DNA from: a virus
Lineage: Duplodnaviria > Caudoviricetes
Strand: one strand, 5' to 3'
DNA length: 64,000 bases
Virus record (IMG/VR): IMGVR_UViG_3300028888_000049
Below, in pieces: positions 1 to 64,000 of this stretch. Under the pieces are notes generated by a model. That model had not been told where the DNA came from, did no database searches, and was given only the letters and a program-made list of their open reading frames with translations. How positions within the stretch are numbered: position 1 is the stretch's first letter; the number at the start of each line of letters is the position of its first letter. The position numbers were made by a program, and so were the translations under genes.

Positions 1-176
1 GCTACATTGAGAACTTCTTAAAAGCTACAAAGCAACTTAAATCTCAACCGTATAAAATTACAAACGTTATTCAATTAGCAAGAACATCTCGTTGTAATAA
101 GAACTTAAAGTTATTCAATCCGATTAAAGATACAGCAGATATTGTAGATTTTGCAATTGCATCTTTGAAGTATTAA
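1..176 (+). CDS. 3' end of a gene entering from outside the window (…TADIVDFAIASLKY*); possibly the MoxR-type AAA partner of the downstream VWA protein
   Basis: Open frame from base 3 to TAA at 174-176, followed by a hairpin. The MoxR identity is only a neighbourhood inference. Confidence 0.6.
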   Translation, partial: YIENFLKATKQLKSQPYKITNVIQLARTSRCNKNLKLFNPIKDTADIVDFAIASLKY

Positions 177-192
177 TTTTAAGTTATGATGT

Positions 193-226
193 AGGGATTA
201 AGTTAAAGTAGAAATACTTAATCCCT
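193..226 (+). terminator. stem-loop (terminator or processing site)
   Basis: AGGGATTAAGT...ACTTAATCCCT perfect 11-bp inverted repeat. Confidence 0.6.
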
Positions 227-257
227 TGTTGATGGAGATTAATTGAAGGAGAAAATA

Positions 258-1085
258 ATGTTTGTAATTAAAGATAAAAATTTAGATATGTATGTTGAGC
301 TTAAGACATTTACTCAAGATATAAATATCAGAATAGATATTATACCTGTAGCAAATATTGAGATTGCAACTCTTTTAGAAGATCAAAGCGAAGTAGATTA
401 TGTTATGAATATCATGAAGGATCAAGGAGATGATATTAATAACTATGAAGTTTTAGATTATGATAACGAATTAGTTAAAGTTAAAGCTAAAGAAGATGAG
501 CAAACTATTCGTGCAATGGGTAATGCTTGGAGTAATTCTTCAGAAGACACTAAGAAAGAATTACTTCAGAAGATACTAGAACAAAAAGGACCTGATGCAG
601 TAATTAAATTTATGAAAGATGTCGAAAATGGTATTGATTTAAATACAGCTGCTGCAGGTAATGTTAGTAATTGTAATTGTCATATGGGTATACAGTTTAA
701 TCCTCAAGATCTTTTAGATGTGTATAATAAGTATCATGGTTATGCAATTCAGTTATATACTGAAGAGCCTGAAGAAGTTGATAATTATGCAGTGACTAGA
801 ATTATACCTGATGAAGATGAAGACGATTCAGTACTTTATATGAGACATCCTCAAAGTCTAACAAATTTCGTTGACTTAGATTGTAAAGAAAATATTTTTG
901 ATGCAGGAGCTGTTGCATATCTTTGTAGTATACCATTTGACGATGATATTATACAATATGCTTTAGATCCAAATAATATGCCTTTTGTCGATAAAGATAT
1001 TATTGCTTCTAAAAATATGCCTCCACTTCAAGGTACTTTACTCAATGAATTTAATTCATGCTTAGAAAAATATCTTGATGAATAA
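258..1085 (+). CDS. acidic hypothetical protein
   Basis: Long ORF; GAAGGAG RBS before ATG 258. Confidence 0.85.
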   Translation: MFVIKDKNLDMYVELKTFTQDINIRIDIIPVANIEIATLLEDQSEVDYVMNIMKDQGDDINNYEVLDYDNELVKVKAKEDEQTIRAMGNAWSNSSEDTKKELLQKILEQKGPDAVIKFMKDVENGIDLNTAAAGNVSNCNCHMGIQFNPQDLLDVYNKYHGYAIQLYTEEPEEVDNYAVTRIIPDEDEDDSVLYMRHPQSLTNFVDLDCKENIFDAGAVAYLCSIPFDDDIIQYALDPNNMPFVDKDIIASKNMPPLQGTLLNEFNSCLEKYLDE

Positions 1086-1114
1086 TAACTATACTTTAAC
1101 TGAAGGAGAGTATA

Positions 1115-2500
1115 ATGAATAAATTTTATGATATGGAAACAAAGATAAATAAAGTTATTGATATTCAACAATTATGGGATTCAGCTTGTACAGAATTAGC
1201 TTTAGAATTTCCTATCTTTGGACAGCTTATTCTTCAGATTGGTGTAAGATTTGTTTGGGATCAATCAAATAAACATATGGCTTGGACAGATGGTTCAAAG
1301 ATTACTGTAAATGAAGCATTCATTCAGTATTTTTGTGCTAATCCTAAACAAGTAGATGATACTGGAACAGTACATAATATGAATATTTCTAAAAAAGAAT
1401 TAGAGTTTGTATTATGTCATGAACTTATGCATCTTCTTGGATTATCTTTTGATAGAGGAACAAGATTAGGTATTGTTAAAGGTACTTATTCTAAAGAATT
1501 ACAAGCTAAATGGAAATTATGGAATAAAGCTACTGATTATGAAATTAATTCACAGTTATCTAATAATCAGCAACAAAATTCAGATGGATATTATTCACAT
1601 AAACCAGTTGGAAATATGCCTTCTTGGGTTCTTTATAGCTCTAAATATAAAGATATGACGGCTGAAGAAATTTATGAAGACTTATTAAAAGATTATGAAA
1701 AACATCCAGAAAATTATACCTTTGATAAAAATGAAGATGAGGATGATGGTGGTAACAGTATAAGTGGTCTTCCTGGTTTAGATAAACATATGCCTATCTT
1801 AGATGATACAACCAGAAATGAACTTATCCAAAAGATTGCTAATGTAACTTCTTCTACTGGTCAAGGTTATGGTTCTACAGCAGTTTCAAGACTTCTTGAT
1901 ATAGCTTTTAAGCCTATTCCTTTTAACTGGAAGAAAGCTTTACAAAGATATATTCGTAATTGGATTAAAGATAATTATACTTGGAATAAACCTTCAAGAG
2001 CTGGTATTGCTGCAGGTCTTATCTTACCTTCATCTTCTACAACACCTTGTATGCATATTGGTGTAGCAATCGATACTTCTGGTTCGGTTGGAGATAATGA
2101 ATTACAAACTATGATGAATCACTTATTTACAATCTTAGGACAGTTCAAACAGTTTACTGTAGATGTATGGTGTAATTCAACTCAAGTACATGAAGATACT
2201 TGGAAACGATTTAACGCTTCAAACAAAAGAGAAATTAAAGAATATGCTTTCCAATCTGATGGTGGTACTGATTTGAAAAAATCATTTGAATTTATAGAGA
2301 AAAAATATAGAAATGAAAAATTAGATTTATTACTCTATATGACAGATGGTTGTGATTGTGATGTAGATGGTAGTGATACACTTACTTGTAAATGTCCAGT
2401 TATTTGGTTAATCTTGGATAATAATGACTTTAAGAAACCAACTAGAATTCCTGGTGCAGTCTATCCATTTGTTGTTGAAAAAGAAAAAGCTGGATACTAA
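1115..2500 (+). CDS. DUF2201-type HEXXH metallopeptidase-like plus VWA domain protein
   Basis: AWTDG and HELMH in the N-terminal half; MIDAS-like IDTSGS, GGTD and YMTDG in the C-terminal half. Confidence 0.9.
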   Translation: MNKFYDMETKINKVIDIQQLWDSACTELALEFPIFGQLILQIGVRFVWDQSNKHMAWTDGSKITVNEAFIQYFCANPKQVDDTGTVHNMNISKKELEFVLCHELMHLLGLSFDRGTRLGIVKGTYSKELQAKWKLWNKATDYEINSQLSNNQQQNSDGYYSHKPVGNMPSWVLYSSKYKDMTAEEIYEDLLKDYEKHPENYTFDKNEDEDDGGNSISGLPGLDKHMPILDDTTRNELIQKIANVTSSTGQGYGSTAVSRLLDIAFKPIPFNWKKALQRYIRNWIKDNYTWNKPSRAGIAAGLILPSSSTTPCMHIGVAIDTSGSVGDNELQTMMNHLFTILGQFKQFTVDVWCNSTQVHEDTWKRFNASNKREIKEYAFQSDGGTDLKKSFEFIEKKYRNEKLDLLLYMTDGCDCDVDGSDTLTCKCPVIWLILDNNDFKKPTRIPGAVYPFVVEKEKAGY

Positions 2501-2508
2501 AAATAGTT

Positions 2509-2544
2509 AGGGATAAGTAAACTCCTTTCTGCTTATCCCTTTCT
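2509..2544 (+). terminator. stem-loop / probable intrinsic terminator
   Basis: AGGGATAAG...CTTATCCCT followed by TTCT. Confidence 0.6.
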
Positions 2545-2575
2545 ATACCAATTAACATTACGAAGGAGAGTGAAT

Positions 2576-3028
2576 ATGACTAATGGTGAAATATTAAATA
2601 GTTTAAAGAATTGTAATGACGAAGATAATTTTAAGAAATGTAAAGAATTACTTCCACTTTGGAATAGTAGTGAATGTGCATTTCCTTCGGATTTATCGGT
2701 TAAGAATTTTATAAAATTAGATAAGTGGTCTTTTGAAGAACTTAATCAAATATCTACAGAATTATTTATCAATAAGTATCTTGCTCCTCATATGAAAGAT
2801 GTTTATTATATGATTAAAGAATTTAGATCTAATCCTAGAAATGAATTGACATATGATCAAGAAGCTTATGCTAAAATTATGGGTTATAACTTAGATTGGA
2901 ATGAGAATGAAACAGATGTAGATAGACAAAATAAAAAAGCTACAATTCTGTATGAACATTCTATCTATAGATTCTTTAATAACTCTAAACTGAAAGGTAA
3001 CAGCAATGACAACCAGAATAATTCTTGA
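2576..3028 (+). CDS. hypothetical protein
   Basis: ORF with GAAGGAG RBS. Confidence 0.8.
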   Translation: MTNGEILNSLKNCNDEDNFKKCKELLPLWNSSECAFPSDLSVKNFIKLDKWSFEELNQISTELFINKYLAPHMKDVYYMIKEFRSNPRNELTYDQEAYAKIMGYNLDWNENETDVDRQNKKATILYEHSIYRFFNNSKLKGNSNDNQNNS

Positions 3029-3203
3029 AGACCTTACAGATAAAACAAAGAATGATTATTATGATAAAGAAAAAGCTTTAAGAGATTATGAAAAACTAAT
3101 AGAAGCAAACAAAGATCATAATATTCAGCTTAAACAATATATTCCGTATTACAATTGTAGTTATGTCGAATGTACTACTTTGAAAAGGAATTTCGATAAC
3201 TAA
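3006..3203 (+). CDS. hypothetical protein
   Basis: ORF with AAGGT RBS, overlapping the upstream gene end. Confidence 0.7.
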   Translation: MTTRIILEDLTDKTKNDYYDKEKALRDYEKLIEANKDHNIQLKQYIPYYNCSYVECTTLKRNFDN

Positions 3204-3223
3204 AATAAATTAGGAGTCTAAAA

Positions 3224-3496
3224 ATGCCTAATACTAGCACAACATTAGAAGTTGTTAAAATACTTCTAAATAAACATAAAGATAAACTTCTTCCAATCGT
3301 AGATAATCTTATATCTAAAAACTGGAAGGAAGCTTCTGAACAACTTAATGATCTTGGTCCACTTCTTTATAATATCTGTGAAGAACAAAATCTTTCTTAT
3401 GAAGAATTTTGTGCAGATTATTGTAATCCTACAATAAATAAAGAAATTATGGAAATGATTGTTAAAGAAATATATAAAGATTTTAAGAAGGAGTAA
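3224..3496 (+). CDS. hypothetical protein
   Basis: ORF with AGGAG RBS. Confidence 0.8.
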   Translation: MPNTSTTLEVVKILLNKHKDKLLPIVDNLISKNWKEASEQLNDLGPLLYNICEEQNLSYEEFCADYCNPTINKEIMEMIVKEIYKDFKKE

Positions 3497-3501
3497 TTAA
3501 T

Positions 3502-3945
3502 ATGAAAAATATTGGTGAAATAGCTAGAGATTATGCTTTGAAAAGTTTTTATGCTTTTTATCATAAATATTATGATCCTAAAAAAGCATCACCTTTAGAA
3601 AAAAAGTATTATAAAAACGAATATTCAAGAATATATAGTAGTGAACGTAATAAACTTAAAAAAGAAAGAGTAAAGTCTTTTATGACATTACTTAAACCGA
3701 TTCTTGAAGAAGCTTGTATAAAGAATGGTTTTAGAATAACTAGTAGCGGTGAAATTTCTATTCATTGGGAATACAAAGATCGTATAGCTAAAAGATTAGC
3801 AGAGAAATTTGCTAAAACTCTTAAAGATGAATATGGTATCGATGGAGTAAAAGTAAAAAGTAAAGTTTCAATGAATGGTTATAATCTTTTTGATTTATCT
3901 AACATTTCAGTTAATAAAGATTTATTATCTGAAAATAAAGATTAA
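3502..3945 (+). CDS. basic hypothetical protein
   Basis: ORF with AAGGAG RBS. Confidence 0.8.
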   Translation: MKNIGEIARDYALKSFYAFYHKYYDPKKASPLEKKYYKNEYSRIYSSERNKLKKERVKSFMTLLKPILEEACIKNGFRITSSGEISIHWEYKDRIAKRLAEKFAKTLKDEYGIDGVKVKSKVSMNGYNLFDLSNISVNKDLLSENKD

Positions 3946-3999
3946 TTATTATGTATATTTAACTAATAACTTAATTTTTTTAACGAAAGGAAAATACAA

Positions 4000-4401
4000 A
4001 TGTTTATTGTTTCTCAAACTAGTAACCCTGAAAAATCTAAAATGTTTTCATCTTTAGAAGAAGCTAATGATTTTATTAAACGTCAACGTAAAGCTAAAGG
4101 CTTTTATACTGTAACTGAAGATAAACCAGTTCAAGAAGGAAAGTCTTGGAAAGAAGCTGTTGAGTTTAAAAATGAAATCGAAATTACAAGAGCTAATGTA
4201 AAACAATTCTATAAAAAAGAAGGTTTTATTAAAGTAGTTGATCGTAAAGGTAATGTAGTACATATTGGTCGTACTAAAAATATGGGTAAAGTATTCAGTA
4301 ACTATGTAAATTGTGCTAACTATAAACAATCATATAATTTTGATTTAGATTCTGGTGAGCATAAATTATATTTCATGGAAGCTAATACTCATCAACTCTA
4401 A
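4000..4401 (+). CDS. small protein with degenerate GIY-YIG-like C-terminal domain
   Basis: GFIKVVDRKGNVVHIGRTKNM resembles the GIY...YIG-x-T motif. Confidence 0.5.
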   Translation: MFIVSQTSNPEKSKMFSSLEEANDFIKRQRKAKGFYTVTEDKPVQEGKSWKEAVEFKNEIEITRANVKQFYKKEGFIKVVDRKGNVVHIGRTKNMGKVFSNYVNCANYKQSYNFDLDSGEHKLYFMEANTHQL

Positions 4402-4424
4402 AGTCTTCTTCTGAAAAATAAATC

Positions 4425-4469
4425 TAGGGTGAGATAAATTTATTCTATGATTTGTCTCATCCTATTTTT
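4425..4469 (+). terminator. intrinsic terminator
   Basis: TAGGGTGAGATAAAT...ATTTGTCTCATCCTA plus T tract. Confidence 0.75.
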
Positions 4470-4501
4470 ATTTATCCTTTATATAACAAAAGGAGAATGA
4501 A

Positions 4502-4807
4502 ATGAAGTATGAAATAAGAGAAAGTAAATATATTCATGATAGAGATGAATATAGACTAGAAACATTTTATCTTAAAATTATGCCAAATAAGTATGGTGAA
4601 GCACGATATTGTATGTCAATACATCGTATAACGGGTGATACAGATTTTGAATTTTATTTACCTTATAATAACCCTTATCCTATTGAGTGTTTAAAAAAGT
4701 TTCTTAAAAAGATAAATGTTAAATATTATTTATATAACTTAAGTATAAGGATAAACAAAGAAAATTTAGATAAACTAACATTTTTCTGTAAACTTTATGG
4801 AGTGTAA
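4502..4807 (+). CDS. C-terminal-motif family protein (tandem paralog of next gene)
   Basis: Ends ENLDKLTFFCKLYGV; AAGGAG RBS. Confidence 0.85.
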   Translation: MKYEIRESKYIHDRDEYRLETFYLKIMPNKYGEARYCMSIHRITGDTDFEFYLPYNNPYPIECLKKFLKKINVKYYLYNLSIRINKENLDKLTFFCKLYGV

Positions 4808-4808
4808 A

Positions 4809-5111
4809 ATGAAGTATGAAATAGATACATGTAATTATATTCATGATAAAGATGAATATAGATTAGAATCATTTTATCTCAAACTTATGCCAAATAATCA
4901 TAGTGGAGGATTTTATCATATATTAGTTAATTATATAACAAATGATGAATTTGAACTTTATATAACTTATAGTTATTCTTATGTTATAAAATGGCTTAAA
5001 AAGTTTCTTAAAAAGATAAATGTTAAGTATTATCTATATAAATTAAACGTAAGAATAAATAAAGAAAATTTAGATAAGTTAACGTTTTTCTGTAAACTTT
5101 ATGGAGTATAA
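4809..5111 (+). CDS. C-terminal-motif family protein (tandem paralog)
   Basis: Near-identical termini to 4502..4807; ATG 4809 after GGAG. Confidence 0.85.
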   Translation: MKYEIDTCNYIHDKDEYRLESFYLKLMPNNHSGGFYHILVNYITNDEFELYITYSYSYVIKWLKKFLKKINVKYYLYKLNVRINKENLDKLTFFCKLYGV

Positions 5112-5115
5112 AATT

Positions 5116-5448
5116 ATGAAAACTCTATTTAATATAATAAAAGAAATGTCTTGTGCTGGAAAAAGTGGTTATATCATTTCTAAAAAGAATGATAGAGTTT
5201 GGTTTTATTTATTTTCTTATAGATTTGATTATGAAAATATGTTACGTGAAAATAAACCAAAAGATAATGATTTAGATTATTATTATGTTTCTATGACTGG
5301 TAAAAATATAGAAAAACATGTTAGACTTCTTTTTAATGAACTAAACATTAAATGGATATATAAACGGATTTTTGATACAGAAAGATTATGTATAAGTAAA
5401 CAAGATTGTGATAGATTTATACAAACTTTAAAAATTTATGGTAAATAA
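5116..5448 (+). CDS. C-terminal-motif family protein
   Basis: LFNELNIKW...QDCDRFIQTLKIYGK. Confidence 0.8.
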   Translation: MKTLFNIIKEMSCAGKSGYIISKKNDRVWFYLFSYRFDYENMLRENKPKDNDLDYYYVSMTGKNIEKHVRLLFNELNIKWIYKRIFDTERLCISKQDCDRFIQTLKIYGK

Positions 5449-5470
5449 AAAATAAATGGAGGATATAAAA

Positions 5471-5794
5471 ATGTTAGATAAAGTTGAGATATATACTCTG
5501 AAACAATCTAAAGACGAGTCTGCAGTTTGGCATCCTCAAGAATTTATACATGGTTATGATAAGAATAAAAGAATATTTGAAATGTATAAATTTAATGATT
5601 ATGATATTGGTATAATAAGAGATAATTATCTTAATAATACTTTTATATTAAATTTATTAAAACAATTAGAAATTAAATATACTTATAGAACAAAGCATGA
5701 TCGTGAATGGTATGGTTTATATAGCAATCAAGATTATGAAAGAATAAAAATGTACTTCCAAATTTTAGGAATAACTGAAACTTATAAAGAGTAA
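5471..5794 (+). CDS. C-terminal-motif family protein
   Basis: LLKQLEIKY...QDYERIKMYFQILG; GGAGG RBS. Confidence 0.8.
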   Translation: MLDKVEIYTLKQSKDESAVWHPQEFIHGYDKNKRIFEMYKFNDYDIGIIRDNYLNNTFILNLLKQLEIKYTYRTKHDREWYGLYSNQDYERIKMYFQILGITETYKE

Positions 5795-5813
5795 ATAAGA
5801 AAGGAGACGTATT

Positions 5814-6113
5814 ATGATTAAATATAATTTATACTTAGGATTAAATGATAAAGATTCTAAAAGACAAAAGATTTCTGAATTAACTGCAATCAATATCATT
5901 TCAAAGTATATTCCTAACTGTTCAATAACACCTTTTAAAGGAATATATACTCATGAAAATGGTCAACAAGTTAAAGAAAATTCATTATTAATTACTGTAA
6001 TCGATTTAGATAATACTTTTAAACCAATTCCTGTTACTAGACAGTTAAAACAATTATTTAATCAAGAATCCATTATCGTTGAAACTGAGGAATCTAATTC
6101 TATCGCAATGTAA
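5814..6113 (+). CDS. DUF3574/PII-like fold protein, candidate SAM lyase
   Basis: G-x-Y...E-x-S...F-N-Q-E-S-I spacing resembles phage T3-type SAM lyases. Confidence 0.45.
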   Translation: MIKYNLYLGLNDKDSKRQKISELTAINIISKYIPNCSITPFKGIYTHENGQQVKENSLLITVIDLDNTFKPIPVTRQLKQLFNQESIIVETEESNSIAM

Positions 6114-6127
6114 TAACGAAGGAGAGT

Positions 6128-6208
6128 ATGCTGATGTCATTTGGTTCACTGATGTATTTAACTACTTTTATCGTATATATTTATTGCTATTATCAATTTG
6201 TTAAATGA
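6128..6208 (+). CDS. 26-aa hydrophobic peptide (not in ORF track)
   Basis: GAAGGAG RBS; MLMSFGSLMYLTTFIVYIYCYYQFVK*; stop overlaps the next RBS. Confidence 0.55.
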   Translation: MLMSFGSLMYLTTFIVYIYCYYQFVK

Positions 6209-6219
6209 AAGGAACTAAC

Positions 6220-6558
6220 ATGAATATTAGAGAGTTTTATATTAAAATTGATAATGAACTTAAAGTAGCATATATTAGTTTTATAAATGATGAAGAAAGA
6301 TTATGTGAAGTAAATTTTCATTATGATGACGGTTTTTTTACAGCATATTTCGATGTTTGTCATCATGCTTTAAGAACCTCTATTGAACAGTTATTGACAG
6401 AATTAAATATTGAATTTGAAAAACCTTTTAATGGAAGGTCTTTTAATATTACAATAAATAAAAACAACTTTGATAAATTTGTATTTAGTTTGAAGTTATT
6501 ATATCCGGATTTATATACGGAATTATATTTTAAAAGATTTAATACGAAAGGAGTATAA
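6220..6558 (+). CDS. C-terminal-motif family protein
   Basis: LLTELNIEF...NNFDKFVFSLKLLYP. Confidence 0.8.
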   Translation: MNIREFYIKIDNELKVAYISFINDEERLCEVNFHYDDGFFTAYFDVCHHALRTSIEQLLTELNIEFEKPFNGRSFNITINKNNFDKFVFSLKLLYPDLYTELYFKRFNTKGV

Positions 6559-6559
6559 A

Positions 6560-7501
6560 ATGAGTGATTTGGATTTGCCAACAAGTATAAGTATTGGTAA
6601 TGAATATACTTTATATGCAGTATTTAAAAGAAACATATATTATGGTCAATTTGATGAAGATAAAATTGGTTCTTTTATATGTAATGATGTATTACATAGT
6701 AATATTAGTTATTCGAGAGATTATAATAATTCAAATATTTTTACGAAAAAAGGTGTTTATAACTTTTATGATAAAGAACATGATATCTTTAAATTTTTTG
6801 GAAGAAGATTAAGAATTTCAGAAGAATTTGCTAGAAAATGTTATTCTATGTATGACGATGATGAAGAATTTATAGCAAAATATTCAAGTTTAGAAAACTT
6901 TAAAAAATATGTAGCAAGCTTTATTAGAAAAGAATTAAATATTTCTGATGATTATGTCTTTTTAGATAAAAATGGTTATATTACAGATATACATTTAGGA
7001 GAAATATTATATACAACTGAAAACGCTGAAAAACATTATACGTTTTATATTGTTAAATTAGATCCGAAAAATATAGAGTTTGATAAAGAAACAAACTGTA
7101 ACAAAGAACCATTACTTAAAACTTTTAATAATATTACTGTTTATAAACAATTATATTTAGAAAGTATAAAACATTTTTGTGAAAAATATAATGTTTATTT
7201 TTCAAGATGTAATGATACAGAAGATATACTTAAAGCAGTAAATAATAATATATGCTTTGGAACGTTAAATTTTGATGCACGATATGATCACAGATTACAT
7301 GAGACATATGATGATATGATGAAAAAACTTGTGAACAAATTTACAGAATCATTATTAACTCATCTGTATGATGGTAAATTCTTAAGTGATCTTGAAGAAT
7401 TATGTTGTGATCGACAAAGCATTATTGAAGGATTGTCAAAAAGTATTATTAAAGGTATTAGTAACGGTATTAATAATATTAAAATAAATGGTATAAACTA
7501 A
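6560..7501 (+). CDS. hypothetical protein (~310 aa)
   Basis: Long ORF; AAGGAG RBS. Confidence 0.85.
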   Translation: MSDLDLPTSISIGNEYTLYAVFKRNIYYGQFDEDKIGSFICNDVLHSNISYSRDYNNSNIFTKKGVYNFYDKEHDIFKFFGRRLRISEEFARKCYSMYDDDEEFIAKYSSLENFKKYVASFIRKELNISDDYVFLDKNGYITDIHLGEILYTTENAEKHYTFYIVKLDPKNIEFDKETNCNKEPLLKTFNNITVYKQLYLESIKHFCEKYNVYFSRCNDTEDILKAVNNNICFGTLNFDARYDHRLHETYDDMMKKLVNKFTESLLTHLYDGKFLSDLEELCCDRQSIIEGLSKSIIKGISNGINNIKINGIN

Positions 7502-7520
7502 TAAATGAAAGGAGGTTACT

Positions 7521-7877
7521 ATGCTATTATATAACTTACAATTACAATCTTATACAAGAGATATTAAAAAAGGTTATATAAAAGCTGAAAGAATCTATGG
7601 CTATTTCAGTATACATGATTCAACTCATGATTATAAATCAGATTTTGTATTTACTGAAACAGGAAGATTATTTATAACCACCTTAGATATGGCTGGTAAT
7701 CATTTAGATTTACCGTTTATAAAATATATAAAAGATAATTATGGTATTCAATTTAAATTTTCTAATAGAGAAACTTCATCACCTTCAAATTATAAAACCT
7801 ACATTACTAAACAAGAAAATTTTGATAAACTTAAAACTTGTTTCTTAATTCAGGGTATTATATCTGATAGGAGGTAA
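7521..7877 (+). CDS. C-terminal-motif family protein
   Basis: YIKDNYGIQF...ENFDKLKTCFLIQG; AGGAGG RBS. Confidence 0.8.
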   Translation: MLLYNLQLQSYTRDIKKGYIKAERIYGYFSIHDSTHDYKSDFVFTETGRLFITTLDMAGNHLDLPFIKYIKDNYGIQFKFSNRETSSPSNYKTYITKQENFDKLKTCFLIQGIISDRR

Positions 7878-7879
7878 TT

Positions 7880-8197
7880 ATGAAATATAATATCGTATTA
7901 AATCCTAGATTGATAGAAATAAATCAAGTAAATAAACCTTGTTCAACTATTGCATGGATAGAATATCATAATATTAAATCACAATTTGTTTGTTATATTA
8001 ATTATTATAAAGATTTAGAAGTTGTAGAATATATACTAAAACATCTAAATATCAAATATGAAGTCAAATCTAATAATATACAAACAGCTTATTATATATT
8101 TATTACGTATGATGAATATCAAAAATTAATTCTTTTATTAAAGCTTGAAGGAGAGTATAAAAATGGAGTGTATATATTCAGTTTCGACATTGAATGA
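7880..8197 (+). CDS. C-terminal-motif family protein
   Basis: ILKHLNIKY...DEYQKLILLLKLEG. Confidence 0.8.
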   Translation: MKYNIVLNPRLIEINQVNKPCSTIAWIEYHNIKSQFVCYINYYKDLEVVEYILKHLNIKYEVKSNNIQTAYYIFITYDEYQKLILLLKLEGEYKNGVYIFSFDIE

Positions 8198-8447
8198 TGG
8201 AGTTAATTCACATATCATTTATATACAAGGTAATCATGCTTTATTGATAAGTAAACCTTATAATGATTCTGTAAGTATAAGATGTAATGTTTATGCTTCT
8301 CATCAAGATTATATGCAATTTATTGATTATTTGGTAGAATCAAAAATAAACTTTATTGATCATAATACTGTAATTGATCAACATCTTGAATTAAGTGTTA
8401 AAGAAAGAGATAAATTAATAATGTTACTTAAAATTTATGGAGGTTAA
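8163..8447 (+). CDS. C-terminal-motif family protein
   Basis: KERDKLIMLLKIYGG; RBS lies inside the upstream motif. Confidence 0.8.
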   Translation: MECIYSVSTLNDGVNSHIIYIQGNHALLISKPYNDSVSIRCNVYASHQDYMQFIDYLVESKINFIDHNTVIDQHLELSVKERDKLIMLLKIYGG

Positions 8448-8448
8448 A

Positions 8449-9300
8449 ATGATAACTGTAGGTAAAGTAATAAATCTAAAACTTTGTTGTAATGTAGTTT
8501 ATCCAATAAATAGTATTGATAATTGTGATAAATTTAAAATTAGATTTAACGAAGCATTAGCTAAGGTAAATAATATTTCAAATTATGCCTATTATAATAT
8601 TTATAAAGAAAACTCACTTGGTTATTCTCAAGATAAATTATCTTTTGATGTTTATTCCTGTACATCATATAAAATATCTTTAGATGATTCAGATGTAAAA
8701 GAATTTAAAAAATATACATTAGGAGTGGATTATGGAACTATGAATGATTATGCTTGTAATTTCTTTTCAAAGAAACTTGATAAAGAAGTTATTGGTTTTT
8801 ATAATACTGGTTATAGAAGTGCTAGTGGTTTAATAAATCTTTATCATCATGGTTCATTCATAGATGCAGATGATTTTAAAGACATCAGAATAATTACAAA
8901 TGAAAATCTTAAACTTATTCAAGCTAATGCTTATTATAATCGTAGTTATTTATGTGTTGGACCAATTATTACAATGTTAAATACTTTATATGGTTGTGCA
9001 TTAACAGATATTTCTGAAAAATTAAAGATAAAGTCTTCAACAAATTGTAACTTTAATCGTTTTTTTACTCAAAATGATGCAGAATTAACTTTAGATTTAG
9101 GTCAGTATTTAGATGAAATTAGAAGAGAAGCTACTAAAAAAGCTTTAGATAAATTTGCTAAATCTAGTGTAATAGAAACGTTAAATGAAATGAATGCAAA
9201 AATTAAAGTCGATACAAGAAGTGAAATATTATATATCGATTTTAAAGATTTAATAAATAGTTTAATTGATAAAAATTATAAAAATAATACATCAAAATAA
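8449..9300 (+). CDS. hypothetical protein (~280 aa)
   Basis: Long ORF; GGAGG RBS. Confidence 0.85.
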   Translation: MITVGKVINLKLCCNVVYPINSIDNCDKFKIRFNEALAKVNNISNYAYYNIYKENSLGYSQDKLSFDVYSCTSYKISLDDSDVKEFKKYTLGVDYGTMNDYACNFFSKKLDKEVIGFYNTGYRSASGLINLYHHGSFIDADDFKDIRIITNENLKLIQANAYYNRSYLCVGPIITMLNTLYGCALTDISEKLKIKSSTNCNFNRFFTQNDAELTLDLGQYLDEIRREATKKALDKFAKSSVIETLNEMNAKIKVDTRSEILYIDFKDLINSLIDKNYKNNTSK

Positions 9301-9428
9301 CTTTTAAAATCTTTATAAATAATTTAAAAACGTCTGAAAGTATTAGTATTACTATCATTTGTACATATAAAATTTTTACAATTTACAAAATACGTATATA
9401 CTAACAGCTTAAATGAAAGGATATTAAA

Positions 9429-10253
9429 ATGATTAAACTAACACCTGTTAAAAAGAAATACTTTGTATCAATAGAGCCATCACATTATTCTAAAAGTTTT
9501 ACTGATATTTATAACTGTAATAATACTAATAAATATTCTGGTAAAGTTACAGATTATGCAGATTATCATATTACTATTTCAAGAACAAATAGAAGAATAG
9601 ATAATTATAAATATTTTTATACAAATACGATTAAACAGATTACTGATACTGATAGTTTATTAGAAATTACAAATGATTTACTTAAATTTTTTAGTAGACG
9701 TAGCAAATATTATTGGTCAAACAGTAGATGTATTAGTTTTACTGATTTAGTATTAAGTCTATGTCAAAAGCATTTAGGTAATCATTATATTGTAAATGAT
9801 GGTGATATTTACTATTCAGAAAATAAAAGTCCTGAAGAAAATAAAAATAATATAATGCAAGCTTTACAAGATCTTTATTTGATTGATACCAACGATTTAG
9901 TATCAGATACTTTTATATCTAAAGCACAGCAAAGACATATAGATTTAGAAAAAGAAATGAATGTTAAAAAGACATTATTAAATTCGTTTTTAATGGATAA
10001 TATAAATAGTATTATAGAAGATTATGGATTAAAAGCAACAGAAAACGGTATTATATTCGAGTATAAAAATTCTTATCGTGAAGGTTTTGATAAATTTGTT
10101 ATGAAGGCTTTACATGAATTAATCGAAATACCATTAAAAGAACAACTTAATCTTGATACTAAATTTACTAAATCAAGATCTACTGCTCTTACAGATGGTT
10201 ATTCTGTATCTTGTTCTTTAAAAGATATTAGAATAAATACAAAGGAGTCATAA
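9429..10253 (+). CDS. hypothetical protein (274 aa)
   Basis: Long ORF; AAGGA RBS. Confidence 0.85.
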   Translation: MIKLTPVKKKYFVSIEPSHYSKSFTDIYNCNNTNKYSGKVTDYADYHITISRTNRRIDNYKYFYTNTIKQITDTDSLLEITNDLLKFFSRRSKYYWSNSRCISFTDLVLSLCQKHLGNHYIVNDGDIYYSENKSPEENKNNIMQALQDLYLIDTNDLVSDTFISKAQQRHIDLEKEMNVKKTLLNSFLMDNINSIIEDYGLKATENGIIFEYKNSYREGFDKFVMKALHELIEIPLKEQLNLDTKFTKSRSTALTDGYSVSCSLKDIRINTKES

Positions 10254-10517
10254 ATGTTAGATTTAGATGTTATCAACAGATATGGAACTGATAATTCATG
10301 TACATATTTTTTCCATTATAATGATTCATCTTGTCAAATGGTTAGAGTAGATGTTGAAAATAATACTATTTCAGATATGGAGGTTATAGATAATAAAGAT
10401 AAATGGTTTGAAACGTTACGTGAGTTAAATGTAATTAAGTCAAAACAACATAAACTAACATTTAAGAATCTACAAAAGCTGTTATTATTATATAAGATTA
10501 TGGGTTTTAATTTTTAA
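10254..10517 (+). CDS. C-terminal-motif family protein
   Basis: TLRELNV...KNLQKLLLLYKIMG. Confidence 0.8.
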   Translation: MLDLDVINRYGTDNSCTYFFHYNDSSCQMVRVDVENNTISDMEVIDNKDKWFETLRELNVIKSKQHKLTFKNLQKLLLLYKIMGFNF

Positions 10518-10578
10518 GGGAGAATAGATATAATGATGACAGTAATTTTATTAACAAATAATATAAGGAGTAATAATA

Positions 10579-10794
10579 ATGAGTAGTATTAAAGTAAAGT
10601 ATTTAAAAGAAAAATTAGAGTGTGCTATGTATCAATTAGAGCAACTAGACGATGAAGACAATGTTCAGCTTACGTCTAACACATACTTTTTACATGGTGC
10701 TAATAATTTCTTAGGAATTTCTGGATATGATGGAGGTTATCTTGATCTTGATCGTATTGAAGAAGCAGTTGAAAACGATGATGAAGAGGAGTAA
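10579..10794 (+). CDS. small acidic protein
   Basis: AAGGAG RBS; D/E-rich. Confidence 0.8.
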   Translation: MSSIKVKYLKEKLECAMYQLEQLDDEDNVQLTSNTYFLHGANNFLGISGYDGGYLDLDRIEEAVENDDEEE

Positions 10795-10799
10795 CAGAA

Positions 10800-11222
10800 A
10801 TGAAAGAGGTCAAAATTATATTGGTAGATGATGGAAGAAATTTTGACTGTAGATCCGAAACAGAAATATCTTATAATGCTAATTTCACTAGGCTTACAGC
10901 AGCTATTAATGAAATCTTAGATGATTTAGATGATGATCAAGTATATATTAATTTTAAGAATCCAAGTGAAAAATGTTATCCATTTTTTATTTGTAAAAAT
11001 AAAAAAGCAGAAGAAGCAAAGGCTTGCGAAATTTTTATAGATTATATATATTTTTGGGTAGAATTATATGGTGATTTAGAAAAATTTTATATCACAGTTA
11101 TCAAATATTTTCCAGAACTTATTGACCAAGTAGTAGAAGATATAATAGAAGAAGGATATGATGATCCTGCTGATTATGATGTTAATATTGAAAAATTAAA
11201 ACAACAATATTTAAAAGAATAA
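10800..11222 (+). CDS. acidic hypothetical protein
   Basis: GAGGAG RBS. Confidence 0.8.
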   Translation: MKEVKIILVDDGRNFDCRSETEISYNANFTRLTAAINEILDDLDDDQVYINFKNPSEKCYPFFICKNKKAEEAKACEIFIDYIYFWVELYGDLEKFYITVIKYFPELIDQVVEDIIEEGYDDPADYDVNIEKLKQQYLKE

Positions 11223-11235
11223 AGGAGTAAAAAAT

Positions 11236-11616
11236 ATGATAAAAGTATTAAATAATATTGACATAATTATAACCGGTAAAAATATTTATTATAATTATAA
11301 CGATATATTATATACAAAAGAACAATTCGAAGATAAATATATTTTACATGTAGATACACCTTCAAAACCACAAGAAGAAATTAAAGACTTGTTTGATATT
11401 GAAGGTAATATCTGTGTTAAACTTCAAAAAAGTGATTATGTTAAATTTAGTTTTGATAATGAATATGATCAACATATTTCTGGTGAAGGTATAATCACTA
11501 GAGTAGAGTATGATGATAATGATAGAATGGAAGATTGTTATGTAGTTAGAACTAGTAACGATCCATTAGAAACTATTATTATCTATGGTCGCGACATTGA
11601 CGAAGCATGGAGGTAA
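11236..11616 (+). CDS. acidic hypothetical protein
   Basis: AAGGAG RBS. Confidence 0.8.
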   Translation: MIKVLNNIDIIITGKNIYYNYNDILYTKEQFEDKYILHVDTPSKPQEEIKDLFDIEGNICVKLQKSDYVKFSFDNEYDQHISGEGIITRVEYDDNDRMEDCYVVRTSNDPLETIIIYGRDIDEAWR

Positions 11617-11619
11617 GTA

Positions 11620-11781
11620 ATGGATGAATTATATATTGAACAATTTAATGATGATGACGTAAAGTGTTATGGAATGTGTCTTAGTGATTATGGAGTATTC
11701 GATAACACAGGTCATTGTTATTTTTATGGATCTAAAGGAGAGTGTGAAGCATATCTCATTAAAAGAAAAGGAAGTAATTAA
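11620..11781 (+). CDS. 53-aa protein (not in ORF track)
   Basis: GGAGGT RBS; MDELYIEQFNDDDVKCYG...KGSN*. Confidence 0.7.
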   Translation: MDELYIEQFNDDDVKCYGMCLSDYGVFDNTGHCYFYGSKGECEAYLIKRKGSN

Positions 11782-11918
11782 TGACTGTTACTAATATAAT
11801 ATTGTTACTTCTCTGGATTACATGGATGTTTAGTATATATCTTAGACATAAAGAAAACATGGTTAATCTTGAGATATTAAAAATGTTAAAAGATAACGAA
11901 ATTAATGGAGGTAAATGA
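11781..11918 (+). CDS. 45-aa single-TM protein (not in ORF track)
   Basis: TAATG overlap; MTVTNIILLLLWITWMFSIYL...; ATGA overlap with next gene. Confidence 0.7.
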   Translation: MTVTNIILLLLWITWMFSIYLRHKENMVNLEILKMLKDNEINGGK

Positions 11919-12211
11919 TGTTTGTTCTTGAAGTAAAACAAAATACATACGTTAATGCTTTTGATTCAACAACCAAACAAGACTTAGGTGATGAATCTGG
12001 TGAGTATGAATTGCAACCTGGATTATATCCAATTCATGAATTTGATGTTGATATAAATCAAGTATATTGCATGACTATTCTTAAAGACAATAAACTTATT
12101 GAGATTCAATTTCTTGATGAGGGTGATGAAGCTGATGAGCCACTCACTAATTATCTTGATATTAAATACTTGAAACAGTTTAATTTTTCAATGTTAAAAG
12201 GATATAAATAA
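11915..12211 (+). CDS. acidic hypothetical protein
   Basis: GGAGGT RBS. Confidence 0.8.
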   Translation: MMFVLEVKQNTYVNAFDSTTKQDLGDESGEYELQPGLYPIHEFDVDINQVYCMTILKDNKLIEIQFLDEGDEADEPLTNYLDIKYLKQFNFSMLKGYK

Positions 12212-12621
12212 TGACTAATTTATATTTCGTACAAGGAATACCAACAAGTTATGCTATGCCAGATTTGTTTGTATTTAGTAATAAAAGAAAAGCTGAATCA
12301 GCTAAAAAAATAATTGAAGATTTTTATGATTCAATGTGCTTTGATCAAGTATATGAAATTAAAGAAGTTGATATTACAAATTTAAATATTAAAGACAACA
12401 AATTATATTGTGTAGTTGGAGCAGTAACACCTCTTGAAACACAAACTTGGATATTCGATACTAAAACAGAAGCTGAGAAAAAAGAAAACGAATTGTGGGA
12501 TGATCCTAATCGTTTTAATGATGCTCAATTTTATACTACAGAAATAGATTTGAATAATCTAAATACTATAAAATCCATAAGAGATTTTATTAAAGAACAA
12601 AAAGAATACTATGAAGATTGA
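12211..12621 (+). CDS. hypothetical protein with two internal F-x-(N/T)-K-x-x-A-E repeats
   Basis: VFSNKRKAE and IFDTKTEAE halves. Confidence 0.8.
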   Translation: MTNLYFVQGIPTSYAMPDLFVFSNKRKAESAKKIIEDFYDSMCFDQVYEIKEVDITNLNIKDNKLYCVVGAVTPLETQTWIFDTKTEAEKKENELWDDPNRFNDAQFYTTEIDLNNLNTIKSIRDFIKEQKEYYED

Positions 12622-12635
12622 AAGGAGGTAAAATC

Positions 12636-12908
12636 ATGTTTGTAGTAAAAATATATCAAGAAACAGATGATGATCGAATCCATGATACTGATAGTTATTA
12701 TTTTAACACAGAAGCTGAAGCCAAAGCATTTGAAGAAGCAATGAATAAAAAAGGTAAAGAACTTTTAAATAGATGGGTATATGTAAAATTTAATGTATGG
12801 AGTTATAAAATTGAACCTCAAACATTGTCTGATGCTTTAAAAGATGCTAATGAATGGTATGATGCTGTGTTAGATAGTGGTGATGAAGAGGAGCAAGATG
12901 ATGACTAA
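12636..12908 (+). CDS. small acidic protein (FNTEAEA motif)
   Basis: AGGAGG RBS before ATG 12636. Confidence 0.8.
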   Translation: MFVVKIYQETDDDRIHDTDSYYFNTEAEAKAFEEAMNKKGKELLNRWVYVKFNVWSYKIEPQTLSDALKDANEWYDAVLDSGDEEEQDDD

Positions 12909-13320
12909 ACAATATGTTACTGCTGATGAGCTTAAGAAAGCTGCAGACTATCTTGCTTCTACTAAAGAAGAAGGTGGTTGTTATCGTTGGAAAGTATATG
13001 CTAATACTGAGGACAATAAAGATATAAGTATTGTCTTAGGTTGGACAGATGGTTTTGATAAGAATGATCCTGATAAAGATAAATATCAAGATGATACTTG
13101 GAGACTTGCTGTTAAAGTAGGTTATCAACCATCTAACAGTATAATGCAATGTGATTATGATATAGACTTTTATCTTCCATATAATCCAGACACTGGTGAT
13201 GTATGTGATGATTGTGAGTATTGCATATATGAAACAACAGACTTTGAAGCATTAGCTAAAGATATTAATAAGAATACTTCTTGGGTAATTAAACATTGGA
13301 AGGAGTTAGGACATGAATAA
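12898..13320 (+). CDS. acidic hypothetical protein
   Basis: GAGGAG RBS before ATG 12898/12901. Confidence 0.8.
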   Translation: MMTKQYVTADELKKAADYLASTKEEGGCYRWKVYANTEDNKDISIVLGWTDGFDKNDPDKDKYQDDTWRLAVKVGYQPSNSIMQCDYDIDFYLPYNPDTGDVCDDCEYCIYETTDFEALAKDINKNTSWVIKHWKELGHE

Positions 13321-13564
13321 ATACAAAGTACCAGTAAAACTTATCTTTACAGGAACAGTTGATGTTTTAGCTGAAGATGAAGAAAAAGCAAAGAATATCG
13401 TTTCAACTAACTTTAGTGGAATGCTTGCCTATGCTGAAAATAATTGTTGTGATAGCATTGAAGAATGGGATATAGATATTCATGGTGATACTGAACTAAA
13501 TGAAGATGAAGAAGTTGAATTAATCGGAGCAGTAATCGATGAAGAGGAGTTAAGCGATGAGTAA
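13313..13564 (+). CDS. small highly acidic protein
   Basis: AAGGAG RBS; D/E-rich. Confidence 0.8.
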   Translation: MNKYKVPVKLIFTGTVDVLAEDEEKAKNIVSTNFSGMLAYAENNCCDSIEEWDIDIHGDTELNEDEEVELIGAVIDEEELSDE

Positions 13565-13757
13565 ATATAATGTATGTTATTGGTACGATACTGAAGATAA
13601 AGCTTGGAATTCTATAGAAATAGATGATGAGTTTACTAGAGGAGATAACATAGTAACAGTTGTTGATAAGACAGATACACATGTTACTATTGAATATCAT
13701 TCTGGTAAACGTATCAAACTTACTAGAGAACAAGCACTTAATAGTTTATATTGTTAG
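13557..13757 (+). CDS. small hypothetical protein
   Basis: GAGGAG RBS. Confidence 0.75.
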   Translation: MSKYNVCYWYDTEDKAWNSIEIDDEFTRGDNIVTVVDKTDTHVTIEYHSGKRIKLTREQALNSLYC

Positions 13758-13778
13758 ATCATTGAAAGGAGTTATAAT

Positions 13779-13985
13779 ATGTATAAAATATATACAATAA
13801 CAATTGTTACTGCTGATAATAATAAAACTTGGTATTTTACAGATGAAGATATGAAAGATGAAGTATTAGATTACATTGATACATTAGGTATTGAAGATAA
13901 GATTGATATACAGACTGATGAATTCTTTGCTAACTCAAATGTTGATACCACTGAACGAGAAATATTTAATTTTCTTAATGGTTAA
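13779..13985 (+). CDS. small acidic protein
   Basis: AAGGAG RBS. Confidence 0.8.
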   Translation: MYKIYTITIVTADNNKTWYFTDEDMKDEVLDYIDTLGIEDKIDIQTDEFFANSNVDTTEREIFNFLNG

Positions 13986-14003
13986 TACGAAAGGAGTATT
14001 CTA

Positions 14004-14429
14004 ATGAGTAATCCAATTTCTAGTACTAAACACCAATGGGTATTTAAAGGTCATCCATTAATTAAAGCAGTAGCTGATAAAGCTAAAGCAGAAGGTTACA
14101 GGGTATTTTTAAATGTCGATGGTGGTTCTTGTTTTCCAGAAGGTACATATGGTTTTATTACACCACAAGATGGTAGTAAGATATTATATTTTCAAATGCA
14201 ACCATTTAATATGTATGTAGAATTTAGTGTTCAGATTGTACCATCAAAAGTATTTGGTTCTAGCTATCACATTAATAATGATGATATTTGTTGTTTAGAA
14301 GATGTTGATAAGTACTTGAATTTGAAAAGTATTTTCGATAATATGAGAAATATGGAAGATCGAACATTATACACATTAGATATGCATATGAATGATCAAT
14401 GGGGATTAAGCAATTATGCTGAATATTAA
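14004..14429 (+). CDS. hypothetical protein
   Basis: AAGGAG RBS. Confidence 0.8.
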   Translation: MSNPISSTKHQWVFKGHPLIKAVADKAKAEGYRVFLNVDGGSCFPEGTYGFITPQDGSKILYFQMQPFNMYVEFSVQIVPSKVFGSSYHINNDDICCLEDVDKYLNLKSIFDNMRNMEDRTLYTLDMHMNDQWGLSNYAEY

Positions 14430-14456
14430 TAACATATATATGAAAGGAGTAAGATT

Positions 14457-14777
14457 ATGAGTTATGAACAAAAATATGATAAAGATATTTTAGCTGAAGA
14501 AACTATCAATGTTGATGGTGATGACTACACTTGCTATATTTTAGATGATAAAGATTATTATAATGTACATGTTGTTGATGATCATTATCATGATGATGAA
14601 GGTAATACATTAAGACTTCAAGAACCAAAGGAATGTGTAAGTTTAGATAAGGTTACTTCTAAACCATTCATGTTATCACAAATCATGGAACATGTTTTAT
14701 GGCACATGTGTTATGGTGAAAACAGAAAAATGTATGACTTCAGTATTGATTATGAAGAAAATGATTTAAACTATTAA
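14457..14777 (+). CDS. acidic hypothetical protein
   Basis: AAGGAG RBS. Confidence 0.8.
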   Translation: MSYEQKYDKDILAEETINVDGDDYTCYILDDKDYYNVHVVDDHYHDDEGNTLRLQEPKECVSLDKVTSKPFMLSQIMEHVLWHMCYGENRKMYDFSIDYEENDLNY

Positions 14778-14805
14778 TTTCTAATATCACGAAGGAGAAT
14801 ATACG

Positions 14806-15159
14806 ATGTCTAATACTTTTAAAATGGGTGTATATGTATACAGAACAAATGCTTGGGGTGATTGTTCGTTAGATGGTATTACATCTAAGAATGATAGACT
14901 TGAAGCATGTTGGAATACAAAAGATATTTATAAAAATCCAGATCCAGAAGTTGCTAAGAAATGTGATCTTATCATTCGAGCAGATGAAATCTGTGGTGGA
15001 TTGAAATGTATTCGTGCTTGGGTTGTTGATAAAGAAACCGGTGAACCTACAAAACGCTGGGGAATGTGTGGAGGAAATTTTGTTTATAGTTCTGATGGCA
15101 GATTTCCAAAACTATTAGACTTTCCTGAACCAATACAAGTTATGGATAGATTCGAATAA
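14806..15159 (+). CDS. hypothetical phage protein (GGNFVYSSDGRF motif)
   Basis: AAGGAG RBS. Confidence 0.8.
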   Translation: MSNTFKMGVYVYRTNAWGDCSLDGITSKNDRLEACWNTKDIYKNPDPEVAKKCDLIIRADEICGGLKCIRAWVVDKETGEPTKRWGMCGGNFVYSSDGRFPKLLDFPEPIQVMDRFE

Positions 15160-15170
15160 AAGAAATTGAA

Positions 15171-15210
15171 ATTTTTGGTTTTACTTTTTAATTATTAATA
15201 TTATAATTAT
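15171..15210 (+). promoter_or_regulatory. class 1 (sigma70-like) promoter
   Basis: TTTTTGGTTTTACT-N16-TATAAT; motif repeated about 15 times in the window. Confidence 0.7.
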
Positions 15211-15245
15211 ATTAAGGTTTAATTTTGATTTGGAGGATACAATTT

Positions 15246-15305
15246 ATGAAAAAATCTACTAGTCTTATTATATCACTTTTAGGTAAACGTAAAGGAGGTA
15301 AATAA
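15246..15305 (+). CDS. 19-aa leader-like peptide
   Basis: GGAGG RBS; MKKSTSLIISLLGKRKGGK*; its end contains the next gene's RBS. Confidence 0.4.
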   Translation: MKKSTSLIISLLGKRKGGK

Positions 15306-15309
15306 CTAG

Positions 15310-15612
15310 ATGACATTTGAAATTGATTATGTCAATAAAATGGTATCTGAGTTTTTAGGATTTAATATTCCATTAAATACTTTTGTGTCCATGGAAAAAG
15401 ATACTAATAAATATTTAATAAACTTAGATACAAATAAAATAAAAAATATGGATTCATTTCTTAATATGTTATCCTATAAATTATCAAGTGTTAGTGAAAA
15501 TATCGCAATTAACATTGGTAAAAGAACAACTATTATTATGGATGAAGATACTTTGATTAGATTTATAAATATTGTTAACATTAAAAAAGGAGATTTAAAA
15601 TGTGGTATGTAG
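15310..15612 (+). CDS. hypothetical protein, divergent C-terminal-motif family member
   Basis: AGGAGG RBS; DEDTLIRFINIVNIKKG. Confidence 0.75.
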   Translation: MTFEIDYVNKMVSEFLGFNIPLNTFVSMEKDTNKYLINLDTNKIKNMDSFLNMLSYKLSSVSENIAINIGKRTTIIMDEDTLIRFINIVNIKKGDLKCGM

Positions 15613-15734
15613 TATTAAATGGTAAAAGAATTCCTGTTCCTTACAGAACTTATGATGAATGTATGGCAGAATGTCGTAGACTTCAAGAAACTATGTGTGC
15701 AGTAGCAGTACATCCTGAATTAGTTAATGACTAA
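15600..15734 (+). CDS. 44-aa protein (not in ORF track)
   Basis: AAGGAG RBS; MWYVVLNGKRIPVPYRTYDEC...VND*. Confidence 0.7.
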   Translation: MWYVVLNGKRIPVPYRTYDECMAECRRLQETMCAVAVHPELVND

Positions 15735-15749
15735 TAAAAGGAATTTAGT

Positions 15750-15935
15750 ATGATAAAAGTTATAGTCGAATTTTATAATGACAAACATCCATTAGGTTCA
15801 AAAGATAATACTAGATTACATCTTGGAGCACGTGATGAAGAACATGCTAAAAAGATTATAGAAGACTCTAAAAAATTCTTTAGTGAATCAATGTTTGGAT
15901 GGAAAGTCAATACAAAAATAATTAGAAATGACTGA
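15750..15935 (+). CDS. small hypothetical protein
   Basis: AAGGA RBS. Confidence 0.75.
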   Translation: MIKVIVEFYNDKHPLGSKDNTRLHLGARDEEHAKKIIEDSKKFFSESMFGWKVNTKIIRND

Positions 15936-15988
15936 GATTAAATTCTCGATATTATTATGTTTATTTCTTTTGAAGGAGAATACATAGT

Positions 15989-16276
15989 ATGGAGATAGAA
16001 TTAAGTATAGTGAAAAAGGATTCTACGGGAGTTTATTGGGTTGTATTTCGTATTATTAACAACGACTGTATTGTTTATAACAAAGCTATGTATAGATTAT
16101 TATTAAGGGAAATAAAAAACTCAGGCTTAAAAATAATAAAAAGCTATGAGCATAAAGGCTATTATAAACTAACTCTTACAAAAGATGCTATTGAAAAATT
16201 ATGCTTTTTTATTAAGCTTTATAAAAAACGAATGAATGCATTAGATACTGAAAATGTTATTTATTATGAATTTTAG
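15989..16276 (+). CDS. C-terminal-motif family protein
   Basis: KDAIEKLCFFIKLY. Confidence 0.8.
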   Translation: MEIELSIVKKDSTGVYWVVFRIINNDCIVYNKAMYRLLLREIKNSGLKIIKSYEHKGYYKLTLTKDAIEKLCFFIKLYKKRMNALDTENVIYYEF

Positions 16277-16290
16277 AAAGGAAGTATAAA

Positions 16291-16605
16291 ATGAAAAAAG
16301 AAAAAGAGTTTAAATTAACCGAAGTAAAAGTTATTAATTATGGATTAGTCTTAAGTATAAAGATTAATAACTTTGCTTTTAGAATTATATATGACTTTTA
16401 TTATAATACATTTATGTTAGAAGTTGATTGTCATATTTCTACTACAAAAGGAAAAGCTTTTGAATACTTTTGCAATATCTTTAATTTAAAAATTAAACCA
16501 GATGATAGAGGATGGTATAATGATATTGCTTTAGAATATGATGATTATTTAAAAATAGTATCACAACTTAAATCAATGGGTATCAAATATAAATATGGAG
16601 ATTAA
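16291..16605 (+). CDS. C-terminal-motif family protein (paralog of next)
   Basis: Starts MKKEKEFKL; DDYLKIVSQLKSMG. Confidence 0.8.
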   Translation: MKKEKEFKLTEVKVINYGLVLSIKINNFAFRIIYDFYYNTFMLEVDCHISTTKGKAFEYFCNIFNLKIKPDDRGWYNDIALEYDDYLKIVSQLKSMGIKYKYGD

Positions 16606-16607
16606 TC

Positions 16608-16907
16608 ATGAAAAAAGAAAAAGAGTTTAAATTAAATGGAGTTTCGGTCATTGAGTATGGAAGAACTTTAAGTATTAAAATTGGTAATGAGTCATTTCAT
16701 ATTATTTATGATTTTGAAGAAGATTGTTTTATATTAATTGGTGATATGCCTGTTATTAAAGGTGAAAATTATAAAAAATTTTGTGATTACTTTAATCTAC
16801 CACTCGAAACTTATTGTGGTGGTATGTATTATAAGAATGTAAAGCTTGACTATGATACATATAAAAAGCTAAGAATGCAATTTAAAATATTAGGTTATTT
16901 ATTATAA
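16608..16907 (+). CDS. C-terminal-motif family protein (paralog of previous)
   Basis: Starts MKKEKEFKL; DTYKKLRMQFKILG. Confidence 0.8.
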   Translation: MKKEKEFKLNGVSVIEYGRTLSIKIGNESFHIIYDFEEDCFILIGDMPVIKGENYKKFCDYFNLPLETYCGGMYYKNVKLDYDTYKKLRMQFKILGYLL

Positions 16908-16982
16908 AGAAGTTAAACTAAAACCTTTTGATAAAATAATGAAAGAAACTTGTAAACAATATAATTAATAAAGGAGGTTAAT

Positions 16983-17354
16983 ATGACTTCTATAACTAGA
17001 TATTATAATAAAAAAGGTCAAATAATAGATGAAGAACCTAACAGAGGACCATATTACTATTTAGATTTATTAGATTGTGCAGGAATGCATATACGTATTT
17101 ATAAAGAATATGCACATAGTATGATAGAGTTAGCTGAGGTAAGTTATGATAGGTTATATGTAGAAGGTGAGAAGGATTATAGGTTTGCTAAGGTATATTT
17201 TAGAGTAGGTAATTATAGGGAATATTTTGAGAATAAAAATAATATAAATTTATTTATTATGATCGTTAAAATACAAGCTGCATTATCTGATTTACCAAAG
17301 AGTTTAGTTGATGATTATATTAAACTTATAATAGAAAATATAATTGAGGAGTAA
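16983..17354 (+). CDS. hypothetical protein
   Basis: AGGAGG RBS. Confidence 0.8.
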   Translation: MTSITRYYNKKGQIIDEEPNRGPYYYLDLLDCAGMHIRIYKEYAHSMIELAEVSYDRLYVEGEKDYRFAKVYFRVGNYREYFENKNNINLFIMIVKIQAALSDLPKSLVDDYIKLIIENIIEE

Positions 17355-17358
17355 ACAA

Positions 17359-17712
17359 ATGAAAACAGATATCTCTAAAGAAATTTTAAAAGATATTGGT
17401 AAAGCACTTACGGATATTTTTATTAAGAATAATTTAATACCAAATAAATATGTATCAATATCTGTGCAAAAAGCTAAAAAATTTAGAGTATTATATGAAG
17501 AAAAATCTGATACAACTTGGTATGCGTTAACAATTACTAGATGGGTTTTTGAAGGAATTGATCCAAAATGGAGTATTAAAAGAATAAAATTTATAGAAAA
17601 GTTATTGAATGAAAAAATAGCTGACGTGTGTAAAAATATATTTAAAGATGATTTATTTTTGACTGACGAACAAGTGAATAAATTATATATAATGTCAAAA
17701 ATTTATAATTGA
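17359..17712 (+). CDS. C-terminal-motif family protein
   Basis: EQVNKLYIMSKIY; paralog of 18159 and 18488. Confidence 0.8.
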   Translation: MKTDISKEILKDIGKALTDIFIKNNLIPNKYVSISVQKAKKFRVLYEEKSDTTWYALTITRWVFEGIDPKWSIKRIKFIEKLLNEKIADVCKNIFKDDLFLTDEQVNKLYIMSKIYN

Positions 17713-17769
17713 TTTGTCTTATTTGTTTTTATATTGTAATATGTATTTATAAACTAAAAGGAAGTTAAT

Positions 17770-18138
17770 ATGAATAAAGAATGTGAAGAATTAATTAATG
17801 AAGTTACAGCAACTATTTGTACAAAAGATAATATATTTAATGCTTTAGATAATCTAGAATATATTATTGATACTGTAAAACACAATGTTATTAGTGAAAA
17901 ATTTACTAAAGTTTATCTTATCAACGGTAATCCAAATGATGTACGTCGAGAAATTAGTGCTAAGTATGGTTTTAGATGTAGTTGGGAAGGTTCACCAGAA
18001 ACATGTGGTATTATTACAGTATATGTACCAAAAGATAAATGTACCAAAGCATTACTAGATAGCTTTAAAAAATATGATAAACTACTTGGTGCTCTTGGTA
18101 CTAGTGATCCATGTAGAACATATCCAACTATAGATTAG
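17770..18138 (+). CDS. hypothetical protein
   Basis: AAGGA RBS. Confidence 0.8.
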   Translation: MNKECEELINEVTATICTKDNIFNALDNLEYIIDTVKHNVISEKFTKVYLINGNPNDVRREISAKYGFRCSWEGSPETCGIITVYVPKDKCTKALLDSFKKYDKLLGALGTSDPCRTYPTID

Positions 18139-18158
18139 CTGAAAGGTTAGATATAAAT

Positions 18159-18476
18159 ATGAGAATTTATGAAATTGAAAGCTATTTAACTAATATATTT
18201 AAGAAAAATAAGCTTTTAAAAGATAATTATTCAGTATTTATAATATATATAGCAAATAATAGTATCTTTTATAATTATGAGAGTGAATCAGAAGCAAAAT
18301 ATTATATATTTGTAGGGTGTTTAAAAAATACCAAAACTGAAATTCCTTTTGGAATACGAAGAAGAAAGTTTTTAGAAACTTTACTTAATAAACAACTTAA
18401 ATGTACTACTTATAATTTAAAGTGTTGTCAAGAAGATTTAGAAAAATTATATGTATTATCAAAAATTATGCAGTGA
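18159..18476 (+). CDS. C-terminal-motif family protein
   Basis: EDLEKLYVLSKIMQ. Confidence 0.8.
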   Translation: MRIYEIESYLTNIFKKNKLLKDNYSVFIIYIANNSIFYNYESESEAKYYIFVGCLKNTKTEIPFGIRRRKFLETLLNKQLKCTTYNLKCCQEDLEKLYVLSKIMQ

Positions 18477-18487
18477 GGAGGTATATA

Positions 18488-19054
18488 ATGTTAGAAGTTA
18501 ATATTTCAGATGCTATAACAGTTAAGCTTTTAGATAATGCTCATAATATTATTGATAATAAGTATGTATTAACAGCTAAACAATATAAGTTATTATCTGT
18601 TGAACAAATTGATGAATTAACATTATTATTTAAAGTTCGTGATTATAATACTAATGAAATTATTATCTTTTCAACCGAAGATGATGACATATTACATCGT
18701 CATATAGGTTTAGAGCATATTACTAACACTAATTTACAAATGAGAGCTATTAAAAAGGATTGTAAAGCCGTTGCTTCTAAGTTATATAATATATTATGTA
18801 AAAATGGTTTAATTAAAAGTAATAATATAACTGTTGATATTACACATTATGGTGGAAAAACTTATCTTATAGAAATTAAAAATTTAAACAATTATTCGCC
18901 TTATTCATGTTGTCCATTTGGAGTTAAAAGACTTAAATTTATAAATGAAATTACACAATTTAATTTAGAATTATCTTCCAATAATAAAGTTTTATGTATG
19001 GATGCTCTTCAATTTAATACATTAAAAACAGTTTTAAATATCTTAGGAGCCTAA
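18488..19054 (+). CDS. C-terminal-motif family protein with two motif copies
   Basis: GAGGAGG RBS at ATG 18488; EQIDELTLLFKV internally and QFNTLKTVLNILG at the end. Confidence 0.8.
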   Translation: MLEVNISDAITVKLLDNAHNIIDNKYVLTAKQYKLLSVEQIDELTLLFKVRDYNTNEIIIFSTEDDDILHRHIGLEHITNTNLQMRAIKKDCKAVASKLYNILCKNGLIKSNNITVDITHYGGKTYLIEIKNLNNYSPYSCCPFGVKRLKFINEITQFNLELSSNNKVLCMDALQFNTLKTVLNILGA

Positions 19055-19055
19055 T

Positions 19056-19301
19056 ATGACAGAAGTAAGATCTATTGTTACTATTCCCTACGATATTAAT
19101 CCTAAAAAAGATATATATCCAAAAGGAATAGTAATAAAGAAAGGACAATATATTGTTAATGAGTGGGAATACGGTAAAAAAGTAAGTTCTAGTGATGCAT
19201 TAAATCTAACTAATAAAGATACTAACGAATGGACTTGTTTTCTACTATATCATCCAGATAAATATACTAAAGATTGGATTGTACATACTGAATACTTTTA
19301 A
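19056..19301 (+). CDS. hypothetical protein
   Basis: AGGAG RBS. Confidence 0.8.
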   Translation: MTEVRSIVTIPYDINPKKDIYPKGIVIKKGQYIVNEWEYGKKVSSSDALNLTNKDTNEWTCFLLYHPDKYTKDWIVHTEYF

Positions 19302-19316
19302 ACGAAGGAGAATATA

Positions 19317-19619
19317 ATGATGGAATTAAGACAATTATCATATTATCTTTCAGGTTTTTTAGGTAAAAAATTAAAGAAATCAAGTATACTTACAAGATAT
19401 TCTTTAGATAAACAATATATTATTATTAGTACTAGTAATAAAATAGTATATAGCCATATTTTAAAAGCAATAGAACAGTTAATAGAAGTTGTTCCAACAA
19501 GTAGAAGAAGTCCATTAGAAGGTATAATACCAGGTAATCATTATGAATGTCTTATTTCAACAAAAGATGCAGAAAAACTAATGACTATATTAATAATTGG
19601 AGGATACTATATTGGCTAA
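19317..19619 (+). CDS. C-terminal-motif family protein
   Basis: KDAEKLMTILIIGG. Confidence 0.8.
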   Translation: MMELRQLSYYLSGFLGKKLKKSSILTRYSLDKQYIIISTSNKIVYSHILKAIEQLIEVVPTSRRSPLEGIIPGNHYECLISTKDAEKLMTILIIGGYYIG

Positions 19620-19938
19620 ATTAAGATTATGTAGAAATATTATAAGGAAATTAAACAAGAAATTCCATGATCAAGGTCTATCTTTTAGAATAGGAAAATA
19701 TAGAAAAAATAATAACATTAAATTACTTATAACTTTTTATTATTTAAGATTTAAAGATTTAGACTTTATTTCAATTAAAAACTATATTAAAGACTTTGAT
19801 AATACAGACGATTTTAAGTATAATATATATGAAGATGATATAGCTCGAACTAAAACAATAGTAATATTTAGTAATGAAGTAATTTTAGAAAAACTTTTAG
19901 CTTGTATATTATTGTTTCATAATTGTGATAAAGAATGA
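19597..19938 (+). CDS. C-terminal-motif family protein (start uncertain)
   Basis: VILEKLLACILLF. Confidence 0.7.
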   Translation: MEDTILAKLRLCRNIIRKLNKKFHDQGLSFRIGKYRKNNNIKLLITFYYLRFKDLDFISIKNYIKDFDNTDDFKYNIYEDDIARTKTIVIFSNEVILEKLLACILLFHNCDKE

Positions 19939-20317
19939 ATAGATCACCGCATATTGTTTTAATCAGTCCGTAATTTATTAATTAAAAAATTAAAAATTTA
20001 TTTATTTTTGGTTTTTTAATTTAATAAATGTATGTTAATATTTAAAAATAAATGTAATATAGTAAGTAAGTTATTAATTAGATCATATAATATATAGAAT
20101 TATTAAAAAATTAAAGAAATAGGAATTATTTTTCCAAATAGTAATCATTTTTTTCTAAAAGATTATAGATTGACATAAAGGTACTTTTTTTGACCGTACA
20201 ACAACTTTACAAAAATAATATATGATTTATTATATTTTTTAATAATGTTGATTCTGGATTATTTTAGGAAGTTTTATGAAAGCTAAATATATAATTTATT
20301 AATGAGAGTTAAATAAG

Positions 20318-20638
20318 ATGACATATTCACAAATAAAACAATTATGTTCAAACTTAAGTAATGTATTATGTGCATATTTAGATGTAGAATGGGGAACAAT
20401 TACATTAAATACTTGTGTTCAATCTGATAATAAGATTGAATATAGTTTTGCAATATGTGGATATGGTAAGTATAAAATTAGTAATCTGTTTAAAACTTTA
20501 GAAAAATTCTTAGTACAATTAAATATAAAACACCATGCACCACATATAATGTTAAAACAAAATTTATGTTTTGTTCCTATAGACGTAGATCAACTTGATA
20601 AACTTATCATGTATTTTTCAATAGAAGGTTTATTATGA
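20318..20638 (+). CDS. C-terminal-motif family protein
   Basis: FLVQLNIKH...DQLDKLIMYFSIEG. Confidence 0.8.
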   Translation: MTYSQIKQLCSNLSNVLCAYLDVEWGTITLNTCVQSDNKIEYSFAICGYGKYKISNLFKTLEKFLVQLNIKHHAPHIMLKQNLCFVPIDVDQLDKLIMYFSIEGLL

Positions 20639-20919
20639 GTAAAGATTATGATACTTATCTTGAAGAAATCACAAGATTGCAAGAACTTTTAAAAGAAACT
20701 TTAAAAGCTAGACATAGTATTTTCTTCCATAAAACAAGTATATTAGCTTTTGATGAAGATGTAGAACCTTTAAAGCAATTTCTAACAGACTTAGGAATAG
20801 AATATAAAGAAACACAGAATGTTAAGATATCAGATACAGAGAAAGCAATAACTCTTGCAATGAATGAAAAAGAATATGAAAAACTTGTAGCATACTTTAA
20901 AATAAATGGAACCTATTAA
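20635..20919 (+). CDS. C-terminal-motif family protein
   Basis: FLTDLGIEY...KEYEKLVAYFKING. Confidence 0.8.
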   Translation: MSKDYDTYLEEITRLQELLKETLKARHSIFFHKTSILAFDEDVEPLKQFLTDLGIEYKETQNVKISDTEKAITLAMNEKEYEKLVAYFKINGTY

Positions 20920-20926
20920 AAATTGC

Positions 20927-20954
20927 TTTACATTTGAATTTTGTTTGATATAAT
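20927..20954 (+). promoter_or_regulatory. class 1 promoter
   Basis: TTTACA-N16-TATAAT. Confidence 0.7.
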
Positions 20955-20997
20955 TATATTATATTTTTTGAATAACTTAATTCTAGTTAAAATAAAA

Positions 20998-21172
20998 GAG
21001 ATACCTCCTTTCGAGGTCTTCTGGCATATAAGACCTAAGCGGTTATGATGCGTTACTAGAGCGTTAAAACAAATCTCACTTCTAAAATATTTTTTATCCG
21101 CAGACCAATTATTTTAGAAGATACGTAGTCAATCATAGCAATATGCCAATACTTTTTTAACGAAGGAGAGTA
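20998..21172 (+). ncRNA. putative structured RNA / 5' leader with anti-SD sequence
   Basis: No ORF, raised GC, nested complementary segments TGGCATAT/ATATGCCA, GTTATGAT/ATCATAGC, CTTCTAAAATA/TATTTTAGAAG, AGGTCTT/AAGACCT; ATACCTCCTTTCG anti-SD. Confidence 0.6.
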
Positions 21173-21175
21173 TGT

Positions 21176-21523
21176 ATGAAATTTTATTTTGAGGGTAATT
21201 ATCATAACAAAGTATATTATAACAATGAGTTGTATTCAAATAAAGATAATGGCCTTAAAGAAAAATTAAATGATTTATTCAAATGCTCTTATTTCAAATT
21301 TTTACTTTCAAATACATGTAATTATTCTATAACAATAGATAATAAACAATATTGTTTTATGTCTTATTTTATAGCATCAACGGCATATACAGCAACTTTA
21401 ATAGAAGAAAAACTTAAAGAAATTGGAATTGAATATTTTAAAACAGTTAATAATGAAATTTATTTAGATGAAAAACAATCAGAAAAGCTTTATATGTTTT
21501 TAGTTATTAATAAAATTATATAG
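21176..21523 (+). CDS. C-terminal-motif family protein
   Basis: KLKEIGIEY...KQSEKLYMFLVINK. Confidence 0.8.
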   Translation: MKFYFEGNYHNKVYYNNELYSNKDNGLKEKLNDLFKCSYFKFLLSNTCNYSITIDNKQYCFMSYFIASTAYTATLIEEKLKEIGIEYFKTVNNEIYLDEKQSEKLYMFLVINKII

Positions 21524-21532
21524 GAAAATATT

Positions 21533-21811
21533 ATGCTTAAATATAATCTTATACCAAAAATTCATACTGCAACAAAATTAATAAGTAGATGTATGAAGAT
21601 AAACCAAAATCATTTATTATTGTTTTCAGCAAGAGAATTAGGTTATATTACTATTAGATCTCTTTCTAAAATAGATATTATTTATATGAAGGATAAGTTT
21701 GAAGAAAAATATAACTTTAAAACAATTATAAAAGATGATTATAGTTTAATTATAAAAATTGAAGATATAAATAATCTATTTGCACTTTATAAAATAGAAG
21801 GATGGATTTAA
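21533..21811 (+). CDS. C-terminal-motif family protein
   Basis: EDINNLFALYKIEG. Confidence 0.8.
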   Translation: MLKYNLIPKIHTATKLISRCMKINQNHLLLFSARELGYITIRSLSKIDIIYMKDKFEEKYNFKTIIKDDYSLIIKIEDINNLFALYKIEGWI

Positions 21812-22125
21812 TGTCAGAATCAGATAATATAACACAAAATGATATGGAATTTGTAGATTTTAACAGATTTGCATTTATGTCTTATTGTATACATTCATTA
21901 AAAATCAGACATTGTTATACTACTTGCAAAAAGACTATGTTTGGAATAATCATTAAATTTTGTGATTTGAATATCTGTAAAATTTTTTTAGAATGGTTAG
22001 AAACTCATTATGGAATAGCCAAAGAGTATAAAAGTAAACCGAATAATTATAATAATGAAAAATATTCAGTTGAATTATCAAAACAAGATATAGAAAGAAT
22101 GAAATTTATTAAAGCTATTTATTAA
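21811..22125 (+). CDS. C-terminal-motif family protein
   Basis: WLETHYGI...QDIERMKFIKAIY; TAATG coupling. Confidence 0.8.
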   Translation: MSESDNITQNDMEFVDFNRFAFMSYCIHSLKIRHCYTTCKKTMFGIIIKFCDLNICKIFLEWLETHYGIAKEYKSKPNNYNNEKYSVELSKQDIERMKFIKAIY

Positions 22126-23437
22126 CCTTCTTTCCAATATCTTTATATTTAGAAACTAATTCTCTCTGTCTATTAATTTGTTTTTGAGTCTGTGCAAATC
22201 CCATATACTTACATAAGTGATCATTTTTAAGTATAGTAATGGCCATACGTTTCCAAGATGGTAATTCGGCTGTATGCATAATATCATCTGTACAATCTGG
22301 AGTACCTAAGAATATAACTTGTTGTTTCGGAGATATCTTATTAATTCTACCTAGATTACGTATTTTATATCCATGTTCTTCAAGTTCTTTAATTGTTTCA
22401 TCATCTAAGCATCCACCTTTCTTCCACCAAAATCTAATAGATACTTTAAACTTTTCAATATAGTTCTCTCTAATTGCATCAGGTAAAGTAGCAAGTAAAA
22501 ACTTAACGTAAGATCTCCAAGTATGTCCTTTTGGTAATGTAATACTTTTTGCACCTAATGCTTTTGTATCGCCATAAATCGCACCAAAATTAGCACCTTG
22601 TACACGTGATACTACTTTAATCCATGTCTGTGGCTCAATAACTCTATAAAGATTAAGACTTCCTTTTGCATACTCTTGATATGGACTAGCTACACGCATT
22701 TGATAAATACTTAATCCAGCTTTATAAAAAAGGTCATATAACTTATTATAAGGATAACCTTCTCTTGCATTAGCTATCCAAATATCTTCAGCACTCCAAT
22801 CATATATAGGATAACCGTGACAATAGTTTTCACCCTTCTTTGTAGTCCATTTATTATCACCAAAAGTTAATTTCTTTTGATTATTAACAGCTCTAAAACG
22901 ATTTAATGATTCATCAGTACGAATACCTAATAAACAAATAGTCTTACCAGGATGTGTTTTTGCATACCAATCTTCAAATCCTGCATAAAAATCTTCCTGA
23001 GACATTTTATATTCATAAAAATCAAATGGATGATTATATTGATTAATAACCCAAGGATAATTTGGCATAGGTCTAACCCACTGATCTTTTTTCTGATCAT
23101 CCCAAGGATACCAATACATTTGATAATTACTAACAGCACATCTTGATCCCATAGGAACACAACACCAATATGGTTCTATATCGTCAAGATTTTCAACAAA
23201 CATCTTTTCTACATACTTAGAAGTCTCTTCATATTGAGATTCGAAGTCTTGATGAAATACACCTATTTTCTTAGTAATACCATGTTTACGTTTATAGTCA
23301 AGAATAAGATTTAAAACCATTCCACTATCTTTACCACCAGAAAATGAAACGTATATATTATCAAAAGTATCAAATATATACTTAATACGTTCCTGTGTAG
23401 CATCCCAAACATTCTTACCAATATATCTCTTAGCCAT
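22115..23437 (-). CDS. ibrA: PAPS-reductase-family / DUF3440 protein (IbrA/YbdN-like)
   Basis: SFSGGKDS PP-loop, GIRTDESLNR, YPIYDW, C-terminal PSWKRM...KNDHLCK; adjacent to an IbrB-like gene. Confidence 0.9.
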   Translation of the reverse strand: MAKRYIGKNVWDATQERIKYIFDTFDNIYVSFSGGKDSGMVLNLILDYKRKHGITKKIGVFHQDFESQYEETSKYVEKMFVENLDDIEPYWCCVPMGSRCAVSNYQMYWYPWDDQKKDQWVRPMPNYPWVINQYNHPFDFYEYKMSQEDFYAGFEDWYAKTHPGKTICLLGIRTDESLNRFRAVNNQKKLTFGDNKWTTKKGENYCHGYPIYDWSAEDIWIANAREGYPYNKLYDLFYKAGLSIYQMRVASPYQEYAKGSLNLYRVIEPQTWIKVVSRVQGANFGAIYGDTKALGAKSITLPKGHTWRSYVKFLLATLPDAIRENYIEKFKVSIRFWWKKGGCLDDETIKELEEHGYKIRNLGRINKISPKQQVIFLGTPDCTDDIMHTAELPSWKRMAITILKNDHLCKYMGFAQTQKQINRQRELVSKYKDIGKKVNK

Positions 23438-23456
23438 AAATCTTATTCCTAAATCA

Positions 23457-23627
23457 TTATTGCAAAAAAGTACTAAAACTTATTCCCAAAGTAAAACCAC
23501 ATAATATAAAAATTATTACATATAAATTAAGATAATCACGTATATCTGCATTAATATGTTTTAAATATAAACTTATCATTAACGCAATCAAAGCTGACAT
23601 AAATCCAATCGTATTTAATAAAGTCAT
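23457..23627 (-). CDS. small two-TM membrane protein
   Basis: Two hydrophobic stretches; fills the gap between ibrB and ibrA. Confidence 0.55.
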   Translation of the reverse strand: MTLLNTIGFMSALIALMISLYLKHINADIRDYLNLYVIIFILCGFTLGISFSTFLQ

Positions 23628-23629
23628 TT

Positions 23630-24157
23630 TTAATCTACTTCCCAAGCTTCACTAAAATCTTTTTCTTTAAATAATGATGCTAAACCTGTAATTTGCTTTA
23701 ATCGCAATACTTCATCAGGACTCATACCAATATTTTTACAAATCCATGCATCACTCTTACCCATTTCAACTAACTCAGCAATAATATTACTCATTAAATC
23801 AACATTATGACTACCGCGTGCTCTATTATGACGAATAGTTGAAGCCATACGTTCTCCCAATTCTTTATCAATAGTAACTACCGGTAATAATCCATGCTCT
23901 CTCTCATAAATACGCTTACTAGTCTTCATTGTAGTATAACGGTGAAAACCATCTACAATAACATAACGGTCATTTTCTTTATCATAATAACATACAACTG
24001 GTTGTGTATATCCATCTTCCCATATACTTGTCTCTAATAACGCCATCTCAGGAGGAGCAACTTTATTAGGATTATATTCATTAGCATAAACTTTATCTAA
24101 AGGGACTGCTCTTACATTATATACAGGACTAAGAAATTTTTCATTTTCTTCAGACAT
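23630..24157 (-). CDS. ibrB: ParB/Srx-like protein (IbrB/YbdM-like)
   Basis: ANEYNPNKVAPPEM, IVDGFHR, STIRHNRARG; AAGGAG RBS before ATG 24157. Confidence 0.92.
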   Translation of the reverse strand: MSEENEKFLSPVYNVRAVPLDKVYANEYNPNKVAPPEMALLETSIWEDGYTQPVVCYYDKENDRYVIVDGFHRYTTMKTSKRIYEREHGLLPVVTIDKELGERMASTIRHNRARGSHNVDLMSNIIAELVEMGKSDAWICKNIGMSPDEVLRLKQITGLASLFKEKDFSEAWEVD

Positions 24158-24294
24158 AACAACTCCTTTTATCAATTAAACTTTAAATATATTATATATA
24201 AAGAACTGCTAAAGTAAAACAAAAAACATAAAGATTTTAAAGAATTTTTGACTTTACAAAATACATCATACAAAATATTATATATAAAAAGGAG

Positions 24295-24591
24295 ATGTTA
24301 ATGTACAATATTAAAAAATTCTATAGTATAGTCAATGAAGAATATGATATTGTTAAAATACAAATCTTTGTTGACAATATTAATGATGAAGGATATTGTA
24401 AAATACATGTTCTTAATAAACTAAATCCTGTAACTAGAATAACTAGTATTATGTCATTTATGGATTTGTTGAATAAACTTGAAATTAAAGATTATTCATG
24501 CAGTGTAGAGTCTAGTTTATCTCTACAAATAGATATAGATTCAGAAGAAGCAGAAAAATTATTTTTATATTTGAGGGTTTATTATGACTAA
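24295..24591 (+). CDS. C-terminal-motif family protein
   Basis: LLNKLEIKDY...EEAEKLFLYLRVY; class 1 promoter at 24253. Confidence 0.8.
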   Translation: MLMYNIKKFYSIVNEEYDIVKIQIFVDNINDEGYCKIHVLNKLNPVTRITSIMSFMDLLNKLEIKDYSCSVESSLSLQIDIDSEEAEKLFLYLRVYYD

Positions 24592-24889
24592 TTTAACAGA
24601 CATACTGACAGAGGTAGATAAAAAGTCATTTAATGAAGAATGGTTATCTATAAACAATATAACTAATATTTTTATTGTAGCTTCATATAATGTAGAAAAT
24701 GTTAATGCAATTTTAGCAGAATTAGAAATAAAACCTATTTTTATAGATGAAAATATAAAAGATCATTTAATTTATAATGAAGTAACTATACATATGATTA
24801 CATTTATATTCAATAGGATTTTATATAGCTTTTCAGAAGAAGACGCAGAAAAAATTAGAATGCTAATGAGGATATATGATAATGAATAA
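24584..24889 (+). CDS. C-terminal-motif family protein (paralog of next)
   Basis: YSFSEEDAEKIRMLMRIY. Confidence 0.8.
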   Translation: MTNLTDILTEVDKKSFNEEWLSINNITNIFIVASYNVENVNAILAELEIKPIFIDENIKDHLIYNEVTIHMITFIFNRILYSFSEEDAEKIRMLMRIYDNE

Positions 24890-25214
24890 CAATGCTGTAA
24901 TACATATGGACGGTAATTTAGCGGGTATGCTTCTAGAATTAAAAACGGAAATATTTAATCAAGAATGGTTATTTACTAATAATATAACTAACACTTTTGC
25001 TATAGCACCGTATAATGTAGAAACTGTCAATATGATTTTAACAGAATTAGAAATAAAACCCATTCTTATAGAAAAAAAGCCAGTAGATCATTTAATTTCT
25101 ACAACATTCTCTATACTTTTAACTACATTTCTATTTGGAAAGATTTTATATAGTTTTTCAGAAGAAGATGTAGAAAAACTTAGAATAATAATGAGGATAT
25201 ACAGCAATGAATAA
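24876..25214 (+). CDS. C-terminal-motif family protein (paralog of previous)
   Basis: YSFSEEDVEKLRIIMRIY. Confidence 0.8.
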   Translation: MIMNNNAVIHMDGNLAGMLLELKTEIFNQEWLFTNNITNTFAIAPYNVETVNMILTELEIKPILIEKKPVDHLISTTFSILLTTFLFGKILYSFSEEDVEKLRIIMRIYSNE

Positions 25215-25542
25215 TAATTGTGTAATACATATTAGCAGTAATCAAATAATACAAGGACAAAAACATTTTACAATACCTAGAAAAGTTGAAGTATATGAGA
25301 TATATTCTTATAGAATAACTATGAAAAAACCAGTATTTAAAACAAATGATTCTACAGATACTTTTGCAGATTGCTTTATACAAATAGCAGGTGATGAAAC
25401 TTTTCAAAAAATATGTCAAGATCTAAATATTCAATGGACAAAAAAAGCAATAAAATCTTACGCTACATTCTATAACTTTGATAAAGAAGATTACGAAAAA
25501 CTATACTTCTATATTAAAATCATCGGAGAACATATAGTATGA
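25207..25542 (+). CDS. C-terminal-motif family protein
   Basis: ICQDLNIQW...EDYEKLYFYIKIIG. Confidence 0.8.
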   Translation: MNNNCVIHISSNQIIQGQKHFTIPRKVEVYEIYSYRITMKKPVFKTNDSTDTFADCFIQIAGDETFQKICQDLNIQWTKKAIKSYATFYNFDKEDYEKLYFYIKIIGEHIV

Positions 25543-25862
25543 ATCAACTAAATTCAAAAGAAATAGATCCAATACGAATACTAAGAAATACACCAAGATT
25601 TACTAGATTTATACAGGATATACTAGGATTAAAATGTGAAGACAAAAATATATCAGACGATGCATTTATTATGAATGAAGGTTATAGACCAAAAGTATTA
25701 CATGCGCTTTTACAACTCGATATAACTCCAATCTTTATTGACAGACTTGATAATATATTCACAAATAAGTATTTAGAAGAAAGAGTATCGGCTTTTACTA
25801 TTATAGATATAACTGAAGAAGATCATAAAAAACTAAAACTACTTCTCAAAATTTATAAATAA
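25539..25862 (+). CDS. C-terminal-motif family protein
   Basis: LLQLDITPIFID...EDHKKLKLLLKIYK. Confidence 0.8.
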   Translation: MNQLNSKEIDPIRILRNTPRFTRFIQDILGLKCEDKNISDDAFIMNEGYRPKVLHALLQLDITPIFIDRLDNIFTNKYLEERVSAFTIIDITEEDHKKLKLLLKIYK

Positions 25863-25865
25863 AAA

Positions 25866-25901
25866 TATTCCCTCTATAACTTTTACATTACAAAGGGAAT
25901 A
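25866..25901. terminator. hairpin between convergent genes
   Basis: TATTCCCT...AGGGAATA. Confidence 0.55.
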
Positions 25902-25956
25902 GTTACTAAATGAAAGAAATAACTTATAACATAATAATATGACGGGCAAATAAAAC

Positions 25957-27918
25957 CTACAATGTAATATCATACAACTGATTTACAAACTTTTTACCAT
26001 TCTTTTCACTAATCAAAATATAACAACCCAATTTACTCTCATCTAACTCCTTCAACTGAGCTGTATCTAATACCTTAACAAATTTTGAACAACTATTATA
26101 AACATACACAATCTCATGCTCTTTATCAGCTTTCTTATAACCAACCTTCTCTAAAGCTTCTAAATTAACTCTCTGCTTATCTACTAAATATACTAACTTT
26201 TTACCAGCATAAATACTGCCTAAATACTTTTGAATATAACTAAACCACTCATAAGTACCAAATACATAATACAAATTAGCTTGATTAACTAACTTAACAT
26301 TACCATCAGCTAATACAAAATAACTAAACACACCTACCAATTCATCTTTACGATAACATCCAATGAACTGTAACTGTGGATTAATCTCACTTGTAACAAT
26401 ATCAGCCTCAGAACTTAACTGCCTTAAAAACTCTAACGCTACAGCCTCTTTAATACTATCAAAACGTAACTTGTCATAAGACACCTTCACTGGAGCACTA
26501 CACTTCCAATTCAGCTTAAACGCCAAACTATCCCAAGGCATTTCCAAAAGTTTAAACATACATCTATCTCCTTTTTTATCAAAACTATATAATACGTTAT
26601 CACAAACTTTTCCATTTGTAAAGCGAAAAACATTATTTGTTGAAAATTTTCTTATTTTACTTCTATCTAAATTTCTAGCTCTGAACATACTACATAGAGT
26701 TGGTATAGTAGTATTATATTTGTGTGCTAATTCAGCCCATGATAATACTTTTGAGTCTTCTAATATATTATCAAATTGAATACTTAAATAATAAGTACTT
26801 TTTCTACCTATTACCCAACCTTCTCCAGGATATTCATATACTAGTTGATCTGTTTTGCCATCAGTATACCAAGTTCTACCTTTCTTTGCTTTTGCTAAAG
26901 CTTGTTTATGTTCTTCTGTAAATTTTAAATGAGGTGAATGCTGTGTCATACCTTTACTAAAACCTTCAGGAGGAACTACATCTGGTTTAATAAAGATATT
27001 AACTTCATCATTAGTATACCAAATTTTTCCAGAAATTATACTTGCTATCTTTTCTTTAAACTCTTTAGTCTGTGTAAAAGCATAAGTTTCTGGATTATAA
27101 TTTTCTTTTTTAGCTTTTGAAATCTTCTCTCCAACAGTTAATCTAGATTGTTTATACTTTTCAGAATTTTTTATTAATTCACCGTGTAATTTACACTTTT
27201 CTTCTGTCCAATACTTATGTCTATCATATTTATAATCAAGACCACGCGTTCTTAATGTATTCTGATAAGGATTAATAGATAAATTATATCCACCATGATC
27301 TATTCCAGCATTTTCAGACTTTATTAATTCATATTCTTTATTAAATAACTTTTCTTCACTATAACACCAACAAAGTATTTCTCTTTTAAACTTTTCTTTA
27401 CCATATAACTCTAAATCTTTCCAATAATCATCATTTTGAGAAGAAGACCAATAATCTTCATTAAAATACGGTAATTGACATTGACCAACATAACTTCTAT
27501 TATTCTCAAGGCATGTTATCTTATAAATATAACCAAACGGTAAATAATCTCTCACTAATACATCACTATCTTCAAAGAAATCACAATACTCTATATATTC
27601 TTTTTTATATGTCAAAAACGGACAAACTATCTTAATATTATTAGCTTTTAAAATCTCATTACATACACGCTTTATACCAACTCTTCCTTTACTGTCAATA
27701 AACGCCTTCTGATAAATCCACTTCCAATACGGTTCTTCACCTTCAACTAATATTACAGCATCTAACCTAACAATCTCATTTTCTATATCTTTTCCAGCTT
27801 TATATGACATAATAATAAGAGGATTACTATAACTTTTCAATAAACAAATGTCATCACCACTTATATACTTAACTATTTCTTCTAACTCAACTACTTTAGC
27901 ATATGTACTATATTTCAT
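25957..27918 (-). CDS. composite protein: central GIY-YIG homing-endonuclease-like region flanked by unrelated N- and C-terminal domains
   Basis: GYIYKITCLENNRSYVGQ, FKREIL, GGYNL; NUMOD3-like HKQALAKAKKG and WYTDG/WYTND repeats; C-terminal part resembles the GNAT-like tail of Hef-like phage nucleases. Confidence 0.75.
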   Translation of the reverse strand: MKYSTYAKVVELEEIVKYISGDDICLLKSYSNPLIIMSYKAGKDIENEIVRLDAVILVEGEEPYWKWIYQKAFIDSKGRVGIKRVCNEILKANNIKIVCPFLTYKKEYIEYCDFFEDSDVLVRDYLPFGYIYKITCLENNRSYVGQCQLPYFNEDYWSSSQNDDYWKDLELYGKEKFKREILCWCYSEEKLFNKEYELIKSENAGIDHGGYNLSINPYQNTLRTRGLDYKYDRHKYWTEEKCKLHGELIKNSEKYKQSRLTVGEKISKAKKENYNPETYAFTQTKEFKEKIASIISGKIWYTNDEVNIFIKPDVVPPEGFSKGMTQHSPHLKFTEEHKQALAKAKKGRTWYTDGKTDQLVYEYPGEGWVIGRKSTYYLSIQFDNILEDSKVLSWAELAHKYNTTIPTLCSMFRARNLDRSKIRKFSTNNVFRFTNGKVCDNVLYSFDKKGDRCMFKLLEMPWDSLAFKLNWKCSAPVKVSYDKLRFDSIKEAVALEFLRQLSSEADIVTSEINPQLQFIGCYRKDELVGVFSYFVLADGNVKLVNQANLYYVFGTYEWFSYIQKYLGSIYAGKKLVYLVDKQRVNLEALEKVGYKKADKEHEIVYVYNSCSKFVKVLDTAQLKELDESKLGCYILISEKNGKKFVNQLYDITL

Positions 27919-28188
27919 TTTCTAACTCCTTTTTATACAAACTAATATACTATATAGAATTATATTTGTACATAACTTTTCAAAATTATTTTTCCAAAGC
28001 TAACTTGCCCTTATATTGATTGAATAGATACCTCTCATAACTTTTCAAATTAGGTGACTCACTTACTTATTATAATGAGTTTCAGGTTTTAGTGGAGTGA
28101 ATGAAGATGTCACTTCACTCTGACCTTTGTATTTAACTGACTAAAAGATTTGATTATTAACAAATTAAAGGATACTTTGCAATAATAT

Positions 28189-28220
28189 AAAAAAGAACTC
28201 CTAGATATTTCTAGGAGTCC
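28189..28220 (-). terminator. intrinsic terminator of capsid gene
   Basis: ACTCCTAGA...TCTAGGAGT stem with a U tract on the minus strand. Confidence 0.8.
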
Positions 28221-28255
28221 TCGAATATAATAATAGTACGTTACTAAGCTCAAAA

Positions 28256-29815
28256 TTAAGCATTGTTGAAGTTAGCAATGTATCCTTTGCATAAGTATTC
28301 GGATTTGTTAATAAACAAATCGTAGAATGACAAGCAACCACGATGGTTTTTCAAATTAGGTGCCTGGAATGTCGGCGTGAAGTACAACGGAATCCACTCC
28401 GCTAAAATTATAGATGAGTCACCTAATTGGAAGCCTTTGAAGCCAAATACAACTTCGTCAGCAGCCAGTGTGTTGGTGTAAGGAACAGCGATAACACTGA
28501 TTGTGCCTTCACGCAAAGTACCAGCCAAGTACGGACCAATTGGTTTCTTAGCTTCAGGAGCAGCTTTGAAGCCTTCGATGTTTTCGATGACTGTTAAGCC
28601 TTCTTTAGCTGAGCAGATGATGAAGTCTACAGTACCACGACCAGCAACTTCTTGGATCAAGCCGCGAGCTGTTGAGATAGTCGTTGTATAAGAGCTATAT
28701 CTCTGTTGCAGTGTCAAGTTAGCACCATTAGCAGCACAGTCGAATGTCAAGTCTGCATAAGGAGTAGCAGCAGCAGAAACAGCACGAACTAATGTTAAGT
28801 CACGTTCCCAACGAATTGTACCAGCCATTTGGTTAGAGATCAATTCGTCAGTATCGATAGCTAAGTGAGCGTTCATAACCAAACCAGCAGCAACACTGTA
28901 AGAAGACATCAACGGATGTTCTTTAGCGAGAATCGGTTGGTTAGGAATATCGAACTGAATTTTACGAATCAAGTCAACGTCAGTTTCAGTATCAACAGCA
29001 CCTTCAAAGCTCATAACAGCTTTAGCGGCGATAGCTTCAGCATACAGAGCAGCATCCAATTTGATTGTAGCTTCACCTGTTTGAGCATTAACTGTACCAG
29101 CAACACCACGACCGATGATGTTGTATTCACCTTCGTTAACACCGTCTAATTTAGCAGAACCGTTACCGTAGTCACGGGCAATTTCTTTACCAGCCAAACG
29201 AACGATGAAAGAACCTGCACGCAATTTAACTGTAGCGTCATCCGGGAAAGCAGAAGACGGAGTAGCAGTAACTTCAGCAGCAGCTTCAGCGTTATCGTAA
29301 CCAATGAATTCAGAAGAATATGTACCATCAGTAGCTTGTTCGAATACGATATCACCAGCTTCAACACCAGCAGCACTCTGAGAATAACGTGTTTTGATGA
29401 TGAAGATTTGACCAGACTGACGATCTAAAGCCTGGATATCGGCAATGTAATTCGCAACCATCTGCGGATAAAAGATGTTGACGATATCTACGACTTTAGG
29501 AGTCAATGATGTAACGCCAGGAGACAAGAGAGAAACAGCGTTAGTGTTTCCACCGTCCAGACCAGCTTCCATCAAGTTGATGCCTTGTTCGTGTTGAACG
29601 TATTCAGCTGTGTTTTCGAGTAATTGAACCATTGTAGCAGCTTGGTATTGAGCGTCTTTGTTTTCAGACTCGATACCTTTAATCAAGTTCGGGCAGCGTG
29701 CACCCAGTGTAGATTCAGCCAAAACTTTAGCAGCGTGTTTAATGCCGTTGTTAACTTTAGCTGTACGAGCTTTAGCAACAGTTTCGTTAGCATTTACTTG
29801 AGCGAATAAACTCAT
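28256..29815 (-). CDS. major capsid protein (T4 Gp23-like, HK97 fold)
   Basis: 519 aa; Gp23-like segments (IADIQALDRQSGQIFIIK, ELISNQMAGTIRWERD, FGFKG...EWIPLY); strongest high-expression codon bias in the window; own terminator. Confidence 0.85.
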   Translation of the reverse strand: MSLFAQVNANETVAKARTAKVNNGIKHAAKVLAESTLGARCPNLIKGIESENKDAQYQAATMVQLLENTAEYVQHEQGINLMEAGLDGGNTNAVSLLSPGVTSLTPKVVDIVNIFYPQMVANYIADIQALDRQSGQIFIIKTRYSQSAAGVEAGDIVFEQATDGTYSSEFIGYDNAEAAAEVTATPSSAFPDDATVKLRAGSFIVRLAGKEIARDYGNGSAKLDGVNEGEYNIIGRGVAGTVNAQTGEATIKLDAALYAEAIAAKAVMSFEGAVDTETDVDLIRKIQFDIPNQPILAKEHPLMSSYSVAAGLVMNAHLAIDTDELISNQMAGTIRWERDLTLVRAVSAAATPYADLTFDCAANGANLTLQQRYSSYTTTISTARGLIQEVAGRGTVDFIICSAKEGLTVIENIEGFKAAPEAKKPIGPYLAGTLREGTISVIAVPYTNTLAADEVVFGFKGFQLGDSSIILAEWIPLYFTPTFQAPNLKNHRGCLSFYDLFINKSEYLCKGYIANFNNA

Positions 29816-29829
29816 AATTTAATTTCCTT

Positions 29830-29950
29830 ATAATAGATGAGATAGATTGTTTTAAGTTTTTTCCTATAAAATGTTGAGTTAATATCTATCTCTATAATTT
29901 GTTTTGTAACATCTGTTGAAAGGATAGCAGATGTAAATGTATAAAGAATG
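29830..29950 (-). promoter_or_regulatory. structured 5' leader and class 2-like promoter of capsid gene
   Basis: Hairpins GAGATAGA/TCTATCTC and ACATCTGTT/AGCAGATGT; ATTCTTTAT variant of the GTTCTA motif at ~29941-29949. Confidence 0.5.
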
Positions 29951-29982
29951 TTCGTTATTGTATAATTTCTTAGGTATTTTAT

Positions 29983-30168
29983 TTATTTCGATACATATAA
30001 AGATAGGTAGACTGACGTGTATTTTACCGTTCTGTACTTAAGATTTTGTATGTATTTTTGTGGAAATTTAATAAAATATAAAGAGTAGTGACAATAATAT
30101 ACTCTATAATCCAGAATAGTAGGAGGTGGAATCTCTTTGAAGTAAGATAATATGTTAGGAGATTCCAT
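29983..30168 (-). CDS. doubtful 61-aa ORF (leaderless gene or non-coding transcript)
   Basis: Class 2 motif about 10 nt upstream of the ATG; no RBS. Confidence 0.3.
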   Translation of the reverse strand: MESPNILSYFKEIPPPTILDYRVYYCHYSLYFIKFPQKYIQNLKYRTVKYTSVYLSLYVSK

Positions 30169-30355
30169 AATTATTGTATAGAACTGTATGCTGTATAAAG
30201 AGTATAGTATTTGTGAATTAATTATTTGAATTATTTTTCCGATTGTCTTGTTTTATCTTTATTTTTCAATTAGTTAAGATATGTTAAATTTTGCTTTACT
30301 TTTAATAAATTTTATGTTAATAATAGTACATTAAGTCAATTTTAAGGAGATTAAG

Positions 30356-30571
30356 ATGACAATTAAACATACTTCAGCCGATATAACAAAGTCATGGTTA
30401 CAAGAGTGGATTTGTAATAAGTCAGTAAATAATACAAAGAAATGGTTAAAAGAATGGATAGATGCACGTTCTTCTAATACTACTAAAATATGGTTAAGAA
30501 ATTGGGTAACTAATAAGTCAAAGAATAGAACTAAAAGCTGGATTAATTGTTGGATTAGACATAAATCTTAG
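30356..30571 (+). CDS. 71-aa Trp-rich protein with four 16-aa tandem repeats
   Basis: S-x-(N/D)-x-T-K-x-W-(L/I)-x-x-W-(I/V)-x-x-(K/R) x4; AAGGAG RBS; class 1 promoter at 30295. Confidence 0.8.
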   Translation: MTIKHTSADITKSWLQEWICNKSVNNTKKWLKEWIDARSSNTTKIWLRNWVTNKSKNRTKSWINCWIRHKS

Positions 30572-30596
30572 TTATCTTTATATTAAGAAGATTATT

Positions 30597-31154
30597 TTAG
30601 CCTTTATATCCATTGGCAAACATAGCTTTTCTTTGATTATCCGCTTCTTTTTTAGTTTTGAATTTACCGTGAGTACCTTCTTTACCTTTGTTTGTCCATG
30701 AATTACCTTGTTTAACAGTATCTTCATCTAGATCTATATCATTTTTTAGAGTTTCATATTTAGAATATAGTATATCTTTGATTGCTTTTAGATTACCATT
30801 ATTATTTGTATTTATGTTATATTTATTATCGTCTTTTTGTATATAAAATTCGTGATATATTTTAACTGGAAAAGTTTGTGCATTATTTTTTATTATAATA
30901 GTATGAACTTGTGGATGAATTGCTTTACCACCATCCCAAATAAATATATCATTATTTATAATTAAGCCTCTTATTTCTTTATATTGTGTATTATTTAAAA
31001 AGTTTATTAATTCTTCTTGATTTGGATTTTTAATTATAATTAATGGTTTTATTTCATCTACATTATTTAAATAATCTTTAATTATAGTTGCTTCATAAAG
31101 AGAAAGTCCTACTCTATTTAATTCTGCTTCTACTATTTTTCTAAATCGTAACAT
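30597..31154 (-). CDS. putative virion internal (cargo) protein: leader + module A + small basic module
   Basis: MLRFRKIVEAELNRVGLSLYE|A leader; KNP..KEIRGL..NDIFIWD..IH module; DLDE|D then GKFKTKKEA module. Confidence 0.7.
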   Translation of the reverse strand: MLRFRKIVEAELNRVGLSLYEATIIKDYLNNVDEIKPLIIIKNPNQEELINFLNNTQYKEIRGLIINNDIFIWDGGKAIHPQVHTIIIKNNAQTFPVKIYHEFYIQKDDNKYNINTNNNGNLKAIKDILYSKYETLKNDIDLDEDTVKQGNSWTNKGKEGTHGKFKTKKEADNQRKAMFANGYKG

Positions 31155-31163
31155 GTATTATCC

Positions 31164-32246
31164 TTAAATATTTTTTAATTCTATCGGAACAGTAGATATT
31201 TCATATATTTTATTCAATTCTTTTTCTATTTGTTTTTTAGAATAATATTTTTTATCTTCATTTATATCTTTTTCTATTTTTTCTTTATTTAAGATAATTT
31301 TAATTAAATAGTTATGTAAATTTTTTAATTCACCGCCATTACTATAATTACCTTCATTATCTTCGTTATTATACAATTCATTTATCCAATTTAAATAATT
31401 ATTTATACTTAAAGGATATTCTGGATAATGTTTTTTATAATAATATCTTTTATTTGTTTGAATTATACTTTCATGATTATTTGGTTCATATGGATATTGA
31501 AAAGGTAAGATTTTAAAATTTTCTGAAAGTTTATCTCCGTCTAAAACTAATATAGCTGGTCTAGAATATATACCTGTTGTATAATCATTTTTTAATTGTC
31601 GACTAGTACTTATACCGATATCTCTATTATGCCAAAGTGAATCCGTTTCTAATATTTTAATTAAATCTGACAATGAAGCTACTCCGTGATAAAGTAAACC
31701 TACTTGTTTAGCTTCTTTTAAAGTATTTTCATCTAAATCTTCTAATTCCCAGTCTTGATGCGGAGATATATTATATATTTCATTTTCACCGAAAGTATGC
31801 AAAAAATGTTTGTTATTTAATAAAATTTTTTTAAGTAAGTCTATATCTCTTATATTATTATCATTTCCTTTTTGAATATATCCTGCTTCTAATTTACCAT
31901 TATATACAAAATCACCAATATAAGAATTACTATCTATATGTATTCTTTCTTTTAATAAATTTAACATTTCTGTATGTATACAAAAATAAGCATCCCATAC
32001 ATAAAAATCATTATCAATAGCTAATCCTCTTAATTCTTTTTCTTCACAATTTTGTAAAATATTATCAATTTCAATACTTGATGGATTTTTATATACATAT
32101 AGATATCTTAAACCAGTATCAACAGCATCAAAATAAAGCAAGGTATTAGCTAATTCATCAATAGAAAATTTAATAGTAGAAGATTCATAAAGTGAAAATC
32201 CTATTTTATTTAATTCTGATTCTACTATTTCACGCCATTTAGACAT
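31164..32246 (-). CDS. putative virion internal protein: leader + module A + ART-like module
   Basis: MSKWREIVESELNKIGFSLYE|S leader; module A; DLDENTLKE|AKQVGLLYH...GISTSR...LVLDGDKLS...HES. Confidence 0.7.
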   Translation of the reverse strand: MSKWREIVESELNKIGFSLYESSTIKFSIDELANTLLYFDAVDTGLRYLYVYKNPSSIEIDNILQNCEEKELRGLAIDNDFYVWDAYFCIHTEMLNLLKERIHIDSNSYIGDFVYNGKLEAGYIQKGNDNNIRDIDLLKKILLNNKHFLHTFGENEIYNISPHQDWELEDLDENTLKEAKQVGLLYHGVASLSDLIKILETDSLWHNRDIGISTSRQLKNDYTTGIYSRPAILVLDGDKLSENFKILPFQYPYEPNNHESIIQTNKRYYYKKHYPEYPLSINNYLNWINELYNNEDNEGNYSNGGELKNLHNYLIKIILNKEKIEKDINEDKKYYSKKQIEKELNKIYEISTVPIELKNI

Positions 32247-32275
32247 TAATATATACTCTAATGAAATAAAAATAA

Positions 32276-32662
32276 TTATTTATTTTGAGGATTATCTTTA
32301 TTAGCTATATCCCATGTCATAAGATCATCTTTATTGAAACCGTCTACAAACCCTTTACCAACATATTTATTATTATTTGGCCTTTTGTCACAAAATTCAT
32401 TAAATAAATAATATCTCAAATCTTCTAGTTTATCAAGGGCTTTTTGTAATTTTTTATTACCTTTATATTTATTCCAAGCAAGGTGTTGTAAATCATTTTC
32501 TGCTTTTTCCAATATATTATCTATTTTTACTAAACCATCATCATAAAAATCTACTTCATAATTATCCATATCATAATCTATAGCTTGAGTTACTGAAGGA
32601 TTACCGATATCTTCTTCTAATTTTTGACAAGCTTCTTTAAAAATTCTAATATATTTATTCAT
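32276..32662 (-). CDS. putative virion internal protein
   Basis: MNKYIRIFKEACQKLEE|D leader; class 2 motif upstream. Confidence 0.7.
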   Translation of the reverse strand: MNKYIRIFKEACQKLEEDIGNPSVTQAIDYDMDNYEVDFYDDGLVKIDNILEKAENDLQHLAWNKYKGNKKLQKALDKLEDLRYYLFNEFCDKRPNNNKYVGKGFVDGFNKDDLMTWDIANKDNPQNK

Positions 32663-32703
32663 TTTGGATTTCCTTAAGATTTAGAAGAATTAAACATAAC
32701 TAA

Positions 32704-32710
32704 TAGAACT
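32704..32710 (-). promoter_or_regulatory. class 2 (putative late) promoter motif AGTTCTA
   Basis: Recurs upstream of about 12 genes on their sense strand. Confidence 0.6.
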
Positions 32711-32718
32711 ATTTATTT

Positions 32719-33603
32719 TTATTTAATTCTTCTACTTTTGTATTCAACTGTTTTAATTTCAGGTAATTGATCTATCTGATTATTTTTTAAAACAGCTTTG
32801 TGACCTTTTTCATCTCTTAGATATACTGGTAAATTTGGATACATACCTTTAAACATCTTTATATTTTTATTTATTTCTTGAATAACACTATTTAGTTTTT
32901 TATTATCAAGATAACTTTTTATATCATTTTCTGACGGATAACGAACTATTAAGCCAATTAAATATTTATTTAAATTATTAATAAACAATGGTTCAATTAA
33001 ATCATCAGAATATTCATCAGGAAATATAAACATATCCTTAATTAAATTATTAAATTTATTAAATTCAATCAAATGATCTAAATTTGATGAATCAAAATGT
33101 TTTTTAAAAAATTGTTTACGAGCTTTATTTATTGCATTATCTATATTTTTAAAAGGAATTTTTAGTTCACCTGTTTTATCATCTACATAACCGCCTAGTT
33201 CTTGTGAATCTACATATTTAAATAGTTCTTCTTTGGATATTTTGAATTTTTCTAATATTTTTTTTAATTCTTTTGAAAAAGTGTGTTTTTCTTGATGAGG
33301 CGGTATAACTTTAAACTCATCTGCGCTATTCATAAATCTATATATTTTATAGTTATCTGATAATTTATCACCATCTAATATTAATGTATAATAACTAAAA
33401 TGATGCCAACCTTTATCGTTAAACCACCCTTCATGCTTATCAAAAGATATACCACTACTAGTTTTAGCTTTTAAACAATTACTTTTAAGTATTTCTTGTA
33501 TATTCGATGTATTATGATATAAAGGGCCTACTTGTTTAGCTTCTTCTAGCGTATATCCAAATTCTTTTAAAACTGATTCTACTATTTTTTTGAATTCCGA
33601 CAT
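32719..33603 (-). CDS. putative virion internal protein: leader + ART-like module
   Basis: MSEFKKIVESVLKEFGYTLEE|AKQVGPLYH...GISFD...LILDGDKLS...ADEF. Confidence 0.7.
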   Translation of the reverse strand: MSEFKKIVESVLKEFGYTLEEAKQVGPLYHNTSNIQEILKSNCLKAKTSSGISFDKHEGWFNDKGWHHFSYYTLILDGDKLSDNYKIYRFMNSADEFKVIPPHQEKHTFSKELKKILEKFKISKEELFKYVDSQELGGYVDDKTGELKIPFKNIDNAINKARKQFFKKHFDSSNLDHLIEFNKFNNLIKDMFIFPDEYSDDLIEPLFINNLNKYLIGLIVRYPSENDIKSYLDNKKLNSVIQEINKNIKMFKGMYPNLPVYLRDEKGHKAVLKNNQIDQLPEIKTVEYKSRRIK

Positions 33604-33633
33604 TAAAATTTCCCTAATTGCTTAATTAACTAA

Positions 33634-33672
33634 TAGAACTACTATAGTTTTGTAATTATTTATAAAGTTCTA
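33634..33672. promoter_or_regulatory. back-to-back class 2 motifs (divergent promoters)
   Basis: TAGAACT at 33634 (minus) and AGTTCTA at 33666 (plus). Confidence 0.6.
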
Positions 33673-33706
33673 AATAAAAGTGTCTTATTTTTTTAGGAAT
33701 AGTCTT

Positions 33707-34096
33707 ATGAATAAGTATATTCAGTATTTTAGAGAAGCAGTTGAAGAGTTAGAAGAAGGTGATATTATCTCTTTTAATAGAAAGTTAGATAATCATCATT
33801 TTAAAATGGACTTAGATAAGTTACGTCAGTTAGGTGTAAGTTATCATTTATCTAGATTCTTAAATAGAGTTAATACTACTAAATATATGTCATTACTAGA
33901 AAAAGAAGCTTATGATGATCGTAATTTAAGATTATTTTTAAATGAAGTTATGGAAAATATAAGAAAAGATGAAGCTTTGTCTTATGATTTTGATTTAGTT
34001 AAAGAAAGATATGCTGGAAGTGATATTAAAGATTATTTGTTTTTAGGGAAGTTATTATCACTTATTAAAGGTTTTGAAGTATCTTTGGCTGCGTAA
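33707..34096 (+). CDS. putative virion internal protein
   Basis: MNKYIQYFREAVEELEE|G leader like 32276..32662; AGGA RBS at ATG 33707. Confidence 0.7.
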   Translation: MNKYIQYFREAVEELEEGDIISFNRKLDNHHFKMDLDKLRQLGVSYHLSRFLNRVNTTKYMSLLEKEAYDDRNLRLFLNEVMENIRKDEALSYDFDLVKERYAGSDIKDYLFLGKLLSLIKGFEVSLAA

Positions 34097-34127
34097 TATT
34101 TAATTGTTCTTATCTATATTTTTTAAT

Positions 34128-34163
34128 TTTTGGTTTTACATTTAACATTTTTAAATTTATATT
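34128..34163 (+). promoter_or_regulatory. class 1 promoter
   Basis: TTTTGGTTTTACA-N17-TATATT. Confidence 0.7.
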
Positions 34164-34186
34164 ATTTTTATTGAAAGGATAATGTA

Positions 34187-34510
34187 ATGTTAGATGATAC
34201 TCTTAAACTAAAAATTAAAAATAAAATAGTACAGTTATTTTCTTTAGATGATACTGTTGAAGTAGATATTTTTTCTCATTTAAATAAACGTTATTTTAAC
34301 ACATATTGGATTACTTTTGTTAAAGATGGTAAGCTAGTAAATTCTTCTATTATTTTTGACAAAGCTAAAGATATTATTGATAAGGTAAATGGTTTATGTC
34401 TTATTCATTATGAAGATAAAAGTCAATTTGATATTTTTGGTATTTATGCAGATAAAATTGAAGATTTTTTAAATCAAGATATTACAGAATTAACTATAAA
34501 ATTGTTTTAG
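34187..34510 (+). CDS. hypothetical protein
   Basis: AAGGA RBS. Confidence 0.8.
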   Translation: MLDDTLKLKIKNKIVQLFSLDDTVEVDIFSHLNKRYFNTYWITFVKDGKLVNSSIIFDKAKDIIDKVNGLCLIHYEDKSQFDIFGIYADKIEDFLNQDITELTIKLF

Positions 34511-34519
34511 GATTATAAA

Positions 34520-35104
34520 ATGCAAACTAGAAAATCAAAAGGATTACAAGTAGATCATACTAATGAAATGGTAGGTAAATATTATATTGATGCTTTTGTA
34601 GGATTTGATAGTCATAGAGTAGCTGTCTATAAAGCTCATTGTGTAGATTGTGGTAAAGTGATAATTGGGCGTTATCAAAGAATTAAAAATAATAGATTTT
34701 GTAATTGTGACCTTATAAAAATTAATAGTGAAAATCGATTTAATAGAGTACGCAATAGGATAGTTAAAGGTTATAAAGTACTTGATTATTATATGTCTCA
34801 TAATGCATTACATTATATATTAGAATGTGTTAATTGTCATAAGAAAAATTATATTATAGCTTCTCAATTAAAGACTGTTAAAAGATGTACATGTCAGCAT
34901 TGTGATACAGGAAGATTAAAAGGTAAACATGATGGTGAAATCATAGGTGATTTTATTTTAGAAGATACAGGTGAGACATTAAAAAACAATAGAAATAGAA
35001 AGTATAAAGCTGTTTGTATGTATTGTGGAGATATTAAGTTTGGACAATATGGTGATTTAATAAAAAGATGTAGTTGTAAACATAAAAAGTATGGAAATAA
35101 TTAA
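34520..35104 (+). CDS. protein with three CxxC...CxC zinc-ribbon repeats (homing-endonuclease-associated type)
   Basis: CVDCG..CNC, CVNC..CTC, CMYCG..CSC; no nuclease motif seen. Confidence 0.7.
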   Translation: MQTRKSKGLQVDHTNEMVGKYYIDAFVGFDSHRVAVYKAHCVDCGKVIIGRYQRIKNNRFCNCDLIKINSENRFNRVRNRIVKGYKVLDYYMSHNALHYILECVNCHKKNYIIASQLKTVKRCTCQHCDTGRLKGKHDGEIIGDFILEDTGETLKNNRNRKYKAVCMYCGDIKFGQYGDLIKRCSCKHKKYGNN

Positions 35105-35777
35105 TATGGAAATGGTAAGTATTACACTTGTAGATAATAAAGAGCGTGAGTTATGTACTTATAAAACAGCTCGTTTTCTTGCATTAGAGTTAGTAGAATA
35201 TTTAAGTAATAGTTATTTTAAAACACATATGGCTAAAACTCAGCCTTGTAAAGAAGATTTAGTTAATTTTTTGTATCCATGCTTAACTAGTAATAGTGAC
35301 GAAATAATTATTTATCTTAATGCACTTGATAAATTAGATAATGACTTTGTTAGATTAAATCCAAAAAGACATGCTAAAGTATTAATTAGAGCTTTGTTAG
35401 CTGGTGTTAGAAGCGCTCATAAAAATCACAAATTACTAAATAATAATGATTTATATAATAACGGTATTCCAATATTTGCGATAGATGATAAACTTAATCA
35501 TACATGGATAGCAAGATTTTCTAATTTTAAAATTAAAGTATTTATTGCATATTTAATGAGAGTTTATAAATTAGATAAAAATATAGCATATGATCTTTAT
35601 AAAAATGCTATTAAACATAAAGAATTAGGTATAAATTTTGATAAAGTACTTGGTGAAGAAACGAAAAATTTTTTAATTAAACTTTATAGTCTTTCAAAAT
35701 ATGATGATTACAAGTTACATTATCTGTTAATAGAAGATTTTGAAAATGAATATCGTAAAAAATATTCACAATTATAA
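35091..35777 (+). CDS. hypothetical protein
   Basis: Long ORF. Confidence 0.8.
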   Translation: MEIINMEMVSITLVDNKERELCTYKTARFLALELVEYLSNSYFKTHMAKTQPCKEDLVNFLYPCLTSNSDEIIIYLNALDKLDNDFVRLNPKRHAKVLIRALLAGVRSAHKNHKLLNNNDLYNNGIPIFAIDDKLNHTWIARFSNFKIKVFIAYLMRVYKLDKNIAYDLYKNAIKHKELGINFDKVLGEETKNFLIKLYSLSKYDDYKLHYLLIEDFENEYRKKYSQL

Positions 35778-35846
35778 TTTTTAGTTTTACAATTAACTTT
35801 TTCGATTGTATATAAACAATTAATAAAATAATGAAAGGTGTAAATA

Positions 35847-36254
35847 ATGACAAAAAATAAAAAGAATTCTAAAGAACAAGAACAATTTGATTGTTGTGGT
35901 AAGTGTGAAGAATGTAAATATAGAGATCATTGTAAGCCACAAGTTTTAAGAAAGAAAGCTTTAGAAAATCCAGATATATTACCATTTCAGGGTGAAGATA
36001 TTAGAAATGTTGCTGATTACTTTCCTCATATTGATGAATTACAAGAAAAAGTTTGTGCAGATGAAGCAGCAGATATTATGGAAGATTTTAAAGAAAAATT
36101 TCCTGATTTTTATGAATTATTAGAAGAATATAGTTGTATGGATTTACATTTGAGATTAGCCTATAAAAATAGTATGAATATATTAGGTTTAATTGATGAT
36201 ACAGAAGAATCTGATACTGAAGAAGAAGATGACGAATTCACAGAAGATTTATAA
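35847..36254 (+). CDS. Cys-cluster protein with acidic tail
   Basis: CCGKCEECKYRDHC; class 1 promoter at 35786. Confidence 0.8.
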   Translation: MTKNKKNSKEQEQFDCCGKCEECKYRDHCKPQVLRKKALENPDILPFQGEDIRNVADYFPHIDELQEKVCADEAADIMEDFKEKFPDFYELLEEYSCMDLHLRLAYKNSMNILGLIDDTEESDTEEEDDEFTEDL

Positions 36255-36266
36255 GAGGTAATTAAA

Positions 36267-36656
36267 ATGAACGTTCCACAAATCTTTGATGCTTTTGGTA
36301 AATATATTGTATATTGTTTAGGTGAAGAATATAAAAATATTGAAAATATGTATTTTAATTATAATACAGGTGTAGCATTATTAAGATTTGATAAATCTGA
36401 TATTTTTGATATGCTTGACGAAGCAGATGATGAAAGTATTTCTTTTGATCAACTTACATCGAGTGAATTTAGTCGTTTTGAAAAATTCATTAATTCTTTA
36501 CAAATTCCGTACTTAGAGCCTAAAAAATTATATTTAGGTGGAGATTTATATTTTACTGTTACTGTATTTGTTGAAATTGCGCATGATGTACAGAATTTAA
36601 AAGAACTCACTAATCTTTTAATAGTTAAAGGCTTTTTATCAAGCGAAGATTTGTAA
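36267..36656 (+). CDS. C-terminal-motif family protein
   Basis: FINSLQIPY...QNLKELTNLLIVKG. Confidence 0.8.
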   Translation: MNVPQIFDAFGKYIVYCLGEEYKNIENMYFNYNTGVALLRFDKSDIFDMLDEADDESISFDQLTSSEFSRFEKFINSLQIPYLEPKKLYLGGDLYFTVTVFVEIAHDVQNLKELTNLLIVKGFLSSEDL

Positions 36657-36725
36657 TTTTTGGTTTTACATTTTACTTTTTATATGTTATTTATAATTTA
36701 TCAATGAATAATATAGGAGAAAGAG

Positions 36726-37673
36726 ATGAAATTATATAAAAGTTATATTGATAAAAATGGTAAGACAAGATGGATTAAGAAAAACTTTAAAGAATTAATC
36801 GAATCTTTACATCCATGTCCAATATGTGGTCAGCATCATCTTCGTATTGATAATACATATGGTTGGACAAATGCTGCTATTTGGTGTCAAAATTGTAAAC
36901 ATCATATAGAAGGTAAAAATTTATCAGAAACAATGGATAGATGGAATGCTGAATTTGAAAAAGTAGAACCAAAATTTGAACAAGCTAAAGATGAAAGGAA
37001 AGAGATGTTAGCTACAATTAAAGAATTAAACAAAATAGAACCAAAAGAAGAATATAATCCAAGAAAAGGCATGGGTGTTCGTATTAAAATTGACGATGAA
37101 GTTTTTAATACATTAAAAGAAGCTGCAGCATTCTTAGAAATTGATTGCTCTTACTTAAATAAAACATTAAAAACTAAGAATCCGGCTATTGTTAGAGGTT
37201 TTACAGTAGAGCGACTTTCTGAATTTCATAAAAGAAATCGTAAAAGTAACAATTTTCGCATTATTAATGAAAATACTAATGAAGTATTTAAAAGTTATAA
37301 AGAATGTGCTAGTAAATATCATATTAAAGCTAAAGATTTAAAACGTAATATTGAATTATTTAATAAATATATTATGCGTACAGGTGAAATATTACGTGTA
37401 ACTACTGAAGAAAATACTTCAAATACTGATACAAATAAAAAGCAAGTTATTAATTCTTTGACAGCAGTAGAAAATTCTGTAGTAATTGATACACCTTCTG
37501 TTAATGATAAAGTTCAGAATATTACAAAAGAAGAAATTAAAGAAAATATAGAAACTCAAAAGTATGAGATCACAAATGCCGTTAAAGCTGGTATTTATGA
37601 TGCTTTAAAAGTTTGTGCAGAAAATGAAGATATTATTACACTGAATAAATTACTTAAAATTATTGCAGAATAG
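36726..37673 (+). CDS. Lar-like zinc finger fused to two NUMOD1-like HTH repeats
   Basis: LHPCPICG..WCQNC..DRWN; EVFNTLKEAA and EVFKSYKECA; class 1 promoter at 36665. Confidence 0.7.
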   Translation: MKLYKSYIDKNGKTRWIKKNFKELIESLHPCPICGQHHLRIDNTYGWTNAAIWCQNCKHHIEGKNLSETMDRWNAEFEKVEPKFEQAKDERKEMLATIKELNKIEPKEEYNPRKGMGVRIKIDDEVFNTLKEAAAFLEIDCSYLNKTLKTKNPAIVRGFTVERLSEFHKRNRKSNNFRIINENTNEVFKSYKECASKYHIKAKDLKRNIELFNKYIMRTGEILRVTTEENTSNTDTNKKQVINSLTAVENSVVIDTPSVNDKVQNITKEEIKENIETQKYEITNAVKAGIYDALKVCAENEDIITLNKLLKIIAE

Positions 37674-37681
37674 GAGTTATC

Positions 37682-38155
37682 ATGAACAGTGTATTTTATG
37701 TTAGTGCTGTAATACTTTGTGTTATATTAATGATATTGTTTGAAAGAATTATTTCACGATTAAAATATGTGCATAAAGTATCAGATTGGGCAGATAATAA
37801 AGAAAGCTATGACGGTATTTGTCGTTATGGTGATGAACATGCAAGAATTTTTCATGATATACATAGTAAACAGTTAAAAGAATTTTTTGAAAAATACAAT
37901 TTAGATGATAGAATTAGTTTTTCTGAATTTTCAATGCTTGTAGAAGCGGAAACAGATAATACTATTTATAAAAAAGTAAATAAAAACGCTTATAAAGTTA
38001 AATATTGTATTTATAAAGATAAATTTGAAGCATTTGAATGCTTTACTGATCCAGAAATTTTTACAAAAGTATATGGTAGTAATGCAATAGGATATTCACT
38101 ATATATTAATGAAAAAGGCGTTTGTTATTGCGTTATTTTGTGTAGAAGGGATTAA
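37682..38155 (+). CDS. N-terminally membrane-anchored hypothetical protein
   Basis: Hydrophobic N-terminus; AGGAG RBS. Confidence 0.8.
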   Translation: MNSVFYVSAVILCVILMILFERIISRLKYVHKVSDWADNKESYDGICRYGDEHARIFHDIHSKQLKEFFEKYNLDDRISFSEFSMLVEAETDNTIYKKVNKNAYKVKYCIYKDKFEAFECFTDPEIFTKVYGSNAIGYSLYINEKGVCYCVILCRRD

Positions 38156-38159
38156 CATC

Positions 38160-38507
38160 ATGGTTAAAAAAGTAATTTATGATAATGAAGAATATAAGAG
38201 TTTACAGGAACTCGCTAATAGATTATGTATCACAAAACAGCGAGTGTGTCAATTAGTTAAAATGCACGGTGATGTATTAACGAAAGAAGATATTCAACAA
38301 CATTTTAATAAAAATTCTGTTAAAGCTAATAGATTTGAAACTAGAATTAATAAAACATTAAAAAAAGTAAATTGTAATACTATTGATGATTTGATTAATG
38401 TTTCTAAAAGTGAATTACTCAGAACTCCAGGAGTTGGAATTAAAGTTGTTACTGAATTAGAAAATAGATTAAGTAAAAAAGGCTTAAAATTTAATGACGT
38501 GGATTAA
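38160..38507 (+). CDS. HTH fused to RNA polymerase alpha C-terminal-domain-like domain
   Basis: SLQELANRLCITKQRVCQL HTH; TRINKTLKKVNCNTIDDLINVSKSELLRTPGVGIKVVTELENRLSKKGL matches the alpha-CTD pattern. Confidence 0.8.
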   Translation: MVKKVIYDNEEYKSLQELANRLCITKQRVCQLVKMHGDVLTKEDIQQHFNKNSVKANRFETRINKTLKKVNCNTIDDLINVSKSELLRTPGVGIKVVTELENRLSKKGLKFNDVD

Positions 38508-38964
38508 GCGAATAACAACAAATGAATTAATATCACAAGCTCATTATAAGGGTATTTCTTTAAATGAATATAAATTTGCTGCTATAATATATGGTCCATA
38601 TAGAAATAAAATATTAAAAAGATTAACTAAAATTTGTAATTGGTCTATTTATTCTAAATTTATAGAATGGGTTGCATGTGGAGAATATCGCTATAATAAG
38701 TTTTATAGATCATATACACAAAAAAGATTATCTCAAGAATGGCCAGTATTCTTTATAGGTACATTTTCAGATAGAATGAAATTTTTATTAAAGTTATCAT
38801 ATAATATAGATATATTTCATTGGAATGATGATACTGATGATAAAATTATTGAAGCAATTAAAAATGAATTAAAAACTAATTGTATAAAAGAAATGCATAC
38901 TTCTCGATATTTTAGAGAAGTATCAGATCAATTTATTATAACAGATAATAGACAAAAAGGATAA
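38494..38964 (+). CDS. hypothetical protein
   Basis: ORF coupled to upstream gene. Confidence 0.75.
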   Translation: MTWIKRITTNELISQAHYKGISLNEYKFAAIIYGPYRNKILKRLTKICNWSIYSKFIEWVACGEYRYNKFYRSYTQKRLSQEWPVFFIGTFSDRMKFLLKLSYNIDIFHWNDDTDDKIIEAIKNELKTNCIKEMHTSRYFREVSDQFIITDNRQKG

Positions 38965-38968
38965 TAAG

Positions 38969-39289
38969 ATGATTAATATTGGAAAAGGAACTTATATTTT
39001 TGTGAGAGCTGGATTTGGAAAAATTAATGATAAATTGTATAAAAAAGAATTTCCTTTATACGATCCAGATTGTAATTGTTGCGGTAAATGTGCTATTATG
39101 CCAGAAAATGATCTTGTAGTACATATCACGATGGATAGAAGTGTTGATTTAGATACTAATGCTTATTTCACAATTGAACCTCGTGCTTATACAGTTGAAG
39201 GTGAAGAAATAGTAGATATTAAGTATTTCATGTTTGTTACAGAAAATACTTCTAAAATTTTTACACCAATTCCTATGAAAAAATTTTAA
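38969..39289 (+). CDS. hypothetical protein
   Basis: AAGGA RBS; CNCCGKC. Confidence 0.8.
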   Translation: MINIGKGTYIFVRAGFGKINDKLYKKEFPLYDPDCNCCGKCAIMPENDLVVHITMDRSVDLDTNAYFTIEPRAYTVEGEEIVDIKYFMFVTENTSKIFTPIPMKKF

Positions 39290-39356
39290 TTTTGGTTTTA
39301 CATTTAACATTTAATTGATAATATGTTTATATAAAAACATAATGAAAGGATAAAAA

Positions 39357-40967
39357 ATGTCAGAAGCAACACGTTTAAAATTACAAGAACAAGAACATAC
39401 AAGAGAAAGAGTACGTTATAATAGACGTCAAGAAGAAAAATCAGAAATTGAAGAAAATACATTTTTTAATATTATGGTTGATCAATCTATTTCACCTGAA
39501 GATAAAGTAAAGCAAGTAGCAAAAGCTTTAACTTTTACTAATGATAAAGAAAAAGATAGAGCCAATATTAAAGAATTTGAGCAATTCAAAGAGTATTTAC
39601 AACAACAATCTGAAGAAATGTCTCGTCAACGTATTCAGATGACTGATACTGGTACTTTTTCAGAACTTCAAAAGGTATATGGTGATTTTAATAATGATTT
39701 GAATGATTTCATTGAAAAGATTAAACCATTAACTGATACTACAGATGCTTTGTATACATTGCGTAAAAATGGTGAAACACGTTCTGTATTAGCAAAAATT
39801 CAGCAAGATAAAGCAAATCGTAGAGATTTAGAAGAAGAGCTTCAAAATCTGATGAATGAACTTTATAATACAGATAATCAACTTAATGATTTACAATTTG
39901 AAAATACAAAATTAGCAGAAGATAAATCTTTCTTCGGATTTGGTAATATTAAACCTGAATCTAAAGCTAAAATTGTACAAAATGAAAGTTTAATTACTCA
40001 ATTAACTACAGTAAAAGAAGAACTTAATACTAAAATAACAGATGTACAAGCAAAATTAACTAATATGGATTCGGGTGAAGGTTATTCTTTTGAAGCACAA
40101 AAGTTAAGAGAGTTATTAAATCTTAATTCAGAAGAGCATATTCAAAGACAAGCTGATTTAGTACAATCTGCTCTTACATTCATTACTACAGGTAAAGAAC
40201 GTTTTGGATCAATTCGTGAACATCTTGGATTAATGGATAAGCAAATTGAAGGTTTAACTGATAATAACAGTAAAATGTTACAAACCTATGCTATTCTTAA
40301 TGATGCTACAAAGCAAGCAGAAGAAGCTAATAAAAAACAAAGAGAAGAATTATTAGCTAAGCCAGAACCAGAGAGTGCTGTTGCTAAAATGCAATTAGAT
40401 TCACAAAAGAGAGATCTTGATGAACATATTGATACAGTTTCTCAATCAACAGTAGATACAATGCAAACTTATGGTGAATTATCTATTGAAGAAATTAAAT
40501 TGCGTAATATGTCAGCTGCAACAAAGAATCAATCTCAAGCTGCTGCTACAATGCATTCTAGAGGTATTGCATCGGTTGCATCTCAGTTATCTGTTGTATT
40601 AACAGCTGTTAATAGTGCTGCGATTAATGAATCTCAAGTTATGGCTTCTGATACATTAACACAGATGGCAAATGTAACTAATGATGTTGCTAAGAAAGAA
40701 TCAATTAGAATTGCAACTGGTCGTGATGATGTTAATATCGAACTTGAAAAGACATTACAAGATCTTGTTGCATTTGGTGATACACAACGTCAAGCCACGG
40801 ATATTACTCGTGATGCTATTGCAACAATGCGTAATAATTTAGACGAATTAGAGAAGTTATCTAAAGATGTACAAGGTGATACTGCTGAATTTGTAGCTGT
40901 TACTGCAGATACTATTTCAGATAAAAAAGAAAAGAAAGCTAGTAAATCATCTAAATCACTTTTTTAG
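39357..40967 (+). CDS. long coiled-coil protein (TelA-like character)
   Basis: 536 aa, heptad-rich, KSFFGFG turn; class 1 promoter at 39297. Confidence 0.8.
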   Translation: MSEATRLKLQEQEHTRERVRYNRRQEEKSEIEENTFFNIMVDQSISPEDKVKQVAKALTFTNDKEKDRANIKEFEQFKEYLQQQSEEMSRQRIQMTDTGTFSELQKVYGDFNNDLNDFIEKIKPLTDTTDALYTLRKNGETRSVLAKIQQDKANRRDLEEELQNLMNELYNTDNQLNDLQFENTKLAEDKSFFGFGNIKPESKAKIVQNESLITQLTTVKEELNTKITDVQAKLTNMDSGEGYSFEAQKLRELLNLNSEEHIQRQADLVQSALTFITTGKERFGSIREHLGLMDKQIEGLTDNNSKMLQTYAILNDATKQAEEANKKQREELLAKPEPESAVAKMQLDSQKRDLDEHIDTVSQSTVDTMQTYGELSIEEIKLRNMSAATKNQSQAAATMHSRGIASVASQLSVVLTAVNSAAINESQVMASDTLTQMANVTNDVAKKESIRIATGRDDVNIELEKTLQDLVAFGDTQRQATDITRDAIATMRNNLDELEKLSKDVQGDTAEFVAVTADTISDKKEKKASKSSKSLF

Positions 40968-40969
40968 AA

Positions 40970-41040
40970 TATTCGTTATAAAAAGTGCTGAAAAGTGGCA
41001 ATTATTCGCTATAAAAAGTGTAAAAGTTGCCACTTCTTCA
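40970..41040 (+). repeat. 18-bp direct repeat interleaved with an inverted repeat
   Basis: TATTCG(T/C)TATAAAAAGTG at 40970 and 41003; AAGTGGCAA...TTGCCACTT. Confidence 0.7.
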
Positions 41041-41058
41041 CTAGAAAAAGGTGAATGA

Positions 41059-41250
41059 ATGTATATAATTGAAGTAGTTAAATATGCTAAAACAAATGAT
41101 GGAGTAATAGAATTACGTAAACCTGTTGGTATATTTAAAAATAAATTTAATGCTGAAGATCACATTGCACTTTATAGTGAAAAATATCTTGATAATGATT
41201 ATAATAGTGAATGTAATCTTGAAATAAGAGAATTGGATTCAGATTTATAA
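41059..41250 (+). CDS. small hypothetical protein
   Basis: AAGGTG RBS. Confidence 0.75.
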   Translation: MYIIEVVKYAKTNDGVIELRKPVGIFKNKFNAEDHIALYSEKYLDNDYNSECNLEIRELDSDL

Positions 41251-41265
41251 AAGAAAGTATTAAAA

Positions 41266-43383
41266 ATGAAAGTAATAAGTGGTCAAGACTATATTAAAAA
41301 TTTTCCTGATTTTAAGTTGATTAATAGGCAAGAAGATATAGAACGTATCTCTTCTATTCTATGTCGTAAGCATAATAATTCATTATTAATTACTGGTCCA
41401 GAAGGTGTAGGTGTAAGCTCTATTTTATTAGGATTACAACTGTTAAAATCTTCTTCTGAAGCTTCTTTTGCAATGCAATCTAAACAATTCTTTTGGTTAG
41501 ATATTGATGGTTTATTTGCAAGTGGTGATAGTCAAGAAATTAATAATGAATTTCAGTCTATTGTTTATAATATGACAAAAACACCTAATTCTGTTCTTAT
41601 TATTCCGAATGCATATACTTTCTTAGAAGGTGCTAGAAATTCAGGAAACTCTCACTTTATGAATATTTTAAATAACGCTGATAAATTAAATACATTTCAG
41701 GTTATTATGGAAGTTAATGATAATCAATTAAGTGAAGTGTATAAAGAAAATTCAGCAATTAATGAATTTTATACTATATATGAAGTTAAAGAATTAAAAG
41801 ATAAATTACTAGAAGAAAGTATCTTAGAAGCGAGTAAAAATCTTGTTAAGTATCATAATATTAAGATTGATGAGGAAGCTGTTAAAGAGGCAATCAAGTT
41901 AACAACAAAATACAGAGAAGATTTTGGTTTAGGTACAGCTCAACCAAGCAGATCATTAAATTTATTAGATAGAGCATTATCATCATATAAACAGGAAGTT
42001 ATAAAAGAACATCCTACATTAAAGAAACTTAAAAAAGAGATAGACGAATGTACAGATGAAGTAGAAAAAGCTAGTTTAACTGAAGTTTATCAAGATTCTT
42101 TTGCAGATTGGATGGAAGCTAAAGAAGAAATAACTAAATATACTAAAATTATTTCAGAATGTGAAACTTTAAGACTACAATATGAATCTGAAATAGAAAG
42201 TATTAAAAAAGAAGAAAAAGAACGTCAAGAAGAACAAGAAAAATTAGGTGCTAAAACGTTTACATCTCTTGTTGGTGATGGAATAGAGTCCAAAAAAGTC
42301 ATTGAGTTAAGAAATAAAATTAAGCTTATTAATGAAGAGATTGTAGATACTCAGAATAAATATAAAGAACTTTCTGATAAGTTTAATAGTAAATTAGTAT
42401 TAACAAAAAATGAGATACTTGATGAATTTAGCTTAATTTCAGGTATTTCTGCTAATAAATTAAATGAAAATGAATTAGAAAACTTAAAAGCATTAGAAAC
42501 TAATTTATTAAATGATGTTTATGGTCAGGATAATATCGTAAAAGCTGTGGCTAATGCAATTAAAGTAGCTAAGATTGATACAATGAAAGATTCTGGCCCA
42601 GCCGCAAGCTTTCTATTTCTTGGGCCGAGCGGTTGTGGCAAAACTTTTCTTTCAAAATCAATGGCTTACAATCTTTTTGGTGATGAAAGAGCACTTATTC
42701 GCTTTGACATGTCCGAATATATGGAAAAGCATGCAGTCGCTAAATTGATTGGTGCTCCTCCGGGATATGAAGGATTTGAATGTGGTGGTATTTTAACCAA
42801 TACAGTGCGCAAAAATCCTATGGGAGTATATTTGTTTGATGAAATTGAAAAAGCTCATCCTGATGTATTTAACATCTTTTTACAAATACTTTCAGATGGT
42901 CGTTTAACTGATAATATTGGTCGTACAGTTGATTTTTCAGAAACAATAATTGTTATGACTTCTAATATTGGTCAAAAGTATTATCTTGATATGTCTTTAA
43001 CCGATGAAGAAGCTAAAGAAAAAGCAAATGAAGAATTAACAAGTATATATAGATCAGAATTACTTAATAGATTTAATGGTCGTGAAAATATATTTCATTT
43101 TCATAGATTATCAATGGAAACAATTCAAAGGATTGTTGCTAGAGAAATTAATAATCTTAAAAATGCTTATAAAGATAAATTTGATTTAAATATGTCTTTA
43201 GAAGAAATAGAAAAATTCTGTAATGATCAATATGATCCAATTAAAGGTGCAAGAGGTTTGCCTGGATATATTAAAGCACATTTAAGACCTAAACTTGTTG
43301 ATTTATTACTTAATAATTTTGGTTTTACTTCTGTTAATATTAAATATAATAATGATATTAAAGATTTTGAACTAATTTATTAA
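41266..43383 (+). CDS. ClpB-like Hsp100 ATPase, no N-domain, inactive NBD1
   Basis: NBD2 intact (GPSGCGKT, RFDMSEYMEKHAVAKLIGAPPGY, LFDEIEKAHPDV); NBD1 Walker A GPEGVGVS and Walker B IIPN are degenerate; coiled-coil middle domain. Confidence 0.9.
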   Translation: MKVISGQDYIKNFPDFKLINRQEDIERISSILCRKHNNSLLITGPEGVGVSSILLGLQLLKSSSEASFAMQSKQFFWLDIDGLFASGDSQEINNEFQSIVYNMTKTPNSVLIIPNAYTFLEGARNSGNSHFMNILNNADKLNTFQVIMEVNDNQLSEVYKENSAINEFYTIYEVKELKDKLLEESILEASKNLVKYHNIKIDEEAVKEAIKLTTKYREDFGLGTAQPSRSLNLLDRALSSYKQEVIKEHPTLKKLKKEIDECTDEVEKASLTEVYQDSFADWMEAKEEITKYTKIISECETLRLQYESEIESIKKEEKERQEEQEKLGAKTFTSLVGDGIESKKVIELRNKIKLINEEIVDTQNKYKELSDKFNSKLVLTKNEILDEFSLISGISANKLNENELENLKALETNLLNDVYGQDNIVKAVANAIKVAKIDTMKDSGPAASFLFLGPSGCGKTFLSKSMAYNLFGDERALIRFDMSEYMEKHAVAKLIGAPPGYEGFECGGILTNTVRKNPMGVYLFDEIEKAHPDVFNIFLQILSDGRLTDNIGRTVDFSETIIVMTSNIGQKYYLDMSLTDEEAKEKANEELTSIYRSELLNRFNGRENIFHFHRLSMETIQRIVAREINNLKNAYKDKFDLNMSLEEIEKFCNDQYDPIKGARGLPGYIKAHLRPKLVDLLLNNFGFTSVNIKYNNDIKDFELIY

Positions 43384-43393
43384 GGAAAATTAC

Positions 43394-43696
43394 ATGAAAT
43401 TATATGCTGAAAATCCAGAAGGTAATGCAAAGGGTGATACTTTTCATTTTGTATATTTACACAGAAAGTTAGAAACTCTTAATGGTTTTGATATCGTAAA
43501 TATAGAAGGTGAAGAACCTGAAGTAGGTATTCATGATGTATCTATAAATATTAAAGGTAAAGACCATGATGCTTTATTATTCTATTGGCAACCGAAAGAT
43601 TGTCCTAATAAAAAAGGATTGATTGTTGCAAAAGATGATAATAAAGGCATTTTAGAAGCAAGATTGGCATATAATAATAAAAAAAGATTTATTTGA
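43394..43696 (+). CDS. hypothetical protein
   Basis: AAGGA RBS. Confidence 0.8.
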   Translation: MKLYAENPEGNAKGDTFHFVYLHRKLETLNGFDIVNIEGEEPEVGIHDVSINIKGKDHDALLFYWQPKDCPNKKGLIVAKDDNKGILEARLAYNNKKRFI

Positions 43697-43707
43697 GAGG
43701 TTTTTTA

Positions 43708-44043
43708 ATGAGTGATTGGACAAATATTTGTGGTGTAATAAGATATGATGCATTTAAAGACTTAAATGTTGAAAAAGCATTTAGTAAAGATTTACCACGT
43801 GGTTCAGAAGGTCCATTAAAGATTATTAAAAATTATACAAATACTGGTGACTGTCTTACTATAATTGGTGATTTAAGAGATTATACAGATTTAGTAAGAC
43901 TTGCAAATTGGTGGAAAAATATTCCTGGTAAATTAAAATCTTGTTTTATAACATATGCTATTTTATATGTTGAATGTGGTAATAAAAAATTAATATTAAC
44001 TGAAGAAGATATGAATAAGGAGCAAGATTTAGATAATGATTAA
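43708..44043 (+). CDS. hypothetical phage protein (LPxGSEG...GDLRD)
   Basis: GAGG RBS before ATG 43708. Confidence 0.8.
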   Translation: MSDWTNICGVIRYDAFKDLNVEKAFSKDLPRGSEGPLKIIKNYTNTGDCLTIIGDLRDYTDLVRLANWWKNIPGKLKSCFITYAILYVECGNKKLILTEEDMNKEQDLDND

Positions 44044-44629
44044 TATTATAGAAAAATTTAAGTATTTAATAACAATATTTTATAGTATTTTTAAGCTTAT
44101 TGAAAAATGCGTTGTTATACCTGTAAAAAGAGTACTTATATTTTGTAAACCCTTTACAAACTGGTATAAGAGTATTTGGAAAAAATATTGTTATGATAAA
44201 TATAGAGATTTTCTATACAAAAAAGCAGTTATTATGATATTTTCCACTATTTGTAGTATTTATATAATATTTTCAATTTTAAGTTTTACTTTTGATTGTA
44301 TATATTATCTATCTACTAAAAAGGTAGAAACTATTTATTTATCAGATTCTGTAGAATTAGAAGAAGATTTATGGAGTGCCAAAGGTTGTCTAACTAAAGA
44401 TTGTAATTCTGATAATGCTCTTTATTTTAGAATAAAATCTACATGGTTTAATAATATTTGGAATTTATGGCATCATAAACAAATATTTTTACCTGATATA
44501 ATTGCATCAGCTGTTCCAACAGGTCAAACACGATGTGAAGTAATTAGTTATGGATTAAGATATAGAATATTTATGATATTTAATTACTATCCTCAAATTT
44601 TACAAGTACAGTGTATCGCTGTAGATTGA
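44036..44629 (+). CDS. single-TM protein with Cys-containing exported domain
   Basis: TM helix AVIMIFSTICSIYIIFSILSFTF; C-terminal SYGLRYR...YPQIL is reminiscent of DUF1523. Confidence 0.7.
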   Translation: MINIIEKFKYLITIFYSIFKLIEKCVVIPVKRVLIFCKPFTNWYKSIWKKYCYDKYRDFLYKKAVIMIFSTICSIYIIFSILSFTFDCIYYLSTKKVETIYLSDSVELEEDLWSAKGCLTKDCNSDNALYFRIKSTWFNNIWNLWHHKQIFLPDIIASAVPTGQTRCEVISYGLRYRIFMIFNYYPQILQVQCIAVD

Positions 44630-44738
44630 GACAAATTATACAAAATTTAAAATTTGGTTTTACATTATAATTAGTATAGTTTATATAATGCTCATGAAAT
44701 GATAAGTGAGTATTAATTAAACATGAAAAGAGGTTAAA

Positions 44739-45389
44739 ATGAAAGATTTTCCAAGTGAATATACTTATATAGATGAACATGGACAAGTTTGGTATAAAAC
44801 TTATCAAATGAAAAAAGTAGAAGTTGACGATTTAAATCCATATATTTTAAGTGGATTACCAGTTGTTATAAATCCAGAAACTACCGTTGAAACTTTATTT
44901 GATACTATTAATAAATATGATCTATTAAAAGTAAATTGTATTGCTTTTGATTCTTTTTATAAAGAGTTAAAGTCTAAAACTAAGGAACCTGATGAAGGAT
45001 ATTTAGTTTTTTCATGGGATGGTATTAGTTTAGACAATAGCTTTCAAAATACATTATATCCAATGAATTCTGTTTGTATGGAAAAAGATAATAAGACGTA
45101 TGCTATTGATTTAGTAAATACATCAGAATTAAGAAATTTAAAAATTAAGATTAATTTAGATTTTAATATCTATGATGATCATGGTAATATACATAAAACA
45201 GCAAGCGTTAGACCTACACTTTATCAAGTAATTTATGGTCTTTTTTGGGAATTAAGCTTTCATGGCACTCCAGAAAATAGAGATAATATTAAAGAAGATC
45301 TTAAAAAGACTATTGAAGAACTAAAACAAGAAGATTTAGCAACATATACTTCAGCAGATGATTTATTTAATGATTTAAATAAAAAATAA
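44739..45389 (+). CDS. hypothetical protein
   Basis: GAGG RBS; class 1 promoter at 44659. Confidence 0.8.
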   Translation: MKDFPSEYTYIDEHGQVWYKTYQMKKVEVDDLNPYILSGLPVVINPETTVETLFDTINKYDLLKVNCIAFDSFYKELKSKTKEPDEGYLVFSWDGISLDNSFQNTLYPMNSVCMEKDNKTYAIDLVNTSELRNLKIKINLDFNIYDDHGNIHKTASVRPTLYQVIYGLFWELSFHGTPENRDNIKEDLKKTIEELKQEDLATYTSADDLFNDLNKK

Positions 45390-45451
45390 ATTATTCGCTT
45401 TACTTCTTAGGTAGTATGGTTCTATTATAATATTATCTAAGGAGGTTAATA

Positions 45452-45892
45452 ATGAAAATTTATGTATCGCGTTCGAAACACTTTATGGGTTATACTTTAA
45501 TAGGTGATCATAATAAAGAATATAATACAAAAGTTGTTAAGTTAACGGATAATAATTATGAAGAATGCATACAAATGGCTTTGTTTTATAAATTAATTAA
45601 CAAACCTATTTTCACAAAAATCTCTCCTTCTATATACATGCATTCTGGTATTAATAAATTTTCAAATGAATTAACTTCCTTAGATTATTATAATATAAAA
45701 GATTTAGCTACTAAAAATAAATTCTTCCAAAAATATTCGAAAATAACAGGGCAAGTATTGCAATTTATCCCTTTAAAAGAATATACAGATAAAGATAATG
45801 AAATTTTAGCTAATCTTTATTCTCAACTTAATATTTGTGAAAGAAATTTCGCAATTCTAAATAATAAACTATATCAATCACAAAGCTTATAA
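45452..45892 (+). CDS. hypothetical protein
   Basis: AAGGAGG RBS. Confidence 0.8.
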   Translation: MKIYVSRSKHFMGYTLIGDHNKEYNTKVVKLTDNNYEECIQMALFYKLINKPIFTKISPSIYMHSGINKFSNELTSLDYYNIKDLATKNKFFQKYSKITGQVLQFIPLKEYTDKDNEILANLYSQLNICERNFAILNNKLYQSQSL

Positions 45893-45902
45893 AGGGATAA
45901 AA

Positions 45903-46268
45903 ATGGCTAATATACTCATTTTAGAAGATACGGAAAGTTATGCTAAATTACTATCTTTCATTGCTAAAAAATTAGGACATAATGTAGCAAATTTTACAAA
46001 ACCTAGTGATGCAATTAAGCAAAATATGGTTAAGCATGCTGATTTAATTATATCTGATTTTGAAATGGATGATGGCGAAACTGCCTTAGATTTATTAGAA
46101 TATTTAAAAAATAATAATATTTTAAAACCAGTTATTATTAATTCTGGAACAGCAAATGTAAATAAAATTATAGAAGATGCTGGTTATGATAATTTTGTTA
46201 ATTTTTATGCTGATAAATTAGGTAATGTAGAGTATTTTAAAGAATTAATCACTAATGTATTAGCATAA
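45903..46268 (+). CDS. stand-alone response-regulator receiver (CheY-like) protein
   Basis: ILILED, DLIISDFEM (phospho-acceptor Asp), VIINSG, YADK. Confidence 0.9.
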   Translation: MANILILEDTESYAKLLSFIAKKLGHNVANFTKPSDAIKQNMVKHADLIISDFEMDDGETALDLLEYLKNNNILKPVIINSGTANVNKIIEDAGYDNFVNFYADKLGNVEYFKELITNVLA

Positions 46269-46346
46269 AATTTTGTTTTACTTTTTAAAAAATCTATGAT
46301 ATACAATCTTATAAAAGGTTGTATATTTTTTATTGGAGTGACTAAA

Positions 46347-46484
46347 ATGTCTGAATCTGAAAAATTAGAGAGTTATAGAAAAACACTTGAACAAATTAAA
46401 AATATGATAGAAAGCGAAAGATCAGATAAGGATGCGTTATTATCTGAAATAGTACTCATTATAGAACAAGAATTAAAAATTTAA
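46347..46484 (+). CDS. small helical protein
   Basis: GGAG RBS before MSESEKL. Confidence 0.7.
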   Translation: MSESEKLESYRKTLEQIKNMIESERSDKDALLSEIVLIIEQELKI

Positions 46485-46485
46485 A

Positions 46486-46525
46486 TTTTTGGTTTTACAT
46501 TTAACATTTTTTATATTATATAATA
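46486..46525 (+). promoter_or_regulatory. class 1 promoter
   Basis: TTTTTGGTTTTACATTTAACATTT, near-identical to the copies at 34128 and 39290. Confidence 0.75.
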
Positions 46526-46554
46526 ATTATCAATTATAAATGAAAGGATAAAAA

Positions 46555-47217
46555 ATGTCAATAAGTACAACACGTATTAGAGTCGATGATTTAACATTTA
46601 ATTCTATTAAAGAGGCTACAGAATACTTAAATTTTAAGCCTTATGAAATTACAAACGCTTTACATAAAGGTGATAAAGTCGTTTACAAAAATCATTTTAT
46701 ACAAAGATTAGATCCAATTCTTAGAAAGAATAAGAAAGCTCCATGTAAATCTTTAAAAGAAGGTACATTACATCTTACTACCAATAATACAAATATTAGT
46801 AAAGCAGAACATAAGCGTGTACCTGTATTATGTGTAACAACAAATAAGGTTTATAATAGTATTTCAGAATTAGCTAAAGAGTTAAAAATGCATCAATGGA
46901 CATTAAGTGTTAAGTTAGAATCCGCTGGAAAATTCATTGATAAAGATGGTAATGTTTATGTTCGTCAAATTCCAATGAAGAGACGCTCTTCTAATCCATT
47001 ACAGCAGTCTCCTGCAACTCTAGATTTAGAAAGATCAAAAGCCTTAAGTGGAATTCAACATACTGTTTCAGAAGAAATAAATACGAATGAAGCTATTAAG
47101 ACTGTTTCTGGTTTAAAAATGCTAGAACAAGCTGGAATTACTTTAGCTTATGACAAGCAATTTGCTAATTCTGCCAAAGTCTTTGGTTTATTGGCTGAAA
47201 TTTATAGAAGCGAATAA
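46555..47217 (+). CDS. DNA-binding protein with two NUMOD1-like HTH repeats
   Basis: TFNSIKEATEYL and VLCVTTNKVYNSISELAKEL. Confidence 0.7.
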   Translation: MSISTTRIRVDDLTFNSIKEATEYLNFKPYEITNALHKGDKVVYKNHFIQRLDPILRKNKKAPCKSLKEGTLHLTTNNTNISKAEHKRVPVLCVTTNKVYNSISELAKELKMHQWTLSVKLESAGKFIDKDGNVYVRQIPMKRRSSNPLQQSPATLDLERSKALSGIQHTVSEEINTNEAIKTVSGLKMLEQAGITLAYDKQFANSAKVFGLLAEIYRSE

Positions 47218-47238
47218 GTTTTTTATTTTGTTTGGAAT

Positions 47239-47272
47239 AAAGACCTATTTCTTAAAGATTTAGGTCTTTTTT
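47239..47272 (+). terminator. intrinsic terminator
   Basis: AAAGACCTA...TAGGTCTTT plus T tract. Confidence 0.8.
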
Positions 47273-47336
47273 GTTGTACAAGTTCTTAAAAACATGATAT
47301 AATATATTATATTTCGAAAAATATAGGAGAAGTGTC

Positions 47337-47504
47337 ATGTTTACAAATAAATACATAGTTCATCCTCAAAACGATTTAAAATCACAATTTGCTGAAGAAT
47401 TTGATTCGAAACAAGAAGCAGAAAAGCGTTGTGATGAATTGAATACTAAACTCACAAAAATTGTTTGGGTTATTTCCACGATCTTAGTAAATACAGGGTG
47501 GTAA
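47337..47504 (+). CDS. 55-aa protein (not in ORF track)
   Basis: AGGAG RBS; MFTNKYIVHP...FDSKQEAE...GW*. Confidence 0.7.
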   Translation: MFTNKYIVHPQNDLKSQFAEEFDSKQEAEKRCDELNTKLTKIVWVISTILVNTGW

Positions 47505-47574
47505 TAAATTTTTCGCTTTACAAATTCCTTTGTTAGGTATATATATAATATATATCTTAATGAAGGAATTTTTT

Positions 47575-48246
47575 ATGTCAAATAGATTCGAATTAACTAA
47601 AGATTTATATATAATTACAGGTCTTTCTGGTACTAGACTTGAGCCGTGTATTGGTCATACATATGAATACCGTATGTTTTCTTGTGTTAGATCTATCAAA
47701 ACACGTAAAAATATAAAAGCTCATTTAGTATTAGATAGTACTTGGACTAATGATAGTGGTGCTAGATTAAATCTTAAACATGACGCCGATCTCAATCGTA
47801 TTTTCTTTATGAATAAACTTTATAAGCAAGATGAGGATTTTAACATTGATAATTACTTAGCATATAATGATTATATATATTTTTATTATATACCATGTCA
47901 AGGAGGCAATGGTTTTTATCAAGATATTGAAGTACTAAATAATGAAAAAGCTGTTGATAAGTTTATTAAAGCATTGGATGATAAATATACTTGTCCAAAA
48001 GGAAATTTTTATAAGTACAGAATCGTAGAATGCGATTATGAAAATACAGATAGATTACAATATCTAGAAAAGCAACAACAAGAATTAAATAATTTAAAGA
48101 ATATATGTATGAGTAATTCATTTATAAAAGATGTTACGAGTAATGCAATTACTTTAGATGAAAGTAAAATTAGAAAAATTATTGATAAATATTTAGCTCG
48201 TAATAATGTTAAATTTAAGCGTAAATACTATATTTATCTTCTATAG
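47575..48246 (+). CDS. hypothetical protein
   Basis: AAGGA RBS before MSNRF; class 1 promoter at 47517. Confidence 0.8.
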   Translation: MSNRFELTKDLYIITGLSGTRLEPCIGHTYEYRMFSCVRSIKTRKNIKAHLVLDSTWTNDSGARLNLKHDADLNRIFFMNKLYKQDEDFNIDNYLAYNDYIYFYYIPCQGGNGFYQDIEVLNNEKAVDKFIKALDDKYTCPKGNFYKYRIVECDYENTDRLQYLEKQQQELNNLKNICMSNSFIKDVTSNAITLDESKIRKIIDKYLARNNVKFKRKYYIYLL

Positions 48247-48259
48247 GATATAAAATAAT

Positions 48260-48538
48260 ATGATGACAAAACAATATGTAAAGAAACAGTTAAAAGTTGA
48301 GTTGAATGATGAAGGTGCAGCTCCTTGTAAGCATTGTCTTAAATCTAAAAAGAAATTCGTTTATCCGAAAATAGTAAATGTTGATGAATTATATTATGCT
48401 CAGTGTCCAGAATGTAAATATTATGACATTTATGAGTTTTTAGGATTGTCACGTAAAAAAGCTATAAAGATTTGGAATAATACTATGTTATTTACAGGAT
48501 CTGGAAATAATAAAGAGGATTATGATGACTACTGCTGA
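48260..48538 (+). CDS. Lar-like zinc-finger protein
   Basis: PCKHC...QCPEC...KKAIKIWN. Confidence 0.6.
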   Translation: MMTKQYVKKQLKVELNDEGAAPCKHCLKSKKKFVYPKIVNVDELYYAQCPECKYYDIYEFLGLSRKKAIKIWNNTMLFTGSGNNKEDYDDYC

Positions 48539-48980
48539 TAGAGAAATACAATGGCTTAAATATTTTATGAATTTGGCAAAAAATGTATCTGAAATGTCAA
48601 AAGATCCAAGTCATAAAATAGGAGCAGTTATCGTTGATCAAAATAAAAGAATTGTAAGTACAGGGTTTAATGGATTTGCTAGAAATATAGTAGATTCAGA
48701 AGAACGTCTTAATAATAAAGAAATTAAGAGAAAACTTACTTTACATGCAGAAGAAAATGCTGTTTCTTTTGCTAAAAGAGATTTAACTGGTTGTGATATT
48801 TTTGTATATGGATATCCACCGTGTACACATTGTACTAGTTTATTAATTCAATCTGGTATTCAATGTATTTATTATTATAATCCAACAAATAAAGTATCTG
48901 ATCATTGGAAAGATGATTTTGAATTAGCAGAAACTATTGCCAATGAAGCAGATATTCCGTATTTAGAATTAGACATTTAG
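48522..48980 (+). CDS. dCMP deaminase
   Basis: SKDPSHKIGAVIV, STGFNG, HAEENA, PCTHC. Confidence 0.95.
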   Translation: MMTTADREIQWLKYFMNLAKNVSEMSKDPSHKIGAVIVDQNKRIVSTGFNGFARNIVDSEERLNNKEIKRKLTLHAEENAVSFAKRDLTGCDIFVYGYPPCTHCTSLLIQSGIQCIYYYNPTNKVSDHWKDDFELAETIANEADIPYLELDI

Positions 48981-48989
48981 GAGGAATTT

Positions 48990-49742
48990 ATGCATTTAAG
49001 TAAAAGTTTACCGAATTATATACGTGATAAGTATATAAAATACGGTAAAATGAGTATTAATGACATTATAAACAATGTTCATAATATGACGTTTAATGAA
49101 AAAGTAAATTACATTAGACATAATTATACATATTATAATACTAATGAAGATCTTTTTTATGAAGCTGATAATAAAACACTAAATAATAGAGGTATTTGGT
49201 TAAATAAGTTAATTGCAGCAGTTATATATAAGAAATATACACCAGATGTATTAAAAGATTTTAACGAATTAATTTTAAAATGGAGAAAAGCTAAAGATAC
49301 TGATCATGTTTATTTAACAACTTTAGAAATTGCGAATAAAGAAATATCTAATAATAAATATGATCTTTGGTTTGAAAATAATTTTAATACATTTAGTATT
49401 CCAAATGATCTTACGTGTAAAACGTTTATTGATAAAATAGATCAATTAGCTTTAATAAAATCATATGTACAAGATTCATTAGATATGATTGAGCTTCAAG
49501 AGTTTTTAAATTCGAGCTATGTAGAACTTTTAAAAAAGGCTAAGGAGTGGTTAAATTCACGTAAACCTGATCTATCAAATTTAGAAAAAAATAAAGAAAA
49601 AGTTAAAAAATTAGCTATAGCTTGTTTAGTAAAGAAAACTCAACGAAAAGAAGAATTAAAACAGCAAAAACTTGAAGAAGCATATATATTAGATAAAATG
49701 AAAAGTTATGATAGCTATAAAAGAAAACAACAAGCAGTTTAA
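48990..49742 (+). CDS. hypothetical protein
   Basis: AGGAGG RBS; VNYIRHNYTYY motif. Confidence 0.8.
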   Translation: MHLSKSLPNYIRDKYIKYGKMSINDIINNVHNMTFNEKVNYIRHNYTYYNTNEDLFYEADNKTLNNRGIWLNKLIAAVIYKKYTPDVLKDFNELILKWRKAKDTDHVYLTTLEIANKEISNNKYDLWFENNFNTFSIPNDLTCKTFIDKIDQLALIKSYVQDSLDMIELQEFLNSSYVELLKKAKEWLNSRKPDLSNLEKNKEKVKKLAIACLVKKTQRKEELKQQKLEEAYILDKMKSYDSYKRKQQAV

Positions 49743-49757
49743 TATAAGGTAAATACT

Positions 49758-51716
49758 ATGATGAATGAACAAATTAAAAATATTTTAGAAAAATGTAATG
49801 AAGCATATTCTAAAGGTGAAGTATATTTTCTTAAAGATGATGAGTATCCAGTTGTAGAACAAGAATTTAATATAGTTATTCCACATTTAGATGTAGATGA
49901 TCACTTATATGATATTATTTATTTTTGTGCTAAAGAAAAATGGCCAGATGATGAATTTTTCAATAAATTAACTTCTGAGAATACTGGTTATGGTATAGAT
50001 ATAACACATGAAATTCCAATGGGTAGTATGGAAGAACTTAAAGAAGGTGATTTGGAAAAATGGATTGGAAATCACAAAGATTTTGTAATTTCTGATAAAT
50101 TAGATGGTTGTTCTATTATTTTAACTTATATAAATGGACAATTGATTAAGGCTGCGACTCGTGGACATGGTATAACAGGAAAAGATGTTATGCGTCATAT
50201 TAAACAAGTTCCAAGTATACCTAAATATATAGACTATAAAGATAAATTAATTGTTCGAGGTGAACTTCTTTTCAAAAAGAATATGATTCAATCTATACTT
50301 GATGATATCGAATTAAAAACAGGTAAAAAACAAAAGAATGGTCGTAATACTATTGCAGGTGCATTAAATAGAAAAGATACAGATATTAATATTTTTAATA
50401 ATTGTAAATTTGTAGCTTACTGGACGTCTGAAAATTTAGGAACATTAAGAGCCTTTAAGCAATTAGAAGATTTTGGTTTTTTAGTGCCTTACTATCAAGA
50501 ATGTTCTAATGAAATATTAACAGATGAAAATTGTTTAGAAATAGTAAAAACTCGTTTAAAATTTTCTAATTATGAATTAGATGGTATAATAATTACTCAA
50601 AATGATTATACTGATACTGGATTTGTTGGTAATACAATCAATCCAAAATGTTCACGTAAATTTAAAATGGGTATTTATGATAATATTGCTGAATCTAAAG
50701 TTGTAAATATTGATTGGAAAATTAGTAGATGGAATGTATTTACACCAGTATTAGAGATTGAACCAACTGAAATATGTGGTTGTACAGTTACTAATATTAC
50801 AGCTCATAATTATGAAAATGTTTTGAATGTAAAATGTGGTATTGGTTCTAAAATTAAATTTAGTAGAGCTGGATTAGTTATTCCTAAACTAGAAGAAGTA
50901 TTAGAACCTTCTGAAGAATATAACTTACCTAATTGTAAAACCAAAAAGGTGGGTGTAGATTTAGTATTTGATGAAGAAGATCCGTATTCAGATGAGAATT
51001 TATTTACATATGCTAGAGAACGAGACATTCAAGCACTTGATAATTTTGGTAAAAAACTAAAAATAGATCAATGGGGTTACGGTAATTGTGCTAAATTATA
51101 TGATCACTTCTTCTTTACTGATAGTATTATTTTAGCTCCTGTAGATGTATTTAATATTCCTGATTCATTATTTACATACTTAATAGGTAAGAATGGTGAA
51201 AAGATAGTTAGTAGTCTTAATACTATTAAACAAAATATTTCTGAAATAGTATTTGCATCTGCTTGTGGTTTATTTGGACAAGGTATAGGTGAATCAATTT
51301 TAAAATTAGTATATGATAAATATAACACTTTGGAAGTATCAAAAGAACATCTAGAAGCTTTAGAGGGTTTTGGAGATACTCGTATAGAACAATACTTAGA
51401 ATGCTTACCAGAATATGTTAGAGCAAAAGAATATGTAAATGGATTAGGTATAACTTTTGATAATAATATTGTACAAAAAACATCTAATAATTTAGAAGGT
51501 ATTGTAGTATGTTTTACTGGTATTAGAGATAAAGACTTTTCTAAATTTATAAATGATAATGGAGGAGTAGCTAGTGATAATTGGAAATCTTCAACAACTC
51601 ACTTGATTGTAAAAGATAAGAATACAACAACTTCTAAAATGCAAAAAGCTCTTGATAAAGGTTGTAAAATATTAACATTAGAAGAAGCATATAAGGAATT
51701 TAATTATGAACGATGA
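49758..51716 (+). CDS. ligA: NAD-dependent DNA ligase
   Basis: KLDG adenylation motif, ATRGHG, VRGE, ELDGII, OB-fold, C-terminal BRCT (VCFTG...KMQKA). Confidence 0.95.
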   Translation: MMNEQIKNILEKCNEAYSKGEVYFLKDDEYPVVEQEFNIVIPHLDVDDHLYDIIYFCAKEKWPDDEFFNKLTSENTGYGIDITHEIPMGSMEELKEGDLEKWIGNHKDFVISDKLDGCSIILTYINGQLIKAATRGHGITGKDVMRHIKQVPSIPKYIDYKDKLIVRGELLFKKNMIQSILDDIELKTGKKQKNGRNTIAGALNRKDTDINIFNNCKFVAYWTSENLGTLRAFKQLEDFGFLVPYYQECSNEILTDENCLEIVKTRLKFSNYELDGIIITQNDYTDTGFVGNTINPKCSRKFKMGIYDNIAESKVVNIDWKISRWNVFTPVLEIEPTEICGCTVTNITAHNYENVLNVKCGIGSKIKFSRAGLVIPKLEEVLEPSEEYNLPNCKTKKVGVDLVFDEEDPYSDENLFTYARERDIQALDNFGKKLKIDQWGYGNCAKLYDHFFFTDSIILAPVDVFNIPDSLFTYLIGKNGEKIVSSLNTIKQNISEIVFASACGLFGQGIGESILKLVYDKYNTLEVSKEHLEALEGFGDTRIEQYLECLPEYVRAKEYVNGLGITFDNNIVQKTSNNLEGIVVCFTGIRDKDFSKFINDNGGVASDNWKSSTTHLIVKDKNTTTSKMQKALDKGCKILTLEEAYKEFNYER

Positions 51717-52050
51717 TTTGAAAACATATGTTGTACGTAATGATGGAACAAGTGATCCAGAAATTATAAATGATAATTATAAAAAATATACAGTTAGGGA
51801 CTTTATACCAGACTATTCAGAAATTGCAACAGTAGATTGGGTAAAAGGAATTGTTGAACAAAATGAAACTATTGAAGATTTATATAAGAAAATATATGAT
51901 AAATTAGTAGAAATAAATCCTGAAGAAGCAGAAAAATATGAGACTTATTTAAAAATTTATAACGGTGATTATAGAACTACCGTCTTGTTAATTGAAACTA
52001 ATACATTAGAGGTTAAATCTTCAGATGTATTAAAACTTTTAAAAAAATAA
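51706..52050 (+). CDS. hypothetical protein
   Basis: AAGGA RBS. Confidence 0.75.
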   Translation: MNDDLKTYVVRNDGTSDPEIINDNYKKYTVRDFIPDYSEIATVDWVKGIVEQNETIEDLYKKIYDKLVEINPEEAEKYETYLKIYNGDYRTTVLLIETNTLEVKSSDVLKLLKK

Positions 52051-52120
52051 ATTTTCGATTTTATTTTAATTAATATCTATCATAATATAGTTCTATAAAA
52101 TAATAAAAGGAGATTTTTTC

Positions 52121-52522
52121 ATGAAATTATTTAATTTATTCAAAAAGAAAAGCAAAGATATAATATCTTATGACTTAAATACTATATTATCTAATAAAAA
52201 AGTATTTGGTTGGGGTGATGTATATGAAGCTATTGGTATGATGAATGAAGTAAATGCTATTAATGAAAAAGAAACAGGAAAATACCATTATAAAAATATT
52301 CGCGCTAATGAAAATACTATTAGAAAGATTGAAGATCTTACTTTAGATAATTTAATCAATACAAAAAATAAATTTTCTAAAATGTATAAACCAGAATATT
52401 TAAAGCGTAAGCACGCTATGGATTCTCTTTGTTGGGCTCCGTTTAGTGATAAAACAATTAAAGATGATGTTATTATCATGCTTTTACCTAAACATAAAGA
52501 TTTTACAAAAGGATTTGAATAA
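52121..52522 (+). CDS. hypothetical protein
   Basis: AAGGAG RBS; class 2 motif at 52089. Confidence 0.8.
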   Translation: MKLFNLFKKKSKDIISYDLNTILSNKKVFGWGDVYEAIGMMNEVNAINEKETGKYHYKNIRANENTIRKIEDLTLDNLINTKNKFSKMYKPEYLKRKHAMDSLCWAPFSDKTIKDDVIIMLLPKHKDFTKGFE

Positions 52523-52704
52523 TGACAGAAACTGAAGAAAATAAAGAAAAGAGTTTATCTGATATTTTAGGAATGAGTTTTAAAGAAGATGGTTCTTGGG
52601 AAGCTAAAGATATTGGTGAAACTCCAGTTTATCGTAAATTAAATAGAAAAGAACGTAGAATACAAAAAGCAACATTGAGAAAGATATCTAAAAGGAAAAA
52701 ATAA
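52522..52704 (+). CDS. small protein with basic tail (LNRKERR)
   Basis: TAATG coupling on both sides. Confidence 0.75.
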   Translation: MTETEENKEKSLSDILGMSFKEDGSWEAKDIGETPVYRKLNRKERRIQKATLRKISKRKK

Positions 52705-53153
52705 TGTACGTTAATGTAGATGTTTATGATTATGTAGACGCTGATGTAGAAATAAACGAATCCTTTATTGATAAATTACAAGAAAGATTAGAATACTTTG
52801 TTGTAAAGAATTTTGAAAAAGAAGAAGATCGTGATAAGTATCAAGAACATATAGACGCTATTGTAGAGTTATTACAAAAAGAACAATATAATAATTATTC
52901 ATTACCTGATGTAAGTATTTATATTGATCAAGTAGATGTAGATGATGATAATATTCCTGAAAAAGATAATTATGGTAATGGATATGATGATGCTAAAAAT
53001 GAATTTGAACAATATAAAGATAGACTAAAATCTATAAAATCACCATTGTTGTTAAAAATTGAAAGAAAAGCATATAATTATGGTAAGCAAGAAGAAATCA
53101 CAAGAGAAGATTGTAAAGAATTAAGTAAATTATTCGAAAGCGGATATTTTTAA
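52704..53153 (+). CDS. acidic hypothetical protein
   Basis: Coupled ORF. Confidence 0.8.
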   Translation: MYVNVDVYDYVDADVEINESFIDKLQERLEYFVVKNFEKEEDRDKYQEHIDAIVELLQKEQYNNYSLPDVSIYIDQVDVDDDNIPEKDNYGNGYDDAKNEFEQYKDRLKSIKSPLLLKIERKAYNYGKQEEITREDCKELSKLFESGYF

Positions 53154-54131
53154 ATGGTAAAAATAAGAATAATATCAGATTTGCATTATACAAGAGGCAT
53201 TAATGGTCCGGATTATGATAAAACGTATAAACAATCTGGTTTATGGCATTATTTTGGTAAAAAATTACAAGAAGATGTTGATTATACTTTAATTGCAGGT
53301 GATATATGTGAAGGTATAGAAAAGCATAAAGAGTTTTTTGAAGCTTTCTTTCCTATGAAAAGAGTAGTTTTTGTAGACGGTAATCATGTTTGTTATAAAG
53401 AAGGATTACCGTCACTTTCTGAAATTAAACAACAACTAAAAGATGAATTTCCTATAGATCATATATTTTGGCATTATTTAGAAAATGATTGGTATCAATT
53501 AGACACTAATATATATGTTATTGGTAGTACTTTTTATACTGATTATAATTACTGTGATTTAACTTTAGAAGAAATGAATAAACATAAAAAAGCATGGGAA
53601 GATTGTGTTGCTTTATGGTTAAGAAAACCTGAAGAATTTGTACCTTATGAAAAACTTACTAAAAGTATTATAAGATATGAGACAATGTTTGTTGCTTCTG
53701 ATAGATTAAATGATTTTAGATGGGGTTATGAAACAAAAGGATTACATTTAACACCAGAATATTATCTTAAATTACATAAATTAGCTAAAAAAGAAGTAAA
53801 AAGATGCCATGATGAAATAGTAGCTTTAAATCCTGTTGCTAAAATAATACTTATGACTCATCATTGTTTATCACCAAAAACTATTAGTGAAAAATATAGA
53901 AAAGGTCTTATGAATGCCAGTTATACTTCAGATCTCGAAAAATGGGTTGATAAAGAATTACCTAATGTTAGATTAGTTGTTTCTGGTCATGTACATAATA
54001 GGTGTGATTTTACATTTGGTAAAAGAAAAGTTAGATATATAGTAAATCCTTGTGGCTATATTAATTATCATGAACCGTTCGATGAACCTAAGTTTAATCC
54101 AAATTTAATAATTGATACTAAAAACTTATAA
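53154..54131 (+). CDS. calcineurin-like metallophosphoesterase
   Basis: SDLH, AGD, GNH, THH, GHVH motifs. Confidence 0.92.
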   Translation: MVKIRIISDLHYTRGINGPDYDKTYKQSGLWHYFGKKLQEDVDYTLIAGDICEGIEKHKEFFEAFFPMKRVVFVDGNHVCYKEGLPSLSEIKQQLKDEFPIDHIFWHYLENDWYQLDTNIYVIGSTFYTDYNYCDLTLEEMNKHKKAWEDCVALWLRKPEEFVPYEKLTKSIIRYETMFVASDRLNDFRWGYETKGLHLTPEYYLKLHKLAKKEVKRCHDEIVALNPVAKIILMTHHCLSPKTISEKYRKGLMNASYTSDLEKWVDKELPNVRLVVSGHVHNRCDFTFGKRKVRYIVNPCGYINYHEPFDEPKFNPNLIIDTKNL

Positions 54132-54145
54132 TAAGGAGAATACAT

Positions 54146-54754
54146 ATGGAAGTAGTATATTCAGAACAAGATCAAAATTTGATTTTAGTGCATTTAGACG
54201 AAGAAACAAAAGCGAATTTAGATGAAGTGGTTACAGATTTAAAAGCTTTAACTACTTTTGAAAATGTAACAGATATTATTGATGAAAATATTGTAGAAAA
54301 GTATTTAGAAGATCATAATATCAGTTTAGCTAAAGGTTTTAAAGGTCAAGTTGGTACACCTTATGCTGTAATGCGATATATTACTTTATATAATCAAAGT
54401 ATAGAAATGATTAATAAAGTACAAGAAGATTTAAATACTTTGATTACTATGCCCAATATAAAGTATATTCTTTATAAAGACTTATCAAATAAAGTTACGT
54501 TTTATAAAGTACTCAAGGAAAACAGTGATGAAAAACCACAGAATTTAGATGTACGTTATAGATATGATGATGAAGATGATACAATTATTTATTCATTACC
54601 TGCTACTTCATTTAGCTGGGATATATCAAAATCACAATTAAAAGCATTACTCGAAAATAAAGAACTTCCAGTTGCTGTATCTGCAAGTAAAAATAATAAA
54701 GAAGATGTTTCATTAACATATAATGGTATTAAAATTACTGTTACAAAAGCTTGA
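54146..54754 (+). CDS. hypothetical protein
   Basis: AAGGAG RBS. Confidence 0.8.
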   Translation: MEVVYSEQDQNLILVHLDEETKANLDEVVTDLKALTTFENVTDIIDENIVEKYLEDHNISLAKGFKGQVGTPYAVMRYITLYNQSIEMINKVQEDLNTLITMPNIKYILYKDLSNKVTFYKVLKENSDEKPQNLDVRYRYDDEDDTIIYSLPATSFSWDISKSQLKALLENKELPVAVSASKNNKEDVSLTYNGIKITVTKA

Positions 54755-54899
54755 TATTAAAAAAAATAAACTATTTGGAAATTTAATGTGAATAATTTTT
54801 AATTAATGACTTTACTGTTTTATTATTTGTATTATTATTAAAAATGTAATAAGGTTATCTTATTTTAACTTAATGTTTTTACAAACAAAGGAGTAAGAA

Positions 54900-55298
54900 G
54901 TGGGGACAGTAAAAATCAGAATGAATACTTGGTCACGCTGTGGAAATCGAGAAACGAAATTTAAGCGTAACATAGCTGCTAGAGATGGCTTTATAGATTA
55001 TGATAAGCAATCTAAAAAAGTTATTTTTAAGCCAACAGAATGGAAATGGAAAGCATATGATACATCAATTCCACGCCGTTCAGATAGAGATTATATCGCA
55101 AATAAAAGAGAAAGTTATTCTGGATTATGTTTTTCGTCTAAAAGTGATGCTGAATACTTTATGAAAAAACATAAGACTGAATTAGATGCAATAGCAGCAG
55201 AAAATCCTTTATTTGATAGATGGACAGTTATGAATTGCATATCACGCTTTAAACCAAATCATATAGAATTATACGGTAAAGATATTATTGAAGATTAA
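54900..55298 (+). CDS. hypothetical protein (GTG start)
   Basis: AAGGAG RBS; class 1 promoter at 54811. Confidence 0.8.
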   Translation: MGTVKIRMNTWSRCGNRETKFKRNIAARDGFIDYDKQSKKVIFKPTEWKWKAYDTSIPRRSDRDYIANKRESYSGLCFSSKSDAEYFMKKHKTELDAIAAENPLFDRWTVMNCISRFKPNHIELYGKDIIED

Positions 55299-55366
55299 AA
55301 ATCCATAAATATTATCTACCTATCGAAAACAAAGCATTTACAATTTCAAAGGGAGAAATAGAAAAG

Positions 55367-55759
55367 ATGCGAGGCACAATAGGTTACAAACAAACAAAGG
55401 AATATTTTAATAGTGTTCCACAAATAAATTCAAAAATAGATGATTTGTCTGAAGTTTCGACAAGTTATTATGATCCAAAAGCACCAAAAACTAATGATAT
55501 TAAAGCTTTTCTAAAAAGACCAGTGAGATATCATTTTGCTATGACTGAAAAAAAACCTGGTTCAGTTACATTATTTCATCATTCATGTTATTTTGATAAT
55601 AAAGATGAAGCTTTAAAAGCACATCAGCAATTCAAACTACAAGTATATGATCAGCGAGTATCTAAGTATTTAAATAAGATTAATGAAGGCAAACAACTTT
55701 CTGTAGTCGATCAAATAGAATTATTGAATATCATCGACAGTCCACTCTTTTCCAAGTAG
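55367..55759 (+). CDS. hypothetical protein
   Basis: GGGAG RBS. Confidence 0.8.
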   Translation: MRGTIGYKQTKEYFNSVPQINSKIDDLSEVSTSYYDPKAPKTNDIKAFLKRPVRYHFAMTEKKPGSVTLFHHSCYFDNKDEALKAHQQFKLQVYDQRVSKYLNKINEGKQLSVVDQIELLNIIDSPLFSK

Positions 55760-56212
55760 ACTAGATTCTCTTTCAGAGGCTAATTTACGTAATTTTGTTT
55801 TACGTATTTTAGCCTTTTTTAATTTACTGTCAGCTTCTGTTGTATCTATTTCTATTTTTTGTGGAATATAATTAGGATCTTTTTCTTTAGCTCTTTTTTC
55901 TCGCATATATTGTCTTTGGTATTCATTATAAGTACCTTTTTTCTTTCTCCATTTATAAATATGTTTTTTAGCTTCTTTATAAGTAGGAGTATGAGCTTTT
56001 GATTTTCTATTTTTATTTTTTTCTTTTCTAATAGCTCTTTTTAATTTACCTATTAATACAGGATTTAATCTTTCAACACCACTAGTTAAATCTTTATAAT
56101 CAATACTATGACGTGCCTCTGTATCATCTTTAATACTTAACTTATGTAAAGTATCGTATTTTGGATCTTCTAATATATCGATAACAACATCTAAAACATC
56201 TTGTAATCTCAT
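55721..56212 (-). CDS. very basic hypothetical protein
   Basis: ATGA-coupled to upstream gene; K/R-rich. Confidence 0.75.
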   Translation of the reverse strand: MRLQDVLDVVIDILEDPKYDTLHKLSIKDDTEARHSIDYKDLTSGVERLNPVLIGKLKRAIRKEKNKNRKSKAHTPTYKEAKKHIYKWRKKKGTYNEYQRQYMREKRAKEKDPNYIPQKIEIDTTEADSKLKKAKIRKTKLRKLASERESSLLGKEWTVDDIQ

Positions 56213-56673
56213 ACTAATTCTTTCCCTGGTATAAATGTTCTACATGCAAATTTATTCTTTTTAAAATCAATTTCCCAACAATATCTAACTTGAAATCCTA
56301 AATTATGAAATAACATAAAACGAGCTTTAGTATCTTCATATAATTGTCCATATGTTTTTTTACACGTAGGATTTAATTCATTCCATCTTTTTGCATATAA
56401 TCTTGGATCAGCATGATAATATGTACCTAAAAATTCCCAGATTATTCTATTTCTACTATCAAAACCATCAACAATATAAACTTTATTTCCGAAACCATGA
56501 ATTACTTTACTTCTTTCAGGTACTCCTAAATTTGTAAGCCAAATGTCTTCTTCATGACTTTGCCCATGACGTAATCGTGTTTGTCCTACTTGAACAAATC
56601 CTACTTTTGGTTTTTTAGGCATGAAAAATGTCTTTTTTCTAGTTTTATATTTACCTAATGCTGGCTTTCTCAT
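56209..56673 (-). CDS. Vsr/DUF559-like PD-(D/E)XK endonuclease
   Basis: VDGF...EFLGTYYH...LGFQVRYCWE; class 2 motif at 56704. Confidence 0.75.
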   Translation of the reverse strand: MRKPALGKYKTRKKTFFMPKKPKVGFVQVGQTRLRHGQSHEEDIWLTNLGVPERSKVIHGFGNKVYIVDGFDSRNRIIWEFLGTYYHADPRLYAKRWNELNPTCKKTYGQLYEDTKARFMLFHNLGFQVRYCWEIDFKKNKFACRTFIPGKELV

Positions 56674-56703
56674 AATATTTCCTTATTTTTATTATTTATT
56701 TAA

Positions 56704-56750
56704 TAGAACTTGCAAAAATTATTCTATTTTTCAGAAAAAATGTAGTTCTA
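56704..56750. promoter_or_regulatory. back-to-back class 2 motifs
   Basis: TAGAACT at 56704 (minus) and AGTTCTA at 56744 (plus). Confidence 0.6.
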
Positions 56751-56822
56751 TATAAATGTATGGTGTCATGAACATGAGCTATACAAAGAACTTAAATTGC
56801 TAACAACTTAGGATTTAATAAA

Positions 56823-57326
56823 ATGAAAAATACTTTAATGATGCCTATGCGAGGCTATTTAGATCGCATGATTGATTCTCCGTTTAATTCTTTTATTGAT
56901 GATTTCTTTAATGATACATTACCAGTAAATCTATTTAAAGATCAAGATAATTTTCCAAAATATAATATTAAAAAAGTAATTGCTAAAGACCAACAAAGTA
57001 CTGATAAAGATGTATACTTTGAACCGAATAGCTTTATTATCGAACTAGCTTTGGCTGGATTGAAAAAAGAAGACTTTCAAGTATATACAGAAAAAGGTAT
57101 TCTTGTTGTTAAATCAATTTGTAAAGCTGGTAAAATCTCAGATCAATTACGTGACGAAGATTTATACATTCGTCGAGGAATTAAGGAAAGAGATTTTATT
57201 TGGAAAATGAATTTGCCAAAATATGCAGAAGTAACTGATACTTCATTTGTAAATGGATTACTTTCTATTAAGGTAGAAGTAAAAGTTCCAGAAGAACAGC
57301 AACGCAAATTAATTGAAATTAAATAA
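56823..57326 (+). CDS. small heat-shock protein (Hsp20/IbpA family)
   Basis: FPKYNI, IELALAGLKKED, YIRRGIKERDF, FVNGLLSI, IEIK tail. Confidence 0.93.
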   Translation: MKNTLMMPMRGYLDRMIDSPFNSFIDDFFNDTLPVNLFKDQDNFPKYNIKKVIAKDQQSTDKDVYFEPNSFIIELALAGLKKEDFQVYTEKGILVVKSICKAGKISDQLRDEDLYIRRGIKERDFIWKMNLPKYAEVTDTSFVNGLLSIKVEVKVPEEQQRKLIEIK

Positions 57327-57344
57327 TAAGTTATAAAAGGGTGT

Positions 57345-57389
57345 AATAAGGTCTTGCTGATAACTATTTATTGACAAGGCCTTATTTTT
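57345..57389 (+). terminator. intrinsic terminator
   Basis: AATAAGGTCTTG...CAAGGCCTTATT plus T tract. Confidence 0.75.
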
Positions 57390-57446
57390 GACTTTACATT
57401 TAATGTAACTTATTATATATAATTATATCAAATGAAAGGTGTTGTC

Positions 57447-57851
57447 ATGTTAAAATATTTTAAATATCGTAAACTAAATAAATTTTTTAAAAATACTATT
57501 AATGAATTACCAGTGAAATATTCATCTGATGAAGATATTGATAAATTACGCAATATATTAGTACAATTAGCAGAAATAGCAACTGATAATAATATTTTAA
57601 TAGAGAATTGTGGTAAAGGTCTATCAGAAGAAGAAAAAGATACACTGTTTTTAAAATGGGCTAACTCATTAAATATATTTTGTAGTTATTGTAGTAAATA
57701 TGCGTCTAAAGCGTTTACAAAAGTATTAGATAAAAATACAGAATTAGAGCCACAAGAGTTACTGGAATATTGTGTAATTGTACCATCAGAATTAGATTCA
57801 TATAGTAAAATTATTTCAAATTGCATTATAATATTAAAGGCTTTACGCTAA
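57447..57851 (+). CDS. hypothetical protein
   Basis: AAGGTG RBS before ATG 57447; class 1 promoter at 57393. Confidence 0.8.
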   Translation: MLKYFKYRKLNKFFKNTINELPVKYSSDEDIDKLRNILVQLAEIATDNNILIENCGKGLSEEEKDTLFLKWANSLNIFCSYCSKYASKAFTKVLDKNTELEPQELLEYCVIVPSELDSYSKIISNCIIILKALR

Positions 57852-57860
57852 GGGGTAAAA

Positions 57861-58883
57861 ATGGTAAGTAAAAAAGAAAAAGATCAGATTATTGATAACT
57901 TTGAAAAATGGTTAAATACGTTTAATGAATCACAATCAGGAAAAGAACTCTGCAAATTAATAAGTGAATTTATATCTGCTAAATTTACTCAAATTATGCC
58001 AGATAATATGAAAAAAGATGCGGAAAATGATTCAGATGATAATGCAAATAAACCACATATTGTCATGATGGGAAATCCAAGTATGTTAGATATGCTTCCT
58101 CCAGAAATGAGAGATGCTATTCTAAAAGGAACAGTACCTAATAATGATGCAATCGATGAAGCTAAACCAGAAGTACCGTCTAAAGTATTATATGACTTTA
58201 ATATGGTTAATTGTAATGTTGATTTAAAAGAACTTACCAAAAAACTTAAAAAGAGTAAAATCACTAAATACGGTATCTTGCTATATGGTGTTTCAGGATC
58301 TGGTAAATCTCAGTTTGCTAAGTATTTGGCTCAAGAATTAGGAATGGGATTTATTAAAGAAAGAGCTTCAGATATTTTTGGTAAATTTGTTGGTGAATCA
58401 GAAGGTAATATTAAAAAAGCATTTAAAAAAGCTAAAGATACAAAATCAGTATTAGTATTTGATGAAGCAGATTCATTCTTATTTGATAGAAATATGGCAA
58501 GGCAAGCTCATGAAGTTTCACATACTAACGAACTGTTTGTAAACATGGAAGATCATCCCTATCCATTCGTAATGACTACTAACTTAAAAGATAAATTAGA
58601 TAAAGCTAGTATACGTCGTTTCTTATTCAAAGTTAAATTTGATTGGATGACTAAAGATAATATAAAAGCTGGTCTAAAAACATACTTTGGTAAAGAATAT
58701 AAGTTTACTAAAGAACAATATGATCAACTTAAATATATTTCAGCTGGTGATTTTGATATTGCCAAACAAAAATTAGATATCTTAGAAAATGGTGAATATA
58801 CATCAGATAAGATCTTTGAATATCTATTAGCAGAACAAAATGAAAAAGAAATAGAAGAAGGAACAGCAAGCATTGTATTTTGA
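57861..58883 (+). CDS. classic-clade AAA+ ATPase
   Basis: GVSGSGKS, KFVGESE, LVFDEADS, MTTN, LDKASIRRF. Confidence 0.93.
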   Translation: MVSKKEKDQIIDNFEKWLNTFNESQSGKELCKLISEFISAKFTQIMPDNMKKDAENDSDDNANKPHIVMMGNPSMLDMLPPEMRDAILKGTVPNNDAIDEAKPEVPSKVLYDFNMVNCNVDLKELTKKLKKSKITKYGILLYGVSGSGKSQFAKYLAQELGMGFIKERASDIFGKFVGESEGNIKKAFKKAKDTKSVLVFDEADSFLFDRNMARQAHEVSHTNELFVNMEDHPYPFVMTTNLKDKLDKASIRRFLFKVKFDWMTKDNIKAGLKTYFGKEYKFTKEQYDQLKYISAGDFDIAKQKLDILENGEYTSDKIFEYLLAEQNEKEIEEGTASIVF

Positions 58884-59196
58884 TGCAGAAGCTATATATG
58901 TAAAACCTAAAGATGATAAGTTTTATTGGGAATTGAAGGATTTACTAAATAAACATAGTATATCTATTTTTACAGTAGTACATAAAGATTTAAGGTATTG
59001 CTATGAATTACAGGATCTTTCACAAAATGAACATGAGCTTTTTATTGATACTGTTAAAAGTTTACAAAAAGAAGCTTCTGATATCGAATATAAATGTGTA
59101 TATAACTGTAAAATATTAAGATATTCATTATTAAAACCTTCTGAAAATGCAGATATAAACAATAAACTTCTTTTTATGCTCAAAACATATTTGTAA
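58873..59196 (+). CDS. C-terminal-motif family protein (TTG start)
   Basis: DINNKLLFMLKTYL. Confidence 0.7.
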   Translation: MYFDAEAIYVKPKDDKFYWELKDLLNKHSISIFTVVHKDLRYCYELQDLSQNEHELFIDTVKSLQKEASDIEYKCVYNCKILRYSLLKPSENADINNKLLFMLKTYL

Positions 59197-59217
59197 AAGC
59201 TCGTAGGATGACCCGTA

Positions 59218-59571
59218 ATGATTAAAAAACTAAAATATATAATTGATACCATAAAAACATATAACGAGCGTGTACGGCTTTCTAAGGAGCTTAAAAGTTA
59301 TATTTCAAAAATAGAAGGAATATATTTAGTTATTCCACATAAAATCAGTCACTTTAATAACAATTTTAAATATACTATTAATAATCCATATCCTCTTATA
59401 GTTGAAGGAATGAATGCTAGAGCAAAAATACAAGAAATGTCTGACTATTTACATGTTAGAGTTATATCGAATCATACAATTTCTTTAAAAAATATAATTA
59501 TAACATATGAACCGTATTCAGCAGATATAGATCATTTTCTTATGTTAAAGAAAATACAAGGGGAATATTAA
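59218..59571 (+). CDS. C-terminal-motif family protein (paralog of next)
   Basis: DIDHFLMLKKIQGEY. Confidence 0.8.
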   Translation: MIKKLKYIIDTIKTYNERVRLSKELKSYISKIEGIYLVIPHKISHFNNNFKYTINNPYPLIVEGMNARAKIQEMSDYLHVRVISNHTISLKNIIITYEPYSADIDHFLMLKKIQGEY

Positions 59572-60020
59572 TGAAATTACTTGATAAACTTAAAGATATA
59601 ACTATATATTCTTTAAAAGTTCATAATTACAGAGAAAGAAAAGAATTCTCTAAAATATTACACGGTTTTCTAGTAAAATATAATATACCTAATAAAATAA
59701 TAGTACCTAGATTTAAAAACCAAATAATAATAGAATCTTTCAAAGTTAAATATGGTGTATCATCAAAAGTATCATTTGAATATGAATTAAATTTAAGTAC
59801 ATTCGAAGACGCTATAAAAATATATGGTATACCTTTCTATTACAATGAACAAAACTCAATAAAACAACCTTACTATAACACTATCACTCTAACAATAGAA
59901 TACTCACAATATATTCAAGACTTTGTAAAACTAACAACCATACAAGGCAAATATCCAAAAATAAACTACAGAATGCTTGAAGACTTTGGCATCGATAACT
60001 ACACTAAACCAGAGAATTAA
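59571..60020 (+). CDS. C-terminal-motif family protein (paralog of previous)
   Basis: IQDFVKLTTIQGKY; stop overlaps the convergent stop (TTAA). Confidence 0.8.
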   Translation: MKLLDKLKDITIYSLKVHNYRERKEFSKILHGFLVKYNIPNKIIVPRFKNQIIIESFKVKYGVSSKVSFEYELNLSTFEDAIKIYGIPFYYNEQNSIKQPYYNTITLTIEYSQYIQDFVKLTTIQGKYPKINYRMLEDFGIDNYTKPEN

Positions 60021-60973
60021 AGATCAACACCTGTCTTTTGATTAAAACCAATACTAGAATCATATGATTTATAAAAATTGATCCAATATAACTTTCGTTC
60101 TTTTGCATTTTCTTTTGTACAGTATTCTATAACTTCTTTTTTAAACACACTTTTATCAAATCTACTTAGTGCATTTTTAAAATATGGATCAGAACTTAAT
60201 TTACAATCTATTCCATTAGTATAATCAACATGATAATCTATAAATATCTTATTAGTCTTTGTATTAGTAATTTTCATAATATAATACTTAGGAGTTATAG
60301 GATTTGGATTCATTTTACATCTAGCTACATGTTTATCATAATTACATTCTATTACTTCTTTACCACAATAAGGACATTTTAATCTAGGTATATTATTCAT
60401 TGCAATTTGTGTTTTATTAGAAATCTCTTTTTTCTTTTCATCAGACCATACAGTATTTTTATTTGTAGGAGGTAAACCTTCTCTAGAATTACATTTCTGT
60501 GCCCATTCTCTTGGCAAACCTCTAATCCAACCTTTAGGAGGTTCTTTTCCTTTTAATACTCTTGTAGCTTCGTTTGTTTCTGGATTATAATATACGCAAT
60601 GCCCTTTAAGTATTTCAGACTTCTTTAAAAATATTTCATTTTTATTTTGATTATTTGTATATGTATCACCACCATCACCACCACAAGCAATATTATATCC
60701 AATCGCAGTGTCTTTAGTGTTTAAAGTATCAATCCAATACTTTTCTCTTTCATTATGTATATATTCATCATCTTCAGATTCTTCTAATAATTCTATCTTA
60801 AAATTTTCCTTACCATATTTGCGAATAGCTTTTATTATAGGCATATTAACTTCAGTATGACTACTTGCTCTATAACAATGTACTTTAAATCGTTCTTCTA
60901 AAGAATTTTTTGTATAACCTACGTAAATTTTTCCATTTATTAAATTAGTTATTTTATATATCTTACTGCTCAT
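60017..60973 (-). CDS. free-standing GIY-YIG homing endonuclease (minus strand; supplied track gives +)
   Basis: Reverse complement of 60961-60991 reads ATG CTG GAG...ATG AGC AGT AAG; KIYKITNLINGKIYVG, RFKVH, GYNIACGG; second degenerate GIY-YIG at the C-terminus. Confidence 0.9.
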   Translation of the reverse strand: MSSKIYKITNLINGKIYVGYTKNSLEERFKVHCYRASSHTEVNMPIIKAIRKYGKENFKIELLEESEDDEYIHNEREKYWIDTLNTKDTAIGYNIACGGDGGDTYTNNQNKNEIFLKKSEILKGHCVYYNPETNEATRVLKGKEPPKGWIRGLPREWAQKCNSREGLPPTNKNTVWSDEKKKEISNKTQIAMNNIPRLKCPYCGKEVIECNYDKHVARCKMNPNPITPKYYIMKITNTKTNKIFIDYHVDYTNGIDCKLSSDPYFKNALSRFDKSVFKKEVIEYCTKENAKERKLYWINFYKSYDSSIGFNQKTGVDL

Positions 60974-61049
60974 AATAAAAAACTCCAGCATTCTATTTAT
61001 AACATTTAGAACACTGGAGGATCTATAATCTCAGAAAAAAGTTTAAGCT

Positions 61050-61484
61050 TTATTCGGATAATTGTTTATTTAAATCTTCTTGAGACGTAAACTTACGATT
61101 TGGAAAATCATATTCACGGCGAGGCTTAGACCATCCAGAAACCTTGGAGAAATAACCAATTATCCTTGTGTAAATATCTAACTTCTTTGATCCACATTCA
61201 GGACATGCATCTAATTTGCCTTTATGAACATGACCGCACTCCTTACACTCAATATAACATGAGTTCAGAGCGAAGTGTTCCATTCCTGCTTCAATGGCCT
61301 TCGCTATGAGACGCTTTGATTGAGTGGGAGTCATTGTACCATCTACATTACAATGCACGATTGATCCACCTGTCATCAACGCATTAATCTCACCATCTCT
61401 CTTCATCTTTTCAGCTAAAGTATGGTCTTCCCAAAGCGAAGTCCATTGATTAGCAAGTAATTCAGGCATTTTAAATTTTCTCAT
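61050..61484 (-). CDS. nrdD: class III ribonucleotide reductase, C-terminal part (zinc ribbon plus glycyl-radical loop)
   Basis: TGGSIVH, CKECG..CPECGS, TRIIGYF; own GGAG RBS. Confidence 0.9.
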   Translation of the reverse strand: MRKFKMPELLANQWTSLWEDHTLAEKMKRDGEINALMTGGSIVHCNVDGTMTPTQSKRLIAKAIEAGMEHFALNSCYIECKECGHVHKGKLDACPECGSKKLDIYTRIIGYFSKVSGWSKPRREYDFPNRKFTSQEDLNKQLSE

Positions 61485-61573
61485 TTTCTTTATTCTCCAA
61501 TATTTTGTTAAGTATTTAGTATAAAATAGTTACGAGCTGGAATATTGTCTAATATACCAGTCGAAGGAATTGC

Positions 61574-63328
61574 TTAATCTTCGATACAATAATTACCATC
61601 TTCATCAGCAAACAAGATTTTATTCGCTTTTGCTAATTTCGGTGCCATCCCCTCAGCTGGTATAGCTTCAATATTCCAGATCATCTTTTCTTGTTCGGCT
61701 AGTCTCTTACACTCATTGTTGAAATATACTAAAAAGTCTTTCATATAGTCAAAACTTGAGTGATTGAATTTGAACTTAAGGATTGCGTCGGCTTCTACAT
61801 ACCCAACGCAACCATACGTACTGAACATGTGGCTCATATTGATCCAACCGTTAGTAATCCACGGTTGTGTTCCGCATTTTTCAAGTTTATGAATGAGTAC
61901 TCTATGAGCTTTAAGAATTTTTGTCATTTCTTCTACGCGTTCTGTTACGATCTTTTTAAAGTCATCATAAGATTCTGCTTCATATGCACATCTTGAAAAG
62001 TCAATAGTTACGACACGATGTGATCCTAATGATACTTGTGAACCACCAAAAGAGTTAACACCAGCTCCTAATTCAAGCATATCAGAATCCGAAAGTAGCC
62101 TACAACAGGAGGCAACTTTTGTTCCACTTGAGGAAAAAATGTTGTACTTACTGATGTCTTTTTTCGAAATATATTCTTCTAATTTGTTATCTTTTAAGCA
62201 TAAATGAGCTTTACCGTTTTCATCTTTTTCTGTAGCAAGATTTACTGTAGTTACTGGGAATGGAAACTGTAAGCCATTACGAAGTGGATCACCTTGATCA
62301 AATACATCGATATAGATCTCTTGTAATTCTTCGATATAATCTAATACAAATTCTACAAATGCTTCTCTAGTATTTTGTAACTCATTATCTTCTACTACTG
62401 CTGCTTTTTTAGGAAAATACCAGCCATAATTTTCATCACTAATTAAGCCTCTTAATTTCTCTCTATCGAAGCAAGATACATTAGTGAATGGACTTTCTAC
62501 AGCATTTCTACTATAGTGATTTACTGTATAGATAAACTGTTGCATATGATTACTCATTGATTTTCTTACTTTTTTATCATTACGTAGATCATCTAAAGTA
62601 ATTCTTTCACGATAAATTGCAAGGTTAGCTATATCGAGGAAAAAAGTTCCTATTGCTACGGCTCCTGCAATATTAAAACTGATTTCACGGATTGTGTCAC
62701 CTAGTGTTGTGATATAAGTTGCGACGCGATGTGCTGGACCAGAATGTACTTGACCAAAATTGCGACCTTCAGTTACAAGCTTTGAAGCATCGATGCAGTA
62801 GCAATAGGGTTTACAGATATTGGTACTGTCGTTTAATGCTAAAGAGAAATCATACATGGATGCACAACACTTTTTGGCTTCTGCTTTACCATAAAGTTCT
62901 TTTAATGTCTGATATAAATAGTCATAACCACATACTTTTTTGAAAGGTAACATAGCTTCTGCACAAATACCTTCAAAGTTAACAGATGTTTTATTAGCGT
63001 TAGCGTCTACAGAGATATCGTTAACTGTTTGTAAATTACCAAAAGTAAGTTTAGAAATAATAGCAAGAGGATCAAAGTTTTCTTCGCCTAAGCCATGTAA
63101 TTCCATAATTGAATTTACTTTATTTTTAAGTTCTTCTTTGTCTGTTACACCATATTTTGATTTAATAGATTTGGTTAAGCATTCAATGATATTTTTTCTA
63201 GTTCTAGTTGTACCGGCTTGAGCTAGAGTAATATCAACCCATTTATCCATTTCATTTTGATATGGATTTTCTTCATTTACGTTAAACTTTGGATATGTAA
63301 TTTTAAGTGGTTTTTTATCTTCAGACAT
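61574..63328 (-). CDS. nrdD: class III ribonucleotide reductase, N-terminal catalytic part
   Basis: PYCY, ESPFTNVS, FPFPVTT, ASCCRL, GSHRVVTI, IPAEG. Confidence 0.9.
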   Translation of the reverse strand: MSEDKKPLKITYPKFNVNEENPYQNEMDKWVDITLAQAGTTRTRKNIIECLTKSIKSKYGVTDKEELKNKVNSIMELHGLGEENFDPLAIISKLTFGNLQTVNDISVDANANKTSVNFEGICAEAMLPFKKVCGYDYLYQTLKELYGKAEAKKCCASMYDFSLALNDSTNICKPYCYCIDASKLVTEGRNFGQVHSGPAHRVATYITTLGDTIREISFNIAGAVAIGTFFLDIANLAIYRERITLDDLRNDKKVRKSMSNHMQQFIYTVNHYSRNAVESPFTNVSCFDREKLRGLISDENYGWYFPKKAAVVEDNELQNTREAFVEFVLDYIEELQEIYIDVFDQGDPLRNGLQFPFPVTTVNLATEKDENGKAHLCLKDNKLEEYISKKDISKYNIFSSSGTKVASCCRLLSDSDMLELGAGVNSFGGSQVSLGSHRVVTIDFSRCAYEAESYDDFKKIVTERVEEMTKILKAHRVLIHKLEKCGTQPWITNGWINMSHMFSTYGCVGYVEADAILKFKFNHSSFDYMKDFLVYFNNECKRLAEQEKMIWNIEAIPAEGMAPKLAKANKILFADEDGNYCIED

Positions 63329-63333
63329 CTGTA

Positions 63334-63858
63334 TTAGTTTCCTTCATTTTGATTAGAGTTAAAGTATAAAATTCCATTTTCAGAGATTTTGTTGTAATTC
63401 TCGTCGTAGAAATCTTGGTTTGGTGATGCTAGTACGTATTTTTCGTCTGTTTTTAGAGATGTACGTACTGTATTTATATCAAATTTACCACATTTATAAT
63501 ATTTAGCACCTGTTATTCCTAGCTGTTTTACGTAGTCTATAGAATAACCTGTGAAGATACAAATATCATAAGAGTGTGATAAAGTTTGTAGAATGTATTT
63601 TGTATAGGGGATGTTGGTTTTATATAAAGGATCGCCACCTAACAGAACTATTTTATTAGTTTCTGCTCTTTTGCAATAATCTACTAATTTTTCTGTAAGT
63701 TCTTCTGGTGTTTCTGTATATTCTTGTACTTTTTGAATTAAAGGACTATGACATCCTGGACAATGGTGTTCACAGCCTGTTAAATAGACTATTATTGCAT
63801 TGTCATCAGGAGATGGATAATCGAGTAAAGTTTCTTCTAGTACAGCTGTGTATGCCAT
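63334..63858 (-). CDS. nrdG: anaerobic RNR activating radical-SAM protein
   Basis: GCEHHCPGCHS CxxxCxxC, LGGDP, FTGY, SPNQ; next to nrdD; class 2 motif at 63946. Confidence 0.93.
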   Translation of the reverse strand: MAYTAVLEETLLDYPSPDDNAIIVYLTGCEHHCPGCHSPLIQKVQEYTETPEELTEKLVDYCKRAETNKIVLLGGDPLYKTNIPYTKYILQTLSHSYDICIFTGYSIDYVKQLGITGAKYYKCGKFDINTVRTSLKTDEKYVLASPNQDFYDENYNKISENGILYFNSNQNEGN

Positions 63859-64000
63859 CCTTTTTTAAGTCCTATACATTTGTTAACTGTTAGTTGGTTA
63901 TAGTTATTGGTTTTTAAGCCTTTTTATAACTATGTATGTATTGTATAGAACATCATTTTATATGTCTAATTTTGATATAAAATTTCCAAGTCTACTAAAT

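Follow-up and report, generated by a model that had tools for sequence, protein, structure and literature searches.

The window, by which we mean the whole 64,000-nucleotide stretch analysed, encodes a protein of about 100 residues in no fewer than 26 diverged copies (26-27 counting probable members). It comes from an uncultured, AT-rich, 263-kb, T4-like phage. The copies form a genuine, diversified family of paralogues that is kept by selection, and the protein is undescribed. Its role is most likely the binding of host molecules early in infection.

A first-pass annotation had proposed a family of about 30 members, naming 31 ORFs. All 31 starts belong to real + strand ORFs (87-188 aa) with the C-terminal patterns described for them, and profile searches, controlled with shuffled sequences and with real ORFs, support 25. 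Five others (19597, 36267, 58873, 59218 and 59571; ORFs are named by start position) resemble family members no more closely than a set of 45 small non-family ORFs, and their membership is unsupported. Beyond the 25, we add 51706 as a possible member and 18488 as a probable one. All family members lie on the + strand, as listed here; leave-one-out tests removed each ORF's close duplicates too.

4502..4807, +, family member, 101 aa; final profile 51.1 bits, leave-one-out E 7e-6; recent duplicate of 4809 (66% identity), with a 78% orthologue in related contig L001
4809..5111, +, family member, 100 aa; 47.2 bits; found by the seed profile from outside the seed; the duplicate is missing from L001, which has no separate orthologue
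5116..5448, +, family member, 110 aa; 50.0 bits; leave-one-out fails (1.4 bits); orthologue 80% identical
5471..5794, +, family member, 107 aa, late addition; recruited at >=10 bits by an iterated profile lacking it, finally 35.6 bits
6220..6558, +, family member, 112 aa, late addition; 45.8 bits in the final model, 9.8-11.3 bits with early profiles; 18-aa tail beyond the core
7521..7877, +, family member, 118 aa, late addition recruited by iteration; 42.3 bits
7880..8197, +, family member, 105 aa; 23.6 bits with a seed profile lacking it, 51.0 bits finally
8163..8447, +, family member, 94 aa; 53.3 bits; leave-one-out E 2e-6
10254..10517, +, family member, 87 aa; 35.7 bits; leave-one-out E 0.03
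15989..16276, +, family member, 95 aa, late addition recruited by iteration; 34.2 bits; 17-aa tail
16291..16605, +, family member, 104 aa; 31.2 bits; leave-one-out fails without its duplicate 16608 (47% identity)
16608..16907, +, family member, 99 aa; 35.3 bits; leave-one-out E 0.009
17359..17712, +, family member, 117 aa; 36.8 bits; 30% identity to 18159 (E 5e-6)
18159..18476, +, family member, 105 aa; 23.3 bits; BLASTP matches to 17359 and 18488
18488..19054, +, probable member, 188 aa; ~90-aa N-terminal extension before the family domain
19317..19619, +, family member, 100 aa, late addition recruited by iteration; 30.7 bits
20318..20638, +, family member, 106 aa; 42.2 bits; leave-one-out E 7e-6
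20635..20919, +, family member, 94 aa; 41.9 bits; leave-one-out E 4e-7; start overlaps the stop of the preceding gene (ATGA); orthologue 95%
21176..21523, +, family member, 115 aa; 31.6 bits; leave-one-out weak (5.4 bits)
21533..21811, +, family member, 92 aa; 36.1 bits; leave-one-out weak (2.2 bits)
21811..22125, +, family member, 104 aa; 24.0 bits, the weakest late addition; orthologue 59%
24295..24591, +, family member, 98 aa, heading a five-gene run; 43.9 bits; leave-one-out E 3e-4
24584..24889, +, family member, 101 aa; 39.1 bits; duplicate of 24876 (59% identity)
24876..25214, +, family member, 112 aa; 39.8 bits; 21.1 bits with a seed profile lacking it
25207..25542, +, family member, 111 aa; leave-one-out E 6e-10, lowest among those tested
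25539..25862, +, family member, 107 aa; 39.9 bits; leave-one-out E 3e-4
51706..52050, +, possible member, 114 aa, new relative to the first list; seed profile 15.0 bits, leave-one-out E 7e-4; 29-aa tail

The seed profile was built from the last ~45 aa of 16 clear members and picked up four further window ORFs (4809, 7880, 24876 and 51706). Its top score among 3,339 shuffled or reversed controls was 14.2 bits, which 51706 narrowly exceeds. With a threshold of at least 10 bits, this window-only profile matched 20 of 103 window ORFs and none of 544 control ORFs of 70-230 aa, which were drawn from 40 kb of Bacillus phage G and the complete genomes of two related phages. An iterated profile, in which two related contigs and 15 related loci were added and a positional constraint applied, converged at 26 window ORFs. 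Members score at least 23 bits in the final model, where scores are inflated by construction for ORFs already inside it; the next-best window ORF reaches 6.9 bits and no shuffled sequence exceeds 10 bits. Six late additions (5471, 6220, 7521, 15989, 19317 and 21811) were each recruited by a model not containing them. Leave-one-out E was below 0.01 for 12 of 20 ORFs. Scores of 5116, 16291, 18159, 21176 and 21533 in this test were at noise level, so their membership rests on the joint profile.

Membership of two ORFs is graded lower. The profile search does not recover 18488; a single pairwise BLASTP comparison pairs its residues 95-175 with the full length of 18159 (residues 6-95; 27% identity, 91 aa, E 3e-5), and 18488 probably forms a subfamily with 17359 and 18159. 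The 51706 gene, possibly a member, is directly behind a gene for NAD-dependent DNA ligase, and a 36%-identical orthologue adjoins the ligase gene in the relative G001.

The family is restricted to this phage lineage. Searches of Pfam, PHROGs, PDB sequences and cultured phages gave no match, and neither did tblastn across 50,697 phage records. Among 1.84 billion protein representatives there were only 18 matches, and every small one is an orthologue from a close relative. The capsid protein is gp23-like (Pfam PF07068, E 1e-22) and only 35% identical to the closest one from a cultured phage. Relatives with whole genomes, whose capsid proteins are 77-78% identical, have 2-6 detectable copies (4-6 in G001 and 2-5 in G002, versus 26-27 in the window), and the expansion is therefore lineage-specific. 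In G001 the capsid gene and the orthologue of 4000-4401 are 6.8 kb apart; the corresponding stretch here measures 23.8 kb.

The first-pass annotation had described a variable recognition part joined to a single constant docking helix at the C-terminus. The conserved C-terminal part and the faster-evolving N-terminal part stand, but the constant part is not a lone helix. Members share a strand-helix-strand-strand-helix core of ~64 residues, defined by the profile span and two models, that makes up about two thirds of each protein. The claim that the N-terminal halves do not align holds for the first 18-59 residues and is otherwise overstated, given that the profile covers ~64 positions. AlphaFold2 models of 25207 (core pLDDT 74-88) and 8163 (three strands, then helix-strand-strand-helix) agree on the order of core elements; both are of middling confidence (pLDDT 59 and 69.5, respectively).

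The last helix is the best-conserved element of the family, and the first-pass annotation suggested that it docks on one phage or host machine; the N-terminal part would then pick different client proteins. Genes for the proposed ClpB-like (41266-43383) and AAA (57861-58883) partners are both inside the window. Mean column identity across the family is 13%, and despite this K54 is conserved at 69%, K/R at position 60 at 81% and an acidic residue at position 53 at 61%; these three positions may be exposed and form a shared surface. The N-terminal part is swappable and outpaces the core in evolution, in keeping with such adaptors. However, the top conserved positions are mostly hydrophobic (L55, I61 and positions 52, 58 and 59), with acidic residues at the helix N-terminus and a terminal Gly, and these fit the needs of a buried, capped helix. 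Both models place the helix in one domain with the preceding strands. Conservation of the terminal Gly is partly explained by a second role of its codon, which doubles as ribosome-binding site for the gene that follows and is GGA in 9 of 15 cases (26% in other genes). G001 and G002 have few detectable copies, and G001 retains an AAA orthologue (58% identity) while no ClpB-like orthologue appeared in the comparison. We consider an adaptor repertoire improbable.

All structural matches (ACT-like, eIF1 and LAGLIDADG/WhiA) are within the noise range, the usual chance level being Z 7-8. ACT-like domains scored highest with either model, at Z 6.6 for one (77 residues, rmsd 2.9) and Z 5.4 for the other (65 residues, rmsd 2.5), still under that level. 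The entries compared (aspartate kinase regulatory domain 3l76, CASTOR 9kpb and VC0802 1zvp) have the strand-helix-strand-strand-helix order of ACT-like and ferredoxin-like two-layer alpha/beta sandwiches in common with the family. Unlike these domains, the family lacks a closing strand behind its last helix; it shows no relationship to them in sequence and gives no hint of a ligand-binding role.

Another possibility is that the proteins bind nucleic acid and either descend from, or have converged on, a sheet-saddle domain without catalytic activity, of the LAGLIDADG or another type. In that case they would use the face of the beta-sheet to read DNA or RNA and would serve as gene-specific regulators or structural DNA-binding proteins. 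For the zinc-ribbon expansion of phage G, a role as transcription factors or structural DNA-binding proteins was proposed (PMC7824862). The 'L..LNI' helix end followed by strand-strand-helix recalls, at the sequence level, the second half of a LAGLIDADG domain with its 'L..LGI'-like helix end, and the helix-strand-strand-helix unit is shared with that fold and WhiA (PDB 2vs8, 3hyi, 8dy9). Among the weak fold matches of both models are, repeatedly, I-DmoI, I-Vdi141I, I-OnuI, I-WcaI and WhiA, which is non-catalytic; the PDB entries named above score Z 4.5-5.1 with rmsd 3.4-4.6 over 65-77 residues, and I-DmoI scores Z 4.6 with the first model. By eye, 20318, 20635, 19317, 17359 and 18159 appear to open with a helix and two strands, which would complete a helix-strand-strand-helix-strand-strand-helix order. 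Against this, the modelled members start with strands where the first helix is expected, and the conserved Gly-rich acidic LAGLIDADG helix and the catalytic acidic residue are absent. Pfam LAGLIDADG models match none of 60 members at E<=1 and none of 10 at E<=10. Genes for LAGLIDADG_3 are absent from five related genomes, whereas control genomes gave matches. The Z scores of LAGLIDADG-type folds (4.2-5.1) are below chance level and below the ACT-like scores, and neutral or acidic proteins make up half of the family (pI down to 4.5), which is unusual in DNA binders. We regard this explanation as unlikely.

Selection on the family is purifying but relaxed. Orthologues are 56-95% identical, versus 96-100% for conserved neighbours. 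At dS ~0.3, dN/dS is 0.51 for the N-terminal part, 0.32 for the core and 0.23 for neighbouring genes; the overall value below 1 means that there is no general arms-race signature. Only two small N-terminal parts have dN above dS, those of 21533 and 7880 (0.43 versus 0.27 over 25 codons); the latter belongs to the fastest-evolving orthologue pair (64% identity). In one related contig 37 N-terminal residues are replaced, with the break exactly at the core border; the exchange covers the first ~48 codons of 25207.

These data also bear on whether most copies lack individual function, having accumulated through unequal recombination as filler for head-full packaging capacity. Copy number varies widely among relatives, four duplicate pairs were judged recent by pairwise comparison in the window, and tandem duplication has been proposed as a route of jumbo-phage genome growth (PMC5646251). 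Yet all copies retain open frames in two diverged phages, dN/dS of 0.3-0.5 is far under 1, and old copies that have diverged to the family's low column identity still hold the core pattern. We think it very unlikely that the copies are largely dispensable.

The reading we favour, tentatively and at slightly less than an even chance, is a diversified set of early, soluble binders on one scaffold. The ORFs are a lineage-specific expansion of a small soluble protein, and each copy, about 90-120 residues long, would fold as one compact alpha+beta domain. The core would be the common scaffold, with the hydrophobic face of the last helix packed against the sheet, while the N-terminal 18-59 residues and surface charge vary between copies. 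Across the members pI spans 4.5-9.5 and net charge runs from -10 to +8, which, with the N-terminal swap at the core border, indicates diversified surfaces. The copies arose through tandem duplication within a plastic stretch next to the capsid gene, and selection has retained them. We infer early production from co-directional, translationally coupled operons; many member starts do overlap or abut the preceding stop codon, as the first-pass annotation had noted. The first-pass annotation placed several members directly behind class 1 promoters; a sigma-70-type promoter scan of this AT-rich DNA found 177 sites versus 176.5 in shuffles. Each copy could bind or inhibit, in stoichiometric amounts, its own, different target macromolecule in the host or in a rival element, and the family would then be a host-takeover or counter-defence repertoire. 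Conservation of K54 and K/R60 in the last helix counts against this reading, as it could mark a binding surface common to all members, which would fit a common partner better than many partners.

Comparable expansions are known from Bacillus phage G and coliphage 121Q, which have tandem arrays of >30 genes (PMC5646251), and phage G has a zinc-ribbon family of ~35 copies (PMC7824862). As in those phages, dozens of small, diverged, co-directional paralogues occur in one large phage genome and in one lineage only, with tandem duplication the presumed origin and no function assigned. Unlike the phage G zinc-ribbon family, the proteins here lack zinc-ribbon cysteines and show no sequence match. The copies are far more diverged than the 'very similar genes' of the phage G and 121Q arrays, and they occur in several runs interrupted by unrelated genes. 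The hyperplastic early regions of T4-like phages contain clusters of small, co-directional, poorly conserved ORFs opposite in direction to the late capsid gene. The window has the same arrangement, with small co-directional ORFs opposite to the gp23-like capsid gene and poorly conserved among relatives. To our knowledge, the T4 regions hold many unrelated singletons and no single family at 26 or more copies; the region described here differs in that one family is present in at least 26.

The window (23-31% G+C) is part of a 263,463-bp contig and encodes the following:
28256-29815, minus strand: gp23-type major capsid protein (Pfam PF07068, E 1e-22)
41266-43383: ClpB-like ATPase
57861-58883: AAA protein
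in the window: NAD-dependent DNA ligase
in the window: anaerobic ribonucleotide reductase
in the window: GIY-YIG endonuclease

No close cultured phage is found: among 50,697 phage records, the nearest capsid protein has 35% identity, and megablast of the window returned no match. Fifteen related loci in IMG/VR have capsid proteins with 57-82% identity; their contigs reach 237 kb. The window therefore derives from a jumbo phage that is uncultured, AT-rich, and distantly related to T4.

The first-pass annotation listed 31 ORFs (named here by their start coordinates in the window) as a family of about 30 small proteins with a shared C-terminal pattern. All 31 are open plus-strand ORFs that show the pattern. 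BLASTP of all 159 ORFs links only the recent duplicates 4502/4797, 16291/16608, 24584/24876, and 17344/18159, so the family claim rests on profile comparison. A seed profile made from the last ~45 residues of 16 clear members picked up four ORFs outside its own set; the highest score among 3,339 shuffled or reversed controls was 14.2 bits. Leave-one-out searches, which excluded close duplicates as well, recovered 12 of 20 members at E<0.01 (best 6e-10), and five fell to noise. As a control with real proteins, the seed profile built from the window alone was applied to 544 ORFs from 40 kb of phage G and the complete genomes of two related phages; none reached 10 bits, versus 20 of 103 ORFs in the window.

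We enlarged the profile with ORFs from two syntenic contigs of one close relative and from the IMG/VR loci, using a 10-bit threshold and requiring that a match end near the C-terminus. It converged on 26 window ORFs. Every member reached at least 23 bits, the best of the remaining window ORFs had 6.9 bits, and no shuffled sequence passed the threshold. The profile supports 25 of the 31 listed ORFs. Five others (19597, 36267, 58873, 59218, and 59571) are not supported, as their scores against the family are no higher than those of unrelated small ORFs. The family takes up about 8.5 kb (13%) of the window.

ORF 18488 is a probable member, based on full-length similarity to 18159 (E 3e-5). The 210-amino acid ORF that contains it (18422-19054) has a weak match, below the curated cut-off, to PBECR1 (residues 90-154, E 0.009), a phage barnase/EndoU/RelE-like nuclease domain. 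A possible extra member, 51706 (51706-52050), lies directly behind the DNA ligase gene. An orthologue in the related phage genome G001 (195865-196191) is 36% identical and keeps its position relative to the ligase gene. 51706 could be an old single-copy member ancestral to the arrays, or a chance profile match.

The N-terminal halves had been described as not aligning by eye except between recent duplicates. This holds for the first 18-59 residues only; the converged profile covers 64 positions, about two thirds of each protein, as follows:
profile positions 4-12: strand rich in Y, I, and F
profile positions 20-31: helix with the end L-x-x-L-N/G-I-K
profile positions 32-35 and 43-47: two short strands
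profile positions 48-63: final helix S-x-E-D-h-E-K-L-x-x-h-h-K-I-Y-G

The strongest positions of the last helix are hydrophobic (L55, 100% hydrophobic; I61, 98%; 52, 58, and 59) and are spaced as one helical face. The helix has acidic residues at its start and Gly at its end. Together these features are typical of a helix that is capped and packs against a sheet. Its conserved polar positions are K54 (69%), K/R60 (81%), and an acidic residue at 53 (61%), which may be exposed, judging by helical geometry. The terminal Gly codon is GGA in nine of 15 members versus 26% of Gly codons in other genes, and with the next base it forms GGAG, often the ribosome-binding site of the following gene (3′ ends of 4502, 4809, 7521, 7880, 8163, 16291, 19317, and 25207; 4809 is the ORF also called 4797). 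Some of the motif conservation may therefore reflect constraint at the nucleotide level.

These observations bear on the proposal, made in the first-pass annotation, that the proteins form an adaptor repertoire with a constant docking helix. Conserved lysines on the last helix, together with the acidic residue at 53, fit a common dock, but the most conserved helix positions are structural in character, the terminal Gly has a dual use, and conservation extends over the whole 64-position core. We consider such a repertoire unlikely. A more specific form, in which K54, K/R60, and acidic 53 would dock interchangeable adaptors on one phage machine (e.g., the ClpB-like unfoldase) while each N-terminal part captures a different host protein, is very improbable; if true, it would give the phage a programmable means of its own to remodel or remove host proteins.

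AlphaFold2 models were made for 25207 with 20 sequences (pLDDT 59 overall, 74-88 in the core) and for 8163 with 60 sequences (pLDDT 69.5, pTM 0.64). In both, the conserved part is predicted as one or more strands, a helix, two strands, and a helix, and in the 8163 model the N-terminal residues form three further strands. Neither modelled member has an N-terminal helix, whereas 20318, 20635, and 19317 may start with one. The predicted fold is the two-layer alpha/beta sandwich, a widespread type. The two models share the core order, and neither has a fold match above chance. Foldseek found nothing above chance in the PDB (best E 0.06 and 0.12) or among viral structures. VIA-align against 48,161 chains likewise found nothing above chance, which according to the tool is typically Z 7-8 for a model that has no true match; the best matches (Z 6.6 and 5.4) are both ACT-like domains, and eIF1/SUI1 reaches Z 5.6. 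Both models lack the final strand that follows the last helix in the ACT domain, and the ACT Pfam model does not match family members. The top match lists differ between the two models, and feature and structure look-up in the ESM Atlas gave no informative match.

Another explanation would be an array of nucleic-acid binders or dead LAGLIDADG-type domains. The LAGLIDADG fold is helix-strand-strand-helix-strand-strand-helix with a four-stranded saddle. The core pattern resembles part of it, and weak fold matches of this type recur, all within the chance range (I-DmoI Z 4.5-4.6, WhiA Z 4.8-5.1, I-WcaI Z 4.2; Foldseek E at least 0.14). Profile support is missing, however: hmmscan found no LAGLIDADG_1/2/3 or LAGLIDADG_WhiA match for 60 members at E up to 1 (among the best 25 of 41 families, which extend to E 0.08), nor for ten members at E up to 10. 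The motif helix, with its conserved glycines and terminal catalytic Asp/Glu, is also missing, as the profile contains no Gly-rich acidic helix and the region before the core is unalignable across members. By eye, there are isolated look-alikes in 19317 (YLSGFLGKK) and 24876 (LAGMLLE). The members have isoelectric points of 4.5-9.5 and net charges between -10 and +8, and the many acidic ones also argue against nucleic-acid binding. We consider this explanation unlikely as well.

No other known family accounts for these proteins in the searches run. Among the 60 members there is no recurrent Pfam family at E up to 1 (among the best 25 of 41 families). PHROGs gave a single match to one member (E 0.008), and PDB sequence profiles gave nothing significant. 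A profile search of 1.84 billion representatives found 18 proteins, and every small one is an orthologue from close relatives. We found no match to the family by tblastn against the 50,697 phage records, and no longer, fused forms of it, although the latter is weak evidence. On these sequence comparisons, the protein family is undescribed and is missing from Pfam, PHROGs, and all cultured phages.

One lead was rejected. Pfam PF19417 (RnlA toxin N-terminal domain) has a weak match to 20635 (E 0.023), the RNase HIII N-terminal domain 3vn5 was matched at E 0.012 but at only 0.32 with a larger alignment, and a weak match for phage G gp308 also pointed to RnlA/RNase HIII. Comparison of the family with alignments of the RnlA N-terminal and repeated domains (49 RnlA homologues) by hhalign gave a probability of at most 1.2%.

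Five ~138-amino acid proteins of Bacillus phage G (gp303, gp322, gp489, gp140, and gp519) matched the 8163 model weakly in the search of viral structures (best TM 0.55, E 0.11). Paralogue coordinates in the phage G record are 6149-6565, 10284-10700, and 20735-21148, and the adjacent gp307 and gp308 have a similar strand-helix-Gly ending. The five score at most 6.9 bits against the family profile and match no Pfam family, and no sequence link to the family was found. Phage G, likewise an AT-rich jumbo phage, may thus carry a family analogous to this one.

The arrays represent a tandem expansion of paralogues that is specific to this jumbo-phage lineage. The window has 26-27 detectable members versus 4-6 in G001 (237 kb) and 2-5 in G002 (227 kb), two related phages with capsid identities of 78% and 77%, and the interval in which most members lie spans 23.8 kb here versus 6.8 kb in G001. 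The counts in relatives are lower bounds, because by eye these genomes contain further small ORFs that end in a similar strand-helix-Gly pattern. An alignment search of five related genomes found no family copy, and the iterated profile on relatives' DNA found a few diverged ones. The four duplicate pairs lie adjacent or near each other, and one duplicate is absent from the close relative.

Identity to the close relative is 56-95% for family orthologues versus 96-100% for conserved neighbours (DUF2201, PAPS-reductase-like, and ParB-like proteins). Pooled Nei-Gojobori estimates of dN/dS are 0.51 for the N-terminal parts (596 codons), 0.32 for the cores (1,181 codons), and 0.23 for other genes (3,251 codons), and the pooled orthologue pairs give no general excess of dN in the family. 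The copies are under purifying but relaxed selection, most relaxed in the N-terminal part. Neutral duplication is improbable, since dN/dS is well below 1. A 683-bp contig from another sample (L046 1-683, aligned to window 25349-25741) retains the 25207 core, with 95% protein identity over 61 amino acids, and everything upstream of codon ~48 is unrelated DNA. Either the N-terminal part was exchanged at the border of the core, or the contig is a chimera produced by assembly.

The members all lie on the plus strand, opposite to the capsid gene, and in many cases the start codon overlaps or directly adjoins the stop codon of the gene before it. By analogy with T4, the family may be expressed early. 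A scan for sigma-70-type promoters is uninformative in this base composition, and the motif TTTACAAAATAC, common to two operon heads, is not enriched (six found versus 2.4 expected). Reading of the member sequences revealed neither a signal peptide nor a membrane-spanning segment, and the cysteines form no pattern. The data best support the view that one small scaffold protein has expanded within this lineage, with its surface and N-terminal strands diversified copy by copy. We tentatively favor a scenario in which the copies would act early, most plausibly as binders or inhibitors, each of different host or competitor molecules.

Tandem paralogue expansion is already on record: phages G and 121Q carry tandem arrays of >30 genes (PMC5646251), and phage G has a zinc-ribbon family of ~35 copies that was termed unprecedented in 2021 (PMC7824862). 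Such expanded, still nameless small-protein families fill a sizeable share of large-phage genomes, and a defined core, member list, orthologues, and selection profile make this one nameable and testable. Should each copy turn out to bind its own host or defence protein, the family would amount to a natural library of small inhibitors on one scaffold, and to a further case for jumbo-phage growth via gene duplication and diversification.

Two sets of other genes lie among the arrays. A PAPS-reductase/DUF3440 protein (440 amino acids, PF11922, E 3e-75) adjoins a ParB_N-like protein (181 amino acids) at 22115-24175 on the minus strand, opposite to the family; both are 99% conserved in the relative. 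This pairing resembles IbrA/IbrB-type or DNA-modification gene pairs. Three proteins of 274-313 amino acids (6560-7501, 8437-9300, and 9429-10253), which have no Pfam family, are interleaved with family runs. At 76-83% identity to the relative, versus 96-100% for the conserved neighbours, they change at a pace equal to that of the family.

Follow-up and report, generated by a model that had tools for sequence, protein, structure and literature searches.

Introduction

The hok mRNA of plasmid R1 carries a leader in which metastable hairpins and sequestration of the Shine-Dalgarno (SD) sequence control access to the ribosome-binding site (RBS). In phage lambda, the structure of the N leader occludes the RBS of N until the leader is processed, and the early transcripts of T7 contain RNase III sites. 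RNA thermometers of the fourU type pair a run of U with the AGGA of the SD. For control in trans by a C-rich, anti-Shine-Dalgarno (anti-SD) sequence, the c4 RNA of P1 and the C-rich loops of staphylococcal RNAIII serve as models. In type I toxin mRNAs such as aapA3 of H. pylori, which belong to the same kind as hok, the mRNA contains, upstream of its SD, an anti-SD that can base-pair with it, and 5' hairpins formed during transcription decide what the anti-SD does before the full-length fold closes the RBS (PMC6733600). The c4 RNA of P1 and P7 is encoded at the head of the operon that it controls (PMC8198154). The pistol ribozyme is a compact motif of stems P1-P3 in which the P1 loop forms a pseudoknot with the P2/P3 junction (PMC4604425). 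Here we describe a structured, non-coding element located at 20998-21172 in a 64,000-nt stretch of phage DNA (the window), which an initial annotation had read either as a switch-like leader or as a trans-acting small RNA, and we compare it with these systems.

Results

Genomic setting of the element

The GC content of the window is 26.4%, and its genes encode a major head protein, a Lon-like protease, an NAD-dependent ligase, NrdD and homing endonucleases. Capsids encoded on IMG/VR contigs of 157-237 kb share 58-82% identity with that of the window, and an exact copy of the 115-aa protein encoded next to the element was found on a contig of 263,463 bp. The public runs containing the stretch were mostly from ruminant gut (sheep, goat, bovine), with some from anaerobic digester, sediment and manure, and no RNA run was among the public runs listed. 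The ruminant-gut runs and the relatives on giant contigs therefore identify the source as a giant, uncultured phage of the sheep rumen. Its lifestyle looks lytic.

The element lies in a non-coding gap of 256 nt (20920-21175, + strand), whose neighbouring genes, both on the + strand, encode 94 aa and 115 aa. No credible open reading frame was found in the gap under translation table 11, under table 4 or with TAG read as Q, and a search with ARAGORN found no tRNA or tmRNA. GC content rises to 0.32-0.37 across 21000-21150 against the window mean of 0.264, and the peak of 0.37 compares with 0.15-0.30 for whole gaps in the window. The initial annotation had placed this non-coding segment of raised GC behind a class 1 promoter, and our data agree. 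A sigma70-like early promoter is located at 20927-20954 (+ strand) and consists of a -35 TTTACA, a 16-nt spacer and an extended -10 TGaTATAAT. With a score of 11/12 plus the extended TG it is the best sigma70-like site of the region and the sole perfect match to the TTTACA-16-TGaTATAAT pattern in 64 kb, and it is unaltered in a strain diverged by 6%. From the position of the promoter, transcription is predicted to start near 20961, and the leader would therefore extend for about 215 nt up to the ATG at 21176. No terminator-like site was found on the + strand within 19000-23000. A run of six U at 21153 is positioned 4 nt past the helix H1 described below, with no compact GC-rich stem ahead of it.

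The downstream operon (21176-22125, + strand) consists of genes encoding 115 aa (21176-21523), 92 aa (21533-21811) and 107 aa (21802-22125). A Pfam search of the three proteins gave no match. The 115-aa gene is confined to close strains with 83-92% amino-acid identity, with 12 variants on Logan/ENA contigs. An AlphaFold2 model of the 115-aa protein had a pLDDT of 64, and a PDB structure search with this model found nothing with E below 0.4. Its neighbours in the ESM Atlas were LAGLIDADG-like (TM 0.54-0.56). This weak likeness is a lead only, and it gives no reason for the 115-aa gene to need a brake.

Anti-Shine-Dalgarno segment and ribosome-binding sites

The anti-SD segment ATACCTCCTTTCG is located at 21001-21013 (+ strand), and ten of its bases are identical to the 3' tail of bacterial 16S rRNA. 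It can form a duplex with the RBS at 21161-21173, as had been proposed. The predicted duplex, interrupted by two bulges, comprises 12 bp and has an energy of -13.1 to -14.2 kcal/mol, and complementarity runs past the SD core on both sides (AUAC/GUAU, CG/CG). Both partners are invariant in the sole diverged strain seen. The copy of ACCTCCTTT at 21003 is the only one on the + strand of the window, the four others being complementary to RBSs of that strand; by chance, 0.29 copies would be expected on both strands. From base composition we estimate that an exact anti-SD of 9-10 nt on the sense strand would occur about 0.02 times per strand in 64 kb. The shorter motif CCTCC occurs four times on the + strand of the window, and only this copy is outside a gene.

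The RBS shares its sequence with other genes. The 12-mer ACGAAGGAGAGT occurs in three exact copies in the window, the other two being at 2560 and 6116, and in five copies when up to one mismatch is allowed, which adds those at 14789 and 19302. The near-identical RBS contexts reported in the initial annotation were thus recovered. As a partner of the anti-SD, the RBS of the 115-aa gene ranks 13th of 104: the RBSs of 12 other genes pair with the anti-SD at -14.3 to -17.8 kcal/mol, and its own RBS at -14.2 kcal/mol. The combination of U-run and RBS also recurs at other genes in the window, and the hairpin between U-run and SD described below may therefore simply be the usual RBS context.

The anti-SD segment was also considered as an RBS on the minus strand (AAAGGAGGT, 21011-21003). 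This reading was rejected, since no ATG, GTG or TTG is within range and the single open frame on that strand would be shifted by the insertion that the strain carries after 20988. The 15-mer ACCTCCTTTCGAGGT matched 53 IMG/VR contigs, almost always as the complement of an RBS hairpin belonging to a gene on the opposite strand, and no rod was found at these loci. Hairpin loops with CUCCUUUC are present elsewhere in this phage and in one relative. In two whole related genomes, a search for intergenic anti-SD motifs on the sense strand found terminator-type hairpins and no comparable leader.

Predicted folds

Two mutually exclusive hairpins can form at the 5' end of the element. Hairpin P0 (ACCTC/GAGGT, loop CTTTC; 21003-21017 on the + strand, arms 21003-07/21013-17) contains half of the anti-SD in its stem. 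Its pair probability is 0.86-1.0 in the nested ensemble, and its energy in isolation is -4.9 to -5.4 kcal/mol. The alternative hairpin ALT (AGGTCTT/AAGACCT, 9-nt loop; 21014-21036 on the + strand, arms 21014-20/21030-36) excludes P0 and alone, at -6.1 to -7.2 kcal/mol, is more stable than P0 alone. ALT is missing from the nested equilibrium ensemble but is the minimum free energy (MFE) structure of simulated nascent transcripts whose 3' end is at 21040 or within 21080-21140. It is favoured until the 3' arm of H1 emerges, and P0 together with H1 is favoured in the full-length RNA. Competing folds are therefore kinetically plausible, and the competition that the initial annotation proposed between ALT and P0 is retained for nascent transcripts and for the isolated hairpins, but not at nested equilibrium. 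Since the 5' arm of H1 forms the loop of ALT, ALT and H1 together would make a putative H-type pseudoknot.

The long-range helix H1 (TGGCATAT/ATATGCCA; 21022-29/21141-48, + strand) encloses a domain of 127 nt and has a pair probability of about 1 both in the window sequence and in the strain variant. Within this domain on the + strand, helix H2 (GTTATGAT/ATCATAGC; 21042-49/21132-39) is marginal, with a pair probability of about 0.5 in the window sequence and 0.05 in the strain variant. The apical hairpin H4 has an 11-bp AU-rich stem (21079-89/21110-20, + strand) and a 20-nt loop (21090-21109), and its pair probability is about 1 in the nested ensemble. The ACTA/TAGT pairing reaches a probability of only 0.04 (nested ensemble, 21001-21152). 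The rod as first drawn therefore keeps its closing and apical helices, with H2 marginal, and loses ACTA/TAGT.

At the 3' end, a local hairpin (21149-21173, + strand; -5.3 kcal/mol) pairs the U-run at 21153-58 with the SD AAGGAGAG at 21163-70. Nearly all structures of the predicted ensemble have the SD paired: its partner is the U-run in about 65% and the distal anti-SD in 25-35%. Opening the SD is calculated to cost 4.0 kcal/mol in its local context, which ranks an unremarkable 12th of 77 genes, and 6.5 kcal/mol in the full leader. When the anti-SD:SD rod is forced, its energy is 1.7 kcal/mol above the MFE (-44.9 vs -46.6), and this closed form has about 24 near-continuous base pairs spanning the SD.

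The fold z-score, which varies with the bounds chosen, ranged from -2.0 to -2.7 for the + strand, compared with -0.3 to -1.1 for the minus strand. A low z-score on the + strand only is as expected for an RNA with G.U pairs and not for a DNA palindrome. The element appears to fold better than shuffled sequences, though only modestly. When all 20 gaps of at least 120 nt were divided into fixed 150-nt tiles, the tile of the element had a z-score of -1.8 and ranked 17th of 118, and several other gaps reached -3 to -4. Folding against shuffled controls, a comparison named in the initial annotation, modestly favours the element on the + strand, but other gaps in the window fold better. By our own estimates, 8-bp inverted repeats within 130 nt are at chance expectation at this composition, and several 11-bp AT-rich hairpins arise by chance in 64 kb. 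Two copies of the motif GCGTTA, at 21050 and 21061, are spaced by 11 bp.

Variation between strains

Contigs of four runs were compared over 20600-21600, and one record was informative. This is an 8,764-nt contig of run X10 that spans 20600-21559 and shows 60 differences and five insertions. The differences listed were taken as complete to 21265, which was inferred from the amino-acid changes between P0009 and P0001: the changes required before 21265 were all listed, and those unlisted were all beyond 21265. Among the differences listed to this position, 25 of 375 positions in the flanking coding sequence differ. When the element was partitioned after the data had been seen, with conservation judged from this single contig (one sequence pair) and from the differences listed, no change was found in the 91 nt of 20998-21088 (Fisher p = 0.007 against the flanks), and the element minus its apical loop was changed at 2/132 positions (p = 0.023). 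The apical loop (21090-21109) was substituted at 5/20 positions (p = 0.012) and had two insertions. All five single-base insertions were within 20988-21125, and the flanking genes had none. A segment of 37 nt contains nine of the 11 events (p about 0.001), and this cluster could be one complex mutational event. The whole pre-specified 175 nt was not significantly conserved (7 substitutions vs 11.7 expected, p = 0.11), and a scan statistic over all 666 nt compared gave p of about 0.08 for 92 or more consecutive unchanged nt.

The variant sequence was rebuilt by applying the listed edits to the window sequence. The rebuilt variant keeps P0, H1 and 9 bp of the H4 stem, whereas H2 is weak. The length of the spacer between the arms of H4 shifts by 2-3 nt and the arms are kept. 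The change of G21138 to A converts a U.G pair of H2 to U-A, and the change of G21174 to A removes an out-of-frame ATG at 21172. Unpaired stretches were conserved too, and structure is therefore not singled out as the constrained feature. As far as one sequence pair can indicate, the pattern of variation is that which would be expected of a functional element capped by a hairpin.

Distribution and known RNA classes

A search of the whole window against Rfam 15 gave no relevant match at gathering score. When segments of 451 nt and 191 nt were searched at E up to 10, no match to Pistol, C4, or any ribozyme, riboswitch or sRNA family was found. This Infernal search had been recommended in the initial annotation, which could not assign the element to a known RNA class, and against Rfam 15 that statement holds. 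A blastn search of the element against 50,697 phage records and a 19-mer exact-pattern scan of IMG/VR returned nothing. A 19-mer from the invariant part was likewise not found in JGI metagenome contigs or GTDB genomes, and the empty GTDB scan also argues against a host-derived MITE. The 115-aa gene was absent from the viral (IMG/VR), metagenome (JGI) and GTDB contigs searched. In five related phage records (157-237 kb), neither blastn nor a covariance model built on the rod (R1) detected the element, and a protein profile did not detect the 115-aa gene. R1 found no second copy of the element in the window. A synteny search with IbrA led to one unrelated locus with 56% identity. In the collections searched, the element is confined to a cluster of near-identical rumen strains, and it does not recur in the related giant phages compared, with their capsid identity of 58-82%.

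Discussion

Our data suggest that the element may be a 5' leader that acts in cis as a brake or timer, by holding the RBS of the 115-aa gene in a paired state. We favour this interpretation tentatively, at a little below an even chance. The element is on the sense strand between the predicted transcription start and the start codon, no terminator lies between, and the SD is predicted to be paired. As a 5' untranslated leader of an early mRNA, from about 20961 to the ATG at 21176, it would act on the first gene. The nascent 5' end would take one of the two exclusive hairpins; P0 would hide half of the anti-SD and ALT would keep it single-stranded. The 127-nt domain, with H1 at its base and H4 at its tip, would then bring the 5' anti-SD beside the RBS. 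The SD would end up paired either with the U-run, weakly (about -5 kcal/mol), or with the anti-SD, strongly (about -13 kcal/mol), and the latter form would be one continuous rod from 21001 to 21173. The choice between P0 and ALT would set whether the anti-SD or the U-run holds the SD. The net outcome would be slower or delayed translation of the first gene, and release might come from ribosome standby, from cutting of the rod by an RNase such as RNase III, or from some factor. How the RNA folds in the cell and what regulatory outcome follows are what we infer from modelling. The same is true of the switch-like behaviour named in the initial annotation, and no ligand, factor or predicted ON state is evident for the leader. 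Of the two functions suggested there, the leader agrees with the position of the element and the paired SD, whereas a trans-acting small RNA would lack a terminator, a discrete RNA and target specificity.

Action in trans is nevertheless a reading that the anti-SD itself invites. The leader, or a piece processed from it, might pair through the C-rich anti-SD with other RBSs of the phage or the host, or act as a decoy for a factor that binds or cuts the 16S tail. The anti-SD fits many RBSs as well as or better than its own (12 at -14.3 to -17.8 kcal/mol), it shares 10 nt with the 16S tail, the RNA would be made early from a strong promoter, and further CUCCUUUC hairpin loops are present in this phage and a relative. 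In addition, c4 provides a precedent for an RNA encoded within the operon that it regulates (PMC8198154). We consider action in trans quite unlikely, however. There is no intrinsic terminator on the + strand and no defined 3' end, and the lack of a terminator makes a free-standing trans-acting RNA less likely. The genes of the phage itself share the same SD, which leaves no target specificity, P0 buries half of the anti-SD in the equilibrium fold, and Rfam yielded no match to C4 or an sRNA family. It is very improbable that an abundant early RNA displays the 16S-tail mimic GAUACCUCCUUUC as an SD sponge or as a decoy for a host or phage factor binding or cleaving the 16S tail, with the CUCCUUUC loops belonging to the same system; if true, such a sponge would reshape which messages get translated early in infection. 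An uncatalogued catalytic or ligand-sensing RNA can scarcely be expected here, whether a self-cleaving ribozyme or a riboswitch with a 127-nt aptamer and an anti-SD/SD platform. Its attraction is that a hairpin loop pairs with a distant segment in a pseudoknot topology, that AAGACCUAAGCG resembles a stretch of a pistol ribozyme, and that the size and the SD-sequestering 3' platform would suit a translational riboswitch. Yet Pistol, other ribozymes and riboswitches gave no match at E up to 10 (191 and 451 nt), real classes are widespread whereas this element is limited to one strain cluster, and the pistol architecture (PMC4604425) is absent here.

Conservation can also be read at the level of DNA. 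The invariant 90 bp might be an operator or protein-binding region, used for example to shut off early transcription, with incidental RNA folds. Paired and unpaired positions are conserved alike, the region is directly downstream of a strong promoter, and it includes the GCGTTA repeat with its 11-bp spacing (21050/21061). This alternative is unlikely in our view: the fold z-score is strand-specific, no part of the element has a second copy in the window, and the H4 spacer varies by 2-3 nt with its arms kept, which a hairpin loop tolerates and a dimeric operator would not. A minor but real chance must be given to the element having no dedicated function. It would then be a spacer or the remnant of a lost gene start with chance complementarity, and its invariance would reflect a recent recombination tract or the sampling of a single pair. 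Short inverted repeats and AT-rich hairpins are expected by chance at 26% GC, the element is no outlier in fold z-score, and the scan-statistic p is about 0.08. Elsewhere ACCTCCTTTCGAGGT is almost always the complement of an RBS hairpin, and here it could be the relic of a gene start on the opposite strand. What counts against a functionless spacer is that an exact sense-strand anti-SD of 9-10 nt is expected only about 0.02 times per strand in 64 kb by our estimate, that the variant has its changes concentrated in the apical loop (p about 0.001), and that the GC peak of 0.37 exceeds the 0.15-0.30 of whole gaps.

We therefore return to the cis-acting leader as the preferred reading. On the modelling and comparisons above, the element is real and probably functional, an ordinary-looking structured leader with a predicted mechanism. 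It has the look of a familiar type of translation brake, specific to its lineage, and not of a new RNA class. Leaders that sequester an SD form a functional class and not a sequence family. If the leader works as proposed, a further case would be added in which an upstream anti-SD occludes an RBS, this one from a giant phage of the rumen that is uncultured, and such phages would exert post-transcriptional control over one early operon or more. The significance is local. It would be greater if the anti-SD acts in trans or mimics the 16S tail for a factor, or if the 115-aa product is harmful when made too early. The negative results are useful in themselves: they set the element apart from the pistol ribozyme and from known riboswitches and sRNAs, and show it to be absent from the related giant phages compared (capsids 58-82% identical).

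Comparison with known systems

Pistol ribozymes (RF02679) are common in Firmicute phages, and the element resembles them in that a hairpin loop can pair with a downstream segment. It differs in having no match to the covariance model, which carries 10 highly conserved nucleotides, no P1-P2-P3 arrangement and no identified GU cleavage junction. The partner of the ALT loop (21141-48) lies 110 nt downstream, across a domain of 104 nt. Compared with a small RNA gene bounded by a terminator, the element has the promoter and lacks the + strand terminator. The weak local hairpin between U-run and SD (21149-21173, -5.3 kcal/mol) is similar to fourU thermometers, but the context of U-run and RBS recurs at other genes, and the temperature of the rumen is constant.

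The c4 RNA (RF01695) is, like the element, located upstream in an operon and complementary to a downstream RBS region, which is an analogy and not homology. The element does not match the C4 covariance model; c4 is a processed RNA of about 77 nt that belongs to the immunity system of temperate phages, whereas the phage described here looks lytic. The lambda N leader and the early T7 sites are likewise long structured regions of early phage transcripts, as leader or intercistronic rod, although the helices of the element are short, AU-rich and interrupted and it has no nut-like box. The type I toxin mRNAs differ from the element in several respects. No antisense RNA partner is evident here, there is no relation in sequence or family, and the downstream gene encodes a 115-aa protein and not a small membrane toxin. 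The likeness is nevertheless one of arrangement: as in aapA3, an upstream anti-SD can pair with the SD in cis, 5' hairpins formed during transcription would decide the role of the anti-SD, and the full-length fold would close the RBS (PMC6733600).

Anti-SD-like hairpins in the window and in a related phage

In the window, the intergenic sense strand carries CTCCTTTC at only two places, the flagged leader element and a hairpin in the region 2510-2571. This hairpin lies directly 3' of the gene for a 461-aa HNH protein and has an 8-bp stem (GGGATAAG paired with CTTATCCC) closed by a loop of 14 nt, which contains ACTCCTTTCT and nearly matches the 16S tail. It is followed after 30 nt by the RBS ACGAAGGAGAGT, the same sequence as the RBS behind the flagged element. 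The flagged RBS sequence also stands in front of a small ORF of about 26 codons that is absent from the gene list (region 6116-6214). This ORF, which starts with the ATG at 6128 or the one at 6134 and ends with the stop codon 6212-14, encodes a strongly hydrophobic peptide.

Hairpins that display an anti-SD-like sequence were also found in the related giant phage G002. Two gene-end hairpins, at 35120 (-) and 175539 (+), have ATACCTCCTTTC or CCCTCCTTTCCC in the loop; a strong terminator comes after one of them, and the other hairpin itself acts as a terminator. The hairpin at 35120 (-) and the flagged element have a 12-mer in common. When RBS complements are set aside, CTCCTTTC occurs 13 times in 530 kb, and 4 of these 13 sites are in intergenic hairpins.

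Other structured intergenic sequences

Five of the intergenic tiles in the window have z values of -3.4 to -4.2, far below shuffled sequences, and fold more strongly than the flagged element. They are located at 28069-28218 (-), 29816-29965 (-), 30066-30215 (+), 40968-41117 (+) and 47218-47367 (+). Some of them are probably terminators beside capsid and protease genes.

The operon headed by the element and its neighbors

The Pfam search with the 115-aa protein encoded 3' of the element (21176-21523) gave no match. The structures closest to its ESM Atlas model were single LAGLIDADG-like domains (TM 0.54-0.56), a resemblance that could not be confirmed with the AlphaFold2 model because of its low quality. 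Tandem ORFs of about 100 aa occur by the dozen in the window, and just a few pairs of them are connected by blastp. Two minus-strand genes at 22115-24175 are convergent with the operon headed by the element; one encodes an IbrA-like PAPS reductase (440 aa), the other a ParB-N/IbrB-like protein (181 aa). The IbrA-like gene overlaps the 3' end of the 107-aa gene with its stop codon.

A possible second start site in the leader, and 5' hairpins in other phages

Within the leader, AATTCTAGTTAAA (20980-20992) agrees at 9 of 13 positions with the AAGTTCTAAATAA-type motif, a candidate promoter motif that is also found in G002 at about 175480 and about 175635. An additional start immediately 5' of the anti-SD is possible. 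In many unrelated IMG/VR phage contigs (L028, L032, L034, L039, L049, L050, L065, L073 and others), the 15-mer ACCTCGAAAGGAGGT immediately follows a TATAAT-like box, and a start codon comes 6-9 nt after the 15-mer. ACCTCGAAAGGAGGT is a recurrent 5'-terminal hairpin in which the SD of a transcript's first gene is paired.

Follow-up and report, generated by a model that had tools for sequence, protein, structure and literature searches.

Modular, leader-bearing genes beside the capsid gene of an uncultured jumbo phage may encode a T4-like head cargo in polyprotein form

Diverse internal proteins (IPs) with a capsid targeting sequence (CTS) as their sole common part have been described from T-even phages (PMC3012670, PMC12373910), and the CTS is taken off the T4 IPs and Alt by gp21 (PMC3012670, PMC5694885, PMC12373910). 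Where the target of a T4 IP is known, the protein is a small inhibitor directed against GmrSD restriction enzymes (PMC12373910), and a statement in the same paper, citing Repoila 1994, has the set of internal-protein genes differing among related T-even phages (PMC12373910). In the phiKZ-like giant phages (phiKZ, SPN3US), ejection or inner-body proteins are processed by a gp21-related protease with the cleavage motif A/S/G-x-E; the N-terminal propeptides, often longer than 100 aa, are thought to be targeting signals, and the paralogues gp53 and gp54 have identical N-termini and a diverged remainder (PMC5694885). Among the T4 sequences, IPII and IPIII begin M-K-T-Y-Q-E-F-I-A-E followed by A, the leader of IPI ends in I-T-E followed by A, and Alt, annotated as an ART that lies in the capsid and enters with the DNA, starts M-E-L-I-T-E.

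We analysed a window of 64 kb (the whole stretch of 64,000 nucleotides) from an uncultured jumbo phage with a capsid of gp23 type (T4-type), in which a set of five candidate cargo genes adjoins the capsid gene. [quoted passage not shown] Prohead loading, cleavage at internal sites, retention in the head and injection are the steps that we infer. An interchangeable leader would dock the product onto the assembling prohead core, and a gp21-type prohead protease would cut after the Glu of [LIVF]-x-E, taking off the leader. The same cleavage would probably separate the modules at conserved disordered linkers, and the freed modules would remain in the head and exit with the DNA.

Five open reading frames had been predicted at 30597-34096, and all are present as described apart from the start of the last one. 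Gene A (30597..31154, minus strand, 185 aa) consists of a leader of a first type, L1 (residues 1-21, 31092-31154), a module A (residues 22-131), a disordered linker ending in D-L-D-E (residues 132-144) and a module C (residues 145-185, 30600-30722). Gene B (31164..32246, minus strand, 360 aa) has the L1 leader (residues 1-21, 32184-32246), a module A (residues 22-163) and a disordered linker, here ending in T-L-K-E (residues 164-178, 31713-31757), followed by a module B with an ART fold in the predicted structure (residues 179-360, 31167-31712). Gene C (32276..32662, minus strand, 128 aa), which heads a C-B-A operon, carries a leader of a second type, L2 (residues 1-17, 32612-32662), ahead of a cargo without assigned fold. 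In gene D (32719..33603, minus strand, 294 aa), the L1 leader (residues 1-21, 33541-33603) precedes a diverged B module (B') that contains a long insertion and is extended at the C-terminus. Gene E, on the plus strand, combines an L2 leader (33707-33757) with a cargo without assigned fold. Its sequence places the start most likely at ATG 33707 (33707..34096, 129 aa) rather than at GTG 33680, because the MNKYIQ leader begins at this ATG, an AGGA ribosome site precedes it and a promoter motif lies 33 nt before it.

The module combinations proposed in the original prediction, namely leader+A+C for gene A, leader+A+B for gene B and leader+B' for gene D, are borne out by BLASTP comparison of the proteins. 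The products of genes A and B match over leader and module A (39% identity, 98 aa, E 6e-20), and residues 175-249 of gene B match residues 18-90 of gene D (42% identity, E 1e-9). A match between genes A and D (E 4e-4) begins at the common leader and extends over 39 aa, and the leaders of genes C and E are identical at 11 of 17 residues. At the DNA level, the sharing claimed for the start of module B is real, as an 18-mer occurs exactly twice (31699 and 33527) where chance predicts 0 copies. The two leader types, L1 on genes A, B and D (M-S-x-F-R-x-I-V-E...) and L2 on genes C and E (M-N-K-Y-I-Q-x-F-R-E...), are both amphipathic, with a length of 14-21 aa, and a six-frame translation of the 64-kb window yielded no further copy of either pattern beyond the five genes. 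All five leaders end in L-x-E as claimed: L-Y-E in genes A and B, followed by A in one and S in the other, and L-E-E in genes D, C and E, followed by A, D and G, respectively. Judged from the sequences, these leaders resemble the T4 CTS in length and pattern only, the 10 residues concerned being too short for statistics.

The same leaders and modules were found again in 15 related jumbo-phage contigs, whose capsid proteins are 57-82% identical. Between 0 and 5 leader genes per contig flank the capsid gene; they lie almost exclusively on its upstream side, mostly on the capsid-gene strand and amid small genes of the opposite strand. A scan of a whole related genome, G002 (227 kb), revealed just two L2 genes, each located 3-9 kb upstream of its capsid gene. 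The cargo layouts B, A+C and R+C were each seen with L1 and with L2, and modules also occur as stand-alone genes, each with its own leader. One relative (L006:1804-2550) carries L2 inside the open reading frame, not at its start, and then a homologue of the gene C cargo. At E values of 1e-3 or less, gene D has 62 representatives, among which the module mostly starts 23 residues or fewer from the N-terminus. In a relative of 1260 aa, four B modules stand in series, each preceded by [ILF]-x-E followed by A. Read by eye, the sequence of this protein also displays an HExxH motif and a Nudix-like box. The five genes form a hypervariable, fast-changing late-gene cassette beside the capsid gene. Among cultured phages, no match was found either for the locus (megablast) or for module B (tblastn), and therefore no proteome-characterised phage can be used as a stand-in.

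Searches of the five proteins against Pfam and PHROGs returned nothing meaningful and no structural annotation. In the AF2 model of gene B, the B part reaches a pLDDT of about 90, and the linkers stay below 50. The leading Foldseek matches of module B are Tpt1/KptA and DarT chains, and VIA-align superposes it on Tpt1 (7yw4) with Z 9.9 and an rmsd of 2.6 over 109 of 120 residues and on DarT with Z 6.4-7.7, the other top-40 rows being mostly ARTs. On these models, module B has a predicted ART fold of the Tpt1/DarT-like kind. The consensus of the B family keeps the catalytic signature positions H187, S213-x-T/S215 and E257-x-E259. Gene B has N-H-E in place of E-x-E, retaining the second Glu alone, and gene D aligns unreliably in this region owing to its insertion, so that catalysis by these two modules appears uncertain. 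Pfam Tox-ART-HYD1 (PF15633) gives weak matches to 2 of 64 B-family members (E 2.3e-4) and none to genes B and D.

The AF2 model of gene A displays a helix at residues 2-14, an alpha/beta module, a linker with pLDDT below 50 (residues 132-143) and, at 146-180, the three strands and helix of module C. For the alpha/beta module A, a polyphosphate kinase domain was considered and rejected, the best fold-search score (Z 5.5) being unconvincing, and the fold is left unassigned. Module C is a basic, very highly conserved unit of 40 aa, usually with L-x-E on both sides, that is fused to more than 85 different proteins, one of them with a PemK/MazF toxin domain. Pfam DUF2188 (PF09954) matches 2 of 76 module-C proteins (E 4.6e-4), most of the others, including gene A, lying below every Pfam threshold, and the ESM Atlas yielded unnamed clusters alone for module C (scores below 0.9). 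The weak small-domain matches of its predicted fold (Z 3-4: YegP-like, AP2/ERF and lambda Int N-terminal DNA-binding domains) are a lead towards DNA binding rather than evidence of it.

A single [LIVF]-x-E site carries little meaning, because as many as 2.2-2.9% of positions in these proteins show the motif. Conservation across homologues, on the other hand, places the L-x-E tripeptides at the module borders far above chance. The motif [LIVF]-x-E stands before 71 of 74 B modules and before 75 of 78 C modules, and it recurs within 12 aa after the internal C module in 30 of 37 cases; as the homologues are kin to each other, these counts do not represent independent events. In the family alignment of module B (64 rows), 62 rows have L, I, F or V at P3 and 61 have E at P1, with P2 free to vary; at P1', 58 rows have A, G or S. 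The border linkers of genes A and B are predicted to be disordered (pLDDT below 50 in the AlphaFold models), and conserved residues in such segments would be in keeping with a linear motif and not with a structural element of the fold.

These same borders are the ground for the first alternative, in which the proteins are packaged cargo but lose the leader alone, the internal L-x-E being flexible linkers or N-caps and the multi-module proteins staying whole in the virion. The residues after the border Glu are invariant (A-K-Q-V-G, D-T-V-K-Q) and as conserved as the Glu itself; the border is therefore inherited as part of the module, as fits a domain start, and the Glu could be a structural cap, not a cleavage site. 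Multi-domain T4 Alt, moreover, loses an N-terminal piece alone (PMC5694885). We nevertheless regard removal of the leader alone as unlikely, since the border residues are conserved yet predicted to be disordered, P2 is free while P3 and P1 are fixed, internal C modules have sites on both sides and the same modules are also encoded singly, behind a leader of their own.

The original prediction had placed a class 2 motif upstream of four of the five genes or their operon head; this was too narrow, as AGTTCTAW serves all five. A copy of AGTTCTAT (32703..32710, minus strand) lies 40 nt before gene C, the head of the C-B-A operon, another copy of AGTTCTAT (33633..33640, minus strand) lies 29 nt before gene D, and AGTTCTAA (33666..33673, plus strand), divergent from gene D, lies 33 nt before the ATG of gene E. 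The capsid gene itself has a AGTTCTAT (30178..30185, minus strand) 370 nt ahead of its start, by its sequence a probable late promoter that would give the transcript a long 5' leader, and 7 of 10 related loci carry the motif at 196-277 nt before the capsid gene. AGTTCTA also stands upstream of leader genes in the relatives and, in G002, before the genes for the tail sheath (3e-65), the baseplate hub and a protease. Since the genes that follow this motif include those for virion parts and the protease, we read it as a late promoter, from which the cargo genes would be expressed with the virion genes. Over-representation of the 8-mer in the window was considered and rejected (10 copies versus 11.8 expected by chance). 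What is informative is their placement: 7 of the 10 copies lie no more than 120 nt before the start of an ORF of the same strand, six of them at 24-71 nt.

The major capsid protein (28256..29815, minus strand, 519 aa) is of gp23 type (Pfam Gp23, 1.2e-22; PHROG major head protein, 7e-27). Its propeptide site is probably L81-M82-E83 before A84, as this L-M-E followed by A aligns in BLASTP with the L-T-E followed by A at Glu65 of T4 gp23, which we take to be the gp23 cleavage site, and related capsid proteins, inspected by eye at their N-termini, keep [LF]-x-E followed by D or A at the corresponding position. The 64-kb window holds no gene for a gp21-type protease, and that of the phage itself would lie outside it. 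In 3 of 5 related genomes, PF03420 (gp21-type, Peptidase S77) has weak matches (E 4e-7 to 8e-5; 26.5 bits versus a cut-off of 27) within open frames of 817-997 aa, and one of these frames matches the PHROG head maturation protease (phrog_207, 1e-11).

It is conceivable that the products are late cytoplasmic proteins that are not packaged, such as ART toxins whose substrates late in infection would be nucleic acids of the host or the phage, with the leader helix serving oligomerisation, partner binding or translational control. DarT and Tpt1, the nearest fold relatives, are cytoplasmic enzymes, and the lack of structural annotation in Pfam and PHROGs would agree with such a role. This role is nonetheless quite improbable in our judgement: the genes adjoin the capsid gene and have their promoter class in common with virion genes, the leader ends follow the tripeptide rule of the capsid propeptide, leader length and pattern are as in the T4 CTS, and the swapping of two unrelated leaders on the same cargos is easier to reconcile with an address tag than with a piece of the enzyme. 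Finally, a role as scaffold or core proteins for head building, like T4 gp22, gp67 and gp68 (upstream of gene 23 and cut by gp21), can be dismissed as hardly credible although the genes immediately precede the capsid gene on its strand, as do those of gp67, gp68, gp21 and gp22 in T4, and contain many L-x-E sites, because a gene number of 0-5 among close relatives makes the cargo genes accessory and the modules are globular (ART fold, alpha/beta), not coiled-coil scaffolds.

Within the head-cargo reading, a bolder version can be put forward tentatively, as a possibility that we still consider doubtful. The products would be true cargo polyproteins, cut at every [LIVF]-x-E linker into independent effectors, and module C would be a second, position-independent tag for addressing or DNA anchoring that is then clipped off. 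The bracketing of module C by sites and its many unrelated partners, including the MazF-like toxin, suggest such a tag, which could bring almost any protein into the head. A comparable case is that of encapsulins, in which cargo is loaded through cargo-loading peptides.

If the head-cargo reading is true, addressing by a removable leader as in T4 would be widespread in uncultured jumbo phages of gut and rumen, and the T4 trick would be extended there to a combinatorial scheme that joins two leaders and reusable modules through linkers with protease sites. It would also supply a sequence rule, namely [LIVF]-x-E together with a leader or module C, by which injected effectors could be recognized in metagenomes, and candidate first-strike proteins, such as the Tpt1/DarT-like ART and the MazF-like toxin fusion. 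The T4 CTS is already in use for loading foreign proteins into capsids, and the present system may yield new tags for the same purpose. No concept would be overturned, the principle being known since the work on T4.

Compared with the described systems, module C resembles DUF2188 in its predicted fold of three strands and a helix; we know of no description, for DUF2188, of L-x-E bracketing or of fusion to many unrelated partners. With the inner-body proteins of the phiKZ-like phages, the locus has in common families of paralogues, of head proteins there and of putative head cargo here, that vary in number between phages. In contrast, P3 is L, I, V or F and the leaders measure 14-21 aa here, as in T4, and the phiKZ-type inner-body/ejection class was rejected, as neither its A/S/G-x-E motif nor its propeptides of more than 100 aa occur at this locus. 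T4 Alt is likewise an ART-fold enzyme with an N-terminal [LI]-x-E site; it is an ART of R-S-E type from a separate clade, whereas module B matches Tpt1/DarT and, weakly, Tox-ART-HYD1, with no sequence similarity to Alt found. The likeness to the T-even internal proteins is closer: a short N-terminal leader common to otherwise unrelated proteins, a leader end of (L/I)-x-E followed by a small residue, a gp23-type capsid with an aligned propeptide site, a gene set that varies between related phages, and late expression, predicted here from promoter sequence. It is a likeness of pattern, beyond which the proteins have no sequence homology to the T4 IPs. The differences lie in the cargos, which are larger here and include an enzyme fold, in the leaders, of which there are two classes swapped on the same cargo here and one in the T-even phages, and in the joining of several modules per product by conserved L-x-E linkers, in the manner of a polyprotein; the presumed packaging principle is that already known from T4, and the multi-module layout is new.

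The five genes lie in a very AT-rich stretch (the G+C content of the window is approx. 25%), next to a gene for a gp23-type major capsid protein (28256–29815, minus strand; Pfam Gp23, 1.2e-22; PHROG major head protein, 7e-27) that shares 34–35% identity with its nearest cultured relatives; the window comes from an uncultured jumbo phage, and the same proteins occur on a 263-kb contig. Genes D (32719–33603), C (32276–32662), B (31164–32246) and A (30597–31154) are located upstream of the capsid gene and on the same strand, and gene E (33707–34096, plus strand) is divergent from D. In the gap that separates gene A from the capsid gene, the opposite strand carries a 71-aa ORF made up of four W-x-x-x-W repeats (30356–30571, plus strand). 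The gene directly downstream of the capsid gene (25957–27918, minus strand) encodes 653 aa with a GIY-YIG homing-endonuclease core, a position that segD likewise occupies relative to gene 23 in T4. Beyond it (22115–24175, minus strand), genes resembling PAPS reductase (phrog_2302, 2e-108) and ParB (phrog_2159, 2.5e-80) form a pair of the IbrA/IbrB kind, possibly with a role in DNA or nucleotide modification.

According to the original prediction, the five genes combine a few shared parts: leader L1 (genes A, B and D) or L2 (genes C and E), and modules A (genes A and B), B (genes B and D) and C (end of gene A). Protein matches between A and B, B and D, C and E, and A and D establish this modular paralogy as real. 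Indeed, genes A and B have the leader and module A in common (39% identity over 98 aa, E 6e-20), residues 18–90 of gene D match residues 175–249 of gene B (42% identity, E 1e-9), the match between genes A and D (E 4e-4) begins at the common leader, and the leaders of genes C and E are identical at 11 of 17 residues. These leader patterns are confined to the five genes, and occur nowhere else in the window. At the DNA level, the L1 coding regions (n = 3) show 80% identity per alignment column, and the sharing announced for the start of module B was recovered as an 18-mer encoding E-A-K-Q-V-G, of which the window holds exactly two copies. The start of gene E should be placed at the ATG at 33707, because the leader begins there and a ribosome site precedes it.

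The borders between these parts follow a rule. Among 64 aligned B-family proteins, 62 have L, I, F or V as the third residue before module B and 61 have E as the last one, the residue in between being free, and the module itself begins with A, G or S in 58. When all copies are counted, [LIVF]-x-E stands in front of 71 of 74 B modules and of 75 of 78 C modules and is found within 12 residues after 30 of 37 internal C modules, against a background of 2.2–2.9% per position, these counts being drawn from homologues related to each other. In AlphaFold models, leader residues 2–14 are helical, and pLDDT falls below 50 at the leader end and at both internal linkers, versus approximately 90 in module B. 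Border residues that are conserved yet predicted to be disordered would agree with a linear motif, for example a protease site. The residues following the border Glu are equally conserved, and this Glu might instead act as a structural cap.

A protease-site reading of the borders can be set beside the capsid protein, in which L81-M82-E83|A84 aligns with L63-T64-E65|A66 of T4 gp23, the maturation site of that protein; gp23 is annotated in T4 as cleaved by gp21. By eye, the N-termini of all related capsid proteins examined display [LF]-x-E and then D or A at the aligned site. A match to Peptidase S77 was detected within an open frame of 817–997 aa in three of five related genomes, and for one of these frames, the PHROG head maturation protease was a further match (1e-11).

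In 15 related IMG/VR loci, whose capsid proteins are 57–82% identical to that of the window, the number of L1- or L2-led genes around the capsid gene varies from 0 to 5. Nearly all of them are upstream of the capsid gene and mostly on its strand, amid small opposite-strand genes. Over all collected homologues, L1 is paired with A+B, A+C, B, B+C, X+C and R+C, L2 with B, A+C and R+C, and a third type of short leader with B. Thus, one cargo can stand behind several leaders, and one leader before several cargos. In one related locus (L006:1804–2550, plus strand), L2 is internal to a 248-aa ORF, where an unrelated N-terminal domain precedes it and a gene-C-like cargo follows it; this may mean that the leader can also be used as an internal linker, or that a recent gene fusion occurred.

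The motif AGTTCTAW, which we read as a putative late promoter, is found 40, 29 and 33 nt upstream of genes C, D and E, respectively, and also precedes leader genes of relatives. The window contains no more copies than expected by chance, but their positions are non-random. Of the 38 copies in G002, a related genome, 29 are at most 100 nt upstream of an ORF, and tail sheath (3e-65), baseplate hub and protease are among the ORFs concerned. Genes A and B lack a separate motif and closely follow gene C (gaps of 29 nt from C to B and 9 nt from B to A), so that C, B and A form one operon. The distance from the capsid gene to its upstream copy is 370 nt in the window and 196–277 nt in 7 of 10 related loci; if AGTTCTAT at 30178–30185 is the capsid promoter, the untranslated leader is 370 nt long (29816–30185). 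Another copy lies antisense inside the 71-aa ORF (30525–30532). Further well-placed copies (52089–52096, 56703–56710 and 56744–56751) precede genes of 133, 154 and 167 aa, which are candidates for additional late or virion genes.

Regarding the modules themselves, structural models assign module B (gene B residues 179–360) to the ART fold. VIA-align superposed it on yeast Tpt1 (Z 9.9, rmsd 2.6, 109 residues) and DarT (Z 6.4–7.7), other leading rows being mostly ARTs, and Foldseek agreed. Pfam Tox-ART-HYD1 weakly matched two B-family members. The family retains H, S-x-T/S and E-x-E, gene B having N-H-E and gene D being uncertain. One homologue of 1260 aa (P0022) contains four ART modules, each behind [ILF]-x-E|A. 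By eye, it also shows a metallopeptidase-like HExxH motif as well as a Nudix-like box, and the protein resembles an extreme polyprotein version of this family. Some other B-module proteins (P0004, P0007) carry C-terminal DUF4116 repeats (PF13475, best E 2.9e-13). Module A, an alpha/beta domain, gave no convincing match in the fold search. Module C (gene A residues 145–185; 30600–30722) is a 40-aa basic unit with three strands and one helix, weakly matched by DUF2188 in two members. The search with gene A retrieved 89 otherwise mutually unrelated proteins (P0074–P0161), in most of which module C is 80–95% identical; it stands at their start, middle or end, some having two copies. It nearly always follows [LIVF]-x-E, internal copies being then followed by E-S-L-x-E, and in P0111 it is joined to a PemK/MazF toxin domain.

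The shared leaders, L-x-E linkers and shuffled modules were therefore confirmed as an observation. Their proposed interpretation, namely proteins loaded into the head, cut after L-x-E and delivered with the DNA, is partly supported: all of its computational predictions held, and we give the reading of the products as head cargo a probability of about 0.6.

In its logic and its predicted cleavage rule, the present locus agrees with the T-even internal proteins. In T4, IPII and IPIII begin with M-K-T-Y-Q-E-F-I-A-E|A, and the IPI leader ends in I-T-E|A. The internal proteins of T-even phages are diverse and have the CTS alone in common (PMC3012670), and PMC12373910, citing Repoila 1994, describes the ip loci as a variable hotspot, with at least 10 Ips recognized by their leader. 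Phages of the phiKZ type, by contrast, use A/S/G-x-E and long propeptides, unlike this locus. What is new relative to known systems is the existence of two exchangeable leaders, of conserved protease-type linkers between modules and of the ubiquitous module C.
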